A program made the translations under genes and the position numbers. From Oceanispirochaeta sp. (GTDB lineage: Bacteria > Spirochaetota > Spirochaetia > DSM-2461): DNA of 64,000 bases. Shown in pieces: positions 1-64,000 of the stretch. How positions within the stretch are numbered: position 1 is the first letter of the stretch; each line of letters opens with the position of its first letter. Below the pieces are notes generated by a model. That model saw only the letters and a list, made by a program, of their open reading frames with translations, did no database searches and was not told the origin of the DNA. The stretch is taken from NCBI GenBank assembly GCA_963666275.2, contig CAXXOA010000002.1, positions 2,176,001 through 2,240,000 on the forward strand, in the 5' to 3' direction.

Positions 1-167
1 TGGTATACGCCGGAGAGAATCTTTATCAGTGTGGATTTTCCTGCACCGTTTTCTCCGATGAGAGCGTGGATTTCACCTGTATTTATAGAGAAACCAACAT
101 TCTGGAGAGCTTTAACACCCGGGAAAAACTTGGATATATTTTTGATTTCGATCAATGTCTGACCCAT
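1..167 (-). CDS. Sugar ABC transporter ATP-binding protein (RbsA/MglA type), 5' part; runs off the window
   Basis: Manual translation [24 protein letters not shown]...[22 protein letters not shown] with Walker A; AGGAGG RBS upstream; not in ORF track. Confidence 0.92.
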
Positions 168-711
168 GAATTCCTCCTGAATACTGGTTCATTATCAGGG
201 GAGAATTTGATAACCGCCATCCACTAATTGATGCGAATAGTTGTATTTTTTTTAAAATGATGCACTTTATTTTATATTTGATGCATAAAATGTGTATTGT
301 TAAGGACAGTAGTATGGGATTCATACTGAATAAAAGCGAACTTCGGTTACACGGAATACTAAAAGCAAATCAGACAGATATTAATGTATTCACTAAAATT
401 ACTATCGCTGATAAATCTGTATTCCCTGCCTGTATTCTTATCCTTGTTTTATACAGGATCGGTGTTGCTGTTTTCGGGTTTCAATCTAAAGGGATTTATT
501 GTCCGGTTCTCATAAATAAACTTCAGGGAAATCCTTAATAAAATTCAAGAAAATCATTGATTAGGAGGTTTTTCCATATAAGACTGTTAGTATGGACGAA
601 AGATCACGGTTGCAGGATAGTGTTTCAGCCTGATCTTTATGATCCGAAAAATCCGGTATCAGGAACACCTGTTTTCAAAAACAGAGATATCGAATTTCCT
701 GGTAAAAATGA

Positions 712-1926
712 ATGGAGAAATTAAAAGGTTGCAATATGGGTGAAGGAATCGGGACTAATAAACTAAAAGAGGATGAGCTGCGGAAGATCGTAAAAGGTCT
801 CAATGAAGGATCTGATATTAAAAAGGTAAAGAAAGAGTTTGATAAGCTGATCCGGGATATCAGTCCTGAAGAGATTGCCAATGTGGAACAGGCTCTGATC
901 GATGAAGGGGTTCCTGTGGAACATGTTCAGAAACTTTGCGATATTCATGTGCAGGTTTTTGATGATGCTCTGAAAAAACAGGGGAAGACAAAGGTTCTGC
1001 CCGGTCATCCCATTCATACCTACCGACTGGAAAACAGAGAGCTCAGGAGAAAACTGCGAAGTCTCAAACCCGGAAAATCCGATTTCATCTCATATCTGAA
1101 AGATGTGAAACTGATAGAGCTTCACTATATCAGGAAAGAAAATCAGCTTTTTCCCTATCTGGAATCTGTAGGGTTTACAGGCCCGTCCAAGGTCATGTGG
1201 GGAAAGCATGATGAAATCCGAACCCTTTTTCGGGAGATAGAGGAGGATTACAATAAGGGAAATCTGTCCGAAATTAAGAAAAAGACCCGAGCTTTGATAA
1301 AAGCCCTGAAGAATATGATCTTTATGGAAGAGAAAATTCTGTTTCCCACTTCCCTGCGTAAGCTGCCGTCTCAGGCATGGTCCGCTATAAGGAAAGGGGA
1401 AAATGCTATTGGTTACAGCTGGATTGAACCGGGGAACCTATGGGATGCCAATATTGTGAGTGCCCGGAATACGGATGCAGAATCAATCGCTCCTGATTCG
1501 GATACCCGGGGTACCGGCAATGAAAAGATTCCTCTGGATACGGGTTCTCTGACGGCATTTCAGATTAATCTTTTACTCAAAAATCTACCCTTTGACATGA
1601 CCTTTGTGGATGAAAATGACAAGGTTGCCTATTATTCAGAAGGAAAAGAGAGAATTTTTCCCAGGAGTCCCGGGATCATCGGTCGGGATGTTGCTAACTG
1701 TCATCCTCCTAAAAGCGTCCATGTGGTGGAGAAAATAGTGGAAGCTCTGAAAAAAGGGGAGAAGGATCAGGCCGAGTTCTGGATTCAGATGAATGGAAAG
1801 TTTATCCACATCCGCTATTTTCCCCTCTTTGACATGCTGGGAAAATACAGGGGAATCATAGAAGTCAGTCAGGAAATTTCCGGAATCCGTGCCCTTGAAG
1901 GGGAACGGCGCTTGTTGGACTGGTAA
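712..1926 (+). CDS. DUF438 / hemerythrin-like / PAS domain protein (start may be 736)
   Basis: SPEEIANVEQAL, LCDIH, PGHPIHT, HYIRKENQLFP, VMWGKHDEIR, EEKILFP, C-terminal PAS (FVDENDKV, CHPPKS). Confidence 0.88.
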   Translation: MEKLKGCNMGEGIGTNKLKEDELRKIVKGLNEGSDIKKVKKEFDKLIRDISPEEIANVEQALIDEGVPVEHVQKLCDIHVQVFDDALKKQGKTKVLPGHPIHTYRLENRELRRKLRSLKPGKSDFISYLKDVKLIELHYIRKENQLFPYLESVGFTGPSKVMWGKHDEIRTLFREIEEDYNKGNLSEIKKKTRALIKALKNMIFMEEKILFPTSLRKLPSQAWSAIRKGENAIGYSWIEPGNLWDANIVSARNTDAESIAPDSDTRGTGNEKIPLDTGSLTAFQINLLLKNLPFDMTFVDENDKVAYYSEGKERIFPRSPGIIGRDVANCHPPKSVHVVEKIVEALKKGEKDQAEFWIQMNGKFIHIRYFPLFDMLGKYRGIIEVSQEISGIRALEGERRLLDW

Positions 1927-2652
1927 ATGGACTCATACAGAATCTTATCTCTGGTCGATTATATTCAGCTTATTCAGAAAGGGCAGCTGGATAAAACTCT
2001 TTACTCCTATTTTGAACCGGCACTGAAAGAGTGCACACCCTTCGAGGTAAATATTGCTATTGAGAATTTGCTGATTCGATACAAGCATGTGGAGGCGCTT
2101 GAAAAACCGATTGCCCGTTTTATACGCGCTGCTTCTTTAGGACTGGATCAGTATCCTGCTCCAAAGTACGGACAGGATGGTTTATTCCCAATACTCATTC
2201 AAGAGAATCGAGTAGTTCAATCACTGTTAAATGGTTTGAAGAAATCGTTTATGCAGATACTGCCGGAGTTAAAAGAAAATCGAATTTCTGAAAAAGCCCG
2301 GATCAGAAGTGAAATTGATAATCTCGCATCTGTAAAATCCCATTATCTGAAGCTGCAGTACGGATTGTTCTCCGCTCTGGAGTCGGTTGATGCTCCCACT
2401 CAATGTATTAAACTGATTTGGCATTTACAGGATTCTGTCTGGATATACCATAAGGATTGTCTTGAACTGCTATCTGGAAAAGAATGGGATTTTAACAGGT
2501 TCAACAGAGTTTACGGGCAGATGTATTTTCTCCTGGGAACACTTTTATACCGTGAAGAGAAGATCCTTTATCCCGTAGCGGCAGAAGTCCTTTCAGGCTC
2601 AATCCAGACTTCTCTTGTGGAAGAAACCGAGTCCTATGGGATTCTGAGTTGA
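1927..2652 (+). CDS. DUF438/hemerythrin-like paralog without PAS domain
   Basis: Abuts upstream gene; TPFEVNIAIENL, HYLKLQYGLF, IWHLQD, EEKILYP echo the upstream motifs. Confidence 0.65.
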   Translation: MDSYRILSLVDYIQLIQKGQLDKTLYSYFEPALKECTPFEVNIAIENLLIRYKHVEALEKPIARFIRAASLGLDQYPAPKYGQDGLFPILIQENRVVQSLLNGLKKSFMQILPELKENRISEKARIRSEIDNLASVKSHYLKLQYGLFSALESVDAPTQCIKLIWHLQDSVWIYHKDCLELLSGKEWDFNRFNRVYGQMYFLLGTLLYREEKILYPVAAEVLSGSIQTSLVEETESYGILS

Positions 2653-2764
2653 CCGGGTACCAGGCATAAGTTTCAAGTTACAAAACCAGTGACCTGGAAA
2701 ATTCCTATCGGGGAAATGGAAACAATAAAGTTTACAAATATTGTAATATTAAAGAGCTTTATTA

Positions 2765-2820
2765 TTGACTATCATATAAGTAGGAAATATAATGTTTATA
2801 TAGGGTAGGGGGGTATAGTA
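2765..2820 (+). promoter_or_regulatory. Sigma70 promoter followed by G-tract CsoR-like operator
   Basis: TTGACT(2765)-17 bp-TATAAT(2788); ATATAGGGTAGGGGGGTATAGTA at 2798-2820. Confidence 0.65.
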
Positions 2821-2866
2821 TCCCAGCCTGCGTAGAAATTCTATGAGAGGTCCCGGAGGATCAGTT

Positions 2867-3004
2867 ATGAAAAGAATTAAAATAAATTTAAAGAAAAAAT
2901 GGATGAACTATCTTAATAAGCTGGCAAAAGTTAACAGTGATCTCTACGGCTCTGAAAAACTGGATTGCTGCGGTCTCGATAAAAGAGTGAAAAAATCGAA
3001 ATAA
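2867..3004 (+). CDS. Small LDCC-motif putative metal-binding protein (45 aa)
   Basis: MKRIKINLKKKWMNYLNKLAKVNSDLYGSEKLDCCGLDKRVKKSK; GGAGGA RBS at 2855-2860; own promoter. Confidence 0.8.
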   Translation: MKRIKINLKKKWMNYLNKLAKVNSDLYGSEKLDCCGLDKRVKKSK

Positions 3005-3635
3005 TGTATTTTTTATTTATATTTAAATCCTATTTAAATGGTAGTGTAAAAGTAGGGTTAAATTAGATACTGCCGCAATGGCTGTTTCAAAAGTCTAAAA
3101 ATAAACTTGCAGAACCCGCGGCATTACAATAAATTAGTCAAAAAGGAGCTTTCTTCCAGAAACATTCCCTTTCGTAGAGACTCCCGTAGACATTGATGCC
3201 CGGGGGAATCTGGTTTTCCTTACAGACAGACTTTCCGTTCCAGAGGACGGCGTGGAAATCATTGTGGTTCAGAAGGATCTTTCCTATCAGAAATTTTCCA
3301 TTTGTAATCTGGTCCTAAATGGGAATCTTCATCCGGGAGTATCGTAACTTACTGAATATAACTCAACAGGCACACAATGAGAACAATATCCCCTGCCTGT
3401 CGGTCCGGAGAAATAGATACAATCAGTTGAAAATCCTCTGTTCAGGATTTTCTTTCGAATTTCAATCTTCTTCATCATATTCCTCCCGACCAGATTTCCT
3501 ATATTATTCATGAGAAATGGGCCGTTCTTTTTGATGAAGAAGGGCAATCTGCTGTTATTCATGATCCAAACAATTCCCCATTCTCTGACATATCCCATCA
3601 GACAGTTTGCTCAGTATATTTTATCCATCCGGATA

Positions 3636-4325
3636 TTAATTTTCGCCAATAAGATCTCCAGGACAGTTGGAAAATACACCATCCACACCCCAGGTAGTGA
3701 GACGAGCCAGATCATCCCGGCGGTCCACTGTGTATATAAAAACCTTGTAACCTCTTTGATGAGCATCACTAATCATTTTTTCATTGATGAATTCAATATT
3801 ATAATGAAGGGACCATGGTTCCAGAGCTGTGGCAAAACCTCCCAGATCCAGGGGGATTCCCCCATTGAGTGCGCCTCTTCTGAATTGGGGTTTCAGCTCT
3901 TTGAATACCATCAGTTCGGGCAGATCAAAAGACGATATAAGAGTATTTTCAGCCAGCCAGGGAAAGTCCTGAAGACTATCATCAATAAATCGGCTCAAGG
4001 CATGGGCGGTTCCCCGGCCTTTCAGTTCAATATTAATCGGTATTCCGTTCTGAATAAGAGTCAGTACCTCCGAAAGGGTCGGTATCTGCTCTCCTTCTCC
4101 CGCATCCAGTTGCTTCAATTCCTCCAGGGTCATTTCCTCCACCAGTCCATCCCCGTTGGTTGTCCGGTTGACTCTGTCGTCATGGATGACTACCAGTTCA
4201 CCGGAACAGCATCGGTATATATCCAGCTCCAGCATATCGGCATTCTGTTCAATGGCCAGTTTAAATGAGCTCAGGGTGTTTTCCGGTTTATAGTCCGGAG
4301 CGCCCCGATGTCCTGCAATAATCAT
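3636..4325 (-). CDS. Glycerophosphodiester phosphodiesterase (GDPD)
   Basis: IAGHRGA, PENTL, LELDI, VIHD, NIELK, VFIYTVD, GVDGVFSN. Confidence 0.93.
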   Translation of the reverse strand: MIIAGHRGAPDYKPENTLSSFKLAIEQNADMLELDIYRCCSGELVVIHDDRVNRTTNGDGLVEEMTLEELKQLDAGEGEQIPTLSEVLTLIQNGIPINIELKGRGTAHALSRFIDDSLQDFPWLAENTLISSFDLPELMVFKELKPQFRRGALNGGIPLDLGGFATALEPWSLHYNIEFINEKMISDAHQRGYKVFIYTVDRRDDLARLTTWGVDGVFSNCPGDLIGEN

Positions 4326-4339
4326 ATTTTCCTCGAATT

Positions 4340-5344
4340 CTATTTTGTGGATTTGCGTTCAATTATAACTGTCGGAACCCTTATCGTTACTGGATGGCTT
4401 TCCGGTTCCTCCATCAGTTGAATCAGGCGCGCGGCGGCGAGCCGTCCCATCTCTTTTATATGGACCTGGGCTGTCGTCAGAGGCGGGTAGTTATGTTCTG
4501 CCCAGGGTATATCATCAAATCCTGTTATTCCTACCTCCTCGGGAATGGAAAGGCCCTCATTTCTGACAGCTTTGCAGAACCCGATGGCCATGGCATCGTT
4601 TACAGCTGCAACTCCCATAGGATCTTTGTATTTTCCTTTTATCTGACTGAAAGCCTCTTCTCCTGTTTCCACAGTGGTTTCGGTCAGAGTCACCACCTCC
4701 GGAGTCATTCCCGCTTCCTGTATGGCCATTTTATACCCGGCCAGTCTTTCCTTATTGTTGTACCAGTCCTCCGGTCCTGTTATATGGATAATGTGAGGAT
4801 ACCCTTTCTTAATAAGGAGATTTGTAAGGTTGTAGGATGATTCTCTATCCTCACAGACAACACTGTCCAGTACAGTTTCCTGCAGTTTATTTTCAAGCAG
4901 AACTATCGGGATCCCGGCTTTCCGGAAAGAAAGAATTGTTTTGGCGGGGATACTCTGGCCGCGTATGATCAGCCCGGCAAAATCATTCTCTCCCAGGGGG
5001 CTTCCTTTGATTATTTCGCTCAGTGATATGGTTTCATCTTCAAACAGCCCCAGATTTATGCACTGGTAGCCATGCTTCTGAAAGTACTCCTCAAATCTGT
5101 CTATGGAGTGGTGAAAATAGATCTGATCCTGTTGTCCGCCTCTCCTTCGACCCAGAATGCCAATGAATCGGGCTCGGGGATTTGCCAGGTTGCTGGCATT
5201 ATAGTTCTGCTGAAAATCCGTATCTTTAACTGCATCCAGAACCATTTGTCTGGTTTTTTCACTGATTCCCGGTTTGTCGTTCAAAACCCGTGACACGGTA
5301 GAAGGGGATATCTGGAGTTTTTCAGCCAGCTCTTTTAAATTCAT
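4340..5344 (-). CDS. LacI family transcriptional regulator
   Basis: N-terminal HTH LKELAEKLQISPSTVSRVLN; NDAMAIG, ITGFDD, PPLTT. Confidence 0.95.
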   Translation of the reverse strand: MNLKELAEKLQISPSTVSRVLNDKPGISEKTRQMVLDAVKDTDFQQNYNASNLANPRARFIGILGRRRGGQQDQIYFHHSIDRFEEYFQKHGYQCINLGLFEDETISLSEIIKGSPLGENDFAGLIIRGQSIPAKTILSFRKAGIPIVLLENKLQETVLDSVVCEDRESSYNLTNLLIKKGYPHIIHITGPEDWYNNKERLAGYKMAIQEAGMTPEVVTLTETTVETGEEAFSQIKGKYKDPMGVAAVNDAMAIGFCKAVRNEGLSIPEEVGITGFDDIPWAEHNYPPLTTAQVHIKEMGRLAAARLIQLMEEPESHPVTIRVPTVIIERKSTK

Positions 5345-5391
5345 CGAATCCTCTCTCGTTTAAAGGTTTATTTCATTATATCAGAAAATCC

Positions 5392-5437
5392 TTGACAGTA
5401 GTTTAACTCCGGTGCAATACTTATGCAAGCGATTTCG
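5392..5437 (+). promoter_or_regulatory. Promoter with LacI-type operator for the ABC operon
   Basis: TTGACA at 5392; TGCAAGCGATTTCG (5424-5437) fits the tGnAAnCGnTTnC LacI pattern; divergent from LacI gene. Confidence 0.55.
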
Positions 5438-5464
5438 AAAAAATTGCACTAAAAGGAGGACTTT

Positions 5465-6853
5465 ATGAAAAAAGGGATTTTATTCTTTTCTCTCATGCTT
5501 TGCATTTCTGCGGCCTTATCTGCCGGAGGAGCTCAGGAAGCAGAAACAGGTCCACGGACTGTTACCATAGATGTATGGACCAGGGAGGGTGGGGTGAACC
5601 ACTGGAGAGCTGATCTTGCACTGGAAGCAGCGGAAGAACTGAATGCCCAGCTGAAGAGCGAAGGGTCTCAGATTACTGTGGAAGTGAACCCTGTCCATGA
5701 TGAAGGGGACTGGGGCGGATTCAAAAAGAAATATTCACTGGCCGCCGATGCCGGAGAGGCTCCTCTAATTGTCATATCCGGCCATGAGGATATTGCCACA
5801 TGGGGACAGGCAGGATACATCGTTCCCCTGGCCGATACTGTGGCGGAAATCCAGGGAAAAGCTCCCCAGTTTGCCGACATATTTGATTCTCTGTGGAATT
5901 GCTCTTCCTGGAGAGGGCAGGTATGGGGTGTTCCTCAGGATACGGAAGCAAGACCCATGTACTTCAATAAGACAATCCTGGCGCAGATGGGCTGGTCTGA
6001 TAAGGACATTGCAGATCTGCCGGGAAAGATCGCATCAGGGGCTTTCACACTGGATAACATGCTGGATGTGGCTGCGGAAGCTCAGGATAAAGGCCTTGTC
6101 AAGCCCGGTTACGGCTATTGGCATCGTCCCCGGAAGGGTGGTGATTTCGTCCAGTTCTACAGAGCCTACGGCGGTGAAATCTACGATGCCGGTCAGGACA
6201 AACTGATGATTACACGGGATGCCCTTGTGAAGTTCTATGATTTCCAGAGAAGAACTGTCACAACAGGAGTGACTCCGGATAAGTACATCGGAACGGAATG
6301 GAAAATCTGGCATGACGTTGTTTCCAACGGTAAAGCTCTGTTTTTTAACGGTGGAACATGGATGTGGGCCGACTGGGCTAAAAACTATGCTGTGGGCGGG
6401 GAAGACGCTCTTTTTGAAAACATAAGCTATGCCTATGAACCCTCAGGGATAGCAGGACAGAAAGGAACTACCCTTTCCCATCCACTTGTCTACCTTGTGT
6501 CCAGCGAAGATGCTTCGAACTCATCTGATCAGGACCTGGCTCTCAGGCTGATTGCTCTAATGTCAACTACCGAAAGGAATACAAGACATGCTGTTGAAAG
6601 CGGTCATCTGGGGATCCTGAAGTCCCAGACGGATTTTGACGCCTATAAATCCAGTCAGTTCCTGGCAGATGTAACTTATCTGCTGGATAACAACTTCTAT
6701 CAGCCCAATCACGTTCTCTATGGAACCTGGTTTGATATCTTCTGGGATGGAATGGTGTCTGCTGAACAGGGAGAACTCTCTCCTGAAGAGGCAGCGGACG
6801 AAGCCATTACCCTTATGAAACTCGAAATTGAAGATCAGCTGATTGTAAAATAA
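5465..6853 (+). CDS. CUT1 ABC solute-binding protein, InoE-like (inositol-phosphate/glycerophosphodiester)
   Basis: Signal peptide; SGHEDIATW, WGVPQDTEARP, HRPRKG motifs recalled from Thermotoga InoE-type proteins. Confidence 0.85.
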   Translation: MKKGILFFSLMLCISAALSAGGAQEAETGPRTVTIDVWTREGGVNHWRADLALEAAEELNAQLKSEGSQITVEVNPVHDEGDWGGFKKKYSLAADAGEAPLIVISGHEDIATWGQAGYIVPLADTVAEIQGKAPQFADIFDSLWNCSSWRGQVWGVPQDTEARPMYFNKTILAQMGWSDKDIADLPGKIASGAFTLDNMLDVAAEAQDKGLVKPGYGYWHRPRKGGDFVQFYRAYGGEIYDAGQDKLMITRDALVKFYDFQRRTVTTGVTPDKYIGTEWKIWHDVVSNGKALFFNGGTWMWADWAKNYAVGGEDALFENISYAYEPSGIAGQKGTTLSHPLVYLVSSEDASNSSDQDLALRLIALMSTTERNTRHAVESGHLGILKSQTDFDAYKSSQFLADVTYLLDNNFYQPNHVLYGTWFDIFWDGMVSAEQGELSPEEAADEAITLMKLEIEDQLIVK

Positions 6854-6907
6854 ATCTTTTGGCAGAGGGCCCCCGGTCGGGGGCTCCCTTGAATAATAGG
6901 AGATTCA

Positions 6908-7822
6908 ATGAATATCAAAAAGCGGTACCTTACCGGCTACTGGTTTATGCTGCCTGCTGCTCTTTTGGTCATACTCTACTTCTTTATCCCCGTGGTTATG
7001 ACCCTGGGAATCTCTCTGACCGATATGAGTTCCGTTACGGGTTTCAAGCACTGGTCCTGGGTGGGCCTGAAAAATTACGTTAAAATAATGGTGCATCCTG
7101 AAACACCGAATAATTTTCTGGTGACTGTAAAATATGTTGCCTTTACCCTTGTTTTCTTTAATGTGGGACTGGGGCTTCTTGTTGCCATTCTTACACATCA
7201 TCTGCCCAAATGGCTGGGAGGATTCTTCCGGTCTCTGTGGCTTCTTCCGCGAATTACGCCCCCTGTTGTCTATGTTCTTATGTGGTCCATGATGGCGGCA
7301 GATGCTCCCTATGGAGTTATTAATCAGCTGTTCCGGATTCCCTTCGGACTTCCAACAGCAAACTGGGTGCCTGAATATGCCACCCTTTTCATTGTCCTCG
7401 TAAATGGATATATAGGAGCTTCATTCGGTATGATCCTGTTTTCATCGGCCATAGAAGCTCTTCCCAAAGATATAATGGTATCATCTCTTGTGGACGGGGC
7501 ATCCCGTTTTCAGAGGGTCAGGTATATCATACTGCCCCAGCTCAAGTGGCCACTCCTTTTTGTAACCACATACCAGACCCTGTCCCTTCTCACCTCTTTC
7601 GAAAGTATAATGATTCTTACGGATGGAAATTTTAATACAGAAGTCTGGTCTCTCTGGTCCTACCATAAAGCATTGAATAATTATTATGGCAATTTCCAAT
7701 ATGGTTTCGGTGCAGCATTATCTGCTGTTCTTGTTCTGGTCGGCGTTGTTCTGGCCGCAGTCTATCTTAAATACTTCAAGTTCGCTGAGCTGGTGAAAGA
7801 GCCGCTCATCGAGGAACTTTAG
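6908..7822 (+). CDS. Carbohydrate ABC permease 1
   Basis: Multiple TM helices, EAA-like loop SSLVDGASRFQ. Confidence 0.92.
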   Translation: MNIKKRYLTGYWFMLPAALLVILYFFIPVVMTLGISLTDMSSVTGFKHWSWVGLKNYVKIMVHPETPNNFLVTVKYVAFTLVFFNVGLGLLVAILTHHLPKWLGGFFRSLWLLPRITPPVVYVLMWSMMAADAPYGVINQLFRIPFGLPTANWVPEYATLFIVLVNGYIGASFGMILFSSAIEALPKDIMVSSLVDGASRFQRVRYIILPQLKWPLLFVTTYQTLSLLTSFESIMILTDGNFNTEVWSLWSYHKALNNYYGNFQYGFGAALSAVLVLVGVVLAAVYLKYFKFAELVKEPLIEEL

Positions 7823-7830
7823 GAGGTCCC

Positions 7831-8700
7831 ATGAAAGAAAAAAGAGACCTTTTCACCCCTCTGGCATTTCTCACAATGCTTATTCTGTCATTGCCTATCA
7901 TCCTGGGCTATCTATGGCTGTTCATATCCACTTTTTCCGAAAGGACATTCGGTTTGAAACCGGTGGATATTAATGGGAATCTGGGCGGTTTTACTCTGAA
8001 AAACTGGTCATTCCTGAAAGAACCGGATATATGGCTAGTGACTTTAAACACATTCCTGCTTTCTGTTTTCATGACTTTAGGGGTTCTTATTGTATCCTCA
8101 ATGGCGGGGTATGCCCTGTCCCGGATCAAATTCAAAGGACGGAAACTGTTCCTTTCCCTGACTTTGATCCTGCATGCCTTTCCCAGTATTACCCTTCTGA
8201 TCGCGATCTATTTTGTATTGAGATTCTTTACAGGGATCCCCCTTCTTAAATCTGTGATGGGATACAATACTCTGGGCGGGGTCGTTCTTGTGAGCCTCTC
8301 TCTTCAGCTGCCCCTGGGGGTCTGGCTGATGAAAGGATTCTTTGACAATGTCTCCTGGGATCTGGAAAGGGCAGCCCTGATTGACGGGTGTTCCCGATGG
8401 CGGACTTTCTGGAACATCATGGTTCCCCAGATAAAGCCGGGATTGGCAGCTCTGTCGATTTTTTCCTTTATGACAGGATGGAGTTCATTCCTCATCCCCT
8501 ATACATTTTTAACCTCATGGAACCGTGCCGTTATTTCCACGTACCTGAATTCGATGATGAACAGTGACTCCCTGTCTATTCAATATGGCGTTCTGGCTGC
8601 TGTGGGGCTGTTTCAGCTTATTCCCATACTCTTTTTCTACAGTTTTACGCAAAAATACCTGATGAAGATTTTCTCCGGCGGATCTCACGGCGGAGTATAG
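7831..8700 (+). CDS. Carbohydrate ABC permease 2
   Basis: TM helices, ERAALIDGCS EAA loop. Confidence 0.92.
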   Translation: MKEKRDLFTPLAFLTMLILSLPIILGYLWLFISTFSERTFGLKPVDINGNLGGFTLKNWSFLKEPDIWLVTLNTFLLSVFMTLGVLIVSSMAGYALSRIKFKGRKLFLSLTLILHAFPSITLLIAIYFVLRFFTGIPLLKSVMGYNTLGGVVLVSLSLQLPLGVWLMKGFFDNVSWDLERAALIDGCSRWRTFWNIMVPQIKPGLAALSIFSFMTGWSSFLIPYTFLTSWNRAVISTYLNSMMNSDSLSIQYGVLAAVGLFQLIPILFFYSFTQKYLMKIFSGGSHGGV

Positions 8701-8710
8701 GAAGGATAAT

Positions 8711-9793
8711 ATGCACATTAAACTTGATAAATTAACAAAGAAATTCGGAAACAACACAGTCGTAGATGAAATATCCCTGGATATTGAAAGTGGTGAGTTC
8801 GTTGCTTTTCTCGGTCCTTCCGGATGTGGAAAAACCACAACACTCCTTATGACCGCAGGGATATATAAACCGGACAGTGGATCCATCCTTTTCGGAGACA
8901 GGGATGTAACAAGGATGCAGCCCAAGGACAGAAACATAGGGATGGTATTCCAGAGTTATGCTCTCTATCCACATATGACAGTATTTGAAAATATTTCCTT
9001 TTCCATGAAATTGAAAAAAGCTTCCATGGCTGAAATGGAAAAGGAAACTGGACGGGTAGCCGAGCTTCTCGGGATTGGGCATCTACTGAAACGTTGCCCA
9101 TCTGAACTCTCAGGCGGGCAGCAGCAGAGGGTCGCCCTGGGGAGGGCTCTCATCAAAAAACCTCAGCTCCTTCTTTTTGATGAACCCCTGTCCAATCTGG
9201 ATGCCCGGCTCAGAATTACCATGCGGAGTGAGATTAAAAGGCTGCAGAAGGAATTGGGCATAACCTGTATCTACGTTACCCACGATCAGATAGAAGCCAT
9301 GACCATGGCGGATAGGGTGGCAGTTATCAAAGACGGTAAGCTTCAGGCATTCAGACCTCCATTGGATCTTCATGACCGCCCGGAAACCCTGTTCATCGGT
9401 CAGTTTGTAGGTAATCCTCCCATGAACCTATGGGAAAGTCAGCTCATTCTGGAAGGAGGGGGAAAAGTTCTGCTCCCCGATGGAAGCTATGCCACTCTGG
9501 GGGCAAACAGATTAACAGCAACTGATCTGTCAAATAAAACAAAAACAATGCTGGGTATACGTCCGGAAGACATTATTCTTGATGCCCAGGGGCCGGGGAA
9601 AGCCGAAGTCATTATGGTGGAACCCCTGGGAAGGGATGATCTGCTCCAGTGCCGGTGGGGTACGCAGGATCTTGTTCTTCTGGCAGATCCCAGAGAAAAA
9701 ATCCGTCCGGGAGAGGAAGTCAGGTTTAAATTCACTCCCGATGCCTGGCAGCTTTTCGATCCGCAGACCGAAAAATCCCTGATCTGGAGTTAA
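8711..9793 (+). CDS. MalK/UgpC-type ABC ATP-binding protein
   Basis: GPSGCGKTT, LSGGQQQR, LLFDEPLSNLD, YVTHDQ. Confidence 0.95.
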   Translation: MHIKLDKLTKKFGNNTVVDEISLDIESGEFVAFLGPSGCGKTTTLLMTAGIYKPDSGSILFGDRDVTRMQPKDRNIGMVFQSYALYPHMTVFENISFSMKLKKASMAEMEKETGRVAELLGIGHLLKRCPSELSGGQQQRVALGRALIKKPQLLLFDEPLSNLDARLRITMRSEIKRLQKELGITCIYVTHDQIEAMTMADRVAVIKDGKLQAFRPPLDLHDRPETLFIGQFVGNPPMNLWESQLILEGGGKVLLPDGSYATLGANRLTATDLSNKTKTMLGIRPEDIILDAQGPGKAEVIMVEPLGRDDLLQCRWGTQDLVLLADPREKIRPGEEVRFKFTPDAWQLFDPQTEKSLIWS

Positions 9794-9798
9794 AATCG

Positions 9799-9825
9799 GC
9801 CCCCTGCATGAATCAGGGGGCTTTT
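9799..9825. terminator. Rho-independent terminator between convergent genes
   Basis: GCCCCCTG-loop-CAGGGGGC followed by TTTT. Confidence 0.7.
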
Positions 9826-10774
9826 ATTTCACATTTTTCGGATTCCCCGCCGCCCAGCTGAGGATATTATCCACCACAATATCGGCTCTTCTCAGAAAAG
9901 CTTCCTTTGTGGCAAAGGCTATATGGGGAGTCACCACTACATTTTCCAGCTTCAGCACCTGCTCGATCTCTTTGTCCAGAGGAGGTTCTGTGGCAAACAC
10001 ATCCAGACCGGCTCCGGCGATCCGACCGGTTTTAAGAGCATTCTCCAGAGCAATCGCATTGACTACAGGGCCCCGGGCGCAGTTGATCAGAATAGCAGAG
10101 CTCTTCATCAGGGCCAGTTCTTCCGGTCCGATCAGGTCTTTTGTGCTCTCATTCAGGGGGCAGTGGAGGGTCACTATATCACTGCTTTCCAGAAGTGTTT
10201 TCATGTCGGTCAGTTCAATCTTCAGATCCCCGGGCATGGCCTTTCCCCGGTCCAGGCCGAGAATCCGGCAGTTGAAAGCGCTCAGCAGCCGGGCCACATA
10301 CTGCCCGATTGCCCCCAGTCCAATGATCCCTACAGTTTTTCCGCAAAGATCAAAGCCCACCAGGCCGTCTCTGGTGCCGCCCTTACGGGTGAGGGGATCC
10401 AGACGGGTCATGTTGCGCAGTACATCGATGATCAGCCCGATTGTCAGTTCCGCAACGCTTATGGTGGAATATCCCGAGGCATTGCAGACTGTTATATCTT
10501 TTTCACGGCAGGCCTCCATGGCAACATGGTCCAGCCCGGTGAAGGCGACTGCCAGGAGTTTCAGGTCAGGAAGAGACTGAACAACCTCAGCGGGAAAAGG
10601 GAGGTTTCCTATGACAACCACTTCGGCTCCCGTGCCTCTTCTGATAATTTCCTGAACGTCCTGATTCCTGTCACTAATGAAGACAAGCTCATGTCCTTCC
10701 GCACTCAGTTCTCTTTTCATGGACTCCTGTTTTGCCTGATCGATTCCCAGGGGCTCTATGATATGGATTTTCAT
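9824..10774 (-). CDS. D-isomer-specific 2-hydroxyacid dehydrogenase
   Basis: GIIGLGAIG, LHCP, INCARG, DVFATEP, TPHIAF. Confidence 0.92.
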   Translation of the reverse strand: MKIHIIEPLGIDQAKQESMKRELSAEGHELVFISDRNQDVQEIIRRGTGAEVVVIGNLPFPAEVVQSLPDLKLLAVAFTGLDHVAMEACREKDITVCNASGYSTISVAELTIGLIIDVLRNMTRLDPLTRKGGTRDGLVGFDLCGKTVGIIGLGAIGQYVARLLSAFNCRILGLDRGKAMPGDLKIELTDMKTLLESSDIVTLHCPLNESTKDLIGPEELALMKSSAILINCARGPVVNAIALENALKTGRIAGAGLDVFATEPPLDKEIEQVLKLENVVVTPHIAFATKEAFLRRADIVVDNILSWAAGNPKNVK

Positions 10775-10996
10775 TTGGTAAAACTCCGTTTGATTTTTTA
10801 ATAGTAAATTAGGGGTATGATAAAGCTGTGTGCCTTGTCAGGTCAAGGTGAAGAAGAAACGGGTTTAACAGGAGAAGCAAACAGAGAGGAGGACCTGATA
10901 AATAATTGATTTCAACAGGTCTTTATCAGGGGATATACAACTTCTATAATATTTATCAATCTAATACAATTTTTTATATGAAAGAAGGAGGATTGA

Positions 10997-11896
10997 ATGA
11001 TTATCCTGGATAGGATCCCCATATTCATAGCTGTAGCAGAAGAATTGAGTTTTTCCCGGGCGGCGGAAAGGTTGGGAAGAACTCAATCAGCTGTCAGCCA
11101 GTCTATAGCTCTGTTGGAAGAAGAGCTGGAAACAAAGCTTTTCATTCGGGAAAGCAAACAGATAAGGTTAACTGAGCCAGGTGAAATCCTTTTTAAAGAA
11201 AGTTGTGCTTCCCTGGGGCATATGGAATCTGCTTTGTTGCAGATTTCCGACTGGAGAGGATTGAAACGGGGGACTCTCAGGATCGGTATCAGTCCCACTG
11301 TGGGGAGCTCTCTGCTGCCACCTGTGATTGAAATTTTTTGCAGAAAGTACCAGGGAATTGATCTTCAGGTAATGGAAATCCTCTCTGATAATGCACCTGA
11401 TGCTCTTCATTCCGGGATCATTGATATAGCTTTTGGAATTCTACCGGATAATGCTTCTCATCTGAAACAGATCCTTTTAATGAAAAGACAGAGTGTTCTG
11501 GTTTCCAGGGATAAAATAATTCCTGTAGAAGGGGATACTTATTTTGAAAAAACACTGGGGGATTACCCCTTTATTATTTCAGGGACGGGGATGTTAAGCC
11601 GTAAAACAGCTGATAATCTTTTCTCGCACTGGATAAAAAGACCACGAATATTAATGACCTGCTCCAATCTGGGTATTATCAGAAAAATGATTCTGAAAGG
11701 CCTGGGAGTTGGAATTCTGCCGGAACCTTTCATTGCAGAGGATCTTGCCTGTAAAGATCTTTATGCCATCCCCTTTCAGCAGGAGGGAAAAATTGAGCAT
11801 GCAGGTGTGATCTATTCTCCGGAAAATGAAAAAATTCCAGCAGTGCGAGAATTACTTCAATCTGTGAGGGAGTATTATCAGATAAGCAAAGAGTAA
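10997..11896 (+). CDS. LysR family regulator
   Basis: LSFSRAAERLGRTQSAVSQSIALLEEEL HTH plus substrate domain. Confidence 0.93.
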   Translation: MIILDRIPIFIAVAEELSFSRAAERLGRTQSAVSQSIALLEEELETKLFIRESKQIRLTEPGEILFKESCASLGHMESALLQISDWRGLKRGTLRIGISPTVGSSLLPPVIEIFCRKYQGIDLQVMEILSDNAPDALHSGIIDIAFGILPDNASHLKQILLMKRQSVLVSRDKIIPVEGDTYFEKTLGDYPFIISGTGMLSRKTADNLFSHWIKRPRILMTCSNLGIIRKMILKGLGVGILPEPFIAEDLACKDLYAIPFQQEGKIEHAGVIYSPENEKIPAVRELLQSVREYYQISKE

Positions 11897-12600
11897 AGCA
11901 TTTTAAGCACAAGCCCAGTAATCATAATTCTGATGATGAGATAAAACTTCTTTTCAGAAAGTCTTTGAAGCAGCCTCTGACCAATCCAGTTCCCGATGAT
12001 CACAAAGGGGATAAATATAAGAGCTGTTTTGAAAATATCAGAATTCAGTCTGCCCAGCGAGAGAAATACCCCTAATTTACAGGCATGAGTAAACATCTGG
12101 GAAGCTGATTTTGTTGCAACCAGTCCTTCTTTAGAAAAATAGTCCCTTAGGTAAAATGGCGCTATAATGGGTCCTGATACTCCCAGAAAAAGGGAAATAT
12201 ACCCGGCCATGGAACCGGCAATAGCATAATTTCCTTTCCTGAAAATGGTAATCTGATCATGTCCGATTGGGGGAAGCCACGTGAAAAGAAGAATTCCAAA
12301 AGAAAGAATTATCTGTCCGGATTTAATGGGAACAGCCGGAAGGAAAAATCGTCCTGCAAGGGCTCCGATAAAAGTCCCCGCTGCAAATGTCAGTACCGGA
12401 TAAAAACGTATATGCTTCCAGGCAAAGATGGATCTGCTTGTATTGCTTGTTAGCTGAATAATCCCATGCACAGGCAGAAGGGATGATGGGTCCAGAACAG
12501 ATCCAAGAGTTGCCAGGGCAAGAACACCGCCGCCCATACTGAATGCCCCTGAAAGAATAGCACTGAAAAAAATGAGCGGGATCAGTATTGTCATTTCCAT
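11878..12600 (-). CDS. TauE/SafE (TSUP) family membrane transporter
   Basis: Hydrophobic protein, GAFSMGGG and GVSGP motifs; start chosen at ATG 12600 with GGAGA RBS. Confidence 0.82.
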   Translation of the reverse strand: MEMTILIPLIFFSAILSGAFSMGGGVLALATLGSVLDPSSLLPVHGIIQLTSNTSRSIFAWKHIRFYPVLTFAAGTFIGALAGRFFLPAVPIKSGQIILSFGILLFTWLPPIGHDQITIFRKGNYAIAGSMAGYISLFLGVSGPIIAPFYLRDYFSKEGLVATKSASQMFTHACKLGVFLSLGRLNSDIFKTALIFIPFVIIGNWIGQRLLQRLSEKKFYLIIRIMITGLVLKMLYSLLI

Positions 12601-12918
12601 GATGATTTCTCCATGACTCATTCTGTATGAATTCCAATTGTTAGTAAAATTAATAATTATAATAAAATACATTAGCAGAACTGATTTATAGATATAAAAA
12701 ATCCAAAATCCCTTTTCCTGAATGTCTGAACCACACCGACTTTACCGGAGGCATGTTTTTGTGAAAGTCATGTGTTCCGGGTGAACGCCTCCCATCCATA
12801 AAAAATTCTTCCTCTACAACAGCTTCAAAAAAACACTTTGACCTTCCTACCGTGGGAAGCTTTAAACTGGAATTCAATCTTTATTTTTGAAAGTTTATGA
12901 CCGGAAAAGGAGGGAGGA

Positions 12919-13947
12919 ATGTCAGCGCTGACACCCAGGGAAAACTATATTAAGGCATTGAACCATCAGGTTCCCGACTGGATTCCCAATGCACGACTGG
13001 ATGAGGTTAACTATATTCCCATCGAAATTGCCGAAAGAGCCCCCGGCGACGGGACTCCCTCTCAGGCTCTGGGGGGAACCGGATTTGACTGGTTCGGAGT
13101 TCACTGGGTATTTCAGCCCCATGTGAGGGCAGCCACGGTAAGCCATGAATATCCGCCTCTTCTATCCGATATAACACAGTGGAAAGAGGTTGTTCAGTTC
13201 CCCGATATTGAAGCTATCGACTGGGCGGCTGCGGCAACAAGGGATCAGAATGTATTTGTACCGGAGAAGCTTGCCAATATCACCCTCCTGAACGGTCCCT
13301 TTGAGCGGCTTCATTCTCTTATGGGTATGGCGGAAGCCTGTATGGCACTGGTTCTGGAACCGGAAGCGACGTATGATTTTTTCGGGGCTGTGGTTGACCA
13401 TAAACTGCGGATTATGGAAAAGATTGTCGAGTATTATCCGGTTGATCAGATAGAGCTTCATGACGACTGGGGGCATCAGGAGAATCAGTTTTTTTCAACC
13501 GAGATCTGGGATAGCCTGCTTTCTCCCCATATAAAAAGGATCACTGAGTTCGGAAAAGAAAAGGGGATATTTATCAGGATTCACAGCTGCGGGAAAATTG
13601 AGAATCTCATCCCCTCCATGGTCGAGGCGGGAATAGAGCACTGGACTTCAGCCCAGACAATCAATGATCTTGAGAGTATTATCAGGGAGTACGGTGACAG
13701 GCTCGTATTAACCGGAGGAATGGATATGGCCTCTCTTAAACTGGGACAAATCCCGAGAGAAGAGATGAAGGCACTTGTGAATCAGCAGATTGACAGGTTA
13801 TGTCCCGGCGGAGCTCTTCTGCCCTTTGGAGCGTCTTCTGTTGAGGGACTGAAAGAAGTTGTTAATGAGGTCCTTGCGGAGAAGAAGGACTTTTTTAAGA
13901 AACCGGAAAACAGACGCCTTCCGAAAGCCGTTTTACAGAAGGTCTGA
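12919..13947 (+). CDS. Uroporphyrinogen decarboxylase / MtaA-CmuA methyltransferase family protein
   Basis: DWFGVHW, GPFERL, HDDWG, HSCG, GGMD; strong RBS. Confidence 0.82.
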   Translation: MSALTPRENYIKALNHQVPDWIPNARLDEVNYIPIEIAERAPGDGTPSQALGGTGFDWFGVHWVFQPHVRAATVSHEYPPLLSDITQWKEVVQFPDIEAIDWAAAATRDQNVFVPEKLANITLLNGPFERLHSLMGMAEACMALVLEPEATYDFFGAVVDHKLRIMEKIVEYYPVDQIELHDDWGHQENQFFSTEIWDSLLSPHIKRITEFGKEKGIFIRIHSCGKIENLIPSMVEAGIEHWTSAQTINDLESIIREYGDRLVLTGGMDMASLKLGQIPREEMKALVNQQIDRLCPGGALLPFGASSVEGLKEVVNEVLAEKKDFFKKPENRRLPKAVLQKV

Positions 13948-14187
13948 GAGTTCTACTATTAAATCCATGAGTTTCGGGGGAGTTTATGGCTTCCCCTGAC
14001 ACTTGGCTGTTGAATTATCTGAGCGGTATATTCTCTGTAACAACGACGCCGAATATTGGTGCAAGTCTCCAGTTGTATAATTTCCATGTCCTCTGTCTTT
14101 GGTCAGGTGGCAGATCATCTGATTCCTCCCCATTTCAGAATCATCAAATAACATTTATTCCCCTGCATGTCTACCGGAAGAATAATC

Positions 14188-14239
14188 TTGACAGAGGCCA
14201 TTTATGCTTTTATTATGATGATAGATAATCGATAATCGA
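14188..14239 (+). promoter_or_regulatory. Promoter plus operator copy 1 (GATAATCGATAATCGA)
   Basis: TTGACA(14188)-17-TATTAT(14211); motif at 14224-14239. Confidence 0.75.
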
Positions 14240-14256
14240 AAAAAAATTGAGAGTAG

Positions 14257-15309
14257 ATGATTATGAAAGCAGTTGTTTTATTAGAGCCGAGTCGAATGGA
14301 ATTACAGGAGATCCCAGAGCCTGTCCTGGGATCTGCAGATATAATATGCCGTGTGAAATCCGTTTCAATCTGTGGTACTGATCCTCATATCATCCAGGGG
14401 GAGTTTCCGGGCTTATGGCCTCAATCGTTTCCTTTTGTTCCAGGTCATGAATGGGCAGGAGAAGTGGTTCAAACCGGGCCTTTAGCCGCGTTAAGCGGCT
14501 GGAAGGACGGGGACAGGGTTTGCGGTATAAGTCATGTAGGCTGTGGACTCTGTGATATGTGCCTGGAAGGGCGCTTCAATCTTTGTCTGAATTACGGAAA
14601 GGAAAAAATGGGGCACAGGCAGTACGGACATTACAGCACTGGAGCCTATTCTGAATATATCATGGCCAGCATGAAATCGGTGGCAGCAATTCCTGACGAT
14701 CTGGATTTTGATGTCGCAGCTTGTCTTGACCCGCTCAGTATCTCACTTCATGTTGTCATGAGGTCGGGAATAAAACCCGGGGATAATGTTCTGATAACAG
14801 GCAGCGGGGCACAGGGGCTCATGAGCATCATTTGTGCCCGGGAACTGGGCGCCGGGCGAATTGTTGTTTCCGGCAGCGGATATCGACTGAAGTTTGCTGA
14901 AAAAATAGGCGCCCTGACACTGAATTACAAAGATAAAAATGTATTGAAAGATGCTTTGGATATGACAGAAGGGCGGGGCTTTCAGCGGGTCATCGAGTGT
15001 TCGGGAAGCACCTCGGGTTTTACCATGGCTGTTGATGCTGTGGCAAAAGGGGGAGTTGTTTCCGTCGTCAGTCTGCCGGATGAACCGGTAGAAATCTCTC
15101 TGAGACGCATTGTCCTGGATGAAATAGATATTAGGGGAAACAGGGCAAACCCGAATACGCTCAAGAAGGCCATCTCCATCGCAGTCAGAAACCGTGAGCT
15201 GCTAAGGAGCATGATTACCCATACCTTTCCTCTTTCTGAGTTTGATACCGCTTTTGAGATATTTACAGGCAGAAAGGATAATTCCGTCAAGGTTATATTA
15301 AAACCGTGA
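14257..15309 (+). CDS. Zn-dependent medium-chain (polyol/threonine-DH-like) dehydrogenase
   Basis: ICGTD, GHEW, CGLCDMC...C structural Zn site, GSGAQG. Confidence 0.92.
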   Translation: MIMKAVVLLEPSRMELQEIPEPVLGSADIICRVKSVSICGTDPHIIQGEFPGLWPQSFPFVPGHEWAGEVVQTGPLAALSGWKDGDRVCGISHVGCGLCDMCLEGRFNLCLNYGKEKMGHRQYGHYSTGAYSEYIMASMKSVAAIPDDLDFDVAACLDPLSISLHVVMRSGIKPGDNVLITGSGAQGLMSIICARELGAGRIVVSGSGYRLKFAEKIGALTLNYKDKNVLKDALDMTEGRGFQRVIECSGSTSGFTMAVDAVAKGGVVSVVSLPDEPVEISLRRIVLDEIDIRGNRANPNTLKKAISIAVRNRELLRSMITHTFPLSEFDTAFEIFTGRKDNSVKVILKP

Positions 15310-15347
15310 GGTTAATAAAAATAGAACTGTAACTAAGGAGATTGTTG

Positions 15348-16247
15348 ATGAAAGTTTTTACAGAAGAGCTTCGGTGTGCTGATGCCGCAATAAGAATTGA
15401 TGTTTATGGAGGGCCAGACAGACAGAAAGTGGCCGAAGATTCCACCTTTCTGAATTACAGACTGGCAGCTGTTACAGCTCATTCTGATACAACTAAAGGG
15501 AAACCGGATATTATCTGGAATTATGAACGGCCCAAAAAAGATATTTCCTTTATTGGAGAGCAGCTTATACTCGATGGTTTCTGGGAAGACGGGGAAATTA
15601 ATAAGGTTCTGGTCTCCATGCTGGCAATGGAGCTGAATAAGGTTGAACTTTATCCGATGCATTCTTCAGCTGTGGTTTACCGGGATAAAGGGATCCTCCT
15701 GCTGGGGGGAGAAAATAATCATGGAAAAAGCATGAGCCAGCTTGAGGGTTGTCGAAGAGGGGCTCTGATGTTTTCTACCGAAACTACTGTTATTAATGAG
15801 GATTGCAAAGCAGTTCTGGGATCTAAGAACATCTATGTCAAGAAACGGGCAAAAGGAACAGAACGGTCGGATCTTCCCGATCAGGATGAAGGTGTTGCTA
15901 AATTTTTCAACAAGGAACCGGAATATAAAACTATAGACGGTCCAATATCCATTGACCTTGTAATTATGCCCAGTATTGACGGACACTTTGATACCAAAGT
16001 TCTGCCTATGAATCAGTTTGAGAGTTCCTATCAGAGTTATCACTCACTTATGAACTTCATGGGAATGAATCAGCTCCTTTCCGGTGATGACGGTCTCTCC
16101 ATGCCTATTATCGATACAGATGCAAGGCGAAAAATTAGAGGCAAAATCTGTGCAAAGTTTGCTTCCGGGCGTCCCTATTATCTTATGAGAGCAAAAACTC
16201 CCCAGATTATATTCGATGAAATCGACAAGATCATTGACGGTATGTAG
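15348..16247 (+). CDS. HPr kinase/PEPCK-like P-loop protein of unknown function
   Basis: MHSSAVVYRDKGILLLGGENNHGKS matches the HxxxV..GILxxGxxxxGKS layout of HPrK-like proteins. Confidence 0.6.
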   Translation: MKVFTEELRCADAAIRIDVYGGPDRQKVAEDSTFLNYRLAAVTAHSDTTKGKPDIIWNYERPKKDISFIGEQLILDGFWEDGEINKVLVSMLAMELNKVELYPMHSSAVVYRDKGILLLGGENNHGKSMSQLEGCRRGALMFSTETTVINEDCKAVLGSKNIYVKKRAKGTERSDLPDQDEGVAKFFNKEPEYKTIDGPISIDLVIMPSIDGHFDTKVLPMNQFESSYQSYHSLMNFMGMNQLLSGDDGLSMPIIDTDARRKIRGKICAKFASGRPYYLMRAKTPQIIFDEIDKIIDGM

Positions 16248-16253
16248 GGCTCT

Positions 16254-16820
16254 ATGAAAATAGCTGTAATATCCGATATACATGAAAACTACCATAACCT
16301 TCTGTTATTCCTTGATAGGATAAAAGGGGAGGGAATAGGACATATCCTGTTTCTGGGCGATTTCATCAATGCGGGAATTGCACGAGTACTGGCCAGGTCC
16401 GGCTACCCTGTCTTCGCCGTTTGGGGTAATAATGACGGAGACAGGACAGCTATTCTGACAGAATGTCTGCATAAAGAGAGCGGGATGAAAATTTCCAAAG
16501 AGTGCTATGGGGATATTACCATTGAGAACAGAAGAATCTTTCTGTCCCATTATCCTGATCTGGTTCAGATAGCCTCGTCATCCGGTTTGTTTGATGCTGT
16601 TTTTTTCGGGCACTCCCATCAGGAATTCCTGGATTCATCCGAAACCTGCGTGGTCATGAATCCAGGAGAAATATCAGCACACAAGTTCGGAAATGCCAGC
16701 TTTGGTATCTATGATACTGCCAGTAACAGTGCGGTTCTGTATCAGCTGGATAACTCAATGACAGTGAAAAATGAAAGGGTTGAAAAAGAGTATTTCCGGC
16801 TGGGATTTAATCAGGAATAA
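16254..16820 (+). CDS. Calcineurin-like metallophosphoesterase (YfcE type)
   Basis: ISDIH, LGD, GNND, GHSH, NPGE. Confidence 0.9.
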   Translation: MKIAVISDIHENYHNLLLFLDRIKGEGIGHILFLGDFINAGIARVLARSGYPVFAVWGNNDGDRTAILTECLHKESGMKISKECYGDITIENRRIFLSHYPDLVQIASSSGLFDAVFFGHSHQEFLDSSETCVVMNPGEISAHKFGNASFGIYDTASNSAVLYQLDNSMTVKNERVEKEYFRLGFNQE

Positions 16821-16985
16821 GTTGCGTAAATACCTTTGCTGACAGTACGGTCACTGGTTTGATGTTCTGAAAAATTTTATGTCCTCTGTTTTCCTTTCCC
16901 TCCGGTAGAGAAAGGTCAGAACTGTTCCGGGTTTCATTTTACTGTCTGAATAGCATTCATTTGATTGGGTTCAGGAGGCTTTAAT

Positions 16986-17957
16986 GTGAGGTATATAAAG
17001 TGGATCAGAGATCTGGGTAGAGATGAAACTTTCATAACAGGGGACAAAGCAGCCAGCCTGGGAGTGCTTATTCAGAATGGTTTTAATGTTCCCGGAGGGT
17101 TCTGTATAACCGGTCCGGCATTTGAATATCTGATGAATGAACAGGAACTTATGCCTGAGATTTGCCGCATTATGAAAACGATAGATTTCAAGTGCTATGA
17201 TGATATTGAGGAGAAATCATCAGCCATAAGAAATCTGATCAATTCTGCGGAAATCCCTGAAGATTTGATGGATGAGATCCTAGAGTCTCTCAGGGAGCTA
17301 TCAGATGCGGCAGACTCTGCCTCCTATCTTGCCGTTCGATCTTCAGTCTTTTTTGAAGGCTGCAGCAGGGCGGGTTTTCCCGGAATGATGGATACCTATC
17401 ATTATATCCGAGGACAGGAAAAGATCTTACCGTGCATCAGGCATTGCTGGGCATCTGTTTATACGGCCCGGTCCCTCTTATGGCGGCATCAGCAGGGAAT
17501 TCTGAATAACCATTTTGTAATAGCACCGCTTGTTCAGAATATGATTCACTCTGAAGTATCTGGAATACTTTTAACAGTGAATGCAGTGACCAGCAATAAA
17601 AACGAGATAATAGTTGAAGCCAACTGGGGCCTTGGGGACTCACTTGTTTCGGGGGCGGCAATTGTAGACAATTACATTCTTGGCAGAGATCCACTTGATA
17701 TTAAACAGAAAACGATCATGAAAAAAAATATATATATCACTTTTGACAGAGAGGAGAAACAGGGAAAAAAACAGTACCAGGTTCCATCAGAAATATCGAC
17801 TGTCTGTACTTTGACAGATGAACAGCTTCTTGAGCTGGCTGATGCGGGGATCAGAATAGAGAAGGTCTTTCAGTCCCCACAGAATATTGAATGGGCCTAT
17901 GTGAAGGGAGAACTCTTTCTGCTTCAGGCAGGTAAGATCAAAGCATTGATCTTTTGA
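16986..17957 (+). CDS. Stand-alone PEP synthase/PPDK-type ATP-grasp (nucleotide-binding) domain
   Basis: GDKAASL, VPGGFCIT, AVRSS, CWASVY, VQNMI, EANWGLG, QNIEWA; GTG start 16986 after AGGAGG; no His domain. Confidence 0.9.
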   Translation: MRYIKWIRDLGRDETFITGDKAASLGVLIQNGFNVPGGFCITGPAFEYLMNEQELMPEICRIMKTIDFKCYDDIEEKSSAIRNLINSAEIPEDLMDEILESLRELSDAADSASYLAVRSSVFFEGCSRAGFPGMMDTYHYIRGQEKILPCIRHCWASVYTARSLLWRHQQGILNNHFVIAPLVQNMIHSEVSGILLTVNAVTSNKNEIIVEANWGLGDSLVSGAAIVDNYILGRDPLDIKQKTIMKKNIYITFDREEKQGKKQYQVPSEISTVCTLTDEQLLELADAGIRIEKVFQSPQNIEWAYVKGELFLLQAGKIKALIF

Positions 17958-18105
17958 GGCATGCTCTTTTCCATAGGGATCTTTCTGGGCACTCATGTCA
18001 GAAAATAGTACTTAACAGTTATGCGGAATTGCAGATGATAACTGAAAAGGGGCCTTCGCGCCATCAGGATTGTATGCGGTTTTATTAAGGCAGGGGAGTT
18101 TTTCC

Positions 18106-18156
18106 TTGACATAATAGAAAAGCAATATAACAATAATAGAAAATCGATAATCGATA
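18106..18156 (+). promoter_or_regulatory. Promoter region plus operator copy 2 (GAAAATCGATAATCGA)
   Basis: TTGACA at 18106; motif at 18139-18154 just before the RBS. Confidence 0.7.
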
Positions 18157-18171
18157 CTAAAGGGGGGTTTA

Positions 18172-19866
18172 ATGGATACTTCTAAAGTATTAGCTCAGTA
18201 TCTGGGGGATTCAGCGTTTCCTGTTGAATGGAAGAGTGAAGAAGAGAAGAAGTTATTCTGGTTCTTTGACGATAACCATGTTCCTTTTCCTGTTTCTCCT
18301 ATGTTTTTCAGCCTTGACGGGTGGTGGGGGCCAACTTGTGAATATCTTTTCAAAAGATTTGATGTAGGCTCTGGTGTTAAATGGCACGGGAAAAAAATTA
18401 ACGGTTACGTTTATACAGCCATTGAACCCCGGGCAACGTCTCAGGATGCAGACGAGACTCAGAAATACAACAATATGGTTATGCCTGCCTATGCAACCAA
18501 TTTTCTTGACTGGTGGGATAAAAGGTATCTTCCGGAAGTTCTTAAAAACTTTGAATACATAGATAACTTCGATCATGAAAATGCGACGATTCCCGAACTG
18601 ATGATCTATCTGGAAGAGATGGTAGATATTCAGGAGAGGAACTTCAGACTTCACTGGATTCTGAACTGGGCTCAGTTTCAGGCCTCCATGGGATTCGTCG
18701 GTGCTGTGGGTCAGTATATTGGAGAAGTGGATCAGGACTTTCTGGGCCAGGTTAATGTTTCCAGAGCTGACAAAAACTGGGAAAGCCTCAAAGCTCTGTG
18801 GACACTGAAAGAAGAAATCAAAGCCAGTGCGGAATTGAAATCAATCTTTACCGCACAGACTGATCCTGAAGGTATTGAAAAGGCACTTAATGGCAGTCCT
18901 TCCGGCAAAGCCTTCATGGGCAAGGTCCGGAATTATGCCAGTGAGTTCGGCTATAAGGCTGTGTATACTCATGAATATATCTATCCGCTGTATATAGAAG
19001 ATCAGAAACCTATACTTGATCAGTTAAAAAGTTATCTTGAATCTGATTTTGATTATAACAGCGTCTATGACAAATGCATCAAAGATCAGGATGAAGCGAT
19101 TGCTTATCTGAGAGATAAAATCAAAGACAAAGATCCTGAAACAAAGAAGAAATTTGAAGAGGCTCTGGATCTTAATCTGAAAATGCTTCCTCTGACTCCG
19201 GATCACCATTTCTATTTTGACCAGGGTACTTATGCCAGAATGAGAATGGTCCTTATCAGAGTAGCCAGTAGACTGGTTAAAGAGGGACTGCTGGATGATC
19301 AGGAAGATATCATGCTTCTGGAATATGAACAGCTGAGGCGCTATGTGGCCGATCCCGAAAACTACAATGGACGTCAATTGATTGAGGCTGCCAGGGCTGA
19401 AATGGAAAAGGCTAAAAAAATAACACCCCGTGACTGGGTGGGAACAGCGACGCAATGGAATATGTATGAAGAGCCTTACCATACACTGTGGGGATATCCT
19501 GAAAAATTTGAAAGAGAATCCAGTGAAAAGTGTGAGGGAACTATTCAGGGGCTTCCTGCCAGCCCGGGTGTTGTTGAAGGAACGGCTAAGGTTGTTAAAA
19601 GCCCGGCAGAATTCGAACAGGTCAAGCAGGGGGATATTATTGTCTGTATCATGACAAACCCCGCCTGGGTAGTTGTATTCAGTAAAATTGCCGGTATTGT
19701 CACAGATTCCGGCGGTGTCCTTTCTCATTCGGCGGTCGTTGCCAGAGAATTCGGGATTCCCGCTGTAGTAGGAACCAGTTCGGCAACCAAAGAGATTCAT
19801 ACAGGAGATAAAATCAGGGTCGATGGAAAAACCGGGACTGTTACAATCCTGGAATGCACTGACTGA
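18172..19866 (+). CDS. PEP-utilizing enzyme: helical acceptor-binding domain plus C-terminal phospho-His swivel domain (RPH / phenylphosphate synthase A architecture)
   Basis: GLPASPGVVEG, TNPAW, GGVLSHSAVVAREFGIPAVVG; TPDHHFY in the helical domain; no ATP-grasp. Confidence 0.88.
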   Translation: MDTSKVLAQYLGDSAFPVEWKSEEEKKLFWFFDDNHVPFPVSPMFFSLDGWWGPTCEYLFKRFDVGSGVKWHGKKINGYVYTAIEPRATSQDADETQKYNNMVMPAYATNFLDWWDKRYLPEVLKNFEYIDNFDHENATIPELMIYLEEMVDIQERNFRLHWILNWAQFQASMGFVGAVGQYIGEVDQDFLGQVNVSRADKNWESLKALWTLKEEIKASAELKSIFTAQTDPEGIEKALNGSPSGKAFMGKVRNYASEFGYKAVYTHEYIYPLYIEDQKPILDQLKSYLESDFDYNSVYDKCIKDQDEAIAYLRDKIKDKDPETKKKFEEALDLNLKMLPLTPDHHFYFDQGTYARMRMVLIRVASRLVKEGLLDDQEDIMLLEYEQLRRYVADPENYNGRQLIEAARAEMEKAKKITPRDWVGTATQWNMYEEPYHTLWGYPEKFERESSEKCEGTIQGLPASPGVVEGTAKVVKSPAEFEQVKQGDIIVCIMTNPAWVVVFSKIAGIVTDSGGVLSHSAVVAREFGIPAVVGTSSATKEIHTGDKIRVDGKTGTVTILECTD

Positions 19867-19975
19867 TATTGAAAATCTGCCTGATATGGCGGTGTCTGTA
19901 AGGGCACTGCCTTTTTGCAGCATAAAATTCATAGAATCATAAAATAATTGACTTTAACAGTGAGGATATAAAGCA

Positions 19976-21007
19976 ATGAATGAGTATCTGAAATGGATGG
20001 CTGGTAAAACCACATCTGCCTGGTGGCATGATTCGGCAGATTTGAATGAAGTTGAAAAAGCAATGGAATCCGGTGCTGTGGGAGTTACTACGAATCCAGT
20101 TCTTGTAAAACAAGCTTTATTCTCAAGCCCTGAATTCTGGAATTCCTATTTAACCGATTTCCCTGAAAATCTGAAAGCTGATGCCAAAGCAGAAGAAATA
20201 ATCAGAAGGATCACAGTGGAAGTGGCGGCAAAACTGTTACCTATCTATGAAAAAACAGGGGGAGAACAGGGCTACGTCTGTGCTCAGGTCAATCCCGGAA
20301 AAACAACAGATAGAGAGGGCATGATGGAAATGGCGGAAAGACTTCATGCCTGGGCCCCCAATATTGCAGTGAAAATCCCCGGCACAGCTGTAGGGCTGGA
20401 TGTTCTGGAGGATTGTGCAGCCCGGGGGATGACGATGGTTTCGACAGTCAGCTTCACTCTGCCTCAGGTACTTGCGGCGGCTGAAAGGTATGAAAAGGGC
20501 CGTGCAAGATGCATCGCTGCAGGAAAGAAGCCAGCGAAATGTTTTGCCGTGGTCATGGTAGGCCGCATCGATGATTTCATCAGGGATGTGGTTCGGGACA
20601 ATCAGTATGAAGATATAAAAGAGGAAGATATTCTGATGTGCGGAACCGGGATTATGAAGAGGGCTTTGGAAATCTTTGAACAGAAAGGTTACAACGCCAT
20701 TCTTATGCCTGCAGGTATGAGAGGTGCCTATCATGCCCAGGACCTGGCCGGCGCCTCTTTGACAATGTCAATTCATCCGAAAATACAGGCTTTACTTGAA
20801 AAAAGTTCTTCCCCCTTCAAAGAGAGGCATGCTGAAAAGCTTGAGAAAGAGACTATAAAAAGGCTCTCCCGGGTGGAAGCTTTCAGAAAAGCCTATGAGC
20901 CGGATGTTATGCCTCCTTCAGAATTTATTACCTACGGGGTTGTGCAGAAAACCCTGGCGCAATTCTCAGAAAGCTGGAGTCAATTGGAAGGGTATACGCT
21001 TCCTTAG
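19976..21007 (+). CDS. Transaldolase family protein (atypical active site)
   Basis: WHDSA, GVTTNP, Schiff-base Lys in IAVKIP, VGRIDD. Confidence 0.88.
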   Translation: MNEYLKWMAGKTTSAWWHDSADLNEVEKAMESGAVGVTTNPVLVKQALFSSPEFWNSYLTDFPENLKADAKAEEIIRRITVEVAAKLLPIYEKTGGEQGYVCAQVNPGKTTDREGMMEMAERLHAWAPNIAVKIPGTAVGLDVLEDCAARGMTMVSTVSFTLPQVLAAAERYEKGRARCIAAGKKPAKCFAVVMVGRIDDFIRDVVRDNQYEDIKEEDILMCGTGIMKRALEIFEQKGYNAILMPAGMRGAYHAQDLAGASLTMSIHPKIQALLEKSSSPFKERHAEKLEKETIKRLSRVEAFRKAYEPDVMPPSEFITYGVVQKTLAQFSESWSQLEGYTLP

Positions 21008-21027
21008 GGTTGTGCAGGAGGAATGTC

Positions 21028-21867
21028 ATGGAACAGAGGTTTGAGAATCAGGGAAAGAAAATTCTGTCAGTGGAAAATTTTCAGAAAGATCCTTCGTCCA
21101 CGGATTTTTTTTCCATTGAAGGTCTCTGGAACAAAAAGAATGATATGAAACTCAGTTACCATGATTTTCATCAGATTATATTTGTGGAAAAAGGTGTCTT
21201 TATTCTGTATGACGGAAAGTATCAGCAGCCCTTATATAAAGGAGCTGCTGCCTTTATTCCTGTAGGATATCCCCACAGGATCTACAATCTTCAGAATAGT
21301 ATCTCTGCAAAAACAAGTTCGGTCTATTTTAATTCATCCTTCATGGAAGGAATGGATGATGGCATTCTTATTTTTACAGTTTCCGAGCTAATCGAATCTC
21401 TTATTAAAGAGATTACCGGGCTGGAAGCAAATGAAGCAGATGATATTAATATGAAATGTGTTGCTCTTCTTGTGGAACTTATTAAAAGAGAAACAGAGCA
21501 GCCCAGGCAGAGGATTAAACTGCCTGTTTCCAATGATGAGAGAATACAGAAATCTGTAGATTTCATGCAGCTCAACTTCAGCAGAAAAATAACTCTTACG
21601 GATATTGCCGGAACAGTCTGTCTTTCGACACGTCAGTTTTCCAGGCTTTTTACTGACAAGATGGGAGTCACTCCCTTCGAGTATCTCAGGATGTACCGCA
21701 TTATTTCAGTTCTTCCCACTCTTTCTATGACAAAAGAGAATATCCTGGACAGCATCTATCAGAGCGGATATGAAACTGTGTCATCCTTTTATAAAGATTT
21801 TACCCAGTTTATTGGAATGCCCCCGGGAGCATTCAGAAAAAATCATAACCTGTATAAATCAGCCTAG
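21028..21867 (+). CDS. AraC family regulator with cupin domain
   Basis: HDFHQ cupin; LSTRQFSRLF and GYETVSSFYKDF double HTH. Confidence 0.9.
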   Translation: MEQRFENQGKKILSVENFQKDPSSTDFFSIEGLWNKKNDMKLSYHDFHQIIFVEKGVFILYDGKYQQPLYKGAAAFIPVGYPHRIYNLQNSISAKTSSVYFNSSFMEGMDDGILIFTVSELIESLIKEITGLEANEADDINMKCVALLVELIKRETEQPRQRIKLPVSNDERIQKSVDFMQLNFSRKITLTDIAGTVCLSTRQFSRLFTDKMGVTPFEYLRMYRIISVLPTLSMTKENILDSIYQSGYETVSSFYKDFTQFIGMPPGAFRKNHNLYKSA

Positions 21868-21881
21868 TAAAGAATAGGATG

Positions 21882-22553
21882 TCACTCCAGACTGTCGATC
21901 ATACTTTCTGCGGTGTGTTTGATATGCTTCTCCATAAGAGATGCAGCCTGAGTAGAATCCCCGTTCCTCAGGGCTTCAATGATTGGTTTGTGTCTTTCGG
22001 CGATCTCAAGGGAATCTGATGCTATGTGTGTACCCGTGGCATAGGACAGACTGGCAAATAGCATGTTCCGGGAAATCCTCTGAATCAGTTTATGTCCTGA
22101 AATGCGGATAATCGTTTCGTGGAACAGAATATTGTAGGTTGTCCGTTTGTAGGCATCTCCTTTTTTCGCTGCCTTTATCATTTTATCAAGGATATCTTCC
22201 AGTTCCCTGATTTCCTGTTTTGTTATTTTTGATGCCGCAATGCCTGCTGTCACGGATTCCAGGGTGGCCCTCACGGTAAAAACCTCCCAGAGGTCTTCTT
22301 TGCTCAGAGTTTTTACGGTGATGCCCTTGTAGGGAACAGATTCAAGAAGTCCCATCTCGACAAGTCCCTTGATGGCTTCTCTCACAGGAGCCTGACTGAC
22401 ATTGAATTCTTTAGCTATAGAGCTTTCTATTAGCCTATCACCGGCCTTATATTTCTTTGATAGAAGATCCTGTAATATCTGATCTTTAATTTTTTCACTG
22501 AGAACCTTTTTCTCAAAACCGTCTCTTACACCATTATTGTTGGCCAATGACAT
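21882..22553 (-). CDS. GntR (FCD) family regulator; candidate reader of the 16-bp operator
   Basis: GDRLIESSIAKEFNVSQAPVREA; FHE...H...H FCD metal ligands. Confidence 0.93.
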   Translation of the reverse strand: MSLANNNGVRDGFEKKVLSEKIKDQILQDLLSKKYKAGDRLIESSIAKEFNVSQAPVREAIKGLVEMGLLESVPYKGITVKTLSKEDLWEVFTVRATLESVTAGIAASKITKQEIRELEDILDKMIKAAKKGDAYKRTTYNILFHETIIRISGHKLIQRISRNMLFASLSYATGTHIASDSLEIAERHKPIIEALRNGDSTQAASLMEKHIKHTAESMIDSLE

Positions 22554-22669
22554 TCTCCATAATCAAAATATAAAAACCACAGAGCTTACAAGAAGTTGAA
22601 CAGTAAAAAGTTGTACCTGATTTTTGTCTTTTATATACCAGTTATATAATAAAATCAATCAGTTTTCAA

Positions 22670-22687
22670 TTGATTATCGATAATAAA
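22670..22687. promoter_or_regulatory. Operator copy 3 in the divergent GntR/MBL intergenic region
   Basis: TTGATTATCGATAATAAA, palindromic core ATTATCGATAAT. Confidence 0.7.
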
Positions 22688-22797
22688 TTATATCCCTATG
22701 TCTTTATTTAGGAATAAATTGACTGTTATTCGGAAGAAGTCAGGAGCAAGGAAATTTAAAATATTTACAGTATTAACAGATTGAGGAGATATATCAT

Positions 22798-23688
22798 ATG
22801 GATCAAATTACCAAGAATGTTTTTGCAGAAACGGATGTACGGGGATGTAATCCTGGTTTTGTTATTACATCCGAGGGGGTTGTAGTTATAGATACACCTC
22901 AGCTTCCGACATATGCCGTTCGGATGTATGAGCAGGCAAAATCATATGGACCCATTCGCTATTTAATTAACACAGAACACCATGTAGATCATATATTTGG
23001 AAATTACTACTTCAAAGATGTTGAACATGTCCTTTCCCATCAGGCAACCCTGGATAATTTTATGACGGTTTATCCACAGATCAATCCTTACGAATACGCA
23101 AAAGAGGCCGTCCCGATGGATGATCCTGAAGGTATGGCAATCTTTCCTGATACAGATACCTATTTTGCGGCTATGAATAAACCCGACATTATCATAAATG
23201 GTGATATGATTCTGAAAGTCGGGGGCCATACATTTAACATTCTCTGTACACCGGGGCATACACCGGGGCAGCTCGCTGTTGTTGTTCCGGAAGAACGGCT
23301 TATGTTTGTGGGAGATACGGTTTTTAACGGCTGCCAGACCTGGCTTTATACATCCGATATCATTGCATGGCTTCAGTCAATCGAAAAACTTCTGGAAGTT
23401 GATGTGGATATCATAGTTCCCGGTCACGGACCTGTCTGCACAAAACAGGAACTCTATGTCCAGAGAGCTTTCATTCTGGAATGGGTAACCTCTATCTCCG
23501 TCGCTATTGGAAAGGGATGGTCAAAGGAAGAGTGCCTGAAAAAACTTGGTTTCTCCGAGAGATTCCCTGTGGATATTGGCCAGGAATATATGCTTGATGA
23601 TGTTACAATCAATAACATAGGGGCACTTTACGATCAGCTGACTTCTAAGATGCCTGTTCTGGGAACAGCCGACATCCTGACTAAATAA
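22798..23688 (+). CDS. MBL-fold metallo-hydrolase (cyclase-like)
   Basis: INTEHHVDHIFGN, TPGHT, GDT, PGHG. Confidence 0.9.
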   Translation: MDQITKNVFAETDVRGCNPGFVITSEGVVVIDTPQLPTYAVRMYEQAKSYGPIRYLINTEHHVDHIFGNYYFKDVEHVLSHQATLDNFMTVYPQINPYEYAKEAVPMDDPEGMAIFPDTDTYFAAMNKPDIIINGDMILKVGGHTFNILCTPGHTPGQLAVVVPEERLMFVGDTVFNGCQTWLYTSDIIAWLQSIEKLLEVDVDIIVPGHGPVCTKQELYVQRAFILEWVTSISVAIGKGWSKEECLKKLGFSERFPVDIGQEYMLDDVTINNIGALYDQLTSKMPVLGTADILTK

Positions 23689-23707
23689 CAAGACCCTGGA
23701 TAAACAT

Positions 23708-24655
23708 ATGAAGTTAGATAATATTAAGCATATTGCCATTATCGGTAAAGGTATGATCGGGGCCAGTCTGGCTGTCCTTTTTACAGGGAATGGCTATAAA
23801 ACCACCATATATGCCCGAAAGGATCCTGAAAAGGGGTTGGACAGCTTTGATACCTACTATAAGGATCTGATTGAAAAGGGGCTGGTTACCCCCTCTCAGG
23901 CTGCAGCCTGCAGGGACCTTTTTTCCGTGACCGGGAGTTATGAAGATCTGGCCGATGCAGACTGCATTTTTGAATGCGTTGTGGAAAACCTGGATGTTAA
24001 GTATGAAGTGTTTGCTGAAATAGAAAAACACTGTACCCATTTTAAAGCCATTGCTTCAACAACTTCAGCCATAGCGGTGAATGATCTGGCAAAAGGGATA
24101 AAACAGAAAGATAAACTAATGGTAGCTCATCCCTGGAATCCTCCCCATCTTGTACCCTGTATAGAAGTTGTAAAGGGGGAACATACTAGCGAAGAATCCA
24201 TCGAATATTTATCCGGACTTCTGGAATCAGCGGGACGGGAAGTTGCTCTGATGAAAAAAGACGCACCGGGATTCATCGGGAACAGGCTGCAGCATGCTTT
24301 ATACCGGGAAGCCGTCAATATGGTGGAACAGGGAATTGCTTCTCCGGAAGATATAGACAAGACACTGAAGTACAGTTTTATTCCCAGGTACACATCTATC
24401 GGTCTTTTTGAGCATTTTGATTATGCCGGACTTGATATGGTACTGAGTATTGAAGATTATCTGTTTCCCACTCTTTGCAATGCGGACAGAACTCAGCCTA
24501 TGATCCGGGAGCTTCATGATTCGGGCAATCTCGGGTTTAAAACCGGAAAAGGGGTTTATGACTGGAGTCAGAAAGACCTGGCCGAGTTTCGCAAAAAGGC
24601 GGGAAAGCCGTATCTGGATTTTTTTAACTGGAGCCTTCCGGATAAAAATAATTAA
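23708..24655 (+). CDS. 3-hydroxyacyl-CoA dehydrogenase family protein (gulonate/carnitine-DH-like)
   Basis: GKGMIG, ECVVENLDVK, ASTTS, HPWNPPHL, GFIGNRLQ. Confidence 0.9.
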   Translation: MKLDNIKHIAIIGKGMIGASLAVLFTGNGYKTTIYARKDPEKGLDSFDTYYKDLIEKGLVTPSQAAACRDLFSVTGSYEDLADADCIFECVVENLDVKYEVFAEIEKHCTHFKAIASTTSAIAVNDLAKGIKQKDKLMVAHPWNPPHLVPCIEVVKGEHTSEESIEYLSGLLESAGREVALMKKDAPGFIGNRLQHALYREAVNMVEQGIASPEDIDKTLKYSFIPRYTSIGLFEHFDYAGLDMVLSIEDYLFPTLCNADRTQPMIRELHDSGNLGFKTGKGVYDWSQKDLAEFRKKAGKPYLDFFNWSLPDKNN

Positions 24656-24846
24656 TTGACGGACAGGAATATATTCATTTTTATCAGAAGTCTCAAGAAA
24701 TCCCGATCAGAAGTAATTTTATCAGAATACAAGTAAATATAAAAATCTTCTATTTGATTTATCAAATGCGGGGAAGATTATTCCCTCAAAGAGGGAGACT
24801 CCATGGGGTATGCATCTTTGGGAATCCTGAAATAAGTGAGGACAGT

Positions 24847-25719
24847 ATGAGCTCTTTTTCCTACCACAGTCCAGGATCTATAATTGAGGCTGTGGAGCTG
24901 CTAAATCAATACAAGGGTTCTGCCCGACCGTTTCTGGGCGGTACGGATCTCCTTGTAAGGGTTACCAAAGGACATGTGTTTCCACAAGCCCTGGTGGATC
25001 TCAAAAAAGTTTCTGATATAAGCAAAACAATAACTCTGGGCTCCGGTTTTCTTATCATAGGAGCCCGGATCAGGATTGCTGATTTTCTCGAAGATCAAAC
25101 TGCTGCCGCATTATTTCCTGCACTTGCGAAAGCCGCATCAAAGGTCGGGTCGGTACAGATCCGCAACCGAGCGACTCTCACAGGGAATATCTGCAATGCT
25201 TCGCCTGCGGCTGATATGGTTCCGCCCCTGGCGCTGTACAAAGCTTCTGTGGATATTGCCGGATCTGAAGGATCAAGGAGAGTCGCTGTTCAGGACTTTA
25301 TTCAGGCGCCGGGAAAAACCGGATGCCGGACGGGAGAAATCGTGACAGCAATCCGGATACCTGTTCCGGTCCTCCCATACGGTGCTGCTTTTGAAAGGAT
25401 AACACGAAGAAGAGGAGTGGATCTGGCAACTGTTAATCTGGCATGCGGGATTGACTGCCACCGGAAGGTGACTTTTGTATTCGGCGCTGCCGGTCCTGTC
25501 ACTGTTTCTGTTTCTGATGATTCCGGTATTCTGCTGCGCTCGGATATACACAAGGATGCAAGGGACAGAAAAATTGACGAAATGGTTGATTCTGCCGCTC
25601 CCATCAGTGATGTGCGGGCCGGAGCAGATTACAGGAAGGGGATGCTCTCAACCCTGGGAAAGCGGGCATTGAGCAGGGCTCTGAATTCCTATCTGGCGGG
25701 AGGTCCCGAAGATGGCTGA
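24847..25719 (+). CDS. Xanthine dehydrogenase family FAD subunit (complex 1)
   Basis: GGTDL, QIRNRATLTGNICNASPAAD, PISDVRA. Confidence 0.92.
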   Translation: MSSFSYHSPGSIIEAVELLNQYKGSARPFLGGTDLLVRVTKGHVFPQALVDLKKVSDISKTITLGSGFLIIGARIRIADFLEDQTAAALFPALAKAASKVGSVQIRNRATLTGNICNASPAADMVPPLALYKASVDIAGSEGSRRVAVQDFIQAPGKTGCRTGEIVTAIRIPVPVLPYGAAFERITRRRGVDLATVNLACGIDCHRKVTFVFGAAGPVTVSVSDDSGILLRSDIHKDARDRKIDEMVDSAAPISDVRAGADYRKGMLSTLGKRALSRALNSYLAGGPEDG

Positions 25720-26197
25720 CAATATTACACTGACAATTCATATAACAGTTAACGGGCAGAGCCGGACGCTTGAGGTTGATCCATCGGAAACCCTCCTTTC
25801 AGTTCTGCGGGACAGGCTGAATCTGACGGGGACAAAAAAATGCTGCGGTGTAGGGGAGTGCGGTGCCTGTACGGTTGTAATGAACGGCCTGTCTGTTAAT
25901 TCCTGTATCATCCTGGCTGCAGAGGCCGACGGAGCTGATGTGGTAACAATCGAAGGACTTTCGGAGAGCGGGTCTCCGGGAAGGATTCAGCAGGCTTTTC
26001 TGGACGAGGGCGCTGTACAGTGCGGTTTCTGCACCCCTGGAATGGTTATGTCTGCCCATGCTCTATTGATGAAAAATCCATCTCCCACTGTTTTTGAGAT
26101 AAAAGAAGGGCTTTCCGGTAATCTCTGCCGCTGTACCGGATATGCAAGGATCATCAGAGCCGTGCAGACGGCGGCGGGAAAAGGCGGCGGAGAATGA
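25712..26197 (+). CDS. Xanthine dehydrogenase family 2x[2Fe-2S] subunit (complex 1)
   Basis: CGVGECGAC, QCGFCTPG, NLCRCTGY. Confidence 0.95.
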   Translation: MADNITLTIHITVNGQSRTLEVDPSETLLSVLRDRLNLTGTKKCCGVGECGACTVVMNGLSVNSCIILAAEADGADVVTIEGLSESGSPGRIQQAFLDEGAVQCGFCTPGMVMSAHALLMKNPSPTVFEIKEGLSGNLCRCTGYARIIRAVQTAAGKGGGE

Positions 26198-28419
26198 AAA
26201 TTGTTGGTAAACCCGTGAACCGGGTGGGAGGAAAAGAGAGGGTTCTGGGTACACAGGAGTATGTGGGGGATATCAAGCTTCCGGGGATGCTTCATGGAAA
26301 ACTGGTTACCCTGGACTGCGCCCGGGCCCGGATTGACCGCATCCATTTGAAACGGGCCCTTATGATACGGGGGGTCAGAAAAATTTTCACCGCTGCGGAC
26401 TTTCCCGAAGATCCCCGGTTTGGACCCCAGTACAGGGATCGACCGGTGCTTGCAGGAAAAGAGACAAAATTTCATGGAGAGCCGGTGGCCTTTGTTGTGG
26501 CAGAGTCTATTGAAGCTGCCAATCGGGCTGCTGCATTGATTACAGTCGATTATGAAATCCTTTCCGCTGTTCTCTCACCTGCTGCGGCACTGGATCCTGA
26601 TGCTCCCCTTGTTCAGGATCCGTCTTTAAGGAAGGAGATGGAGTGGAAAAATTCCAATATTTTGAATCAGTGGGTCTATGGCTGGGGGAATATTGAAGTC
26701 TGCCGGGCTGACCGGATTATTGAAAATACCTACAAGTTCCCTATGGTTACCCATTTTGCCATTGAATCATTCTGCTATCTGGCGGATCCTTCATCAGAAG
26801 GTATCACTTTATACAGTGCCATTCAGAATCCCTTTCAGCTCCAGAAAATCATAGCTGATGTGACAGGTTTTCCTCTGTCCAGGGTGAGAATTATAGCTCC
26901 TGATCCCGGAGGGGCCTTTGGCGGGAAACAGCATCCCAAGCATGAACCTCTGCTTGTTTTGGCCAGTCTGATGCTCGGTGAGCCTATCAGGCTGGAACTG
27001 AGCCTGGAGGAATCCTTTCAGGCTGTCCGCAGGGCCGCCTCGGAAATCAGAATAAAAACAGGATTCATGGAAGACGGAACCCTTGTCTTTCATGATATTC
27101 AGTCGGATTTTCTTGCAGGTGCCTATGGTGACATTGCCGGCAGGGTTGTGAGTAAAGCAAACTTTGTGGCGGCGGGGCTTTACAGAACTCCTCATGTCAG
27201 GATTACTGCGAATGCTCTTCTATCCCATACTGTTCCTTCCACAGCTTTCAGAGGGTTCGGGATTCCCCAGGTCAACTGGGCTCTTGAATCCCAGATGGAC
27301 GAGATAGCGGTTAATCTCGGAATGGACAGAGTCGCCATCAGGATGAAAAATCTTCCCGAAAAAGGAGAGGTCTTTATTCCGGGAAATACACCGGCTGACG
27401 GCTGTTGGAAAGAAGTTCTCCAAAAGGCAGCGGATGCCATAGGCTGGAATAGCCCCTTAAAGCCCAACCGGGGAAGGGGGCTGACCATGGGGTTGAAAAT
27501 GGGGGCCACGACTGCCGCGTCCTATGCCATCGTCAGGCTTCATATGGACGGCAGTGCTACAGTCTTCGCCGGAACATCCGATATGGGCCAGGGGGCCAGA
27601 ACCATATTTTCGCAGATTGTGTCGGAAATGCTGGGTATCGATATGGCCAAAATAACCATGGTGATGGGAGATACCGGAGCTGTCCCTTTCGATCTTCAGA
27701 CATCAGCCAGCAGGTCCACCGTTTTTATGGGAAAAGCCATTCAGAAAGCCTGTGACGAGGTGATCGGTAAAGTCCAGATCCTTGCCTCAGAGGTGATGGG
27801 TATCGAACCTGTCCAGCTGGCATTTGAACCGGGGTTCATAAGACATGAAAAAGAAACAGTTCCCATTGATACCATTCTTAAAAAGCGGTTCACACCGGTG
27901 AAGGGAGAAGTCATAGGTGTTGGCGAGGCCAGGAGTGAATACCTGCCGGATCATCCCATGGGCGGCCTGGCGGCTTTTTATGAAATCGTGGCTCTGGGCA
28001 CCGAGGTAGAGGTGGATCGAGAAACAGGGTTTACCCGTATAAAAAAAATGATCATCACAGGTGATGTGGGAAAAGCCGTTAATCTTCAGCACGTTGAAAT
28101 GCAGGATGAGGGTGCGGCTGTAATGGGTATCGGACATTCGATAATGGAGCAGATGATTCTGGATGACAACGGAAAGATCCTTAACCTGGGGGCTCTGGAC
28201 TACAGGATTCCCACTATTATGGATATTCCTGATGAAATGCGTTCCATTGTGATCGAAAACGGCGACGGGCCAGGCCCTTACGGAGCCAAGGGATGTTCTG
28301 AAAGTGGTATCCTCACGGTGGCTCCTTCTATTGCCGCGGCTGTTTATGAAGCTGTAGGCGTGAGGATCCGGGATCTGCCTCTCTCTCCCGAAAAGATCTG
28401 GAAATCATTGAACCCCTGA
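26194..28419 (+). CDS. Xanthine dehydrogenase family molybdopterin subunit (complex 1)
   Basis: IQNPF, GGAFGGK, AFRGFG, DMGQG, SASRST, GAKGCSE. Confidence 0.93.
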   Translation: MKIVGKPVNRVGGKERVLGTQEYVGDIKLPGMLHGKLVTLDCARARIDRIHLKRALMIRGVRKIFTAADFPEDPRFGPQYRDRPVLAGKETKFHGEPVAFVVAESIEAANRAAALITVDYEILSAVLSPAAALDPDAPLVQDPSLRKEMEWKNSNILNQWVYGWGNIEVCRADRIIENTYKFPMVTHFAIESFCYLADPSSEGITLYSAIQNPFQLQKIIADVTGFPLSRVRIIAPDPGGAFGGKQHPKHEPLLVLASLMLGEPIRLELSLEESFQAVRRAASEIRIKTGFMEDGTLVFHDIQSDFLAGAYGDIAGRVVSKANFVAAGLYRTPHVRITANALLSHTVPSTAFRGFGIPQVNWALESQMDEIAVNLGMDRVAIRMKNLPEKGEVFIPGNTPADGCWKEVLQKAADAIGWNSPLKPNRGRGLTMGLKMGATTAASYAIVRLHMDGSATVFAGTSDMGQGARTIFSQIVSEMLGIDMAKITMVMGDTGAVPFDLQTSASRSTVFMGKAIQKACDEVIGKVQILASEVMGIEPVQLAFEPGFIRHEKETVPIDTILKKRFTPVKGEVIGVGEARSEYLPDHPMGGLAAFYEIVALGTEVEVDRETGFTRIKKMIITGDVGKAVNLQHVEMQDEGAAVMGIGHSIMEQMILDDNGKILNLGALDYRIPTIMDIPDEMRSIVIENGDGPGPYGAKGCSESGILTVAPSIAAAVYEAVGVRIRDLPLSPEKIWKSLNP

Positions 28420-28557
28420 GATTGTGCCGGGAGGGGCAGTCAGTGCCGGACGTACCCGATATGATCTTAAAATTTTAATGACAGAGGATAAACTCTAATC
28501 TTTAATATACAAATAATATTATATAAGGATTGGATTATGAATTGAGAATAATAATTC

Positions 28558-28611
28558 TTTACGGAGAAGGCTTCTTATTGTAAAATTGTTCTAGATTATC
28601 GAAAATCGATA
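28558..28611 (+). promoter_or_regulatory. Promoter plus operator copy 4 (GATTATCGAAAATCGA)
   Basis: TTTACG(28558)-17-TAAAAT(28581); motif at 28594-28609. Confidence 0.72.
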
Positions 28612-28624
28612 GAGGGGTTTCCAG

Positions 28625-30958
28625 ATGGGAAATTTGAAAGTAGTAGGCAAATCAGTCACCAGAAAAGATGTGATTGATAAAGTTACCGGGATAACCAAAT
28701 ATACCGGTGATATTAACATGACCAGTCAACTTTACGGTGCATTCTACCGCAGTCCCGTACCTCATGGAAAAATTGTGAATATAGATGTCACCAAAGCAAA
28801 AGAATATCCCGGAGTCCGGGTTGTGATAACCGGGGAAGATGTTCCCTATCTCATTGGCCAGACCATTGTAGACCAGCCAGTCCTTGCTGTCGGCAAGGTC
28901 AGGATGGAAGGTGAGCCTATTGTCGGGATTGCGGCAGATACCATAGAAGCGGCCTACCGGGCCGCTGCTCTTGTGAAAGTGGAAATAGAACCTCTTCCCG
29001 TTATTGATGACGTAATGGAAGCGATGAAACCCGATTCACCCCTTGTTCATGAGAAGCTGGAAGACTATGTCAATCTGACCAAATCCCGCTGTAAAAACGG
29101 TACGAATATTTATGATCACTTCACACTCAGAAAAGGGGATGTGGAGAAGGGTTTTGAAGAAGCCGATGTTATCATTGAAAAGGAATACGACTGCGCCATG
29201 CTCAGTCATGCAACAATAGAGACCCATGCTTCGATTGCCCAGTATGAAAGAAGTGGAAAACTGACAGTCATTAGCGCCGCTCAGTCTCCCTTCAGGATCC
29301 GTGCTGAAATGGCCAGAGCCTTCGGTATGGATGAAAGTAAAATCAGGGTGATATCTCCTCCCATCGGAGGAGGATTCGGCAGTAAAGTGGAAATGCGGTC
29401 CGAACAGCTGGCCATCGCTCTGGCCATGCATTCCAACGGTAAACCCGTAAAGGTTGTTTTTTCCAGAAAAGAGGATCTTCTCGCGGGGGTGGTCAGGGCC
29501 GGTGTAAAATTCAGAATCAAAACAGGTGCAAAAAAAGACGGTACCATCGTAGCAGTCCAGTCTGATAATTACTGGGATACCGGTGCCTATGCAACTTTAG
29601 GTCCGGTTATCTCCCTGAAAGCGAATATTGCCCTGACAGGGCCCTATAGTGTTGATAATATCAAGATGGACGGATACTGTGTGGCAACCAACAAACAGCT
29701 GGGAACAGCCTACCGGGGGTTCGGGGCGGCCGAAGCCGCGTATGTCCATGAGCAGCAGATGGACGCTGTAGCAAAGGCTCTTGGTATGGATCCTCTGGAA
29801 TTGCGGCTTAAAAATGTCATGGTCGACGGCAGCAGGGGACATACAGGTGAAACCATGTTTACTGTGGCCATCAAAGAGTGTCTGGAAGCTTCTGCCGAAA
29901 GTCTGGGATGGAATTCAATGCCTTTGAGCTGGATTACTCCGGAAGGGAAAATCCGGGGAAAAGGGCTGGGGGCTTTTTTGAAATTCACAGGAACTCCCTC
30001 TTTTTCCGGTGCTACCGTGAAATTTTCCCATGACGGCTCTGTCACACTCTCCTATGGAACTACTGCCATGGGCCAGGGGGTTGGAACGATCCTCTCCCAG
30101 ATGGTTGCTGAAGAGCTTGGGATAGACATTAACAAGGTTGAAACAGTTCTGGCTGATACGGATCATGTTCCTCTGGATAAAACCACAACCTCCAGCCGTT
30201 CCACCCATCATATGGGAAATGCCGTAATCAAGGCGTGCGATGATGCGAAAAAGAAGTTGAAGCATCTTGTTTCTCTGGCCTGGAAAGTTCCAGAAGATTA
30301 CATAGAAATTGAAGATGGTGTTATCAGAGAGTCAAATGGGGGACCAGATGCCAGGCAGGTAGCCATTAATGATATAAAATCTACCGGACTTCTTAAAACT
30401 TCTGATCCCATTATCGGAAACGGCAGTTATGAAACTTCAGATCTCTGGGATAAACCGGACCCTGAAACCTATCAGACCAGCCGTTTGACTGCCATGTGGT
30501 TTTTCGGAGCCAATGCGGCAGAAGTTGAAATTGATCCTGATACGGGGAAAATTGAGGTTATTCAGGTTGCTGCCGGTCATGACGTAGGAAAGGCTATTAA
30601 TCCTCTGAACTGCATTCAGCAGATAGAAGGAGGAGTAATGATGGGACTGGGAAATGCCATACTGGAAGAGTATATCCATCGCGATGGAAAGCTAATGAAT
30701 GGAAATATGGTAGACTTTAAAGTTCCCACGACTATGGATATGGTCAAAACTGTCAAATCCATTCTCATAGAAAAAGCCCATCCCGAAGGTCCTTACGGCG
30801 CTAAGGGAATTGGGGAACCCTCCATGTGCGGCGCACCGGCCGCTATCGCTTCCGCCGTAGGAAATGCTCTGGGAATAACAGTACATACGATTCCCATAAA
30901 ACCGGAAACGATTATTGGGGCTGCCAGAAAAATTATGGAGGAAAACGATGCTTCCTGA
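28625..30958 (+). CDS. Xanthine dehydrogenase family molybdopterin subunit (complex 2)
   Basis: AQSPF, GGGFGSK, AYRGFG, MGQG, SSRST, GAKGIGEP. Confidence 0.93.
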   Translation: MGNLKVVGKSVTRKDVIDKVTGITKYTGDINMTSQLYGAFYRSPVPHGKIVNIDVTKAKEYPGVRVVITGEDVPYLIGQTIVDQPVLAVGKVRMEGEPIVGIAADTIEAAYRAAALVKVEIEPLPVIDDVMEAMKPDSPLVHEKLEDYVNLTKSRCKNGTNIYDHFTLRKGDVEKGFEEADVIIEKEYDCAMLSHATIETHASIAQYERSGKLTVISAAQSPFRIRAEMARAFGMDESKIRVISPPIGGGFGSKVEMRSEQLAIALAMHSNGKPVKVVFSRKEDLLAGVVRAGVKFRIKTGAKKDGTIVAVQSDNYWDTGAYATLGPVISLKANIALTGPYSVDNIKMDGYCVATNKQLGTAYRGFGAAEAAYVHEQQMDAVAKALGMDPLELRLKNVMVDGSRGHTGETMFTVAIKECLEASAESLGWNSMPLSWITPEGKIRGKGLGAFLKFTGTPSFSGATVKFSHDGSVTLSYGTTAMGQGVGTILSQMVAEELGIDINKVETVLADTDHVPLDKTTTSSRSTHHMGNAVIKACDDAKKKLKHLVSLAWKVPEDYIEIEDGVIRESNGGPDARQVAINDIKSTGLLKTSDPIIGNGSYETSDLWDKPDPETYQTSRLTAMWFFGANAAEVEIDPDTGKIEVIQVAAGHDVGKAINPLNCIQQIEGGVMMGLGNAILEEYIHRDGKLMNGNMVDFKVPTTMDMVKTVKSILIEKAHPEGPYGAKGIGEPSMCGAPAAIASAVGNALGITVHTIPIKPETIIGAARKIMEENDAS

Positions 30959-31835
30959 ATTTGAGTTCTACCTTCCGGAAACACTGGATGAAGCTTTTAA
31001 TGTTAAAAGACAATACGGACAGGACGCCGAATATGTAGCCGGAGGCACGGATGTATATGCCAAGATGCACACAGAAGGCCATTCCTATCCTCATATTATT
31101 GATTTAAAGAAAATCCCCGAACTGCAGGGAATTGTGGAAATGGAAAACAGGGAAATATCTATGGGATCCATGGTGACACATCATGAGATCTGGGCTTCTC
31201 CTGTTATGAAGAAGAACTACTTCATATTGACCGAAGGGGTTTTTACCATTGGTTCTCACCAGGTGAGAAACCGGGGAACCATTGGTGGAAACATCTGTAC
31301 AGCAGCTCCTTCTGCGGATGGAATAGGTCCTTTGCTGGTATTGAATGCCAGGGCTGTTGTTAAGGGCAGTTCCGGGGAGAGAGTGATTCCTCTGGAGAAA
31401 TTCTTTACAGGGCCTAAAAAAACCGTTCTTGAGGGAGATGAAGTCCTGGCCAGGATCATGATTCCTCCTGTTTCCGAAAGGAGTGGGGGGGCCTACTTCA
31501 AGTATGGAAGACGAAATGCCATGGAAATTGCTCTTCAGGCTATATCTGTGTTTCTGCAGGTGGAAGAGGACGGTAAAACCTGTTCTGATGTCAGAATCGC
31601 CCTGGGAACTTCTGCTCCCACGCCCATCAGGGCCTATGGTACAGAAGAGTATCTGAAAGGAAAGGACCTGACCAATGATACGCTTATTGCCGAAACAGGC
31701 AGAGTTATCCTGAATGAAGCCAGGCCCAGGAGTTCCTGGAGGTCTTCCGCTGAGTTCAGGAAAGATCTACTTGTGAAACTGGTTCCCAGAACCATACGCA
31801 AAGCTTATTCCCGGATAGATCAAGGAGAGGTGTGA
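30948..31835 (+). CDS. Xanthine dehydrogenase family FAD subunit (complex 2)
   Basis: AGGTD, QVRNRGTIGGNICTAAPSAD; ATG 30948 after GGAGG. Confidence 0.92.
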   Translation: MLPEFEFYLPETLDEAFNVKRQYGQDAEYVAGGTDVYAKMHTEGHSYPHIIDLKKIPELQGIVEMENREISMGSMVTHHEIWASPVMKKNYFILTEGVFTIGSHQVRNRGTIGGNICTAAPSADGIGPLLVLNARAVVKGSSGERVIPLEKFFTGPKKTVLEGDEVLARIMIPPVSERSGGAYFKYGRRNAMEIALQAISVFLQVEEDGKTCSDVRIALGTSAPTPIRAYGTEEYLKGKDLTNDTLIAETGRVILNEARPRSSWRSSAEFRKDLLVKLVPRTIRKAYSRIDQGEV

Positions 31836-32320
31836 TGAATCGAAAGAAGATAGAAATAACAGTCAACGGACAAAAATACATAAAAGAGGTTTCTGTATCC
31901 CGGACATTACTCGAGTTTATTCGGGAGGATCTGGGACTAACTGGGGCAAAAGAGGGTTGCAACGAGGGGGAATGCGGAGCCTGTACTGTTATTATGAACA
32001 GGAAACCGGTAAACTCCTGCCTGGTTCTGGCCGCTGAAACCGATGGTGCGGAAATTCTGACAGTTGAAGGGCTTGCCATGAATGGTGAACTCCATCCTCT
32101 TCAGCAGGCTTTTATGGATGAGGGGGCTGTCCAGTGCGGATACTGTACTCCCGGTATGCTGATGACTGCCAAAGCGATTCTTGATGAGTTTGATGATCCC
32201 TCGGAAGATGATATCCGAAAGCTGATGGAAGGCAACCTCTGCCGCTGTACCGGGTATAACAGGATTATTTCGACTGTTAAAAAGGTTTCCAATGCCAGGA
32301 AACATGTGACAAATCTTTAA
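31832..32320 (+). CDS. Xanthine dehydrogenase family 2x[2Fe-2S] subunit (complex 2)
   Basis: CNEGECGAC, QCGYCTPG, NLCRCTGY. Confidence 0.95.
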   Translation: MMNRKKIEITVNGQKYIKEVSVSRTLLEFIREDLGLTGAKEGCNEGECGACTVIMNRKPVNSCLVLAAETDGAEILTVEGLAMNGELHPLQQAFMDEGAVQCGYCTPGMLMTAKAILDEFDDPSEDDIRKLMEGNLCRCTGYNRIISTVKKVSNARKHVTNL

Positions 32321-32387
32321 AAACAACGGGCTGGAGTTTATATAAAGAGCTTACTAGAAGTTATGGTTCCTTTGGGGGAACTGAAAT

Positions 32388-32455
32388 TGAACTGCCCCGG
32401 ATTTTCCGGTAAAGCTGTTTTTTTTCGATTAAACAGCTTTGTGATGTAGTCTCAT
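32388..32455. mobile_element. Isolated IS3-family terminal inverted repeat remnant
   Basis: TGAACTGCCCCGGATTTTCCGG closely resembles the IS end at 49902 (TGAACCGCCCCGGGTTTTCCGG); adjacent AAAGCTGTTT/AAACAGCTTT hairpin; no transposase. Confidence 0.55.
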
Positions 32456-32501
32456 TTTTACTATATAAATCAGTAAGAATCTTTTTTCTGTATGCTGTCA
32501 T

Positions 32502-32556
32502 AAAAAAGGAGTCCCGGCTGAAAATCCTGGGTAAAGTCTGGATTTCAGCCGGGACT
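32502..32556 (-). terminator. Rho-independent terminator for the PPDK-like gene
   Basis: AGTCCCGGCTGAAA/TTTCAGCCGGGACT stem with T-run on the minus strand. Confidence 0.7.
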
Positions 32557-32698
32557 AAAATGTCAAAATTGACTGGTGCCCCGGGGATCTTGCCCGATAT
32601 ACAGTCATGTCTATTCCCGGGCGGATAACTTGTTAACTGAGCAATAAGGGATTGCCATGTTCTCCGCCTTTGTCAAAAGTTTATTTGCCTGACAGACC

Positions 32699-35044
32699 CT
32701 AGAAGCTTCCTTCCTCTTCCCGGCTTATCCCCTGCAGGAGCATCAGATCCTCATGGAGTTCCATCCATATATCATGAAATGAACCGCACATAACACCTGT
32801 GAACATTCTGGTTTCACCCGCAATTGCCAGTTTGGCAGCCTCTTTCAGGCGACTTTTGTAGCGGGCCAACCGGGGGAGAACTTCAGATAGCTGTGATAGA
32901 ACAGGCAGAATCCTATCAGCAATTGAGGCAAGAGAATCAAGCTGATACTTATCATATGCCGCATCACTATGATCATTGGGAACACCGTCTTTCAGCTGCC
33001 ATGTACTGCAAAGTTCCTTAAACTCGGAATTCAGCTTGAAGAAAGGCTGGTAAGCGGGAGAAAGGGCATGGGCCAGGTCCGGATCAGCCGTCAGGTCAAG
33101 CCGCCTCTGCTGCTCTTCGCTGCCTTCGGGAGTCAGTGTGTACATGTTTCGGCTTTCCATATGACTGACAAGCCCCTTGCTCAGAAGATTTGCCATGATT
33201 TCTGAGGGAACTTTACCCAGACTTTCCATTAATCCATCTGCTGTAATAAAACCCCTTATCCGAAGGAGGTAGAGGACAAAATCTTCATCCGCATCCAGAA
33301 TTATTTCCTCTTCCTCATATTGATCGGAGAATGGTGTATAGGTCATTTCCGAATCAGAATCTGCCGATGAGCCTTGAGTATTACTGAAGTGGAATGGAAC
33401 ATCTTCTGCAGAAACCTTTCCGGATTCAAGCAAAGTCTGTGCGACTGCCAGGCGGCTGAGAGGCACCCGGAAAGGGGAACAGCTAATAAGTTCCACACCT
33501 GTTCTGACAAAAAAGTCTACAGAGCCTGGATGACCAGCATGTTCTCCGCACACTCCCAGATTGATCGAGGGCTTGGCCTGACGGGCCGCTTTGCAGGCAA
33601 TCTCTACAAGAGAACCCACTCCTTCTGTATCCAGTATGGCAAAGGGATTCTCTTCCAGGATTCCCTTTTCCTGATAAGCCGGCAGCATCCTGGCTTCCAC
33701 GTCATCACGGCTGAATGCAAAAGTCATCTGGGTCAAATCATTTGTTCCGAAAGAAAAAAAGTCTGCATATTTCGCCAGTGCTCCCGCAACAATTGCCGCC
33801 CTGGGTGTTTCGATCATCGCTCCGATAGATATGGATTTTCCCAACAGTTGCGGATGGCCCGACTGATCCAGCGCATCTATTACCCATTGCCTGGCTATGG
33901 ACAGTTCCTTTTCATTTATCACAAGGGGGATCATAATTTCAATCAGCGGATTTTTACCCTTTTGGATGAGGTTCGCCGCTGCTTGAGCCAGTGAGCGTAC
34001 CTGCATTTCGTACAGACCGCTCCGGATCATACCCAGCCTGACTCCCCGTGTGCCGATCATCGGGTTTTTTTCATGTAGCCGTTGGGCTGATGCGAGCTCT
34101 CTGGCTTCTAAAGTACTTAAAGAGCCTGAGGCCTCTTTTGCTGTCAGTTCAATTATATCGGGAAGGAATTCATGGAGCGGAGGATCAAGCAGCCTGACTT
34201 TTACGGGCAGATTGTCCATGGCTTCAAGGATCAGCTCAAAATCAGATATCTGTGCTTTTTCAAGCTGCTCCAGACTCTGCTGGGCTTCTTCATCTGTATC
34301 GCTTAAAATGAAACGACGCATTATTGGCAGACGGTCAGGAGAGAGGAACATGTGTTCGGTTCTGCACAGGCCTATTCCCCTTGCTCCCAGAGAGCGTGCC
34401 ATGGCTGCATCTCCCTGAGTATCTGCATTGGCACGTACTTCTATATGACCGGCTTCCGCTATCTGATCTGCCCAGTTCAGCAGTCGATCAAGCTCCGGAG
34501 GGGCTTCATGTGATGAAACCTCCAGTTCTCCGATATAAACGGCACCTGTTCCTCCGTCAATCGTTAAATGATCTCCTTCCCTGACAAAAATACCATTGAT
34601 TCCAATACCGCCGGGAACAACATCTATTTCCGTGGCACCAACAACGGCAGGTTTTCCCCATCCACGGGCAACAATGGCTGCATGGGAACCAAGTCCTCCC
34701 CTTGCGGTTAATATCCCCTTGGCGGCCTGCATTCCCAGTATATCATCAGGAGTTGTTTCCGTACGAACGAGAATCACAGAACGGCCTTCATCAGATAAAG
34801 CCACAGCCCTAGCGGCATCCAGCACAATTTCTCCTGCTGCTGCGCCGGGTGAGGCAGGCAGACCTGTTGTGGCTGGTTGATAAGTCATATCCGCAGGGTC
34901 TAATCCTGCATGAAAGAACATACTCAGTTCGTTGGGATTAATTGATTTTATCGCCTGCGCGACAGTTTCTGGTGTTTGCTCATTTAGAGCTCTACTAACG
35001 GTTTCCCGGATTGTCTGATCAATAGATACCCTCGTCGTTTCCAT
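32699..35044 (-). CDS. PPDK-derived protein lacking the ATP-grasp: phospho-His domain + PEP/pyruvate barrel + acidic linker + C-terminal wHTH/helical domain
   Basis: GLPASPGAA, GGLGSHAAIVARG, GIGLCRTEHMF, RLLDPPLHEFLP, FGTNDLTQ, GVCGEH; about 200 aa extra C-terminus; ATG 35044 with GAGG RBS. Confidence 0.9.
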   Translation of the reverse strand: METTRVSIDQTIRETVSRALNEQTPETVAQAIKSINPNELSMFFHAGLDPADMTYQPATTGLPASPGAAAGEIVLDAARAVALSDEGRSVILVRTETTPDDILGMQAAKGILTARGGLGSHAAIVARGWGKPAVVGATEIDVVPGGIGINGIFVREGDHLTIDGGTGAVYIGELEVSSHEAPPELDRLLNWADQIAEAGHIEVRANADTQGDAAMARSLGARGIGLCRTEHMFLSPDRLPIMRRFILSDTDEEAQQSLEQLEKAQISDFELILEAMDNLPVKVRLLDPPLHEFLPDIIELTAKEASGSLSTLEARELASAQRLHEKNPMIGTRGVRLGMIRSGLYEMQVRSLAQAAANLIQKGKNPLIEIMIPLVINEKELSIARQWVIDALDQSGHPQLLGKSISIGAMIETPRAAIVAGALAKYADFFSFGTNDLTQMTFAFSRDDVEARMLPAYQEKGILEENPFAILDTEGVGSLVEIACKAARQAKPSINLGVCGEHAGHPGSVDFFVRTGVELISCSPFRVPLSRLAVAQTLLESGKVSAEDVPFHFSNTQGSSADSDSEMTYTPFSDQYEEEEIILDADEDFVLYLLRIRGFITADGLMESLGKVPSEIMANLLSKGLVSHMESRNMYTLTPEGSEEQQRRLDLTADPDLAHALSPAYQPFFKLNSEFKELCSTWQLKDGVPNDHSDAAYDKYQLDSLASIADRILPVLSQLSEVLPRLARYKSRLKEAAKLAIAGETRMFTGVMCGSFHDIWMELHEDLMLLQGISREEEGSF

Positions 35045-35121
35045 TTGTGCCTCTGCTAAAAAAGTCAATATATTTCTATTACTTCGTATGAATGTATTCA
35101 GTACGAATCCAAAAGAGTTAT

Positions 35122-35137
35122 TCGATTATCGATAATC
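35122..35137 (-). promoter_or_regulatory. Operator copy 5 (GATTATCGATAATCGA on minus strand)
   Basis: About 80 bp upstream of the PPDK-like start, in transcription orientation. Confidence 0.75.
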
Positions 35138-35642
35138 ATGCTACCATGGATATAGTCTGCTGTATAGGAAAAAATGCTAATGCAGGTCAATCCATTTCTG
35201 TCTGATATTTTTTCATTGTTTTCATACGGAGAGGGGATGCCAGGCAGGGGCAGAATCTGATGAAATAGGATCTGTTCATCTTCAGGGCACCATTGAAAAG
35301 TTTTAATTCTCCGAAAACTGTACAACTTATATAACTTGAAAAGGACAGAATGGATGAAAAGTGTATCCCGAGCATAATGCTGTCGTCTTCATCCCTGATT
35401 TTCTGTAGGATTTCTTCATTTCGAAGGGGCGTTTATGTCTTCCCATTTCAGCTCCGCAGTTTAATAATCTAAACTGAACTATGCTTTTCAGGAGCCGGAA
35501 AACGTTGTCTGAGAAGAGCTTTTTTACACATTTTCCTGACCCGGATTGAACAAGAACTTTCCCATACCAAAAGACAGATCCAAAAATTAAAAATATCAAT
35601 ATATGAGTTGGCAGAAAATTAATAGAAAAACTGATTATAAAT

Positions 35643-35678
35643 AAAAAACCCGGTAACTGAGGATAACGTTACCGGGCT
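35643..35678 (-). terminator. Terminator directly downstream of the tRNA fragment
   Basis: Minus strand CCCGGTAAC-loop-GTTACCGGG-TTTTTT. Confidence 0.75.
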
Positions 35679-35688
35679 AAATAAATGT

Positions 35689-35740
35689 TGCGGTAGACTG
35701 GACTTGAACCAGCACAGCCTTGCGACCACTAGCCCCTCAA
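35689..35740 (-). pseudogene. 3' half of tRNA-Leu(GAG); probable att site of an integrated element
   Basis: TT-GAG-GG GCTAG TGGTC-GCAA-GGCTG T GCTGG-TTCAAGT-CCAGT CTACCGC A: anticodon loop, long variable arm, T-arm and 3' acceptor strand; no 5' half. Confidence 0.85.
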
Positions 35741-35864
35741 TTCAGGGTATGTGGTTATGTGGTACATATAGGGCTATCTGGAGCTGTATATCAAAGCTTA
35801 TGTCGTATGATCTCAATATATGCCTTCTGGGTTTATATAATAAGAGGGTCAATATCGGGGTCAG

Positions 35865-36116
35865 TTATTTTGCATAATGCTCTGTATAGTTGTCCAGTAC
35901 TTTGCGGATAAGCTGCTGATAGGGAATATGATTTTCATGAGCGGCACTTTTAAAGAAATCCACACTTCGCTTGGATAGAGAAATCGTTATCTTCCGGGTT
36001 TCTTCTTTTGCAATTAATTGTTCAGGCGGTGGAAGAAAATCCTCTATTTCCGTTGCACTCAGAAGAGCATTTTCAATCTCCTCAGGAGCTTCTGTATATT
36101 TACTGTTTTTGTTCAT
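35865..36116 (-). CDS. BrnA/CopG-like ribbon-helix-helix antitoxin
   Basis: EDFLPPPEQL, KITISLSKRSVDFFK, PYQQLIRKVLD. Confidence 0.8.
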   Translation of the reverse strand: MNKNSKYTEAPEEIENALLSATEIEDFLPPPEQLIAKEETRKITISLSKRSVDFFKSAAHENHIPYQQLIRKVLDNYTEHYAK

Positions 36117-36255
36117 ACGATTTCCTCCCGGTTCTCCAGAATCCGGCTCCGAATATCCGGATGTTTTCCTTTCTCATTGTAAAACGAACTGTTACAATAC
36201 CATCCTCAATCTTCCCAATACAGAAATACCTGTCTTCATTTTGGCAGGAAGGGTA
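36100..36255 (-). pseudogene. N-terminally truncated BrnT-like toxin
   Basis: QNEDRYFCIGKIEDGIVTVRFTMRKENIRIFGAGFWRTGRKSYEQKQ* overlapping the antitoxin start; no N-terminal half or credible start. Confidence 0.72.
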
Positions 36256-36270
36256 CTTTTCTAAAAAAAA

Positions 36271-36302
36271 GTTTGACACCAGTGGTATGCCAGTGGTATA
36301 GT
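36271..36302 (+). promoter_or_regulatory. Promoter with TGGnATRCCA operator in the spacer
   Basis: GTTTGACACCAGTGGTATGCCAGTGGTATAGT; near-identical copy at 45629. Confidence 0.75.
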
Positions 36303-36431
36303 TTTTTTAAAAGAAAGAGAATAACTTAATTTTAAAAGTTATTTTTTGGGGGAAATCCTGCAAGATTGGTTTATTACTGGAAATAGTAAATAAATAATCT
36401 TAATGGAAATAAATCAAAAAGAGGGAAAATC

Positions 36432-37979
36432 ATGAGTGATGTCATCCTGAAAATGGAAAACATAACAAAAACATTCCCTGGTGTCAAAGCTTTGGATAAT
36501 GTGAATATTCAGGTAAAAAAGGCTGAGGTTCATGCTATTTGCGGTGAAAATGGTGCGGGTAAATCTACTTTGATAAAAGTATTAAGCGGTGTTTATCCTA
36601 CCGGAACCTATAATGGTGAAATCTCTATTAGGGGAGAAAAATTCACATTTTCCAATACAGCTGATGCAGAAAAACAAGGTATAGTCTGTATTCATCAGGA
36701 GCTGGAACTCATACCCGAGTTGAGTGTTGGGGAAAATATTTTCTTGGGCAAATATCCTTTAAAACATGGAATCATAAATTGGGATCAGATTAATTCACAA
36801 ACGAGAGTGTTGCTTGAACAAGTCGGCTTGGTGTCTCAGGGGAATGCAGGAGTCTCTTCAGTATCTCCCGATGATAAAATTGTAAATTTAGGAATAGGTC
36901 AGAAACAGCTTGTTGAAATAGCCAAAGCATTGGCACGGGATGCACAGATCCTTATTCTGGATGAGCCGACTGCAGCATTAACAGAGTCAGAAGTGGAAAC
37001 GCTCTTAGGCATTATTAAGAATTTGAGAGAAAAAGGGATCGCATGCATATATATCTCTCACAAACTTGATGAAGTCATGGAAATTTCTGATTCTGTTACA
37101 GTTCTTCGTGATGGGAGTACAATTGGATCCTGGCCCATTCATGAGCTAACAAAGAACGATATCATAAGAAACATGGTTGGTCGTAATCTTACAAACCTGT
37201 TCCCTTATGAGGACCATGAAAGGGGAGATGTTGTTCTTGAAGTGAAAAATTACTCAGTAAGAGACCCTGAGCATTCAAGTAGAAATATCATTAATGATGT
37301 TAGTTTTAAGGCATATAAAGGAGAAATCCTTGGTGTAAGTGGTCTGATGGGTGCGGGAAGGACAGAATTGTTTTCCAGTATTTTTGGAGCCTATCCTTCT
37401 TATCATGAAGGCGAGGTTATCATAGATGGGGAAACTGTAAAGATAAAAAATCCTGCAGATGCTATAGGAAGGGGACTGGCTCTGGTTTCTGAAGACAGGA
37501 AACGCTATGGATTGGTACTTGGAATGGATATTAAAGAGAATACCACTCTTGCCTCCTTGAGAAAAATTTCAAGATCCGGTGTTGTTAATCTAAATAAAGA
37601 GATTTCATTAACGAATGAGCTTGTTGAAAAGTTGAAAACCAAAACGCCCGGAGTTGAAGAGCGGGTAAAAAACCTTAGCGGTGGTAATCAGCAGAAGGTA
37701 GTTCTTCAAAAAGCGCTTCTTACCAAACCCAGGTTATTGATTCTGGATGAACCTACAAGAGGAATAGATGTGGGTGCCAAATATGAAATTTATAATATTA
37801 TGAATCAGCTGGTACGAGAAGGAGTTGCTGTAATAATGATCTCTTCTGAACTGGAAGAAATCTTGGGAATGAGTAACCGGGTCTATGTAATGAGTCAGGG
37901 ACAGATCAGTCAGGAGTTTAGCCGTGATGAGGCAACTCAGGAATCAATTATGCATGCAGCTGTAGGAGGGAAAGGATGA
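36432..37979 (+). CDS. XylG-like monosaccharide ABC ATP-binding protein
   Basis: GENGAGKST, tandem NBDs, LSGGNQQK, DEPTRGIDVGAK. Confidence 0.95.
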   Translation: MSDVILKMENITKTFPGVKALDNVNIQVKKAEVHAICGENGAGKSTLIKVLSGVYPTGTYNGEISIRGEKFTFSNTADAEKQGIVCIHQELELIPELSVGENIFLGKYPLKHGIINWDQINSQTRVLLEQVGLVSQGNAGVSSVSPDDKIVNLGIGQKQLVEIAKALARDAQILILDEPTAALTESEVETLLGIIKNLREKGIACIYISHKLDEVMEISDSVTVLRDGSTIGSWPIHELTKNDIIRNMVGRNLTNLFPYEDHERGDVVLEVKNYSVRDPEHSSRNIINDVSFKAYKGEILGVSGLMGAGRTELFSSIFGAYPSYHEGEVIIDGETVKIKNPADAIGRGLALVSEDRKRYGLVLGMDIKENTTLASLRKISRSGVVNLNKEISLTNELVEKLKTKTPGVEERVKNLSGGNQQKVVLQKALLTKPRLLILDEPTRGIDVGAKYEIYNIMNQLVREGVAVIMISSELEEILGMSNRVYVMSQGQISQEFSRDEATQESIMHAAVGGKG

Positions 37980-39118
37980 AGACCAAAGGGGTTGATTTAA
38001 AGAAGGTAGATTTGCGAAATTATGTAATGTTCGCAGCATTGCTGGTAATCTGGGTGATGTTTTCAATATTGACTGATGGTAAATTCCTTTTGACGCGAAA
38101 TATTTCAAATCTAACACGCCAAATGGCTATAGTGGGTATTATGGGTGTCGGAATGGTTTTAGTTATCATTACAGGGAATATTGATCTTTCTGTAGGTTCA
38201 GTTATGGGGGCACTTGGAGGATTAGCTGCTGCCTTGCATATATGGAATGGTGTAAATCCATTTATGACTATACTGATTGTTCTTCTTGGAGGCGTAATAA
38301 TTGGGATGATTCAGGGGTCAATAGTATCATATCTGGAAGTCCCTGCATTTATAGTCACCTTGGGGGGGTTATTAATTTTTCGTGGTGTACTATTGGGAAT
38401 TACAAAAGGTATTTCTATCGCTCCATTTGTAAATGTGTACAAGATCTTCGGTCAAGCATATGTGGATCCATCAGCAGTCTGGGTAATCGTGATTGTCTCG
38501 TGTATTATCATTTTCTTATTGGCACTAAACAGAAGAAAATCAAGGATTAAATACAATTTCTCCGTTGATAAGATTTCTGTTTTCATGGTTAAAAACCTGC
38601 TTTTCTGCCTCATAATTGTAGGGGTAGCTGCAATATTAAATAATTACAAAGGTTTACCTGTACCGGTTCTTATTATGATTATTCTTGTATTGGTATTTAC
38701 ATTTGTAGCTGAAAAAACAACCTTTGGACGCAGTATTTATGCTATGGGTGGCAATTATGAAGCAACTATGTATTCTGGTATTAAAGTTAAACGAAATCTA
38801 GTTATCGTATTTATGCTTAATGGCTTAATGGCCGCAATAGCTGGAATTATTCTTTCAGCCAGATTGAATGCAGGAACACCTTCTGCCGGGATGAATATGG
38901 AGTTAGATGCTATTGCAGCGACAGTAATTGGTGGAACCAGTATGTCCGGCGGGTCGGGTAAAGTTGCAGGAGCAATTGTTGGAGCTTTCTTTATGGCTTC
39001 GATAGACAATGGTATGAGTATGATGAATGTCGATGCTTACTGGCAGTATATCGTAAAAGGGATAATTCTGGTTACCGCTGTATGGTTTGATATTTATTCA
39101 AGTAAGAAGTCAAAATAG
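37976..39118 (+). CDS. XylH-like monosaccharide ABC permease
   Basis: IDLSVGS, PAFIVTLGG, ELDAIAATVIGGTS. Confidence 0.93.
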   Translation: MKTKGVDLKKVDLRNYVMFAALLVIWVMFSILTDGKFLLTRNISNLTRQMAIVGIMGVGMVLVIITGNIDLSVGSVMGALGGLAAALHIWNGVNPFMTILIVLLGGVIIGMIQGSIVSYLEVPAFIVTLGGLLIFRGVLLGITKGISIAPFVNVYKIFGQAYVDPSAVWVIVIVSCIIIFLLALNRRKSRIKYNFSVDKISVFMVKNLLFCLIIVGVAAILNNYKGLPVPVLIMIILVLVFTFVAEKTTFGRSIYAMGGNYEATMYSGIKVKRNLVIVFMLNGLMAAIAGIILSARLNAGTPSAGMNMELDAIAATVIGGTSMSGGSGKVAGAIVGAFFMASIDNGMSMMNVDAYWQYIVKGIILVTAVWFDIYSSKKSK

Positions 39119-39254
39119 TAATTCTTAATCAAGAATTGGATATTTGTTTTCTGGTTGATATTTAGACAATCAGAAAACTGATCAATACCATCATTTTCAT
39201 TTTAATGAGCTTCTGAATTGAATTATTGGAGATGATGGGAATGTATTTTATTAA

Positions 39255-39275
39255 TGGCATACCAATAGAATGCCA
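39255..39275 (+). promoter_or_regulatory. Tandem TGGnATRCCA-type operator upstream of iolN
   Basis: TGGCATACCA-A-TAGAATGCCA, 11-bp period. Confidence 0.6.
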
Positions 39276-39298
39276 AAGGTGTATATGGAGGTAAAGTT

Positions 39299-40270
39299 AT
39301 GAGTAAATGGACAATCCCCCCTGAGGGCGGACACATGGAAAGACCCACTGGTGTATATTATCAGACAATGAATGGGAAACAGATTGAAGAGCGGCTGAAA
39401 AAGAGTGATATGTTGATTCTGCCAATCGGTAGTACTGAAAATCATGGATTGAACGCCTGCGCCGGTGAGGATACATTTTTGGTTACCAGGCTGGCAGAAG
39501 CCGTTGCCCAGAAGACAGGATGTACTGTAGCTGAACCCATCTGGTACGGGTCTCATCCTTTCCATCATCTTGGAATGCCCGGAACAATTGTTATTCCTGA
39601 AGAAGACCTGGCTGCTTATATACGTGCTGTTGTTGCAGGTTTCTGGAACTCCGGTTTCAGGAAGATTATACTCCTGAATGGCCATGGGCAGGATTATGTG
39701 ATTCCTCTGGCAATTCATCAGTTTGCCAAAAAATACCAGGTTCCCGCGGTTCTGGTTAATGTGAACTGGTGGTTTGTAATTCCCGAATATCTGAAAGATA
39801 AGGCCCATGGCGGTGTCTTTGATACTCCTTTTATTCATGCGGATGAGGTGGAAACTTCCTACTCAATGGCTCTATTCCCTGAGCTGATAGATCAGCAGTA
39901 TGCACAGAAAACCACACCTTTGAGCATTTTTCCCGCAGGTCACATTAATAAATCAGGTAGTGTCTATAAGGAAGAATCTCCCATTGACTTCTGGTGTCAG
40001 GTAGGGGCTTCAGCCATTGAGGTGGTTTCTACTCCCGAAGGTGTTGTGGGAGATGCTACTCTGGCGGATCCTGAAAAGGCAAGACCAGGTGTTTATGCCA
40101 TGCTGGACTATCTGGAAAAACTAATCAACGACATTATGGAGATGTATCCTGTTGGAAAGCTTCCTCCCATCGAAGCGATGACAATGAGGGATAAGAAAGA
40201 GATTGAGGATGTTATCAAAGGGCCTACTAACGGCGGAAAACATCTGTATACCCTGGCATATCCTACCTGA
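39299..40270 (+). CDS. iolN: 3-dehydro-scyllo-inosose hydrolase (creatininase family)
   Basis: MERPTGVYYQTM N-terminus as recalled for Thermotoga IolN; GSTENHG, GEDT, NGHG, HADEVETS; iolM/iolO context. Confidence 0.8.
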   Translation: MSKWTIPPEGGHMERPTGVYYQTMNGKQIEERLKKSDMLILPIGSTENHGLNACAGEDTFLVTRLAEAVAQKTGCTVAEPIWYGSHPFHHLGMPGTIVIPEEDLAAYIRAVVAGFWNSGFRKIILLNGHGQDYVIPLAIHQFAKKYQVPAVLVNVNWWFVIPEYLKDKAHGGVFDTPFIHADEVETSYSMALFPELIDQQYAQKTTPLSIFPAGHINKSGSVYKEESPIDFWCQVGASAIEVVSTPEGVVGDATLADPEKARPGVYAMLDYLEKLINDIMEMYPVGKLPPIEAMTMRDKKEIEDVIKGPTNGGKHLYTLAYPT

Positions 40271-40278
40271 GGACTCGT

Positions 40279-41094
40279 ATGAAGATTGTTGCAAGTGTTA
40301 CTCCAAACAGTACGAAATTTGGCCCATTGCTCTACCCTGGTGAGCTTGAAAAAGCGATTATTGAATTAGCTGATTTTGGTTATGACGGGATAGAGCTTAG
40401 TTTGAGAACACCACTGGATGTTGATCCGGTCGTGCTGTTTGACTTGCTCGATAAAAAAGGGCTTGAATTGGTTTCCATAGCTACTGGACAGAGTTTTGTT
40501 GAGGATGGGTACTCTCTTTACGACCCTGATCCGGAGATCCGTGAAAAGACTGTTACCAGAATGAAAGGATATATGGATATGCTTTCTTCTGGTGGTGGAA
40601 TGGTTATTCTCGGTGGAATTAAAGGGAAGCTCAATGACCAGGATCGGAATATTCAGATAAATGGTGGTGATGCAGCAATTGATAAGTGTCTGGATTATGC
40701 AGAGAAAAAAAGAGTAACTCTTCTACTGGAAGCTATTAACAGGTATGAAACCAATTTGTTCAATACTGTAGAGTCTTGTGTAAATTTTGCAAAGTCCAGG
40801 GGCTCGGAATATCTGAAAGTTCTACCTGATGCTTTCCATATGAATATTGAAGAGACGGATATGAAACAGTCTCTTGATATGGCTGGAAAGTATATAGGCG
40901 CCATTCACTGTGCGGACAGTAACAGGCTTGCTCCTGGAATGGGGCATATCAACTTTAAGGAGTTACTGGGAAATCTGTCCCATTACACAGGTCTGAGATA
41001 CCTGGGAGTTGAAGTTCTACCTTTGCCGGACAGCAGGTCGTGTGCTGAAACAGCTATTGCAACTATCAGAGAATGCCTTTTAAAGGAGGAATAA
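40279..41094 (+). CDS. IolO-like TIM-barrel sugar epimerase (5-keto-L-gluconate epimerase-like)
   Basis: IATGQ, EAINRYET, DAFHMNIEE, HCADSNR..PG.GH. Confidence 0.75.
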   Translation: MKIVASVTPNSTKFGPLLYPGELEKAIIELADFGYDGIELSLRTPLDVDPVVLFDLLDKKGLELVSIATGQSFVEDGYSLYDPDPEIREKTVTRMKGYMDMLSSGGGMVILGGIKGKLNDQDRNIQINGGDAAIDKCLDYAEKKRVTLLLEAINRYETNLFNTVESCVNFAKSRGSEYLKVLPDAFHMNIEETDMKQSLDMAGKYIGAIHCADSNRLAPGMGHINFKELLGNLSHYTGLRYLGVEVLPLPDSRSCAETAIATIRECLLKEE

Positions 41095-41096
41095 TT

Positions 41097-42257
41097 ATGA
41101 GAGCTTTTTATGTTGAAGCCGATTGGGCTCCAAAAAAAGACTATGTACTTTCCGAAAGGGAAATCTCGACGAAAAGATCCCTGAGGGGAAATTCCATCTG
41201 GAAGAATATCCGGGGAAATGTTATAGACCGCCCCGTTCCTGAACCCGAAGACGGTCAGGTTCTGCTTAAAGTGGGAGCTGCCGGGATTTGTGGAACAGAT
41301 GCGCATCTTTTGAAAATGGATGATGAAGGATATACCCTTTACAACGGTCATTCAAAATATCCCATCATTACAGGACATGAGTTTTCAGGTGAAGTCGTTG
41401 AAGTGGGAAAGGGTGTCAAACGTTTGAAAGTTGGAGACCTGGTAAGTGTAGAGTCCATGCACTGGTGCGGTGAGTGTGATGCATGCCGGATGGGTATGTT
41501 CAATCAATGCCGTAATCTGGAAGAACCAGGCTTGACCTATGATGGCGGATTTGCCGAGTTTGCAACGGTAAAAGAGAAATACTGCTATGTTCTTAATGAT
41601 ATCGTCAACCACTACGGCGATAAAATGACCGCTTTTGAACTGGGAGCAATGATTGAACCCACCGGTGTAGCTTATAACGGTATTTTTGTCCGTGCTGGAG
41701 GTTTAAGGCCTGGAGGACATGCTGTTGTATTCGGTGCCGGCCCCATCGGATTGGCTGCGATCTCATTGCTTAAAACTTCCGGTGCTGCCAAGCTTATTGC
41801 TTTTGAAACAATTCCCGAACGTCAGGAACTGGCTAAACAGTGCGGTGCCGACTATGTGTTCAATCCTGCAGACTTTAAGGATGCAGAAGAACAGGCATCC
41901 ATGCTGATGGATCTGACAAATGGAAGAGGAATCTCTCTGTTTGCCGAGTGTGCGGGGGCAACTAAGTTCACCTATCCGGTCATGGCAAAATCCCTGGCTA
42001 TTAAGGGTAAAACTGTTCAGATCGGACATCCAATCGGATCTACACCGGTTGATACCTTCTACTGGCAGTGGAATGCTGCAGGAATTTACGGTTCAAACGG
42101 ACAATCCGGAGAGGGCATCTATACAGATGTCATTGCTCTGATGGCATCCGGAAGGATTGATATGAGAAAAATGTGTACTGGAAGATACAATCTTGAGGAT
42201 ATTAAAAAAGGTATGGAAATAACCTCGGGTAAAGTTCTGGTCAGTACCAGTTATTAA
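41097..42257 (+). CDS. IolM-like Zn dehydrogenase (scyllo-inosose 3-dehydrogenase paralog)
   Basis: Extended N-terminus EADWAPK...GNSIWKN; GICGTD, GHEFSG, WCGECDAC, EPTGVAYNG. Confidence 0.75.
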   Translation: MRAFYVEADWAPKKDYVLSEREISTKRSLRGNSIWKNIRGNVIDRPVPEPEDGQVLLKVGAAGICGTDAHLLKMDDEGYTLYNGHSKYPIITGHEFSGEVVEVGKGVKRLKVGDLVSVESMHWCGECDACRMGMFNQCRNLEEPGLTYDGGFAEFATVKEKYCYVLNDIVNHYGDKMTAFELGAMIEPTGVAYNGIFVRAGGLRPGGHAVVFGAGPIGLAAISLLKTSGAAKLIAFETIPERQELAKQCGADYVFNPADFKDAEEQASMLMDLTNGRGISLFAECAGATKFTYPVMAKSLAIKGKTVQIGHPIGSTPVDTFYWQWNAAGIYGSNGQSGEGIYTDVIALMASGRIDMRKMCTGRYNLEDIKKGMEITSGKVLVSTSY

Positions 42258-42300
42258 TTATGAAAGAAAAACACAAGTACTATTGAAAGGAGAAAGAAAT

Positions 42301-43359
42301 ATGAAAGCGAATATCGCATTTATGCATGGACCCCATGATTTACGGATCGAAGAAGTGGAACTTCCCGAACTGAAACCTGATCAGGTACTTTTTAAAATGA
42401 AAGCCTGTGGTATCTGTGGATCGGATGTTGAATGTTTTGAAGGCGAATCAGCTGAAGGCCGATACGACATCGCTCCTTATACACCCGGTCATGAATTTGC
42501 CGGAGTTTGTGCGGGAGTCGGTTCTGCTGTAACCTCAGTTAAGGTTGGTGACAAGATTGTTGGAGACTGCGTTCTTGCCTGTGGTAATTGTGCCAACTGT
42601 AAAGATGATAAAATGCCTTCTGCCTGTCTGAACATGAGAGAAACAGGTTTTATGCCGAATTCTCCCGGTGGAATGGGCGAATACATGATCCTGGAAGAGA
42701 AATATACGCATGTTATTCCTCAGGACTGGGATTATGAACTGGGTGCCTGGGTGGAGACTTTTAATGTAGGTTACTGGGGAGTCTGGGGAAATGGCTGTGA
42801 TCCAGATGCTTCTGATGTATGTGCAATTGTCGGTGGTGGCCCGATCGGTCTTAGTGCCGCTATGGTATGTAAAGAGTCAGGAGCAAAGGTTATTGTTATT
42901 GATCCGATTCCTGCCAGGAGAGAAAATGCCCTGAAATACGGAGCAGATATTGTTCTTGATCCTACTGCCGGTAATATTGAACAGATGGTAAAAGACCATT
43001 CTGATGGGAAAGGCGCTTCAGTTGTTATTGAATGTTCCGGTAATGATGTGGGAATCGCTTCTATTTTTGATATTTCAGCTCACAATGCCAGAATTGGTGT
43101 GGTTGGTCACTCAATCGGACGTAAAGTCCCCGTTGAACTGGGAAAGATTATCTGGAAAACTTTGACACTGCGCGGGTCTGGCGGGACAAAACTCTGGTTT
43201 CCCAGAACGATACGATTTATGTCTCAGATTAAGGATAAATATGATTTTGCTGCTCTCAATACTCATCATTTCAAGTTTAAAGATCTGGATAAGGCGATGG
43301 ATATGGCTGTACATCACAAGGATATTGCCAGAAAAGTAATGCTGACATTTGATGATTAA
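42301..43359 (+). CDS. Zn-dependent medium-chain dehydrogenase (cyclitol/polyol)
   Basis: GICGSD, GHEF, CGNCANC, GGGPIG. Confidence 0.9.
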   Translation: MKANIAFMHGPHDLRIEEVELPELKPDQVLFKMKACGICGSDVECFEGESAEGRYDIAPYTPGHEFAGVCAGVGSAVTSVKVGDKIVGDCVLACGNCANCKDDKMPSACLNMRETGFMPNSPGGMGEYMILEEKYTHVIPQDWDYELGAWVETFNVGYWGVWGNGCDPDASDVCAIVGGGPIGLSAAMVCKESGAKVIVIDPIPARRENALKYGADIVLDPTAGNIEQMVKDHSDGKGASVVIECSGNDVGIASIFDISAHNARIGVVGHSIGRKVPVELGKIIWKTLTLRGSGGTKLWFPRTIRFMSQIKDKYDFAALNTHHFKFKDLDKAMDMAVHHKDIARKVMLTFDD

Positions 43360-43452
43360 GATTAAAACCGGGGTTGTTATCTCTTCCTTATCAAACACTG
43401 TAATGACAGCTTGATTTTTCAAAATAATAATCTCTGTTTTCTGCTGCGTATT

Positions 43453-43489
43453 GGACCATTCTGGATTTTTCTGAAATGGTCCTTTTTTT
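43453..43489 (+). terminator. Rho-independent terminator
   Basis: GGACCATT...AATGGTCC + TTTTTTT. Confidence 0.65.
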
Positions 43490-43575
43490 ATTAATTAAAA
43501 ATAAAATAAAATTATAATGAATTATAGATATCTTCATTGTAATATAAATAGGCATCAGAAAATGAGAGGACTATA

Positions 43576-44769
43576 ATGGGTAAAATGAAAGCATTGGTAC
43601 TTGACGCTGATTGGCAACCCGAAGCTAATTATCTGGGTGGTAGTAGAGATATAGAAGGGAAGCAAGCTACAGTGGGAAGTAAAGTTTGGAAAAATCCTTT
43701 ACTCAAAATTAAAGAATTGCCAATTCCAGAGCCAGGTGCTGGTGAAGTCTTGTTGAAAGTCAAAGCATGTGGGATTTGTGGAAGTGATATACATATGGCT
43801 CATATTCAAGAAAATGGATATATACCGTATCCAGGCCTTACCAGTTTCCCTATTATTTTGGGACATGAAATATCAGGTGTAGTCGTAAAATCAGGATCAA
43901 ATGCAATAGACAGGAAAACAGGCCTTCCTTTTAAGGAAGGAGAAATTGTTTGTGCTGAAGAAATGCAATGGTGTGGCAAATGCTCTTCTTGTGTTATAGG
44001 TGAACCTAATTATTGTGAAAATTTGAATGAAATGGGATTTAATAAAAATGGTGGGTTTGCTGAATATGTTGTTATCCCTGATAAATCTATTTGGAGCTTG
44101 GAACCTCTGAAAGACAGGTTTTCAGAAAAGGATATTTTCCTGGCAGGAAGTTTGATTGAACCAGCCGCAGTCGCTTATAATGCCATTTTTACTTTAGCGG
44201 GGGCCATTTATCCTGGACAGATTGTCATTGTAAATGGAGGAGGACCTATTGGACTTTCTGCTTGTGCTCTAGCAAAAAGATCTGGAGCATCAATTGTCAT
44301 TTTAATAGAACCTTCAGAATCCAGACGGACAATCGGAAAAAAAATAGGTGCTGATTTTTCTTTGGATAACACCAACGTTGATCTTCAATCAGAGATCTTG
44401 AGAATAACAAATGGAAAAGGAGCACATCTATATATTGAATCATCGGGATATACATCTGATTTTTGGAATACTGTTGAAAAATGTATTTGGAGAGGAACTA
44501 CTATAGGTTCCAAAGTCTGCATAATTTCCAGAAGTGATGAACAAGTATCTATATCGCCGGATGTATTGCAAGTTAAAAAAGCTTCAATTTTTGGTTCATA
44601 TGGACATGCAGGTCACAATAACTTTTACTATGTAATTGAATCAGTCGCTATGGGTTTGAATTTATTGCCAATGATAACAAAAACAATATGTCTTGAGGAA
44701 ACTCCCAATATACTGAAGTCTTTACAATTTGACAAAACAGATTGTAAAGTAACAGTTCTCATGGAATAA
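43576..44769 (+). CDS. iolM: scyllo-inosose 3-dehydrogenase
   Basis: DADWQP...DIEGKQATVGSKVWKNP, YPGLTSFPIILGHE, CAEEMQWCGKC as recalled for Thermotoga IolM. Confidence 0.78.
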   Translation: MGKMKALVLDADWQPEANYLGGSRDIEGKQATVGSKVWKNPLLKIKELPIPEPGAGEVLLKVKACGICGSDIHMAHIQENGYIPYPGLTSFPIILGHEISGVVVKSGSNAIDRKTGLPFKEGEIVCAEEMQWCGKCSSCVIGEPNYCENLNEMGFNKNGGFAEYVVIPDKSIWSLEPLKDRFSEKDIFLAGSLIEPAAVAYNAIFTLAGAIYPGQIVIVNGGGPIGLSACALAKRSGASIVILIEPSESRRTIGKKIGADFSLDNTNVDLQSEILRITNGKGAHLYIESSGYTSDFWNTVEKCIWRGTTIGSKVCIISRSDEQVSISPDVLQVKKASIFGSYGHAGHNNFYYVIESVAMGLNLLPMITKTICLEETPNILKSLQFDKTDCKVTVLME

Positions 44770-44838
44770 TAATTGCCAAAATTGGAGTTATTTACTCTAT
44801 AAGGTTAATTTGAAATACTTATTAGGAAAGATTTATAT

Positions 44839-45489
44839 ATGACAAAGGACCAAAAAAAATCAAAGAGTGAACAAGTGTATCAGCAGCTTAAGGAAATGAT
44901 TGTCTCTCATGAATTAGCTCAGGGAGCACCGTTGTCTGAAAGAAATATCAGCCATCTTTTTGAAGCAAGCAGGACGCCAGTTCGAGAGGCGCTGAAAAGA
45001 TTGAGTACCGAGCATTTCGTTGAAATGACTCCTGAATACGGAGCATTGGTTTCAAAAATTACTTATGAAACTATTCTTGAAGTCTATGAAACACGTGAAG
45101 TCCTTGAAGGATTGGCTGCAAAATTATGTGCTGAAAATTTGCAGCAATCAGAAAAACTGGATCTAGAAAGGATCTCGGCAGAATTTTTGCTTAGCTTAAA
45201 AGAAGGCAGATTTTCTGATTCTATTCCTATTGATATGCAATTTCATAGTTTTTTGATTACACATAGTAGAAATTCTATGCTTTCCAGTATGATTAATATG
45301 CTATTTGATCATAGTCGAAGAATCACCAGGTTGATAGAATACACAGATGAGTGGTCGGCAACTGTTCAAAGGCAGCATTCAGATATAGCTAAGTTTATTT
45401 TGGAAGGGAATGGTGAACTGGCGGAGGCTGCGATGCGGGAGCACATTGCTTCTTCCCGGGAAAGACATTTATTACAGATAAGACGGTAA
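44839..45489 (+). CDS. GntR (FCD) family regulator
   Basis: LSER...SRTPVREAL, FH...H...H. Confidence 0.93.
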   Translation: MTKDQKKSKSEQVYQQLKEMIVSHELAQGAPLSERNISHLFEASRTPVREALKRLSTEHFVEMTPEYGALVSKITYETILEVYETREVLEGLAAKLCAENLQQSEKLDLERISAEFLLSLKEGRFSDSIPIDMQFHSFLITHSRNSMLSSMINMLFDHSRRITRLIEYTDEWSATVQRQHSDIAKFILEGNGELAEAAMREHIASSRERHLLQIRR

Positions 45490-45628
45490 AAACAAATAAC
45501 AATTAGAAATCAAAAAATCTATATTTAATATGAATTCTTAATATTTTTGTTTCCCAAACAAAAGTAAGTTAGTTATCTTTTCTGATCAATTCATTTTTTT
45601 TGTTGGAGTAGAAGTTTTACACCATTTT

Positions 45629-45660
45629 GTTTGACACCAGTGGAATACCAATGGTATCAT
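45629..45660 (+). promoter_or_regulatory. Promoter with TGGnATRCCA operator in the spacer
   Basis: GTTTGACACCAGTGGAATACCAATGGTATCAT. Confidence 0.75.
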
Positions 45661-45689
45661 ATAATCAATCAATTTAAGGAGGAATGCAA

Positions 45690-46772
45690 ATGAAAAGAGT
45701 TATTTTTCTTTTGCTGCTGGTAATGCTTATCAGCCCGGTTATGATGTTTGCTAATGGAGGACAGGATTCCAGTGCAACCGCTAAAGATGATGGTGTAATA
45801 AAAATCGGTGTATCTATCGGAACTCTCAAGCAGGAACGCTGGCAGCGGGAAATCGAGATGTTTCAAGCTTATGCGGAAGAGAATGGAATCGAGTTAATGG
45901 TTCAATCTGCTGAAGATGAAGCCATGAAACAGATGTCTCAATGCGAAAACCTGCTTTCTCAGGGGATTGATGTTCTCATCGTTCAGGCTCTTGATTCAGA
46001 AGCTATGGGATCAATTGTTGAACCTGCCCATGAAGTTGGTGTACCAGTTATCGCTTATGACAGGTTTGTCCGGAATGGTGATCTTGATTATTACATTACA
46101 TTCGATTCAGTTAAAGTAGGTGAAGTAGAGGCACAATTTGTAGTGGATCAGGCTCCTAAAGGAAATTATATCTGGCTGAAAGGTGGTCCTGAGGATTTTA
46201 ATGCGCATCTGGTTTATGAAGGACATCAGCATGTTCTTCAACCATATATTGATAGTGGGGATATCAAAATCGTACTGGAACAATGGTGTAAAGGATGGAG
46301 TCCCGAAGAAGCACTAAAACATACTGAAAATGGTTTGACCTTGGCAGGGAATGATGTACAAGCTGTCATAGCATCCAATGATGGCACTGCTGGCGGAGCT
46401 ATTCAGGCACTAGCCGCTCAGGGATTAGCCGGGAAGGTGCCTATTGCCGGACAGGATGCAGATATAGCTGCTTGCCAGAGAATTGTTGAAGGACTTCAGA
46501 CAGGTACTGTATACAAGCCTCTTGCCATGTTAAACCAGGCCGCAATGGAAGTAGCAGTTGCTCTGGCCGAAGGTAAAGATCCAAAGCTTACTATAGGAAC
46601 TGATCTGGGTATTTGGACAAAACTGGACAATGGAACAAAGATGGTTGATTCTTATTCTGTGGATGTTGTGGCAGTAAATAAAGATAATATGGTAGATATT
46701 ATCATCGGTGATGGTTTTCATACTATGGAAGATGTTTACAAGAATGTTCCAAAAGATCAGTGGCCCAAGTGA
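45690..46772 (+). CDS. XylF-like ABC solute-binding protein
   Basis: Signal peptide; ERWQRE, IAYDR, NDGTAGG, GQDAD, TVYKP. Confidence 0.9.
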   Translation: MKRVIFLLLLVMLISPVMMFANGGQDSSATAKDDGVIKIGVSIGTLKQERWQREIEMFQAYAEENGIELMVQSAEDEAMKQMSQCENLLSQGIDVLIVQALDSEAMGSIVEPAHEVGVPVIAYDRFVRNGDLDYYITFDSVKVGEVEAQFVVDQAPKGNYIWLKGGPEDFNAHLVYEGHQHVLQPYIDSGDIKIVLEQWCKGWSPEEALKHTENGLTLAGNDVQAVIASNDGTAGGAIQALAAQGLAGKVPIAGQDADIAACQRIVEGLQTGTVYKPLAMLNQAAMEVAVALAEGKDPKLTIGTDLGIWTKLDNGTKMVDSYSVDVVAVNKDNMVDIIIGDGFHTMEDVYKNVPKDQWPK

Positions 46773-46788
46773 TCTAAACGCAATCTAG

Positions 46789-46821
46789 AAAGAAATTCCG
46801 GCGGTATGTCGGAATTTCTTT
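46789..46821 (+). terminator. Stem-loop after the SBP gene
   Basis: AAAGAAATTCCG...CGGAATTTCTTT. Confidence 0.6.
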
Positions 46822-46883
46822 GCAAAAATGAATTATATATTTTCTCAATTAGAAATAGCTCATTAATATAAGGACGATTTGTA

Positions 46884-47933
46884 GTGAAAAAGAAACTTAA
46901 ATTAGGGGTGATAGGTGCAGGTAAAATTGGTCGACTTCACCTTGATAGTGTAATAAATTATATTTCTTCTACTGAAGTGGTGCAGGTAGCAGACCCATAC
47001 ATAACAAATGAAACCAAAGAGTGGCTTTCTGATCTGGGTGTCACTTCTATCACTCCTGATGTGGATGAACTTATTAACAATAAAGAAGTCGAAGCAGTGA
47101 TGATCCTCTCTTCTACAAATTTACATGCGGAACAGATTGTAAAAGCTGCAAAAGCAGGTAAACATATTTTTTGCGAAAAACCTGTGCATTTTGAACTGCA
47201 GACAATTCTGGAGACTCTAAAAATAGTTAAAGAGAGTGGAGTTAAGTTTCAGATAGGTTTTAATAGAAGGTTCGATCACAACTTTAAAAGGGTACGGGAT
47301 ACTGTGGAATCCGGTAAGATAGGTACTCCTCACATAGTTAAAATCACCTCCAGAGATCCTGCTCCTCCTCCCATTGAATATGTAAAGGTTTCCGGCGGAC
47401 TGTTTATGGATATGATGATCCATGATTTTGATATGATCCGCTATCTTTCCGGTCAGGAAGTCGTATCTGTCTTTGCCCGTGGTGGAAATCTGATTGATGA
47501 AAAAATCAAAGAAGTCGGTGATGTGGATACCGCAATTGTAACTTTTGAATTTAAAGACGGATCATTCGGTGTTATTGATAACTCCAGGCAGGCTGTTTAT
47601 GGGTACGATCAGAGAGCGGAAGTTTTCGGATCCAAAGGTTGTTGTGAAGCACAGAACGATACTGATACCAGAGTCTCTACCGTAACTGTTGATGGTACTG
47701 AATCGGATAAGCCTCCCTATTTCTTCCTGCAAAGGTACTTCCAGGCATATGTAGATGAAATGAAGAGTTTTGCTGAAGCGGTACTGGAAGATAAACCGGT
47801 CGCTTGTGGTTTGTATGATGCCATACGTCCTGTCATTATAGCAAAAGCAGCAGGACTTTCTCTGAAAGAAGGTAGAGCAGTAAAACTGGAAGAAATTCTG
47901 AATGAAAAGACTATTTCCAAATATCTGAAATAA
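46884..47933 (+). CDS. iolG: Inositol 2-dehydrogenase (Gfo/Idh/MocA)
   Basis: GAGKIG, FCEKP, GFNRRFD, ITSRDP, DMMIHDFD, YGYDQRAEVFG. Confidence 0.88.
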   Translation: MKKKLKLGVIGAGKIGRLHLDSVINYISSTEVVQVADPYITNETKEWLSDLGVTSITPDVDELINNKEVEAVMILSSTNLHAEQIVKAAKAGKHIFCEKPVHFELQTILETLKIVKESGVKFQIGFNRRFDHNFKRVRDTVESGKIGTPHIVKITSRDPAPPPIEYVKVSGGLFMDMMIHDFDMIRYLSGQEVVSVFARGGNLIDEKIKEVGDVDTAIVTFEFKDGSFGVIDNSRQAVYGYDQRAEVFGSKGCCEAQNDTDTRVSTVTVDGTESDKPPYFFLQRYFQAYVDEMKSFAEAVLEDKPVACGLYDAIRPVIIAKAAGLSLKEGRAVKLEEILNEKTISKYLK

Positions 47934-47960
47934 TTTGAGATCATTTCTGAAGGAAGAATT

Positions 47961-48803
47961 ATGAAATTTGCCATAAATGAAAATACTATTTTTCAATGTC
48001 ACTTAAGTGAATTTATTGATGTTTGCGGAGTAGCCAATTTCAAAGCTGTAGAAATCAGCTATGCTAAATTGAAGGAAGAATTAAAATTTGTCTCTCCTTC
48101 AGATCTTAGAAAAAAGCTGAAGAAATATGATATGAAAGTTTTATCAATAAATGCCTTTGAGGATGTTTTTCTTGTTCCACAGGAAGGAGCTTTTGTTCTT
48201 GAAAAAGAGGCGCATTTATTAGCTGAATTATGCAGAGCCATTGAATCTCCAGCTATAGTCGCTCCTTCAAGTAGATGGTATCAAATTTATGGTAATTTAC
48301 CTTCAAAAGATAGGATTACCAAAACCTACCAGGAAAGGATAACCTTTCTTAAAAATATTTTTTGCAGCTATGATTTGGAGTTGATGTTTGAACCGATTGA
48401 ATTTCCAGAATTCGTTGTTGGTGATACGGATTGGATTAACACAATACTTGATGCTCCTAATCTTCATAATATCCCTATCGTTCCGGACATACATAATCTT
48501 ATGCCAAATGGAGAAGGACCCGAGCAATTGGGAAAGTTTAATAATCCCATCGGAATATTCCATATTGATGATACTTTGGATCTGAGGGATGAAGATATAC
48601 ATGTTGCTAAAAGTCGTTGCTTTCCAGGAGACGGCATTTCAAATGCCGTAAAATGGATTAAAGCAGCAGAAAAAGTTGGCTACAAAGGATACTACTCTCT
48701 GGAGCTGTTTGATGACACTGTTTATGCAATGTCTCCTTTGGCTGCAGCAAAATTGTGTCGACAGAAACTTGATATTTTTGAAAAACTTGTGGAAAAACTA
48801 TAA
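47961..48803 (+). CDS. Sugar phosphate isomerase/epimerase TIM barrel (IolI-like)
   Basis: SINA, FEPI, DIHN, FHIDD, R.FPGDG, SLELF. Confidence 0.75.
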   Translation: MKFAINENTIFQCHLSEFIDVCGVANFKAVEISYAKLKEELKFVSPSDLRKKLKKYDMKVLSINAFEDVFLVPQEGAFVLEKEAHLLAELCRAIESPAIVAPSSRWYQIYGNLPSKDRITKTYQERITFLKNIFCSYDLELMFEPIEFPEFVVGDTDWINTILDAPNLHNIPIVPDIHNLMPNGEGPEQLGKFNNPIGIFHIDDTLDLRDEDIHVAKSRCFPGDGISNAVKWIKAAEKVGYKGYYSLELFDDTVYAMSPLAAAKLCRQKLDIFEKLVEKL

Positions 48804-48813
48804 TGGGGAACCA

Positions 48814-49488
48814 GTGGAAGAGCAGAACTTGGTATATAACAGGAAAGAACTCAAGTCAGATATTGTTTACAAAAGAATAAAGGAGTTGATTATTGCCAAT
48901 GAGTTTAAGCAGGGAATGCCTTTGTCAGAACGAAAGTTGTGCTCAGAACTTAACTCCAGTAGAACGCCTGTACGTGAGGCAATTAAAAAGCTTCATACAG
49001 AAAATTTCGTAGACTATAAGCAGGATTATGGTACCTTTGTTTCAGAGGTATCATACCAGCAAGTTGTCCAGATATATGACATAAGGGAGATGCTTGAAGC
49101 TCTGGCTGTTCGATTATTTACATCAATGGTAACGAATTCACAATTAGATATTCTTCGTACCCTTCACAATCAAATGGCTGAAAGAACTAAGCATCAGGAT
49201 TATTTAGAAAGTTTACGAATAGATCTGAATTTTCACCAATATATTATTAACGAAACAAAAAGTCTCTATTTACAAAAATTACTGAATTCAATTTTTGAAC
49301 AAACCACACGGATTATCAATTTAACAAGTTATTCCGATGAATGGGCTGTAGAATCTCTTGAAGCTCATAAGCGAATTTTTCTATATATCGAAAAGAAAGA
49401 GAGTCTTCAAGCGGAAGAAGAGATGAGAAAGCATTCTCAGAGAAGCAAACAACATCAGTTGGAACAGTGGATTAATAATAATTGCTAG
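48814..49488 (+). CDS. GntR (FCD) family regulator, paralog of 44839
   Basis: LSERKL...SRTPVREA; YSDEW shared with YTDEW; GTG start inferred. Confidence 0.9.
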   Translation: MEEQNLVYNRKELKSDIVYKRIKELIIANEFKQGMPLSERKLCSELNSSRTPVREAIKKLHTENFVDYKQDYGTFVSEVSYQQVVQIYDIREMLEALAVRLFTSMVTNSQLDILRTLHNQMAERTKHQDYLESLRIDLNFHQYIINETKSLYLQKLLNSIFEQTTRIINLTSYSDEWAVESLEAHKRIFLYIEKKESLQAEEEMRKHSQRSKQHQLEQWINNNC

Positions 49489-49597
49489 TACCCAAAGGAA
49501 GTTCTGGTCCCACAAGAAAACAGTGTATTTGAATCCTTCCAAGGATTTATATTCAAGAAGATTTTATAGGGGTGACATCTTCCTTGACACACAGTGC

Positions 49598-49738
49598 TAC
49601 GCCGATTGACATGACAAGAACATATTCATTAAAGATTTTATCATTTGGTTTTAAAGAAAATAAACTATCATTTCTTTTTAACTATTCCATAACCTGAATA
49701 ACAACTGTTTTCTGTTTAACCGGCTTATTTCTTATCAT
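49598..49738 (-). pseudogene. Decayed N-terminal fragment of the FadR-type regulator
   Basis: MIRNKPVKQKTVVIQVME*LK...SLKPNDKIFNEY...GV aligns to the N-terminus of 51289-51999; premature TAG. Confidence 0.78.
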
Positions 49739-49901
49739 TTTTTTCTGCTTTATCATTAAATGTGAATATATCCAAATGAGTTTGATCCTGAAATGCATTT
49801 GGAAAGAATTGCATTTTTCATTTGAAATAGATGAACCTTTTTTATCGTCCTATGTTCTGACGGTAGTGTGGAGTAGAAAAATTGTAAAGAGAAAGTGAAA
49901 C

Positions 49902-51206
<1,305 letters not shown>

Positions 51207-51288
51207 AACTGGCAAAAGAGGTGTTTGTCTGTGTAATTAAAATTGGAAGATTACTATTTAGAACAATCCTTTTTACATATTTTAAAGA

Positions 51289-51999
51289 TTACAAATCCTG
51301 GAAAAGAGGATCGCTGTTCCTTATATGTTTTCTGAATACCTCCATGGCTTTATAAAAATCACCTTCGATTATTGCATTGATCAGTTGCTTGTGGTTATTA
51401 GAAATAATCTTTTTATCGATAATATCATCCTGAGCCAATACTATTTCTTCATAACTGAATGAACGCATAGTTTGGTATAAACTGTTGAAAAGATCATTCT
51501 GACATGCCTCGATAATATGTTTATGAAAAGCATAGTCCGCTTCAATCCTTTTTGATATATTCCCCGACTCTACAGCTTTTATAATGTTTTCGACTTCTTT
51601 ATTAAGTTTATTTACAATATCTGATATAAACGCATCATCCTTATTGTAGACCATCAGATACCATAATCCTTGATGTTCCATGATAAGTCTGAGTTCCAGA
51701 AGGTTTTTCAGGTCCTTTTTTCCTAATAGCATAGACCAAAGGAGTGCTTCGGAAGAGATGTTGGAGCTTTCGCAGATGAATGTCCCCTTTGGGTTACGCA
51801 GTTCTACAACTCCTAAATATTGAAAAATTTTTAAGGCTTCTCTGATAGTTGACCTTCCGACTCCAAATGATTCGGCTAGTTCGTATTCGTTTGGAACTTT
51901 ATCATTCGGCTTTAAAGAGCCGGAAGCTATCATAGCTTTTAGCTGTTCCATAACCTGGAATACAACGGTTTTTTGTTTCACGGGCTTAATATTTTTCAT
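51289..51999 (-). CDS. FadR/GntR family regulator
   Basis: PNEYELAESFGVGRSTIREAL; DYAFH, NNH, KH. Confidence 0.93.
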   Translation of the reverse strand: MKNIKPVKQKTVVFQVMEQLKAMIASGSLKPNDKVPNEYELAESFGVGRSTIREALKIFQYLGVVELRNPKGTFICESSNISSEALLWSMLLGKKDLKNLLELRLIMEHQGLWYLMVYNKDDAFISDIVNKLNKEVENIIKAVESGNISKRIEADYAFHKHIIEACQNDLFNSLYQTMRSFSYEEIVLAQDDIIDKKIISNNHKQLINAIIEGDFYKAMEVFRKHIRNSDPLFQDL

Positions 52000-52104
52000 T
52001 AGTCATTCCTATAGTAATTATTATTAACATAAAACATTGTTTCCCGATAGATTGTTTTGATTCTTTTTCTCTCTGATTTTCTTAAAATTTCTATCGGAAA
52101 AAAC

Positions 52105-52164
52105 TTGACAATTCAGAGATTAGTGCTATGATCAAATCATATTAACATCATATGGTCAGATGAT
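52105..52164 (+). promoter_or_regulatory. Promoter plus FadR-type operator CATCATATGGTCAGATGAT
   Basis: TTGACA(52105), TGC-TATGAT(52127); 19-mer at 52146-52164 identical to 62497-62515. Confidence 0.75.
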
Positions 52165-52198
52165 AATATGGTGTTCAAAAAATAAAGAGGTTTTTGAA

Positions 52199-53314
52199 AT
52201 GGCAGAAGTTAAAGACAAAAAATGGCTTACCACTGATTATCCGCATATCATTTTTGAAGATAATGCGGTAGGTCAGCTGAAAAAAAGAATTTTTGATGCG
52301 CCCATGGAAGAGATTGAAGAAATTCTGAAGGATTACGAAGTTGGCGCCGAATCCGAATTGGGTAAGGCCGGATGTTATATCCAGACTACCCCCCGTAAGG
52401 ACGCCATTGCTAAAAGAAAAAAGAATGATGTTGTTCTGGTTCCCATTGGATGTACGGAAAATCACGGCGATCACGCCAATACCGGCCTGGACACTTTTAT
52501 GTGTACCCAGATTTGTGAAGCGATCAGGAGAAAAACCGCCAAAGAGGGAAGGGAAGTCAACTTGGCTTTTACTCCCATCAACTACGGCGGACATCCTTAT
52601 CACCATATGGGAATGCCCGGAACGGTAATTATTCCCCCCGAAGTCGTACGGGAAATGCTGATCTATACCATGGTTGGTCTATGGAATGACGGTTACAGAA
52701 AAATAATCCTGTTCAACAACCATGGTCACCTGTGGACCCTTGTTGATGCGATTCAGGAATTTATGAAACGGTACCAGCTTCCTGCGGTCGTACAGGTAAT
52801 CGACTGGCATAGGGCTGTCCGTGAGTTCTTTATGCCGATTGACCGGGAAGACTCTCTGACGACCAACTTCATTCATGCGGATGAAGCGGAAACTGCTGTA
52901 GGTCTTCTGATGTTCAAAGACATGATAAATATGGATTATGTAAGAGATGCTGAAGGTGAAAGATTCTTACCTGAAGGGCACTTTGACCTGTCGGTGGATC
53001 CCAATCGCTGTCCTCACAGATGGTCTGAAGGTGAAGGTCATATTGCAATTGAACGATTTGCCACTCCCGAAGGGGTTGTTGGTTCTCCCAGCAAGGCTAC
53101 CGCTGAAAAAGCAAAGCGTCCTATCGCAGCTATTTTGGAATACATGACTATGGCGATAAATGACATCCTGGAAACATTTCCTCCGGGAGAGCTTCCCAAG
53201 AAAGTATCTCTTAGAAGCGACGAAGAGCTGGCTCCATTCCTGAAAGAGCCCTGGACCGAAGGTTGGAAGTCTATCTACGAACTACCTCATATCGGGCCGT
53301 TTCACAAGGGATAG
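52199..53314 (+). CDS. iolN: Second 3-dehydro-scyllo-inosose hydrolase-like protein (creatininase family)
   Basis: GCTENHG, GLDT, HPYHHMGMPGT, NNHG, HADEAET, TPEGVVG shared with 39299. Confidence 0.72.
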   Translation: MAEVKDKKWLTTDYPHIIFEDNAVGQLKKRIFDAPMEEIEEILKDYEVGAESELGKAGCYIQTTPRKDAIAKRKKNDVVLVPIGCTENHGDHANTGLDTFMCTQICEAIRRKTAKEGREVNLAFTPINYGGHPYHHMGMPGTVIIPPEVVREMLIYTMVGLWNDGYRKIILFNNHGHLWTLVDAIQEFMKRYQLPAVVQVIDWHRAVREFFMPIDREDSLTTNFIHADEAETAVGLLMFKDMINMDYVRDAEGERFLPEGHFDLSVDPNRCPHRWSEGEGHIAIERFATPEGVVGSPSKATAEKAKRPIAAILEYMTMAINDILETFPPGELPKKVSLRSDEELAPFLKEPWTEGWKSIYELPHIGPFHKG

Positions 53315-53317
53315 TTA

Positions 53318-54145
53318 ATGAAGTATGCAATGTGTTTGTCCACCAATCCGGCAAAATTCGATGCTGTTCCCTTTAAGGGGGACTTTGAAGCAAATGTCCA
53401 AAAAATTGCGAACATGGGCTTTGACGGAATCGAATTGGCTGTGAGGGATCCGAGGATTATCGATCAGGACCAGGTGTTGCATGTTCTAAAGAGTGCGGGG
53501 ATGACTGTCCCCGCTATTGGAACGGGACAGGCTTGGGGAGAAGAAGGCCTCTCTTTTACAGACCCAGATGAAAGTATCCGCAATAAAGCCATAGAACGTG
53601 TTATTTCCCATGTTGATTTTGCGGCAAAATCAGGCAGTACGATTATTATCGGTTTACTTCGTGGTATTACGCGGCCTGAAGTCACTGAACAGAAAGCGCA
53701 AGAGCAGATGAAGGACGCTTTTCAGATCTGCTGTGCAGAAGCCGCCAGGCTGGATGTGAAAATAGCATTTGAACCTATCAATCGTTATGAGACATCACTG
53801 TTGAACTCAGTAGGGGAAGGTTTGCGTTTTATCGATGGTGTAGGGGCGGATAATTTAGGGATGCTCCTTGACACCTTTCATATGAATATAGAAGAACCGT
53901 CCATTACGGATAGTATCAGGTTAGCCGGTGACAGGATGTTTCATTTTCATTATGCCGATTCGAACAGACTGTATCCTGGATGCGGGCACATAGGCTTTAA
54001 AGAAATACTTAAAGTACTGATTGATGTGGGATATCAGGGTTTTGTATCCGGTGAGCACAGACCTGACCCGGAGCCTTCTGAAGCTGCAGTAAAAGGTTTG
54101 GAGTATTTGAAGAGATTGGAGGTAGAAATCCAGGAGGGGGTATGA
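53318..54145 (+). CDS. iolO: 5-keto-L-gluconate epimerase
   Basis: FDAVPFKGDF, ELAVRDP, IGTGQAWGEEGLS, EPINRYET, DTFHMNIEE, ADSNR. Confidence 0.8.
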   Translation: MKYAMCLSTNPAKFDAVPFKGDFEANVQKIANMGFDGIELAVRDPRIIDQDQVLHVLKSAGMTVPAIGTGQAWGEEGLSFTDPDESIRNKAIERVISHVDFAAKSGSTIIIGLLRGITRPEVTEQKAQEQMKDAFQICCAEAARLDVKIAFEPINRYETSLLNSVGEGLRFIDGVGADNLGMLLDTFHMNIEEPSITDSIRLAGDRMFHFHYADSNRLYPGCGHIGFKEILKVLIDVGYQGFVSGEHRPDPEPSEAAVKGLEYLKRLEVEIQEGV

Positions 54146-54465
54146 GAAAGAATCTTTTTCTGGCCTTTTTGTTTGTATTTGTTTGTTCCCTGATATTTTT
54201 TGAAGGTAAGAGTTTGAAGCATGGAACAACTGCTAATCCTTATGTAATAAACTATGAGATTTCAAAATCTTTATTAAAAAGATATTTAAAGAATCCGGCA
54301 TTGGAAAATAGCGAAACAGTGTCTGATCCCAGCCGTGATGCTTTAACAGGAGGGAACAGTGAAAATATAGTAGGGAACCTGAAACAGATTCAGGAATTTG
54401 ATTTTTCAGTAAATTATAGAGACTTGATTGATGCCTGGATAATATATAGTGCCCTGTCGCTGTAA
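54142..54465 (+). CDS. Small hypothetical exported/membrane-anchored protein
   Basis: Coupled to iolO (ATGA overlap, GGAGG RBS); hydrophobic N-terminus. Confidence 0.5.
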   Translation: MRKNLFLAFLFVFVCSLIFFEGKSLKHGTTANPYVINYEISKSLLKRYLKNPALENSETVSDPSRDALTGGNSENIVGNLKQIQEFDFSVNYRDLIDAWIIYSALSL

Positions 54466-54676
54466 ATATGAAGAAATATATGAGTTGAGTCGCCTGTGGA
54501 TTCCGTTAATGAAGATTTATGAATAGGATTTTACTAAGGATGGGAAAGTATAAGAACGTTATACACCGACTGTCCGGGATTATTTCTGATCAAAATCAAT
54601 ATTACTTCTACAAACTAATATAATTGATCATACGTTATACGCAATAAATGATGATTTTAAAGTAAGGATTGAGAGT

Positions 54677-56182
54677 ATGAATACTTATATAGAAGCCTTG
54701 AAAATAGTTTCCGGATTGCCGGATGATCCGCATGTTAGTAAAGACTTCTCAGGGCTGCTGAGTGATGCCGAATTGTATGAAAAATCTCTTAGGATTAAAG
54801 ATGGGGTTATTTTCTTTTCCGTCAGGATCAAAGATAAAGATTATCTGGTTCTGAGTTCCAATAAAAATATACCCTGGAAGTTCGTAGGGGAAAAAAGTAA
54901 GTATAAAGGGGAGATTAGCTTAATCTGTGAAGAAACTGAATCGAATTGCAAGCTTTTACGAATGCTTTTTCCTGATTTAGAGCCAAAACCAGTTGGTAAG
55001 GAAGATTCTACCTTTGGTGTGGGTGATCGTCTCGGGGTTGCAACTGTCGGCCATATCAAGAGTTTTTCCCTTTATCCAAATTTCACACCCATTCTTGCCC
55101 AACAGTCACTGCGTGAACTGGAATTGACTAATAGGTCCTATCGCGATGTCGTGGATGCAGCGATATGGGGCGTGTTTAAAACAGGATACCGGGGTAAATG
55201 GGGTGCAGATGGGGATCATTTAAAGGATACTATATCGGCAAGATCCGCTTTAGAGCAGGGTTGTACTATGATAACCGTCGATTTATCCGATCATTTAGCT
55301 ATAGAAGTTTTTGGTTATGACGATAATACTATCCTGGAAAAGTACAAAACACTGGATAAGTCATACAGAGAGAGGATTGAATCGAAGTATCTTTCTACAC
55401 TGAATTATGCATCTGATTTAACTTTTAATTTTACAGAAATTAATTTGGCCAGAATTGCTCTCACATACAAAGGCGCCATTGATTTTGCCAGTATCCTATA
55501 CAAAGAGTGTGAAAAAATCCGCAAGGAATTTGATTTTGAAATTTCTGTAGATGAGACTGATTTTGTGACTTCTTTGGAGGCTCATTTCTTTGTCGCAAAT
55601 GAACTTAATGTCTTGAATGTATCTTATACCGGTTTGGCTCCACGCTATGTGGGAGAGTTTCAGAAAGGGATAGACTATATCGGTGATGTCAAAGATTTTC
55701 AGGAAGATTTTAGATGCCATGCCAAACTTGCATCTCTTATGGGACATAAAATTTCAGTTCACTCATCAAGTGATAAATTTTCTGTCTATCCTATTATAAA
55801 AGAACAGAAAGCAGGCCCCTGTCATTTGAAAACCTCCGGTACGAACTGGTTGGTCGCCCTGCAGGTTATTTCATATTCGGATAAAGGATTGTTTCGTATG
55901 TTATTTAAAAAGGCTTATGCCGTGTATGATATAGCAAAAAGTTATTACCATATTACTCCCAATTTGTTGCTTAGGACTGACATTGATAAATTAAGTGATG
56001 TTGAATTACCTGTTGTATTTTCAAATAATACTGATAGGCAGGTTTTGCATGTTTCTTACGGAGAATTAAAGAAAGATAAGGAGTTGTGGGATAAGTTTGT
56101 GAAAGTCTTAATTGGTAATCAGAAAACATATGACAATCTCTTGGCACATCATATTGGAAAGCATTTATTCTTATTAAGTTGA
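54677..56182 (+). CDS. uxaE: Tagaturonate/fructuronate epimerase
   Basis: FGVGDRLG, AQQSLREL, GADGDHLK, FEISVDET, GEFQKGIDY, SVHSSSDKFS, HLKTSGT. Confidence 0.88.
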   Translation: MNTYIEALKIVSGLPDDPHVSKDFSGLLSDAELYEKSLRIKDGVIFFSVRIKDKDYLVLSSNKNIPWKFVGEKSKYKGEISLICEETESNCKLLRMLFPDLEPKPVGKEDSTFGVGDRLGVATVGHIKSFSLYPNFTPILAQQSLRELELTNRSYRDVVDAAIWGVFKTGYRGKWGADGDHLKDTISARSALEQGCTMITVDLSDHLAIEVFGYDDNTILEKYKTLDKSYRERIESKYLSTLNYASDLTFNFTEINLARIALTYKGAIDFASILYKECEKIRKEFDFEISVDETDFVTSLEAHFFVANELNVLNVSYTGLAPRYVGEFQKGIDYIGDVKDFQEDFRCHAKLASLMGHKISVHSSSDKFSVYPIIKEQKAGPCHLKTSGTNWLVALQVISYSDKGLFRMLFKKAYAVYDIAKSYYHITPNLLLRTDIDKLSDVELPVVFSNNTDRQVLHVSYGELKKDKELWDKFVKVLIGNQKTYDNLLAHHIGKHLFLLS

Positions 56183-56276
56183 ATACTACTTAACTCTGTT
56201 CATGGAGGATTTCATGAAGTTACAGATTAAAAAGTATTTAATAAGTTCGCAAGCATATAAAAGGACAGTAAATATG

Positions 56277-56323
56277 ATCTTCATAATAAACTGCTGCAGT
56301 GAGCAGTAGTTTATTATGAAGAT
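56277..56323. terminator. Long 21-bp stem hairpin
   Basis: ATCTTCATAATAAACTGCTGC-AGTGA-GCAGTAGTTTATTATGAAGAT. Confidence 0.55.
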
Positions 56324-56373
56324 GAGCCTCTTGTTGGTATTCAGCCGTACTCTTGGCTCGGAGGCTTTTTAAC

Positions 56374-56432
56374 TTGACTTTCTAATGTATTACGATATGA
56401 TGATAATATCGTAATACCGTAATACCGTAATA
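56374..56432 (+). promoter_or_regulatory. Promoter with inverted and direct CGTAATA repeats
   Basis: TTGACT(56374); TATTACGATAT/ATATCGTAATA inverted repeat; CGTAATA x3 at 8-bp period. Confidence 0.6.
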
Positions 56433-56493
56433 TTGATAAGACGCATGAGAAATGTTGTTACAAGGGAATTTTATGAAAAAAAGGGATGGGGAC

Positions 56494-57990
56494 ATGAATA
56501 AAAGTGTTACTAGTATTCCAATTCTGGAAATGAAGAATATTACAAAGAGATTTCCAGGTGTTTTGGCTCTTTCTGATGTAAGTCTGGAAATTCTTCCGGG
56601 AGAAGTTCACATTTTGATGGGTGAGAACGGTGCAGGCAAGTCTACTCTTATGAAAGTCCTGTCCGGTGCCTATGTCTGTGAGGAAGGTGAGATTTTCTTT
56701 AATCAGAAAAAAATGGAAAAATGGTCACCATCCATATCTCAGAAAAATGGTATAGCAATGGTTTATCAGGAATTTAATTTGGTTCCTTATCGGACAGTTA
56801 TTGATAATATGTTTCTGGGACGGGAATTAAAAAAAGGTATGATATTTCTTGAAAAGAAAAAAATGGAAGAAGAAGTCATCAAACTTCTGGATTCTTTTGG
56901 GATTAATCTTGATATCCATAGTTCAGTAGCCAACCTCGGTGTGGCACAGCAGCAGATGGTTGAAATTGCAAAAGCCTTGCTTTTTGATGCAAAGATCCTT
57001 GTTCTTGATGAACCCACTGCTGCATTGACTTTAAATGAAACCAAGCAATTATTTAGAGCGATAGCGCGGTTGAAATCAAAAGGGGTCGCTATTATTTACA
57101 TCTCTCACAGGTTGGAAGAGATTAAGCAGATTGGTGATCGGGTATCTGTGCTCCGTGATGGTAAATATATAGGCACTAATATGGTAGATGATGTGGAAGT
57201 GGAGGATATCGTCCGAATGATGGTAGGCCGGGAAGTTTCCATGATGTATACCAGAAATTATTGTAAGCATGAAACAACAGCTTTAAAAGTAGAAAATCTT
57301 AATAATTCAAAACTGCAAAATATATGTTTTGAACTGAAGTACGGAGAAATCTTGGGGTTTTCCGGACTTGTAGGTGCTGGTAGAACAGAACTGGCTCGCG
57401 CTATTTTCGGCCTTGATAATCTTTTCTCAGGTGATATTTACATTGACGGTAAAAAAGTCGAGAAATGGAATGCAACAAAAGCAATTGAGAATGGTATCGG
57501 ATATGTCTCAGAGGACAGAAAAGATGAAGGCCTTTTTCTGAATCTGGGTGTTCATCACAATACAACCATATCTTCACTGCATATGATGTTTAAAAACGGT
57601 CTTATCAATCTAGGAAAAGAAAAAAAATGCACCAGTGAATTTGTTGACAAACTGAAAATCAAGACCCCGAAGGTTACTGCAAAAGTACAGAATCTGAGCG
57701 GAGGTAATCAACAAAAAGTGGTTGTGGGTAAATGGCTGAATACAGAACCGAAAATCCTGATATTTGATGAACCGACCAGAGGGATTGATATTGGTGCAAA
57801 AGTAGAAATCCATTCCCTGATGGACAAACTTGTCAATCAGGGCAATGCTGTAATAATGATTTCATCGGACCTACCCGAAGTAATGGGGATGAGTGACCGC
57901 ATTATGGTTATGGCAGATGGGACAATTAAAAAAGAGTTTTTACCTACAGCAGAACCTGAAGAATTAATCAGCTGTGCAATGGGAGAATAA
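56494..57990 (+). CDS. RbsA-like sugar ABC ATP-binding protein (start 56452-56494 uncertain)
   Basis: GENGAGKST, tandem NBDs, LSGGNQQK. Confidence 0.94.
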   Translation: MNKSVTSIPILEMKNITKRFPGVLALSDVSLEILPGEVHILMGENGAGKSTLMKVLSGAYVCEEGEIFFNQKKMEKWSPSISQKNGIAMVYQEFNLVPYRTVIDNMFLGRELKKGMIFLEKKKMEEEVIKLLDSFGINLDIHSSVANLGVAQQQMVEIAKALLFDAKILVLDEPTAALTLNETKQLFRAIARLKSKGVAIIYISHRLEEIKQIGDRVSVLRDGKYIGTNMVDDVEVEDIVRMMVGREVSMMYTRNYCKHETTALKVENLNNSKLQNICFELKYGEILGFSGLVGAGRTELARAIFGLDNLFSGDIYIDGKKVEKWNATKAIENGIGYVSEDRKDEGLFLNLGVHHNTTISSLHMMFKNGLINLGKEKKCTSEFVDKLKIKTPKVTAKVQNLSGGNQQKVVVGKWLNTEPKILIFDEPTRGIDIGAKVEIHSLMDKLVNQGNAVIMISSDLPEVMGMSDRIMVMADGTIKKEFLPTAEPEELISCAMGE

Positions 57991-57994
57991 TACG

Positions 57995-58960
57995 ATGCAA
58001 GTCAAAAAAGGAATATCAATAAAAAAAACCATAGCGTCTTTTCCTCAGATTTTTTGGGGTATCCTACTCCTGGGATTCGTGTTCTCTGTCCTTTCCGGGA
58101 ATTTTCTGACAGGAAGGAATCTTTTAAATATATTACAACAGGGCTCATTCCTGATTGTCATATGCATGGGGGTCATAATTGTTAAGATTATGGGGGGGAT
58201 AGAGCTTTCCGTTGGAGGCGTTATGTCACTGGCGGGTATGGTAATGGCCTATACTATCGTAAATTTTCAGTTTTCAATTTTTGGAGGAATCCTTGTTGCA
58301 GTTGTTGTCGGTGCTTTAGCTGGTGGTTTCAATGGAATCTTTGTTGAAAAAATGAATGTGCCATCTTTTATTGCTACCCTTGGAATGCAGTATATAGCTG
58401 TTAGTCTGGCTCTTGTCATCAATGATGGTAATGTTGTTTGGGGGTTACCAGAAGAAGTTTCCGTCATTAGTAAAAGTTCTATTTTGGGGATTCCCTTTTT
58501 AATTTTTATTACCATTTTTGCTGTTTTATTCACGTTCATAATTTTGCACTATACTGTTTTGGGGAGCTATTTTTATGCTATCGGCGGTAATGAAGAAGCC
58601 TTGAAGCTTTCGGGGAAAAAATCCTGGGTATATAAAATTATTGGATATTCCTTAAGTGGTATCTTTGCAGCAATTGCAGGAGTCATGATGACCATAAGAA
58701 TGCAGGCTGCCCAGCCTACAATTGGAATAGGAATGGAATTTGAAGCATTTTCAAGTTGTGTTTTGGGAGGGGCTATTGCTGCAGGTAAAGGAGACGCAAT
58801 AGGAGCTTTACTCGGTGGCCTTTTTATTATCGTTCTAAGAAGTGGTCTGAACAATATAGGAATTTCAACTTTCTATCAGCTGGCAATTATAGGGATGTCT
58901 ATTATTGTCTCGATAGTTATTACAATATTCCTCAATAAAAAAATGAACGGAATGGTTTAA
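57995..58960 (+). CDS. RbsC-like ABC permease 1
   Basis: GGIELSVG, PSFIATLG, YAIGGN. Confidence 0.92.
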   Translation: MQVKKGISIKKTIASFPQIFWGILLLGFVFSVLSGNFLTGRNLLNILQQGSFLIVICMGVIIVKIMGGIELSVGGVMSLAGMVMAYTIVNFQFSIFGGILVAVVVGALAGGFNGIFVEKMNVPSFIATLGMQYIAVSLALVINDGNVVWGLPEEVSVISKSSILGIPFLIFITIFAVLFTFIILHYTVLGSYFYAIGGNEEALKLSGKKSWVYKIIGYSLSGIFAAIAGVMMTIRMQAAQPTIGIGMEFEAFSSCVLGGAIAAGKGDAIGALLGGLFIIVLRSGLNNIGISTFYQLAIIGMSIIVSIVITIFLNKKMNGMV

Positions 58961-58995
58961 GTTTTGGATTTTTAAACAAAAGAAAGAGAGATCGT

Positions 58996-59985
58996 ATGGA
59001 AAACACACTAATAAAAACAGGGAATAATGAGTCCTTGAAAACCGTGGTATTGGGGTATCTTCTGAAGTCATCAAGGGTACTGATACTACTTATTCTTATG
59101 CTGATTCTGACTATTTTATCCCCAAGTTTTGCAAATAAAACAAACTTGATAAATGTATTCAGACAAGCTGTGCCTCAAATAATTCTTGCCCTTGGTATGT
59201 CTGTTGTTCTTCTGACAGGAGGTATCGATCTCTCTATGGGATCAACGACAACTCTTGCCGCCGTAGTGGTGGCGCATGCAATGAAGAATATGCATTGTCA
59301 TTGGATGCTGAGTATTTTAATCGGCTTGGGAGTCGGTGTCCTGATCGGATTGGTCAATGGTCTACTAATTACAAAAACAGACTTACCTTCTCCGGTTGCA
59401 ACTTACGGAATGTTATGGGTAGGCAGCGGTCTTGCTTTTGCCGTAATGGGAGCTTTCCCCATTTTCGGTTTTGACGACGCATTCAGGTTCATCGGCACGG
59501 GGTACATCGGCTGGATGCCTGTGCAAGTTATTATCGTTTTAGTTTTAATTGTTATTTTTGCTTTCTTTCTCAAGTTTACAATCTTCGGAAGAAGGATTTA
59601 TGCAGTAGGGTCGAACTTCCGTGCTGCAACAGCTTCAGGTATTAAAAGCAAAATTGTACTGATAGAGGCATATTTAATAAGTGGTGCTATGGCTGCCGTT
59701 GCAGGAGTTGTTTTATTGTCAAGGCTGAATGCGGCCGATCAGAACTCGGGTGCAGCACTTTTGCTGCCTGCTATAGCAGGACCGGTTATGGGAGGTACAA
59801 GTATGAAAGGAGGTGAAGGAGGTGTTTGGGGAGCAATCGTTGGATCTTTAATTATTGTCATTATTACAAACGGGATGAATCTGCTGAAAGTGTCTTCACT
59901 ATGGCAGCAATTCATTGTCGGATTAACAGTTGTTCTGGCTGTTTGGTTGGATTCAATCCTAAAAAAGAAGTCGGAAAACCGGTAA
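58996..59985 (+). CDS. RbsC-like ABC permease 2
   Basis: GGIDLSMGS, YAVGSN, GGTSMKGGEG. Confidence 0.92.
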   Translation: MENTLIKTGNNESLKTVVLGYLLKSSRVLILLILMLILTILSPSFANKTNLINVFRQAVPQIILALGMSVVLLTGGIDLSMGSTTTLAAVVVAHAMKNMHCHWMLSILIGLGVGVLIGLVNGLLITKTDLPSPVATYGMLWVGSGLAFAVMGAFPIFGFDDAFRFIGTGYIGWMPVQVIIVLVLIVIFAFFLKFTIFGRRIYAVGSNFRAATASGIKSKIVLIEAYLISGAMAAVAGVVLLSRLNAADQNSGAALLLPAIAGPVMGGTSMKGGEGGVWGAIVGSLIIVIITNGMNLLKVSSLWQQFIVGLTVVLAVWLDSILKKKSENR

Positions 59986-60021
59986 TTTGACCAGTAAATC
60001 TTATGAAATACGAGGGAAAAA

Positions 60022-60975
60022 ATGAAAAAAAGAGTTCTTGTTATGTTAACGGTGTTGTTTATTACTGGCTTTGCATTTTCAGAAGGTTCTCAGGAAAGTT
60101 CAAAATCTAAAAACTCTCTGGAGATCGCTTTTATCAACAAATCCTTTGCTAATCCTTTTTTTGAATATATGAGGCTTGCGGTTGTTGAAATGGCAGATGA
60201 AGAAGGGTTTACGCTTTCATATCTGGCTCCTACGAAGCCTTACAATCTTGAAGAACAAACAAGGCTGATGGATGATGCTATTGCCAAAGGCGTAGACGGA
60301 ATCGTACTTGTACCAGTAGATAGTTCCGGAATGGTTCCTGTAGTGGAACGGGCCAATCAGGCAGGCGTTCCGGTTGCGATTGTCAACACAAAGATAAACG
60401 GCGGTGATATTGTATCATTCTCAGCAATTGAGAACTACGATGCTATGACGGTGGTAGCAGAGGCCGTCGCCAAAGAATTAGCCGGAAAGGGAAAAGTTGT
60501 TGTCATTGAAGGAACAGCAGGAAACCAAACTGCTGCCGATAGACTAAAGGCAATTGAAGATGTTATAAGTAGAAACCCCGGAATCGAGATCCTTGCCTCT
60601 CAAACAGCTAATTTTGACAGAGCTCAGGGGATGTCTGTTATGGAAAATCTAATTCAAACCTACTCAGAAATTGACGGCGTACTATCCTGTAATGCAACAA
60701 TGGCACTGGGAGCTATAGAGGCGCTTCGTTCAGCTGGAAGACTAAATAATATTGTCATTGCCGGATTCGACATGACTGCGGATGCGGTACAAGCTATTAT
60801 GGATGGGGATATGTTCGTAACAATGGATCAGAATCCTGAAGCCCAGGCAATCAGCGGGGTTAGAGCTGTACTAAATGCTATAAAAGGGATGGAAGTTGAA
60901 AAACAGGTTAAAATAGATGGTGTTCTGATAAATGCATCAAATGTAGATGAATATAAATATGTTCTTGATAATTAA
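60022..60975 (+). CDS. RbsB-like ABC solute-binding protein
   Basis: Signal peptide; NPFF, QTANFDR, IAGFD, MDQNP. Confidence 0.92.
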   Translation: MKKRVLVMLTVLFITGFAFSEGSQESSKSKNSLEIAFINKSFANPFFEYMRLAVVEMADEEGFTLSYLAPTKPYNLEEQTRLMDDAIAKGVDGIVLVPVDSSGMVPVVERANQAGVPVAIVNTKINGGDIVSFSAIENYDAMTVVAEAVAKELAGKGKVVVIEGTAGNQTAADRLKAIEDVISRNPGIEILASQTANFDRAQGMSVMENLIQTYSEIDGVLSCNATMALGAIEALRSAGRLNNIVIAGFDMTADAVQAIMDGDMFVTMDQNPEAQAISGVRAVLNAIKGMEVEKQVKIDGVLINASNVDEYKYVLDN

Positions 60976-61169
60976 ATAAGTTCATTGAATTGGGATAATT
61001 TTAATAAAATATTCTGGGCTATTCTTATATGGAATGGCCCAATTTATAGATTTATGATACATATTATTATGAACGATTTCTTTTATTGGCAAGTGGTACT
61101 TATAAAAAAGAAAAGTATTTCTGGCATAGAGTCGTTTGATACTATCAGCATGGTGGAATTATTCTTAGT

Positions 61170-61928
61170 ATGACGGATTTTATTATGTCTTTCGATTTGT
61201 CGGTAGTACAATGGGTTTTTCTTTTTTTAGGTTCATTCTTAACAGGTGTTGCCCGAACAGGGATTTTCGGCGTAATGCTGTTGGTTGTGCCCTTGTTATC
61301 CTTGAAAATGCCCGGAAAGGAAGCAGCAGGACTAATTCTTCCCCTTATGGTGGCAGGTGATTTTGTAGCTGCTTATGTCTACCGGAAATCGTTTGTTAAA
61401 AAAGCGGTTTTTCAAATACTGCCGTGGCTTGTACTGGGGGTCGCAATCGGTACGATTGTCGGCGGTATTGTATCAAATGAGTTGTTTAATAATCTCATGG
61501 CAGGAATGACATTTACCTGTGCTGCATTTGTAGTATGGAATGAATACAGGAAGGGCGACCCGGTCAGACTTAAACTCTGGTTCATAATCCTGATCGGACT
61601 ATTAAGCGGATTTGCCTCAATGATTGGTAATGCCTCAGGACCGGTTATCACTGTGTATTTCATTGCATTGAATCTGAAAAAAAGGGAATATGTATCATCC
61701 GTAGTCTGGCTGTTTTGGATTGTGAATATAATCAAGCTCCCGTTCCATGTTTTTGCCTGGCATACCGTAGATTTCAATGTCCTGAAACTTGATCTCCTAT
61801 TGTGTCCGGCCCTTATCCTTGGATTAATTAGTGGGGTGTCGTTGATTCGAAAAATCCCGGAAAAACCGTTCAGGGTCGTGATTTTTATAAGTATCCTTCT
61901 TGCAGGGGGGTTGCTCTTAATCCAATAA
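61170..61928 (+). CDS. TauE/SafE (TSUP) family membrane transporter
   Basis: Hydrophobic; LILPLMVAGD, SMIGNASGP, NIIKLPF. Confidence 0.85.
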   Translation: MTDFIMSFDLSVVQWVFLFLGSFLTGVARTGIFGVMLLVVPLLSLKMPGKEAAGLILPLMVAGDFVAAYVYRKSFVKKAVFQILPWLVLGVAIGTIVGGIVSNELFNNLMAGMTFTCAAFVVWNEYRKGDPVRLKLWFIILIGLLSGFASMIGNASGPVITVYFIALNLKKREYVSSVVWLFWIVNIIKLPFHVFAWHTVDFNVLKLDLLLCPALILGLISGVSLIRKIPEKPFRVVIFISILLAGGLLLIQ

Positions 61929-62042
61929 TAATCTAATGATTATAAACAATCAAGGATCTGAAAATAAGGGGGGGGGATATTGTTTCTGATATGTCTCCTG
62001 AAAAGGTCAATAGATTTATACAAATTGCCCTCATTGATGACA

Positions 62043-62358
62043 TCAATCAGTTTGCTGTTTTTCTCTATGACAACTTTCTTTATTCCCCGATTTCAAGACC
62101 AGTTTTATTTTCTCGACTTCCTCTTTTAACTTACTGGTAATCTCTGAAATAAGTGGTTCATCTTTGTGGTAAACCATCAGATACCACAATCCCTGGTGCT
62201 CCATAATAAACCGTAATTCGAGAATGTTTTTTAAATCTTTTTTACGCAAAAGCATGGTCCATGATAAGGCCTCTTGTGAAACATTTGAACTTTTACATAC
62301 GAAGGTTCCTTCTGGATTCCGTAATTCAATAGTCCCCAGATATTGGAATATTTTTCAT
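62043..62358 (-). pseudogene. FadR-type regulator pseudogene lacking the HTH and C-terminus
   Basis: ATGAAAAATATT joined directly to FQYLGTIELRNPEGTF...MEHQGLWYLMVY, paralogous to 51289-51999. Confidence 0.85.
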
Positions 62359-62457
62359 ATTTTCTATCTACTTATCAATTTATTTATTTAAGATTCTAGT
62401 TGATTCTCACAGCGCAGACAAGCATACCTAGCCGTTTTCACCTTCTATAAGTTTCTC

Positions 62458-62515
62458 TTGACAACCAAATAAACCATGATACTATTGTATTATAATCATC
62501 ATATGGTCAGATGAT
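62458..62515 (+). promoter_or_regulatory. Promoter plus second copy of CATCATATGGTCAGATGAT
   Basis: TTGACA at 62458; 19-mer at 62497-62515. Confidence 0.75.
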
Positions 62516-62557
62516 GAGACTGATCAGTGTGGGATGGATTTATGGATAGAGGAGGAA

Positions 62558-63622
62558 ATGAGGATGAAAGCAAAAATTGCATTCCTGTATGGACCTAAAG
62601 ATCTGAGAGTAGAGGAAGTGGAGGTTCCGAAACTGCAGCCTAATCAGGTTCTTATTAAAACCGGTGCCTGTGGAATTTGCGGTTCCGATGTCGAGTGTTA
62701 CGAAGGCGAATCCGCTGAGGGCCGATATGACCTGGGACCTTATACCCCCGGGCATGAATGGGGCGGTGAAATTGTTGAAGTCGGATCAGGATTACGAAGT
62801 ACTTTAAAAATCGGGGATAAGGTTACCGGAGATTGCGTTATGGGGTGTGGCGTTTGTGCAAACTGTAAAGACGGTAGAATGCCATCGGCCTGTTTGAATT
62901 TCAGAGAGATCGGATTCCGTCCCGACTCTCCCGGAGGGATGGGTGAGTATATGGTCGTGGAAGAGCAGTATGTTCATAAGATTCCCGATCATTGGAGCTA
63001 TGCCGACGGTGCCTGGGTAGAAACCTTTTCCATCGGTTATTACGGTATATGGGGCGGAAATGGTTTTATCGACGCCAGCGATATAGCAATCATCAATGGA
63101 GCAGGTCCGGTTGGTCTTTCTGCAACCATGGTTGCTGCAACTGCAGGAGCAAAGACGATTGTTATCGATCCGTTGCCATTAAGAAGAGATACGGCAATGA
63201 AATACGGAGCCGATCTGGTCCTTGATCCAACCGCTGGTGATATTCTCGAACAGGTAATGGATGTTACCAATGGGCACGGTGGCGATGTTTGTGTGGAGGC
63301 TTCTGGCAACGACACAGCGATTGCATCTCTGTTTGATATCTCTGCCCACAGTGCCAGAGTTAGAACGATAGGACATTCTATTGGAAGAAAGGTTCCTGTT
63401 GAAATCGGTAAGACAATTTGGAAAACTCTTGGAATAGAAGGATCGGGTGGTACAAAGGATTTTGGTCAGCGTACGATCAGGTTTATGGATCGAATTTATG
63501 ATAAATACGATTTTGCAGCGCTGAATTCCCATCATTTTAATTTTTCTAAGCTTCACGAAGCGATGGATACGGCGATTCATCACAAAGCAGATGCTTTGAA
63601 AGTTATGCTGAACTTCGACTGA
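62558..63622 (+). CDS. Zn-dependent medium-chain dehydrogenase, close paralog of 42301
   Basis: GICGSDVECYEGESAEGRYD, GHEW, CGVCANC; start 62558 or 62564. Confidence 0.92.
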   Translation: MRMKAKIAFLYGPKDLRVEEVEVPKLQPNQVLIKTGACGICGSDVECYEGESAEGRYDLGPYTPGHEWGGEIVEVGSGLRSTLKIGDKVTGDCVMGCGVCANCKDGRMPSACLNFREIGFRPDSPGGMGEYMVVEEQYVHKIPDHWSYADGAWVETFSIGYYGIWGGNGFIDASDIAIINGAGPVGLSATMVAATAGAKTIVIDPLPLRRDTAMKYGADLVLDPTAGDILEQVMDVTNGHGGDVCVEASGNDTAIASLFDISAHSARVRTIGHSIGRKVPVEIGKTIWKTLGIEGSGGTKDFGQRTIRFMDRIYDKYDFAALNSHHFNFSKLHEAMDTAIHHKADALKVMLNFD

Positions 63623-63644
63623 TAATATATCAATTCCTAATCTG

Positions 63645-63670
63645 ACACGGCAGGAGTTTTCCTGCTGTGT
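63645..63670 (+). terminator. Intergenic stem-loop
   Basis: ACACGGCAGGA-GTTT-TCCTGCTGTGT. Confidence 0.5.
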
Positions 63671-63699
63671 ATAGTACTTCTTTTAAAACAGGAAACATT

Positions 63700-64000
63700 A
63701 TGGAAAAAAAGGAAAATGTTCTGGAGATGCAGGGCATATCGAAGTATTTTCCAGGCGTTCAAGCGCTTAAGGACGTAAATTTTTCGGTCCGAAAAGGCGA
63801 AATCCATGCATTAATCGGTGAAAATGGGGCTGGGAAATCGACTTTGATGAAAGTGCTCCTGGGAATGCATCATCCTGATGAGGGAACGATTATCCTGAAT
63901 GGTGAAAATGTCCAGATAAACAGTCCGCATGATGCTCTTTCCAAAGGGGTTTCAATGATTCATCAGGAGCTGAGTTTAGTCCCGGAAAGAACAGTTGCGG
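63700..64000 (+). CDS. Sugar ABC ATP-binding protein, 5' part; runs off the window
   Basis: [26 protein letters not shown]...[12 protein letters not shown]. Confidence 0.93.

Follow-up and report, generated by a model that had tools for sequence, protein, structure and literature searches.

Approximately 20 genes of an Oceanispirochaeta sp., gntR among them, form five transcription units under one operator at positions 14188-35137 of the window, the 64,000-nucleotide stretch of DNA that was analysed (Table 1). The best overall explanation, which is moderately probable, is a local regulon repressed by GntR together with a phosphorylation-based catabolic pathway of anaerobes, patchily inherited and widespread across phyla. 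The same operator and core genes in several phyla would mark a widespread breakdown pathway of these organisms. Literature searches found no paper describing the gene set, in agreement with the earlier note, which knew of no such pathway; the kinase-then-phosphatase logic itself is already in print.

The genome used for whole-genome scans comprises 5,267,098 bp in 3 contigs. The comparison across genomes covered 71 related loci with 10 kb flanks, many of which end at 10 kb or at contig ends, anchored on the gene for a mini-PEPCK-like kinase; kinases and phosphoesterases were counted in a subset of 25 full-flank loci. Gene co-occurrence in other genomes, a check proposed by the earlier note, is found among these 71 loci.

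Table 1. Features of the cluster, in window coordinates
Feature	Position	Strand	Basis
Promoter-like P1, TTGACA-17-TATTAT	14188-14216	+	11/12 consensus letters
Putative operator O1	14224-14244	.	core ATCGATAATCGAa at 14228-14240, 24.5 bits
Zn-dependent medium-chain alcohol/polyol dehydrogenase	14257-15309	+	Pfam ADH_N, ADH_zinc_N, Glu_dehyd_C
Mini-PEPCK-like P-loop kinase, 301 aa, marker gene	15342-16247	+	Foldseek, hhalign
YfcE-type metallophosphoesterase	16254-16820	+	Pfam Metallophos_2; TIGR00040 above cut-off
ATP-grasp component (PpsB/HpeI/CreI-like) of two-component small-molecule dikinase	16965-17957	+	Pfam PPDK_N, 255 bits
Promoter-like P2	18106-18134	+	10/12 consensus letters
Putative operator O2	18139-18159	.	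core ATCGATAATCGAT at 18143-18155, 24.9 bits, genome's best
Substrate-binding and swivel-His dikinase component (PpsA/HpeH/CreH-like)	18172-19866	+	Pfam PEP-utilizers at 485-555
Terminator-like hairpin, between PpsA-like and transaldolase-like genes	19888-19911	+	10 pairs, 6 GC
Divergent transaldolase/FSA-family protein, accessory	19976-21007	+	Pfam TAL_FSA; below all NCBIfam cut-offs
AraC-family regulator with cupin sensor domain, window-specific	21010-21867	+	ortholog in 1/71 loci
GntR-family regulator with FCD effector domain, proposed repressor	21882-22553	-	Pfam GntR and FCD
Putative operator O3, divergent GntR/MBL intergenic region	22665-22685	.	core ATTGATTATCGAT at 22669-22681, 20.3 bits
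Metallo-beta-lactamase-fold (MBL) hydrolase	22798-23688	+	Pfam Lactamase_B
3-Hydroxyacyl-CoA-dehydrogenase-family (3HCDH) NAD enzyme	23708-24655	+	Pfam 3HCDH_N/3HCDH
Mo enzyme 1, xanthine-dehydrogenase (XDH) family	24754-28419	+	Pfam, NCBIfam
Mo enzyme 1 subunits: FAD; 2Fe-2S; Mo	24754-25719; 25712-26197; 26194-28419	+	
Promoter-like P4	28558-28586	+	9/12 consensus letters
Putative operator O4	28594-28614	.	core ATCGAAAATCGAT at 28598-28610, 20.8 bits
Mo enzyme 2, XDH family	28625-32320	+	Pfam, NCBIfam
Mo enzyme 2 subunits: Mo; FAD; 2Fe-2S	28625-30958; 30915-31835; 31832-32320	+	
PPDK/EI-like protein without ATP-grasp domain	32699-35068	-	Pfam PEP-utilizers and PEP-utilizers_C
Putative operator O5, upstream of PPDK/EI-like gene	35117-35137	.	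core TTCGATTATCGAT (+ strand) at 35121-35133, 23.8 bits

An Operator Private to the Cluster

Scanning both strands of the window for GAWWATCGAWAATCGA with up to two mismatches returned 11 overlapping matches at five places (14224, 18139, 22672, 28594 and, on the minus strand, 35122-35137); shuffled sequences gave 0.42 on average and never more than 2. Four sites are exact and the one at 22672 has two mismatches; all five operator sites listed in the earlier note are present, including this mismatched one as written. Throughout the 5.27-Mb genome, exact and one-mismatch matches number four, and the palindrome GATTATCGATAATC at up to one mismatch gives eight strand-hits, in both cases all inside the cluster. 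The genome-wide PWM scan that had been proposed as a check was carried out with an independent matrix of 105 sites, drawn solely from loci of other genomes. Its eight best positions are the window's sites (19.4-24.9 bits), and the best scores outside the cluster are 17.6 and 17.3 bits. The motif is private to the cluster, which bears out the claim of one regulon as far as the common operator of the five units is concerned. This regulon is very probably strictly local, confined to the five units.

The true operator is palindromic, ATCGAT-W-ATCGAT, and in places lengthens into arrays of the heptad ATCGATW; a further degenerate heptad is found at O1, from 14217. The third site fits better in the register given in Table 1, with one mismatch. 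In a genome of another family (G036), where the cluster is rearranged, copies of the motif stand before the PpsA-like, MPE, PPDK_N, MBL/GntR and PPDK-like genes, the last being an O5-type site kept before the PPDK-like ortholog.

At three units (P1, P2 and P4), the operator begins 5-8 nt downstream of a sigma70-like -10 box; at 22.67 kb and 35.12 kb the promoter scan found no -35/-10 pair. The location of the operator directly after the -10 boxes fits a repressor. At these three units the operator spans roughly +1 to +25 of the promoter. With the FCD-type GntR of the cluster as the likely repressor at O1-O5, a bound dimer would prevent initiation until it is released by an effector, probably the acidic substrate or an intermediate.

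The GntR Regulator and Its Probable Sites in Related Loci

The operator is present before orthologous genes in 45 of the 71 loci, representing four phyla, usually together with an FCD-type GntR. These loci hold 104 site clusters, where 20 Markov simulations gave about 11 and at most 18; sites lie at most 400 nt upstream of PpsA-like (30), cupin (22), GntR (12) and PPDK_N (7) genes, and only two are intragenic. GntR orthologs occur in 43 loci, 32 with the operator and 11 without sites at the threshold used. The earlier proposal of a GntR regulon is strengthened by the finding that this operator, together with an FCD-type GntR ortholog, accompanies the orthologous genes in other genomes, and the cluster's GntR is the likely binder of the operators.

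The regulator shares with FadR/FCD-subfamily GntR repressors of catabolic operons an N-terminal GntR wHTH and a C-terminal FCD domain, a divergent, apparently autoregulated gene and a palindromic operator overlapping promoters. It differs from them in the operator, ATCGAT-W-ATCGAT with heptad arrays, and in the retention of this operator with the regulator across four phyla. Operators of FadR-class GntR proteins are of the GT..AC type, and the dissimilarity of ATCGAT-W-ATCGAT counts against GntR as the binder.

It is improbable that a real motif is bound instead by the AraC-family protein, by the tail of the PPDK/EI-like protein or by an outside factor, or that it is a shared promoter or leader element. 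Direct-repeat arrays of ATCGATW would suit an AraC-type or multimeric binder too, the PPDK/EI-like tail has weak fold matches, all to GntR/PadR/MarR-type regulators, and sites occur in 13 of the 28 loci that have no GntR gene in their 10-kb flanks. However, GntR may lie outside these flanks, since many loci stop at 10 kb or at the end of a contig. Orthologs of the AraC and PPDK-like genes are each found in one of the 71 loci, against 45 for the motif and 43 for GntR; the 12 sites directly before GntR orthologs are as expected under autoregulation; and an Rfam search of the leaders matched no family.

A Two-Component Dikinase and a Separate Third Module

Homology identifies the proteins at 16965-17957 and 18172-19866 as the predicted halves of a two-component small-molecule dikinase like HpeHI, CreHI and PpsAB. 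The ATP-grasp component, found in 56 of the 71 loci, has PEP synthase and the RPH ATP-grasp domain as its best PDB matches. The PpsA-like component (53-54 loci) best matches rifampin phosphotransferase, residues 573-866, and carries the motif T511..G514 G515..S518 H519, with H519 invariant in 14 orthologs. According to the available parts of the source, all characterised members (PpsAB, CreHI and HpeHI) phosphorylate a phenolic hydroxyl via phospho-His, converting ATP to AMP, and two-component dikinases have a T/SxxGGxxxH motif in which Ser precedes His in PpsA and CreH (PMC12167813).

The nearest systems, as the accessible portions of the reports describe them, are PpsAB (anaerobic phenol, Thauera), CreHI (4-cresol, Corynebacterium) and HpeHI/AcvAB (acetovanillone and 4-hydroxyacetophenone) (PMC12167813, PMC9618137, PMC12624787). 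They share with the present cluster an ATP-grasp subunit separate from a subunit with a helical substrate domain and C-terminal swivel-His, the T..GG...SH motif of PpsA and CreH, a phosphoesterase gene within the dikinase cluster (HpeD/AcvF) and, in some genomes, a UPF0261 kinase in the dikinase's place (MarK systems). The likeness to HpeH, CreH and PpsA is one of domains, PDB matches and this motif. In contrast to the known pathways, the cluster lacks a UbiD-type or biotin-dependent carboxylase, a CoA ligase and a P450 partner, and Pfam and NCBIfam searches of its genes returned none of the first three. It has instead XDH-family Mo enzymes, a mini-PEPCK-like kinase, an MBL hydrolase and a 3HCDH-family dehydrogenase; its phosphoesterases belong to the PHP, HD or YfcE families rather than NagD/HAD, and it is carried by strict or facultative anaerobes, among them Spirochaetota, Bacillota and Chloroflexota.

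Relatives have a phosphoesterase of the PHP (21 loci) or HD (8 loci) family in place of YfcE, and 14 of the 25 full-flank loci have one of the three types, which alternate. The PpsA-like gene is absent within 10 kb in five full-flank loci, four of which carry UPF0261; the fifth is that of G036, with a dikinase gene about 13 kb away. Among the 20 that have the dikinase, only two carry UPF0261. This is the family of MarK, which in the text available replaces HpeHI/AcvAB as phenol kinase (PMC12624787). The swap of dikinase and UPF0261 and the alternating phosphoesterases suggest a logic of phosphorylation, transformation and dephosphorylation, for and against which the case is evenly poised.

The third module, whose database form starts at ATG 35044, matches TIGR01828 at model positions 356-863 and consists of a swivel-His domain, a PEP/pyruvate-binding domain and a conserved tail of about 200 aa, shared by at least 208 proteins. 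In the predicted model (pLDDT 79.7), the tail has the look of a wHTH plus a helical bundle. The disassembled dikinase modules of the earlier note therefore hold for two proteins, which form a described enzyme type (PMC12167813, available portions), and not for the third, a lineage-specific extra of a separate family with a regulator-like tail. The phospho-His relay proposed there finds no support as one through all three modules. The third is no more than 10 kb from the marker gene in just one of 71 loci.

The Mini-PEPCK-Like Marker Kinase

The marker protein (database form from 15348) has more than 2000 homologs, 61-75% identical across phyla. It gave no Pfam match above threshold (PEPCK_ATP 14.3 bits, 26.5 needed); precomputed Pfam places its relatives in PF27840 (atlas name ScmC), and none of the family names returned indicates a known substrate. 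With the AF2 model (pLDDT 85.9), the best Foldseek match is ATP-PEPCK (E 1.8e-8, probability 1.0, about 350 alignment columns), against E 2.6e-4 for HPrK/P. The HPrK-like identity is rejected on these values, and the earlier gene list otherwise holds in content; a P-loop core is common to HPr kinase/phosphorylase and this protein.

The hhalign match to PEPCK, weak alone (probability 21%, E 0.001), pairs K88/H107/K129-S130 with K213/H232/K254-T255 of E. coli Pck, and W81/G84/E85 and S109 with W206/G209/E210 and S234. The protein differs from Pck in length (301 against 540 residues) and in the replacement of Y207 by Glu and K212 by Asn. The retained metal and phosphoryl-transfer residues suggest chemistry on an enolate or beta-keto acid. 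An adenylate kinase gene follows the PEPCK-like gene in five loci, a further point for the kinase-phosphatase logic.

Oxidoreductases, Hydrolase and Transaldolase

Orthologs of the Zn-dependent alcohol dehydrogenase (Zn-ADH), all of whose NCBIfam matches fall below cut-offs, occur in 27-29 of the 71 loci. The MBL hydrolase (35-36 loci) has LACTB2 and glyoxalase II as PDB neighbours, and the 3HCDH-family gene (23 loci) usually lies directly 3' of it. The best NCBIfam and PDB matches of the latter protein are to FHMPC dehydrogenase (178.9 and 144.9 bits), a tie with 3-hydroxybutyryl-CoA dehydrogenase (178.3 and 144.4 bits); its substrate may be a free acid. For both Mo subunits the nearest relative of solved structure is 4-hydroxybenzoyl-CoA reductase (alpha for Mo enzyme 1). 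Of 43 related loci, 42 have only one of the two Mo enzymes, type 1 in 14 and type 2 in 28. The transaldolase-like gene is accessory (10-11 of the 71 loci), contrary to the suggestion that aldolase cleavage is a core step.

Proposed Pathway and Candidate Substrates

In the proposed pathway, the dikinase would phosphorylate a phenolic or enolic OH of the substrate. The phospho-intermediate would then be transformed by the XDH-family Mo enzyme(s), the NAD dehydrogenases, the MBL hydrolase and the mini-PEPCK-like kinase, a phosphoesterase would take off the phosphate, and the fragments would feed into central metabolism. Further enzymes found in relatives are transketolase, transaldolase, CoA-acylating (methyl)malonate-semialdehyde dehydrogenase, or thiolase/CoA-transferase. 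Five kinds of gene present in relatives (SMP30, cupin, DUF1097, cyclase and UPF0261) are missing from the window and had no match in the genome at E 1e-8, so the window's pathway may be partial or different from theirs. A plant-derived phenolic or hydroaromatic acid is the favoured substrate, though no particular class is likelier than not, and the cluster may serve one substrate or more than one.

The same regulon could, with rather low probability, serve to oxidise a sugar, sugar acid or lactone along the lines of the archaeal non-phosphorylative Entner-Doudoroff pathway. The Zn-ADH would act as an aldose dehydrogenase yielding a lactone, an SMP30 or MBL lactonase would open the ring, the Mo enzyme would be an aldehyde oxidoreductase, transketolase or transaldolase would cut the skeleton, and the dikinase and PEPCK-like protein would phosphorylate aliphatic hydroxyl or keto-acid intermediates. 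The Zn-ADH matches Glu_dehyd_C and, below cut-off, scyllo-inosose 3-dehydrogenase, and the Mo subunits score, also below cut-off, on glyceraldehyde dehydrogenase models. SMP30/gluconolactonase genes adjoin the ADH and PEPCK-like genes in 25 of 71 loci. Accessory genes of relatives include split or fused transketolase (about 10 loci), TAL (10-11), type II GAPDH (3), methylmalonate-semialdehyde dehydrogenase above its cut-off (9) and a xylose-isomerase-like TIM barrel in G036; one locus (L020) has the single operon cupin-SMP30-ADH-TK-TK-PEPCK-like-MMSDH-Mo enzyme-UPF0261. A sugar-acid route also suits several enzymes of relatives: the Mo enzyme, the Zn-ADH, the SMP30 lactonase, transketolase and type II GAPDH. 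However, as far as the available text of the sources goes, phenols are the substrates of every characterised two-component dikinase and of the only UPF0261 kinase characterised (PMC12167813, PMC12624787). Moreover, 4-hydroxybenzoyl-CoA reductase, the solved relative of the Mo subunits, takes an aromatic substrate, neither a sugar-acid dehydratase nor a KDG-type aldolase was seen, and the window's cluster is without SMP30, cupin and transketolase.

A hydroxylated N-heterocycle (a vitamin B6 vitamer, hydroxypyridine or purine-related base) is a still less probable substrate. Its ring or aldehyde would be made or oxidised by the Mo hydroxylases, N-heterocycle hydroxylation being the classical activity of XDH-family enzymes; phosphorylation of a ring hydroxyl or lactam oxygen by the dikinase would allow the ring to open, with the MBL protein as lactonase or amidase and the 3HCDH-family enzyme acting like the B6-pathway FHMPC dehydrogenase, its best match. 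The MBL protein also matches 4-pyridoxolactonase weakly, and an SDR of relatives reaches 206 bits on pyridoxal 4-dehydrogenase, but all these scores are far under the curated cut-offs (500, 325 and 325) and tie with generic family members, for example 3-hydroxybutyryl-CoA dehydrogenase and FabG. The cluster abuts ygeX/ygeY/ygeW/carbamate-kinase-type purine genes in L041, only one of 71 loci, and has no conserved amidohydrolase, deaminase or C-N-cleaving enzyme.

Another comparable system is the anaerobic phloroglucinol pathway of Clostridium scatologenes, which in the portions of the source available consists of PGR, DPGC, TfD and TAL (PMC10470551). That pathway has no counterpart of the Mo enzymes, the dikinase or the PEPCK-like protein; in turn, the cluster is without a beta-keto-acid cleavage enzyme, and that of the window without SDR or cyclase. 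Relatives share with it an SDR (26 loci), a 'cyclase'-family hydrolase (11) and the 3HCDH-family dehydrogenase (23), families that, according to the same portions, reduce the ring, open it by a retro-Claisen reaction and oxidise a free 3-hydroxy acid (PMC10470551). In one relative, a thiolase and a CoA-transferase adjoin the regulator.

Gene Content of the Cluster

The gene list of the earlier note was borne out by searches with Pfam and NCBIfam models, which fix the domain identities of the cluster proteins as given in the table. The TAL/FSA protein is divergent: it scores 122 bits with PF00923 and stays below the cut-off of every NCBIfam model (best 89 versus 367 bits), and its PDB matches span residues 24–202 only. 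The order of a TAL-like gene and then a regulator of the AraC family recurs in a termite-gut Oscillospiraceae locus (L048:2548-4864). This shared order is probably convergence and not orthology, since identity between the two AraC proteins is only 26% in the HTH region.

The two genes upstream of the regulon carry no putative operator and do not recur in related loci. Downstream, no operator site lies at the transporter genes, and no substrate-binding gene is present among ORFs of at least 90 aa between 35.6 and 36.4 kb. An Rfam search of 11–40 kb of the window returned no family.

Genes, palindrome sites and promoter-like elements of the cluster and its flanks in the window
Feature	Position	Strand	Remark
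TauE/SafE-type exporter (minus strand) and URO-D/MtaA-like methyltransferase-family gene	11878-13947		Upstream of regulon
-35/-10 pair	14188-14216		11/12 consensus letters
Palindrome site	14224		Exact
Zn-ADH	14257-15309
Mini-PEPCK-like protein, 301 aa	15342-16247		No Pfam hit
YfcE-type metallophosphoesterase (MPE)	16254-16820
Stand-alone PPDK_N ATP-grasp protein, 330 aa	16965-17957
-35/-10 pair	18106-18134		10/12 consensus letters
Palindrome site	18139		Exact
PpsA-like protein, 564 aa	18172-19866		PEP-utilizers swivel domain at C-terminal end
TAL/FSA protein	19976-21007		Divergent
AraC	21010-21867
GntR with FCD domain	21882-22553	-
Palindrome site	22672		Two mismatches; ATTGATTATCGAT in PWM register, 22669-22681
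MBL hydrolase	22798-23688
3HCDH-family dehydrogenase	23708-24655
Xanthine-dehydrogenase-family Mo enzyme 1	24754-28419		Three subunits
-35/-10 pair	28558-28586		9/12 consensus letters
Palindrome site	28594		Exact
Xanthine-dehydrogenase-family Mo enzyme 2	28625-32320		Three subunits
PPDK-like protein, 789 aa	32699-35068	-	Extra tail
Palindrome site	35122-35137	-	Exact
Xylose/monosaccharide-type ABC transporter ATPase and permease	36432-39118		Downstream of regulon; ATPase above xylG cut-off

An Operator-Like Palindrome Private to the Cluster

The cluster has an operator-like palindrome of its own, which overlaps promoters. Scanning of the window with the pattern GAWWATCGAWAATCGA at up to two mismatches gave 11 overlapping positions in five places, compared with 0.42 expected from shuffles. 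These are the five sites that the earlier note had claimed, four of them exact and the fifth with the two mismatches it had stated. The window covers C2:2176001-2240000 of its genome, G000. In the whole genome (5.27 Mb in three contigs), exact and one-mismatch searches return the same four sites and nothing else, while the palindrome GATTATCGATAATC at up to one mismatch yields eight strand-hits, every one in the cluster. At this stringency the motif is confined to the cluster. The promoter scan found three -35/-10 pairs, each ending 5–8 nt before a putative operator; the 22.67-kb and 35.12-kb sites gave no such pair.

A position weight matrix (PWM) built from 105 sites, all from other genomes, yields tATTATCGATwATCGATAATa as consensus, in which ATCGAT-W-ATCGAT is bordered by weaker positions. 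When it is used to rank the window's own genome (G000), the window sites take the eight best positions (19.4–24.9 bits); the best scores outside the cluster are 17.6 and 17.3 bits. The first of these, GAATATCTATAATAGATTTTA at G000:C2:1316946, precedes a 123-aa ORF by about 30 nt, with ORFs of 162 and 340 aa coming next, and it might be a weak extra member of the regulon. The remaining weaker matches outside the cluster, including the one of 17.3 bits (C3:330679), fall within ORFs.

Conservation of the Palindrome and the GntR Regulator

An alignment of 301-aa family members, run against a collection, retrieved 71 related loci, assigned by record title to Spirochaetota, Oscillospiraceae/Oscillibacter, Lachnospiraceae, Faecalicatena, Chloroflexota, Dehalococcoidia, Gaiellaceae, Planctomycetota and Acidobacteriota. 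Carriers available in culture include Oscillibacter valericigenes An860 and Faecalicatena fissicatena KCTC 15010. The palindrome is conserved together with the cluster genes and with GntR. At up to one mismatch, 104 clusters of sites with the core ATCGAWAATCGA are spread over 45 of the 71 loci, compared with about 11 (maximum 18) in twenty first-order Markov simulations. Of the sites no more than 400 nt upstream of a gene, 30 belong to PpsA-like, 22 to cupin, 12 to GntR and 7 to PPDK_N genes, with others at further cluster genes; only two sites are intragenic. Loci of Spirochaetota, Bacillota and Chloroflexota carry them, as does one Actinomycetota locus; the loci of this set from Planctomycetota, Acidobacteriota and Dehalococcoidia gave none. 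A variant putative operator, GATCATCGATGATC, is present in the Gaiellaceae locus L047.

Many sites consist of arrays of three or more ATCGATW heptads (L019:3986, L054:11764, L036:7002, L060:7383-7397 and others). Because ATCGAT is itself palindromic, the palindromes overlap in such arrays, a hint that several dimers may bind cooperatively.

The window GntR, with an N-terminal GntR wHTH (PF00392, 57 bits) and a C-terminal FCD domain (PF07729, 88.5 bits), belongs to the FadR/FCD subfamily. GntR orthologs are found within 10 kb in 43 of the 71 loci, 32 of which have sites; loci in which no GntR is visible, many of them on cut contigs, have sites in 13 of 28 cases. Orthologs of AraC and of the PPDK-like protein occur in one of the 71 loci each, which makes GntR the best candidate for the protein that binds the putative operator, and we infer this role for the window GntR. 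It would repress the five units until an effector binds.

A Two-Component Dikinase

The earlier note had counted three separate dikinase modules. Two of them, the 330-aa and 564-aa proteins, form one known enzyme type, as their subunit split and motif match the description in PMC12167813; the third lies outside the cross-phylum core. The 330-aa protein matches PF01326 (255 bits, residues 26–324) as a stand-alone ATP-grasp subunit of the expected size (about 35–40 kDa), and its best PDB matches are PEP synthase and rifampin phosphotransferase's (RPH's) ATP-grasp domain. The substrate and swivel domains of RPH are also the nearest solved relative of the 564-aa protein, aligning to residues 253–560. 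This protein combines an RPH-like helical domain with a swivel domain (PF00391, residues 485–555) carrying T511-D-S-G-G-V-L-S-H519, in which H519 is invariant in 14 of 14 orthologs.

According to the same paper, the ATP-grasp and substrate/swivel subunits are split in CreHI and PpsAB, homologous two-component dikinases that share T/SxxGGxxxH, with Ser preceding the catalytic His in PpsA and CreH, and the regulatory Thr is absent from all of these enzymes (PMC12167813). All characterised enzymes of this type phosphorylate phenolic hydroxyls, converting ATP to AMP. PDRP-like control of the dikinase by the P-loop protein is unlikely, since Leu, and not the regulatory Thr, stands two residues before the catalytic His.

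The dikinase subunit has more than 3600 homologs. An adenylate kinase gene, present in five related loci, is circumstantial to the predicted ATP-to-AMP chemistry. Phenylphosphate synthase proper, the system of phenol degradation, is stimulated by a third subunit, PpsC, and has a UbiD-type phenylphosphate carboxylase encoded nearby. No CBS or UbiD domain was found by Pfam among the 21 window proteins scanned; the PpsC/UbiD feature list also draws on PMC12167813.

Core, Alternatives and Distribution

Gene content was counted in the 25 loci with full 10-kb flanks. The most frequent partners of the 301-aa gene are the Mo subunits (20–21/25), PpsA-like (20/25), PPDK_N (19/25) and GntR (16/25), followed by MBL and SDR (13/25 each), ADH and SMP30 lactonase (12/25 each), cupin (9/25), 3HCDH (8/25), PHP (7/25), TAL and UPF0261 (6/25 each), and HD and a ‘cyclase’ (5/25 each). 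Five of these loci have no PpsA-like gene: four carry UPF0261, and the fifth is that of G036, the nearest relative with the cluster, where the dikinase gene lies about 13 kb away. UPF0261 is found in only two of the 20 dikinase-carrying loci. According to PMC12624787, MarK, a UPF0261 protein, phosphorylates phenols with formation of ADP and, in acetovanillone catabolism, takes the place of HpeHI/AcvAB, which form AMP.

The phosphoesterases PHP, HD and YfcE are non-homologous and alternate, one being present in 14 of the 25 loci. This resembles the Hpe pathway, whose phospho-stage is ended by a dedicated phosphatase, as described in PMC9618137. The PHP gene of Oscillibacter lies within the gntR operon, with putative operators on both flanks. 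Accessory genes in the relatives encode a CoA-acylating methylmalonate-semialdehyde dehydrogenase (above cut-off, nine loci), a split or fused transketolase (about 10 loci), type II GAPDH (three loci), operator-linked LIV-type ABC transporters (L052, L054), DUF1097 membrane proteins, and thiolase plus CoA-transferase (L043). Two apparently conserved ORF families (305 and 256 aa) were rejected as wrong-strand shadows of GC-rich genes, given their composition and a real PHP gene on the opposite strand.

Of 40 relatives examined for the 564-aa protein, G036 alone, a member of the same class and a different family, has a full-length ortholog; the 10 same-genus genomes have none. The 301-aa protein is present in nine of 301 genomes sampled from the class, the window's own included, and in none of 20 other genomes of its family. 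This sparseness in genus, family and class indicates that the cluster is patchily inherited. In G036 it is rearranged and without Mo enzyme 1, the 3HCDH gene and AraC, and motif copies stand before the orthologs of PpsA-like, MPE, PPDK_N and the PPDK-like protein and in the MBL/GntR intergenic region.

The Molybdenum Enzymes

Both Mo enzymes are complete members of their family, each with Mo-pterin (Ald_Xan_dh_C, MoCoBD_1/2), FAD (FAD_binding_5, CO_deh_flav_C) and 2x[2Fe-2S] (Fer2, Fer2_2) subunits. The nearest solved structure of both Mo subunits is 4-hydroxybenzoyl-CoA reductase, which is defined by a [4Fe-4S]-binding Cys loop in the FAD subunit. That identity was rejected: the TIGR03194 scores are 523 and 378 bits versus a cut-off of 995, and the Cys residues of the FAD subunits, 2 and 5 in number, are scattered and form no clustered four-Cys loop.

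In related loci the two types are mutually exclusive in 42 of 43 cases (Mo2 only, 28; Mo1 only, 14). The single locus with both, besides the window, is L017, an uncultured Spirochaetaceae record. Their joint presence in the window may have come about through the merging of two cluster variants, or may mean that there are two related substrates. In Faecalicatena fissicatena (L043:17432-20485), the cluster is followed by genes for a MobA-like NTP-transferase/HD fusion and then MoCF_biosynth and MoaC, an arrangement that fits a dedicated supply of molybdenum cofactor for the Mo enzyme.

The Mini-PEPCK-Like Protein

The 301-aa family has more than 2000 homologs, 61–75% identical across phyla and all named hypothetical. 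The AF2 model (pLDDT 85.9) has ATP-dependent PEPCK as its best Foldseek match (E 1.8e-8, probability 1.0, about 350 columns). HPr kinase/phosphorylase was rejected as an identity, as there is no Pfam hit and HPrK/P comes far behind, at rank 37 or lower (E 2.6e-4, TM 0.23). An hhalign comparison with E. coli Pck, of only 21% probability, aligns residues 77–139 with Pck 202–264, with Pck R65 and D269 outside this span; it places K88, H107 and K129-S130 opposite Pck K213, H232 and K254-T255, and replaces Y207 with Glu and K212 with Asn. These Pck residues are important ones, as suggested by the mutants named in titles of PDB entries. The Pfam PEPCK_ATP score is 14.3 bits (threshold 26.5), for 301 aa versus the about 540 aa of PEPCK, which include an N-terminal substrate domain. 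The predicted fold suggests a resemblance to PEPCK-type kinases, and the protein is not assigned as a PEPCK member. The window's own genome is without a canonical PEPCK_ATP gene. Prediction of a complex between the protein and the PpsA-like subunit scored 0.00 and gave no verdict, counting neither for nor against an interaction.

A Candidate Pathway and Its Alternatives

In the proposed pathway, the dikinase would phosphorylate a phenolic or enolic OH of the substrate; the Mo enzymes, dehydrogenases, MBL hydrolase and PEPCK-like kinase would act on phosphorylated intermediates, and the phosphoesterase would take the phosphate off. A sugar-acid or lactone route and an N-heterocycle (B6-like) route are both possible, and they draw only on family-level, sub-threshold similarities. 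In one Lachnospiraceae locus (L041:1515-6834), genes for PALP, M20 peptidase, carbamoyltransferase, carbamate kinase and RidA lie directly before the cluster; they are the ygeX/ygeY/ygeW/yqeA set of anaerobic purine degradation. A purine link was rejected, as this adjacency occurs in one of 71 loci only. The accessible part of a 2,8-dioxopurine preprint mentions no dikinase, PEP enzyme, MBL or transaldolase.

A bolder extension of the phenolic/enolic route, to which we give a rather small chance, is that the mini-PEPCK-like protein is a new class of enol-/aryl-phosphate carboxykinase, central to a GntR-controlled anaerobic pathway for phenolic or hydroaromatic acids. The dikinase or a MarK-type UPF0261 kinase would first make a phosphate ester of the phenolic or enolic substrate, and the mini-PEPCK-like enzyme would couple ADP/ATP to carboxylation of the ester or, running the other way, to decarboxylation of a beta-keto or ortho-hydroxy acid. 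The pathway would be a previously unrecognised one for an abundant plant-derived phenolic or hydroaromatic acid, controlled by one GntR through an operator intact in at least four phyla. If true, anaerobes would have a (de)carboxylation that needs neither biotin nor UbiD and in which part of the spent ATP is regained.

A literature search, limited to the main texts within reach, found no paper on this gene set or operator, so that within the texts covered the earlier note's ‘no described pathway’ holds. The types of dikinase and GntR are familiar, as is the phosphorylate-then-dephosphorylate logic; the partnership of the dikinase with Mo enzymes and a PEPCK-like kinase, the anaerobic cross-phylum spread and the operator are not known to have been described before. 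Homologs come from animal-gut, termite, peat and sediment anaerobes under generic names only, so the cluster is not a one-genome curiosity. Since operator and regulator are conserved together across phyla, they offer a handle on the inducer that makes the substrate directly testable. With the phenolic/enolic route, fermenting and gut anaerobes would join the users of the ‘phosphorylate phenol first’ strategy (Pps, Cre, Hpe/Acv, MarK), now with Mo-enzyme partners, and the PEPCK-like family, which is strongly conserved, would gain a first function. Should the compound degraded be a common plant phenolic or hydroaromatic, the pathway would matter for how carbon is turned over in anoxic soils and how dietary compounds are metabolised in the gut.

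The Third Module

The third module matches TIGR01828 at positions 356–863 only (swivel-His and PEP/pyruvate barrel). Its identity as pyruvate, phosphate dikinase was rejected, as it is without PPDK_N and has an extra tail of about 200 aa. The true enzyme unites an N-terminal ATP-grasp domain, a swivel-His domain and a C-terminal PEP/pyruvate TIM barrel in a single chain. At least 208 EI/PPDK-like proteins with such a tail are found, in Spirochaetota, Desulfosarcina, Acidimicrobiia and Acidobacteria. The tail is strongly conserved and ends ...FTGVMCGSFHDIWMELHEDL...EEGSF; its model (pLDDT 79.7) has a wHTH-like unit and a helical bundle. A fold search with the tail gave nothing at E ≤ 0.001, its only matches being weak ones to GntR/PadR/MarR regulators (E 0.05–0.7). 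The protein could be a PEP-sensing or PEP-dependent regulator, or the PEP/pyruvate partner of the ATP-grasp protein. Its gene stands behind a putative operator in both the window and G036. One relative is annotated as ‘EI component/PadR family regulator’.

Follow-up and report, generated by a model that had tools for sequence, protein, structure and literature searches.

The window, a stretch of 64,000 nucleotides from an Oceanispirochaeta sp. genome, carries a stand-alone ATP-grasp protein (A) and, on a separate gene, an acceptor protein with its own His swivel (B). This division was already recognized in the initial annotation, and domain content confirms it as a pair of the PpsAB/HpeHI type. 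A third protein (C) on the opposite strand combines a His swivel, a PEP/pyruvate barrel and a C-terminal domain, here called R. The features are listed below by position in the window.

14188..14240, + strand: sigma70-like promoter (11/12) with two overlapping operator sites, before the run of Zn-ADH, HprK-like, phosphoesterase and A genes
14257..16820, + strand: Zn-dependent dehydrogenase (Zn-ADH), HprK/PEPCK-like P-loop protein without a Pfam family, and YfcE-like metallophosphoesterase, conserved cluster members
16986..17957, + strand: A, stand-alone PEP-synthase-type ATP-grasp, PpsB/HpeI-like, 323 aa, PF01326 only
18106..18155, + strand: sigma70-like promoter (10/12) with the genome's only exact ATCGATNATCGAT site, before B
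18172..19866, + strand: B, RPH-type acceptor with C-terminal His swivel, PpsA/HpeH-like, conserved, 564 aa, PF00391
19726-19728, + strand: catalytic His519 of B, in the PF00391 swivel
19976..21007, + strand: transaldolase-family protein (TAL), 3' of B, from domain search
21882..22553, - strand: GntR/FCD regulator, probable reader of the operator
22669..22681: operator site between the divergent GntR and MBL genes
22798..32320, + strand: MBL-fold hydrolase, 3-hydroxyacyl-CoA-dehydrogenase-like protein and two xanthine-dehydrogenase-family molybdo-enzyme (Mo enzyme) sets, from domain search
28598..28610: operator site before the second molybdo-enzyme operon
32699..35044, - strand: C, PPDK His swivel, PEP/pyruvate TIM barrel and R domain, without ATP-grasp, start near 35044
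32702..33307, - strand: R domain of C, predicted winged helix and four-helix bundle, presumably Rv1126c-like (from synteny and recall)
32971-32969, 32776-32774 and 32755-32753, - strand: near-invariant His692, His757 and His764 of R
34684-34682, - strand: swivel His121 of C, regulatory Thr absent
35121..35133: operator site with one mismatch, upstream of C

Six of the ten operator sites found genome-wide lie inside the 21-kb cluster, where 0.02 would be expected, and conserved linkage makes the GntR/FCD regulator their likely reader. The GntR-type operator common to both genes suggests that C is probably co-regulated with B, and it also precedes C in genome G036. The initial annotation had given A and B separate operators and had described the protein at 32699 as co-regulated. 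For B the operator stands, but just before 16986 there is neither a ATCGATNATCGAT site (up to two mismatches) nor a promoter-like site; in G036 and in loci L046, L050 and L085 the operator lies directly before A. The protein at 32699 does have an operator upstream, but its gene runs on the minus strand. Five conserved cluster genes, those for a lactonase, a cupin, an SDR, a DUF1097 protein and a fused transketolase, have no orthologs in the window genome, and the close-clade cluster contains no carboxylase or CoA-ligase genes. Sulfoglycolysis was rejected as the pathway because no sulfoquinovosidase or isomerase was seen, with some probability left to it. One locus (L116) holds a SauS-like match of 596.8 of 600 bits with a transaldolase, a transketolase and a TauE gene nearby. 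The adjoining IolM/IolN inositol genes, having no operator in common with the cluster, were rejected as part of it.

The ATP-grasp protein and its acceptor

As initially annotated, A reads QNIEWA at N300 (17883-17885) and LQAGK at G316 (17931-17933); the family ending had been given as LQxRP and is LQ[S/A/T]R[K/N] in the ortholog alignment. The proposed equivalence of these positions to Asp321 and Arg337 of Clostridium symbiosum PPDK was upheld in the numbering of 1dik, and both of those residues have a catalytic role. Alignment did not bear out the idea that D>N and R>G might be conserved: each original residue is kept in 118 of 119 A orthologs, and a family trait was rejected. D300N and R316G, together with G20D (17043-17045) and E218D (17637-17639), are among the breaks that A shows at 25 of 97 conserved columns, the orthologs averaging 0.57 with a maximum of five; these columns (at least 97% conserved in the 119 orthologs) were defined on the orthologs themselves and hence favour them. 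An intact ATP site is found in the orthologs and not in the window A, which has kept K21, R118, T137, E302 and Q314 and an open frame, though under relaxed selection. Equivalents of K22, R117 and T136, three ATP-site residues essential in RPH according to the available part of PMC4844700, are all present in it, and a PPDK-like FPGMMDT loop occurs in all 119 orthologs. Assembly error was rejected as the cause, as contigs from three runs of one sample have the same letters at N300 and G316, although these contigs may be the source of the assembly and so are not independent. On sequence grounds, the substitutions are private to one genome and point to relaxed selection. Unique-site counts for the window genome against G036, with G1062 as outgroup, come to 74:18 in A (p 5e-9), 48:38 in B, 17:17 in the HprK-like protein and 17:13 in the MBL-fold protein, and Zn-ADH is also about twofold fast in the window genome (54:23 against G036). 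When the distant outgroup G041 is used instead, A gives only a weak contrast of 40:25 (p 0.06), and B, at 56:22, seems fast. A contig search with the window A as query gave 10 loci, mostly distant.

The best solved relative of B is RPH (E 6e-30), and its motif TDSGGVLSH fits T/SxxGGxxxH near the C terminus, with His519 invariant in 34 rows. Its scores fall below the cut-offs of both PRK08296.1-5 (190 bits, cut-off 578) and the RPH model NF041857 (130 bits, cut-off 999). At conserved columns B deviates 14 times in 260 in the window genome and 13 times in 258 in G536, against 2 and 2 in G036 and G501, which are near kin to each other and therefore have lowered counts. A weak search among 3,770 candidates of 988-2,820 aa revealed no B fused to a longer partner, and B directly precedes A in loci L055-L058. 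The probable role of B is that of a small-molecule kinase working through phosphohistidine in a regulon for anaerobic catabolism. Its substrate could be a hydroxylated ring or a sugar-derived compound, degraded via the lactonase, dehydrogenases, transaldolase/transketolase and a CoA-acylating aldehyde dehydrogenase, an assignment that we regard as doubtful.

C, its R domain and their distribution

C contains PF00391 and PF02896 only and lacks the N-terminal ATP-grasp of canonical PPDK; its TIGR01828 match (605 bits; 140 on PTS_I_fam) begins at model position 356. The barrel and swivel motifs GIGLCRTEHMF, VRLLDPPLHEFLP, M-ETPRA, GTND and CGEH are present in all 29 close orthologs, and the regulatory Thr two residues before the His is absent in 118 of 120 C-type proteins. 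Deviations at conserved columns number 7 of 333 in the window genome and 1 of 331 in G536. The phosphoesterase and the second Mo enzyme accompany C in all four C-bearing genomes, thus B is not its only possible partner. Among 80 metagenome loci, many of them short, a single one has C no more than 10 kb from A. Many C homologs were observed in Acidimicrobiia.

The R domain, missed by the initial annotation, is the strongest link. Its histidines are retained in 145 of 149 (His692), 147 of 148 (His757) and 148 of 149 (His764) sequences, and its invariant residues concentrate in the C-terminal His-bearing bundle, not in the winged helix. The database label of R is MarR regulator and a winged helix is indeed found, residues 1-81 matching MarR folds at Z 11-12.5, a match covering only 40% of R. 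The four-helix bundle is predicted with pLDDT 96.5; its best fold match is p130Cas (Z 12.5, rmsd 2.4, 111 aligned) and CheA P1 ranks 28 (Z 8.8, rmsd 2.9, 95 aligned, 3% identity), both reflecting a common arrangement. Foldseek returned no match for R at E 0.001, and the fold searches gave none specific to the bundle. There are about even odds that one of the conserved histidines makes R an HPr/HPt-like phosphocarrier, and a metal or docking site fits them equally well.

Among the 150 best R representatives, 29 proteins exceed 260 aa; R is joined there to a PEP barrel (9), a PPDK ATP-grasp with His (6), an RPH-type acceptor with His (5), a His fragment (2) or none of these types (7). A His-swivel protein stands beside or is fused to R in all 13 plasmid-collection loci opened from 23 matched records. 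A PRK05878/VadK-type donor adjoins R in ten of them, nine with a second His-swivel protein, and a His-less A-type grasp in none. At locus L193 the neighbour of R is a three-domain protein that has a grasp of its own, and at L172 no acceptor lies within 9 kb. In the R tree the fusion types are scattered (3, 6 and 5 label changes), with rough support, and the tree was left out of the argument. R occurs in 3 of 401 genomes of its own phylum, one match being weak; within the family of G036, the 3 genomes of 201 that have B are also the ones that have R. Of 38 genomes in the order, one carries B. Draws without a positive control yielded no R in 301 and 281 genomes (overlapping, round G042/G045) or in 162 genomes round G043.

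In G536, the genome of a relative (one contig, 98% complete), B (71%) and C (64%) lie within 7 kb, and A has been deleted. The intact ortholog P0006 finds no match there, the only PF01326 proteins are a 979-aa protein and canonical PPDK, and transketolase comes right after the operator, whereas in G036 and G501 A sits between these two. The G536 locus also lacks MBL, TAL and the first Mo enzyme, which, with the genes missing from the window genome, makes general erosion of the cluster possible in both. G036 and G501 carry a fully intact A alongside B and C (on a separate contig in G501), therefore C does not force the loss of A. G041 and G1062 have B and an intact A with neither R nor C, completeness not being given for either, and they retain A despite having canonical PPDK. 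A is lost in two of the four C-bearing genomes, all of which belong to one class, and in neither of the two C-less genomes, too few for statistics. Judged from these genes, A appears dispensable where C is present.

A proposed PEP-fed relay and its alternatives

We propose, with a probability of about 0.55, a relay in which phosphate would pass from PEP to the His of C, through R to the His of B and on to the substrate, with an exchangeable donor in place of the ATP subunit. PEP would phosphorylate His121 at the barrel of C itself, as its intact PPDK motifs suggest; the PEP half-reaction on a swivel His is textbook chemistry of PPDK and Enzyme I. R, as His carrier or docking adaptor, would hand the phosphate to His519 of B, and the swivel of B would phosphorylate a substrate hydroxyl as its homologs HpeH, PpsA and RPH do. 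Charging via C would render A redundant, which would account for its decay in the window genome and its deletion in G536. The ancestral cluster uses A, converting ATP to AMP and Pi at the price of two high-energy bonds, while C would cost one PEP. Such charging of B through C, with an impaired ATP-grasp, had been one option of the initial annotation: the decay or deletion of A and the conservation of B and C stand, and the window A may be inactive and C may pass phosphate to B. Its other option, in which both His proteins depend on one ATP-grasp, fails in G536, where no stand-alone ATP-grasp exists. Strain-specific decay had been expected to speak against a PEP-fed kinase; the substitutions are genome-specific, but as A is dispensable with C present, and B and C are conserved, the decay supports that option instead.

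PTS Enzyme I/HPr and the dihydroxyacetone kinase DhaKLM are PEP-fed phosphohistidine relays. Their path, like the proposed one, ends on a soluble small molecule (available part of PMC13099321). Unlike in the PTS, C is PPDK-derived and the predicted carrier is a winged helix plus four-helix bundle rather than HPr, and the end enzyme, unlike in either system, is an RPH-type swivel protein. The RPH-type small-molecule kinases described in the available parts of PMC12167813 and PMC4844700 all use ATP via their grasp domain. The two-component dikinases HpeHI, CreHI and PpsAB all need a grasp subunit and ATP, as far as the accessible text of PMC12167813 goes. By the same text they resemble A and B in placing the grasp on one gene and the RPH-type acceptor and swivel on another, and B in the conserved T/SxxGGxxxH without regulatory Thr. 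Unlike in these systems, the grasp here is decayed or deleted and a PEP-barrel plus R protein belongs to the regulon, and the neighbours of B are not the phenol or Hpe pathway genes of PpsAB and HpeHI. RPH holds the same three modules as A and B, but in one ATP-dependent chain acting on an antibiotic (PMC4844700, available part). Searches of the openly licensed PMC/bioRxiv literature yielded neither a PEP-fed RPH-type kinase nor a function for Rv1126c.

One different explanation is that B works free of ATP, either as an exchange enzyme that swaps phosphate between its substrate and a phosphorylated metabolite or through charging in trans by housekeeping PPDK or Enzyme I, while C has another job in the regulon, in the Mo enzyme/phosphoesterase module or through its winged helix. 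HpeH alone moves phosphate from 4-phosphoacetophenone to acetovanillone (PMC12167813, in the part available), canonical PPDK and Enzyme I are both encoded in the window genome, C keeps company with the phosphoesterase and second Mo enzyme in every C-bearing genome, and the N-terminal part of R is MarR-like. We nonetheless hold it unlikely, as A persists in the C-less genomes despite their canonical PPDK, five representatives have R fused to an RPH-type acceptor, and the invariant residues of R avoid the winged helix.

The open frame of A, its remaining ATP-site residues, the FPGMMDT loop of its family and the coexistence of intact A, B and C in G036 and G501 would also suit a slow but working ATP-grasp that charges B and possibly C, or a split PEP synthase or nucleotide-recycling system made up of A and C, whether or not B and R take part. 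Against this stand the 25 broken columns, including the Asp321 and Arg337 equivalents, the missing operator of its own, a near-perfect C in G536 without A, and a full PPDK already in the window genome, and we judge it quite improbable. Least probable to us is that the cluster was acquired horizontally as an island and is being lost one gene at a time in the window genome and G536, with B orphaned and not yet decayed. The rarity of B in the order, the five missing cluster genes, the fast Zn-ADH and the higher deviation counts of B where A is decayed or absent (14 and 13 against 2 and 2, the latter lowered by near kinship) favour erosion. However, A had time for 25 breaks or deletion while the rate of B against G1062 is normal, and the operators before B and C are retained in the window genome.

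Implications for the R family and for VadK

In Mycobacterium tuberculosis the truncated PPDK VadK (Rv1127c), with its own His, adjoins a putative R-family gene, Rv1126c, its operon partner, whose co-expression raised VadK solubility (PMC13400623, available part). In that part of the paper VadK is interpreted as a methylcitrate-cycle regulator, Rv1126c is given no function, and the five listed partners of VadK include PrpC and PrpD and not Rv2047c. VadK, as described there, consists of grasp and His and uses ATP, while C consists of His and barrel and would use PEP. R also follows PRK05878 genes in two mycobacterial plasmids. By TnSeq, Rv1126c, Rv1127c and Rv2047c, which has a PEP-utilizing domain, have one condition pattern in common, in which the unrelated mmpL5, irtAB and murI also fall (PMC7058343). 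We offer only tentatively the wider reading that R is a new phosphohistidine-carrier family, mislabelled MarR, linking swappable PEP (C-type) or ATP (VadK-type) donors to swivel acceptors across several phyla, that the window catches a switch from ATP to PEP in progress, and that VadK with Rv1126c would feed Rv2047c in phosphomycoketide synthesis.

If the relay is true, its use of PEP would cut in half the energy that an anaerobe spends on activating the substrate, extend PTS logic to the RPH-type kinase family and explain why a second substrate domain is missing from many of the truncated "PPDKs" and "PEP-utilizing enzymes" of catabolic clusters. It would give a testable function to the unnamed R family of more than 1,200 representatives. 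For M. tuberculosis it may provide an alternative reading of VadK, whose gene has its published fitness pattern in common with Rv1126c and Rv2047c, and it may bear on the open phosphorylation step of mycoketide synthesis (PMC2443190, available part).

Catabolic cluster and its operator

The closest named homologs of the window's genes carry spirochaete labels. A catabolic cluster of 21 kb is present in the window and includes the following genes.

16986-17957, + strand: A, a lone PF01326 ATP-grasp subunit
18172-19866, + strand: B, an RPH-like acceptor subunit with a His swivel at its C-terminal end
35044-32699, - strand: C, a PPDK without ATP-grasp, plus about 200 additional residues (R)
15342-16247: an HprK/PEPCK-like protein with the odd P-loop GGENNHGKS

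The HprK/PEPCK-like protein, which matches no Pfam or NCBIfam family, is among the most constant cluster genes (52-75% identity between clusters), and the other neighbours are a Zn-dehydrogenase, a metallophosphoesterase, a transaldolase, AraC and GntR regulators, an MBL hydrolase, an HCDH-like dehydrogenase and two molybdo-enzyme sets. Scyllo-inosose genes of the IolN and IolM types, scoring above NCBIfam cut-offs, lie at 39299-44769 and 52160-54145, a second IolN copy with a UxaE epimerase at 54677, and an insertion-sequence fragment (integrase-like by eye) at about 50000-50800. Elsewhere in this genome (G000:C1:2335711-2338323) a second full-length PPDK-like protein retains the His motif and barrel; its N-terminal part is divergent, without GGKG or PGMMDT motif. 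The genome has no stand-alone grasp besides A and lacks a VadK-type gene.

The motif ATCGATNATCGAT (at most one mismatch) is found upstream of 14257 (two copies), B, the GntR/MBL pair, the second Mo operon and C, and 6 of the genome's 10 sites fall in the cluster versus 0.02 expected. It recurs at gene starts in most related loci scanned, L048, L055, L057 and L060 having no site or stray sites only. A is preceded by a site in the related genome G036 and in loci L046, L050 and L085 but not in the window, where its own operator has thus been lost, and the shared sites make it likely that C is co-regulated with B, in agreement with the initial annotation. That annotation's separate operators for A and B hold for B alone.

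Decay of A and its distribution

Asp321 and Arg337 of Clostridium symbiosum PPDK have a catalytic role. The Asn and Gly read at these sites of A were borne out, and the numbering was checked; the substitutions are real, and the letters of A are identical in three runs of one sample. They are not conserved among stand-alone orthologs (119 compared: the best 120 of 1,216 matches less the protein itself), where Asp and Arg are each kept in 118, one of the 119 being truncated. G20, V123, S130, A192 and E218, kept in 119/119, are all changed in the window copy, and 25 of 97 near-invariant columns are broken, whereas no ortholog breaks more than 5. These losses are specific to this genome. With G1062 as outgroup, relative-rate counts for A are 74:18 (against G036) and 78:19 (against G501), those for B being 48:38 and 50:43. 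Taking the distant G041 as outgroup instead weakens this contrast, and B then appears fast against G036.

Among 80 metagenome loci surveyed for the A family, B accompanies the close clade in 12 (51-76%), directly adjoining in 4, and C lies within reach of A in 1/80; therefore A + B is the ancestral unit. Other companions of this clade are the HprK-like gene, MBL, Mo enzyme, Zn-ADH, SDR, lactonase, cupin, transaldolase/transketolase and GntR. Whole genomes form a series of six, too few for a statistical test: G041 and G1062 combine B with an intact A but lack R, all of A, B and C are present in G036 and G501, the window genome keeps B and C with a decayed A, and G536 (1 contig, 98% complete) has B and C without A, the operator remaining before transketolase in a stretch free of N. 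The two genomes in which A is decayed or missing both conserve B and C. In the family of G036, B and R mark the identical 3 of 201 genomes.

A distant A/B clade (A 37-44%, B 22-32%; L024-L028, L030, L075-L122 in part) occurs with amidohydrolase_2 (LigW/ACMSD-like), a HAD or inositol-monophosphatase-family gene, flavin oxidoreductase and CoA ligase, probably another undescribed aromatic pathway of the phosphorylate-then-(de)carboxylate kind.

The R domain

A search at E 0.001 finds 1,249 representatives of R, which belongs to no Pfam or NCBIfam family and is automatically labelled MarR. Its fold is predicted (pLDDT 94.9) to join a winged helix to a four-helix bundle, and the invariant residues, three histidines among them, sit in the bundle (NDHxD loop and S[YF]HxxWxELHED helix); the modelled bundle matches the HPt fold no better than other bundles.

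In 22 of the 29 representatives longer than 260 aa, R is accompanied by a PPDK or swivel-family domain (PEP barrel 9, PPDK grasp + His 6, RPH-type acceptor + His 5, His fragment 2). Neighbourhoods were examined for 13 of 23 plasmid-collection matches, 6 of them Rhodococcus and so not independent. A His-swivel protein adjoins R or is fused with it in 13/13, as does a VadK-type donor (ATP-using, PPDK grasp + own His) in 10, 9 of which have a second swivel protein, clearly RPH-type in 6; a His-less A-type grasp occurs in 0/13. No acceptor is visible in L172, and the three-domain protein of L193 has its own grasp. R thus occurs where a donor with its own His and no acceptor site meets an acceptor with its own His and no donor site, and C would represent a PEP-using version of this R-linked donor.

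A second, non-RPH acceptor type with R (L169:7189-9570, L170:6684-9573, L176, L177) has a His swivel followed by about 400 unknown residues; Rhodococcus opacus B4 has it fused to R, and in Methylibium PM1 it is split and lies beside B12 mutase genes. R is also fused to cyclase-like, VOC-like, tyrosine-phosphatase-like (by eye) and AMP-binding proteins (P0252, P0299, P0321, P0324; L174:6435-8606).

Rv1126c of Mycobacterium tuberculosis is probably an R protein, judging from synteny. VadK (Rv1127c) autophosphorylates on His422 with ATP; co-expression with Rv1126c was used to make it soluble, and its pull-down names other partners (PMC13400623). Rv2047c has a PEP-utilizing domain and a proposed role in phosphorylation of mycoketide (PMC2443190). 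Mean insertion counts in six iron conditions are 0.3/6.4/0.9/11.4/16.9/2.7 for Rv1126c, 2/9.8/4.5/62.1/59.3/3.1 for Rv1127c and 0.2/25.6/0.5/86.9/81.3/0.9 for Rv2047c, a pattern common to other genes, and Rv1127c insertions could be polar (PMC7058343).

A candidate PEP-fed relay

We give a probability of roughly 0.55 to a route in which PEP would phosphorylate His121 of C, the phosphate would pass through R to His519 of B, and B would hand it to a substrate hydroxyl, R being a covalent carrier, adaptor or metal site. That a different donor charges B is unlikely. Somewhat less probable still is that A works. The window copy retains K21, R118 and T137, whose RPH equivalents were essential (PMC4844700), so its impairment is inferred. 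General erosion of the cluster, for which the absence of five conserved cluster genes in this genome speaks, seems the most doubtful.

Sugar-type ABC transporters, SMP-30 lactonase, gluconate-5-dehydrogenase-like SDR, transaldolase, transketolase and SauS- or MmsA-like acylating dehydrogenases with carboxyltransferase make a hydroxylated ring or a sugar derivative the candidate substrate. An acylating aldehyde dehydrogenase + carboxyltransferase pair occurs twice in this genome (G000:C2:1887780-1891960 and C2:852680-855680); the two copies, one after a transaldolase, are about 65% identical to the pair in the G036 cluster and may supply the missing lower pathway.

The proposed relay via C would share its last step with HpeHI/PpsAB, from which it differs in that the ATP site is not intact here, and its first step with the PTS, although it is not built of PTS parts. 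If R is indeed a carrier, this would be a new class of relay.
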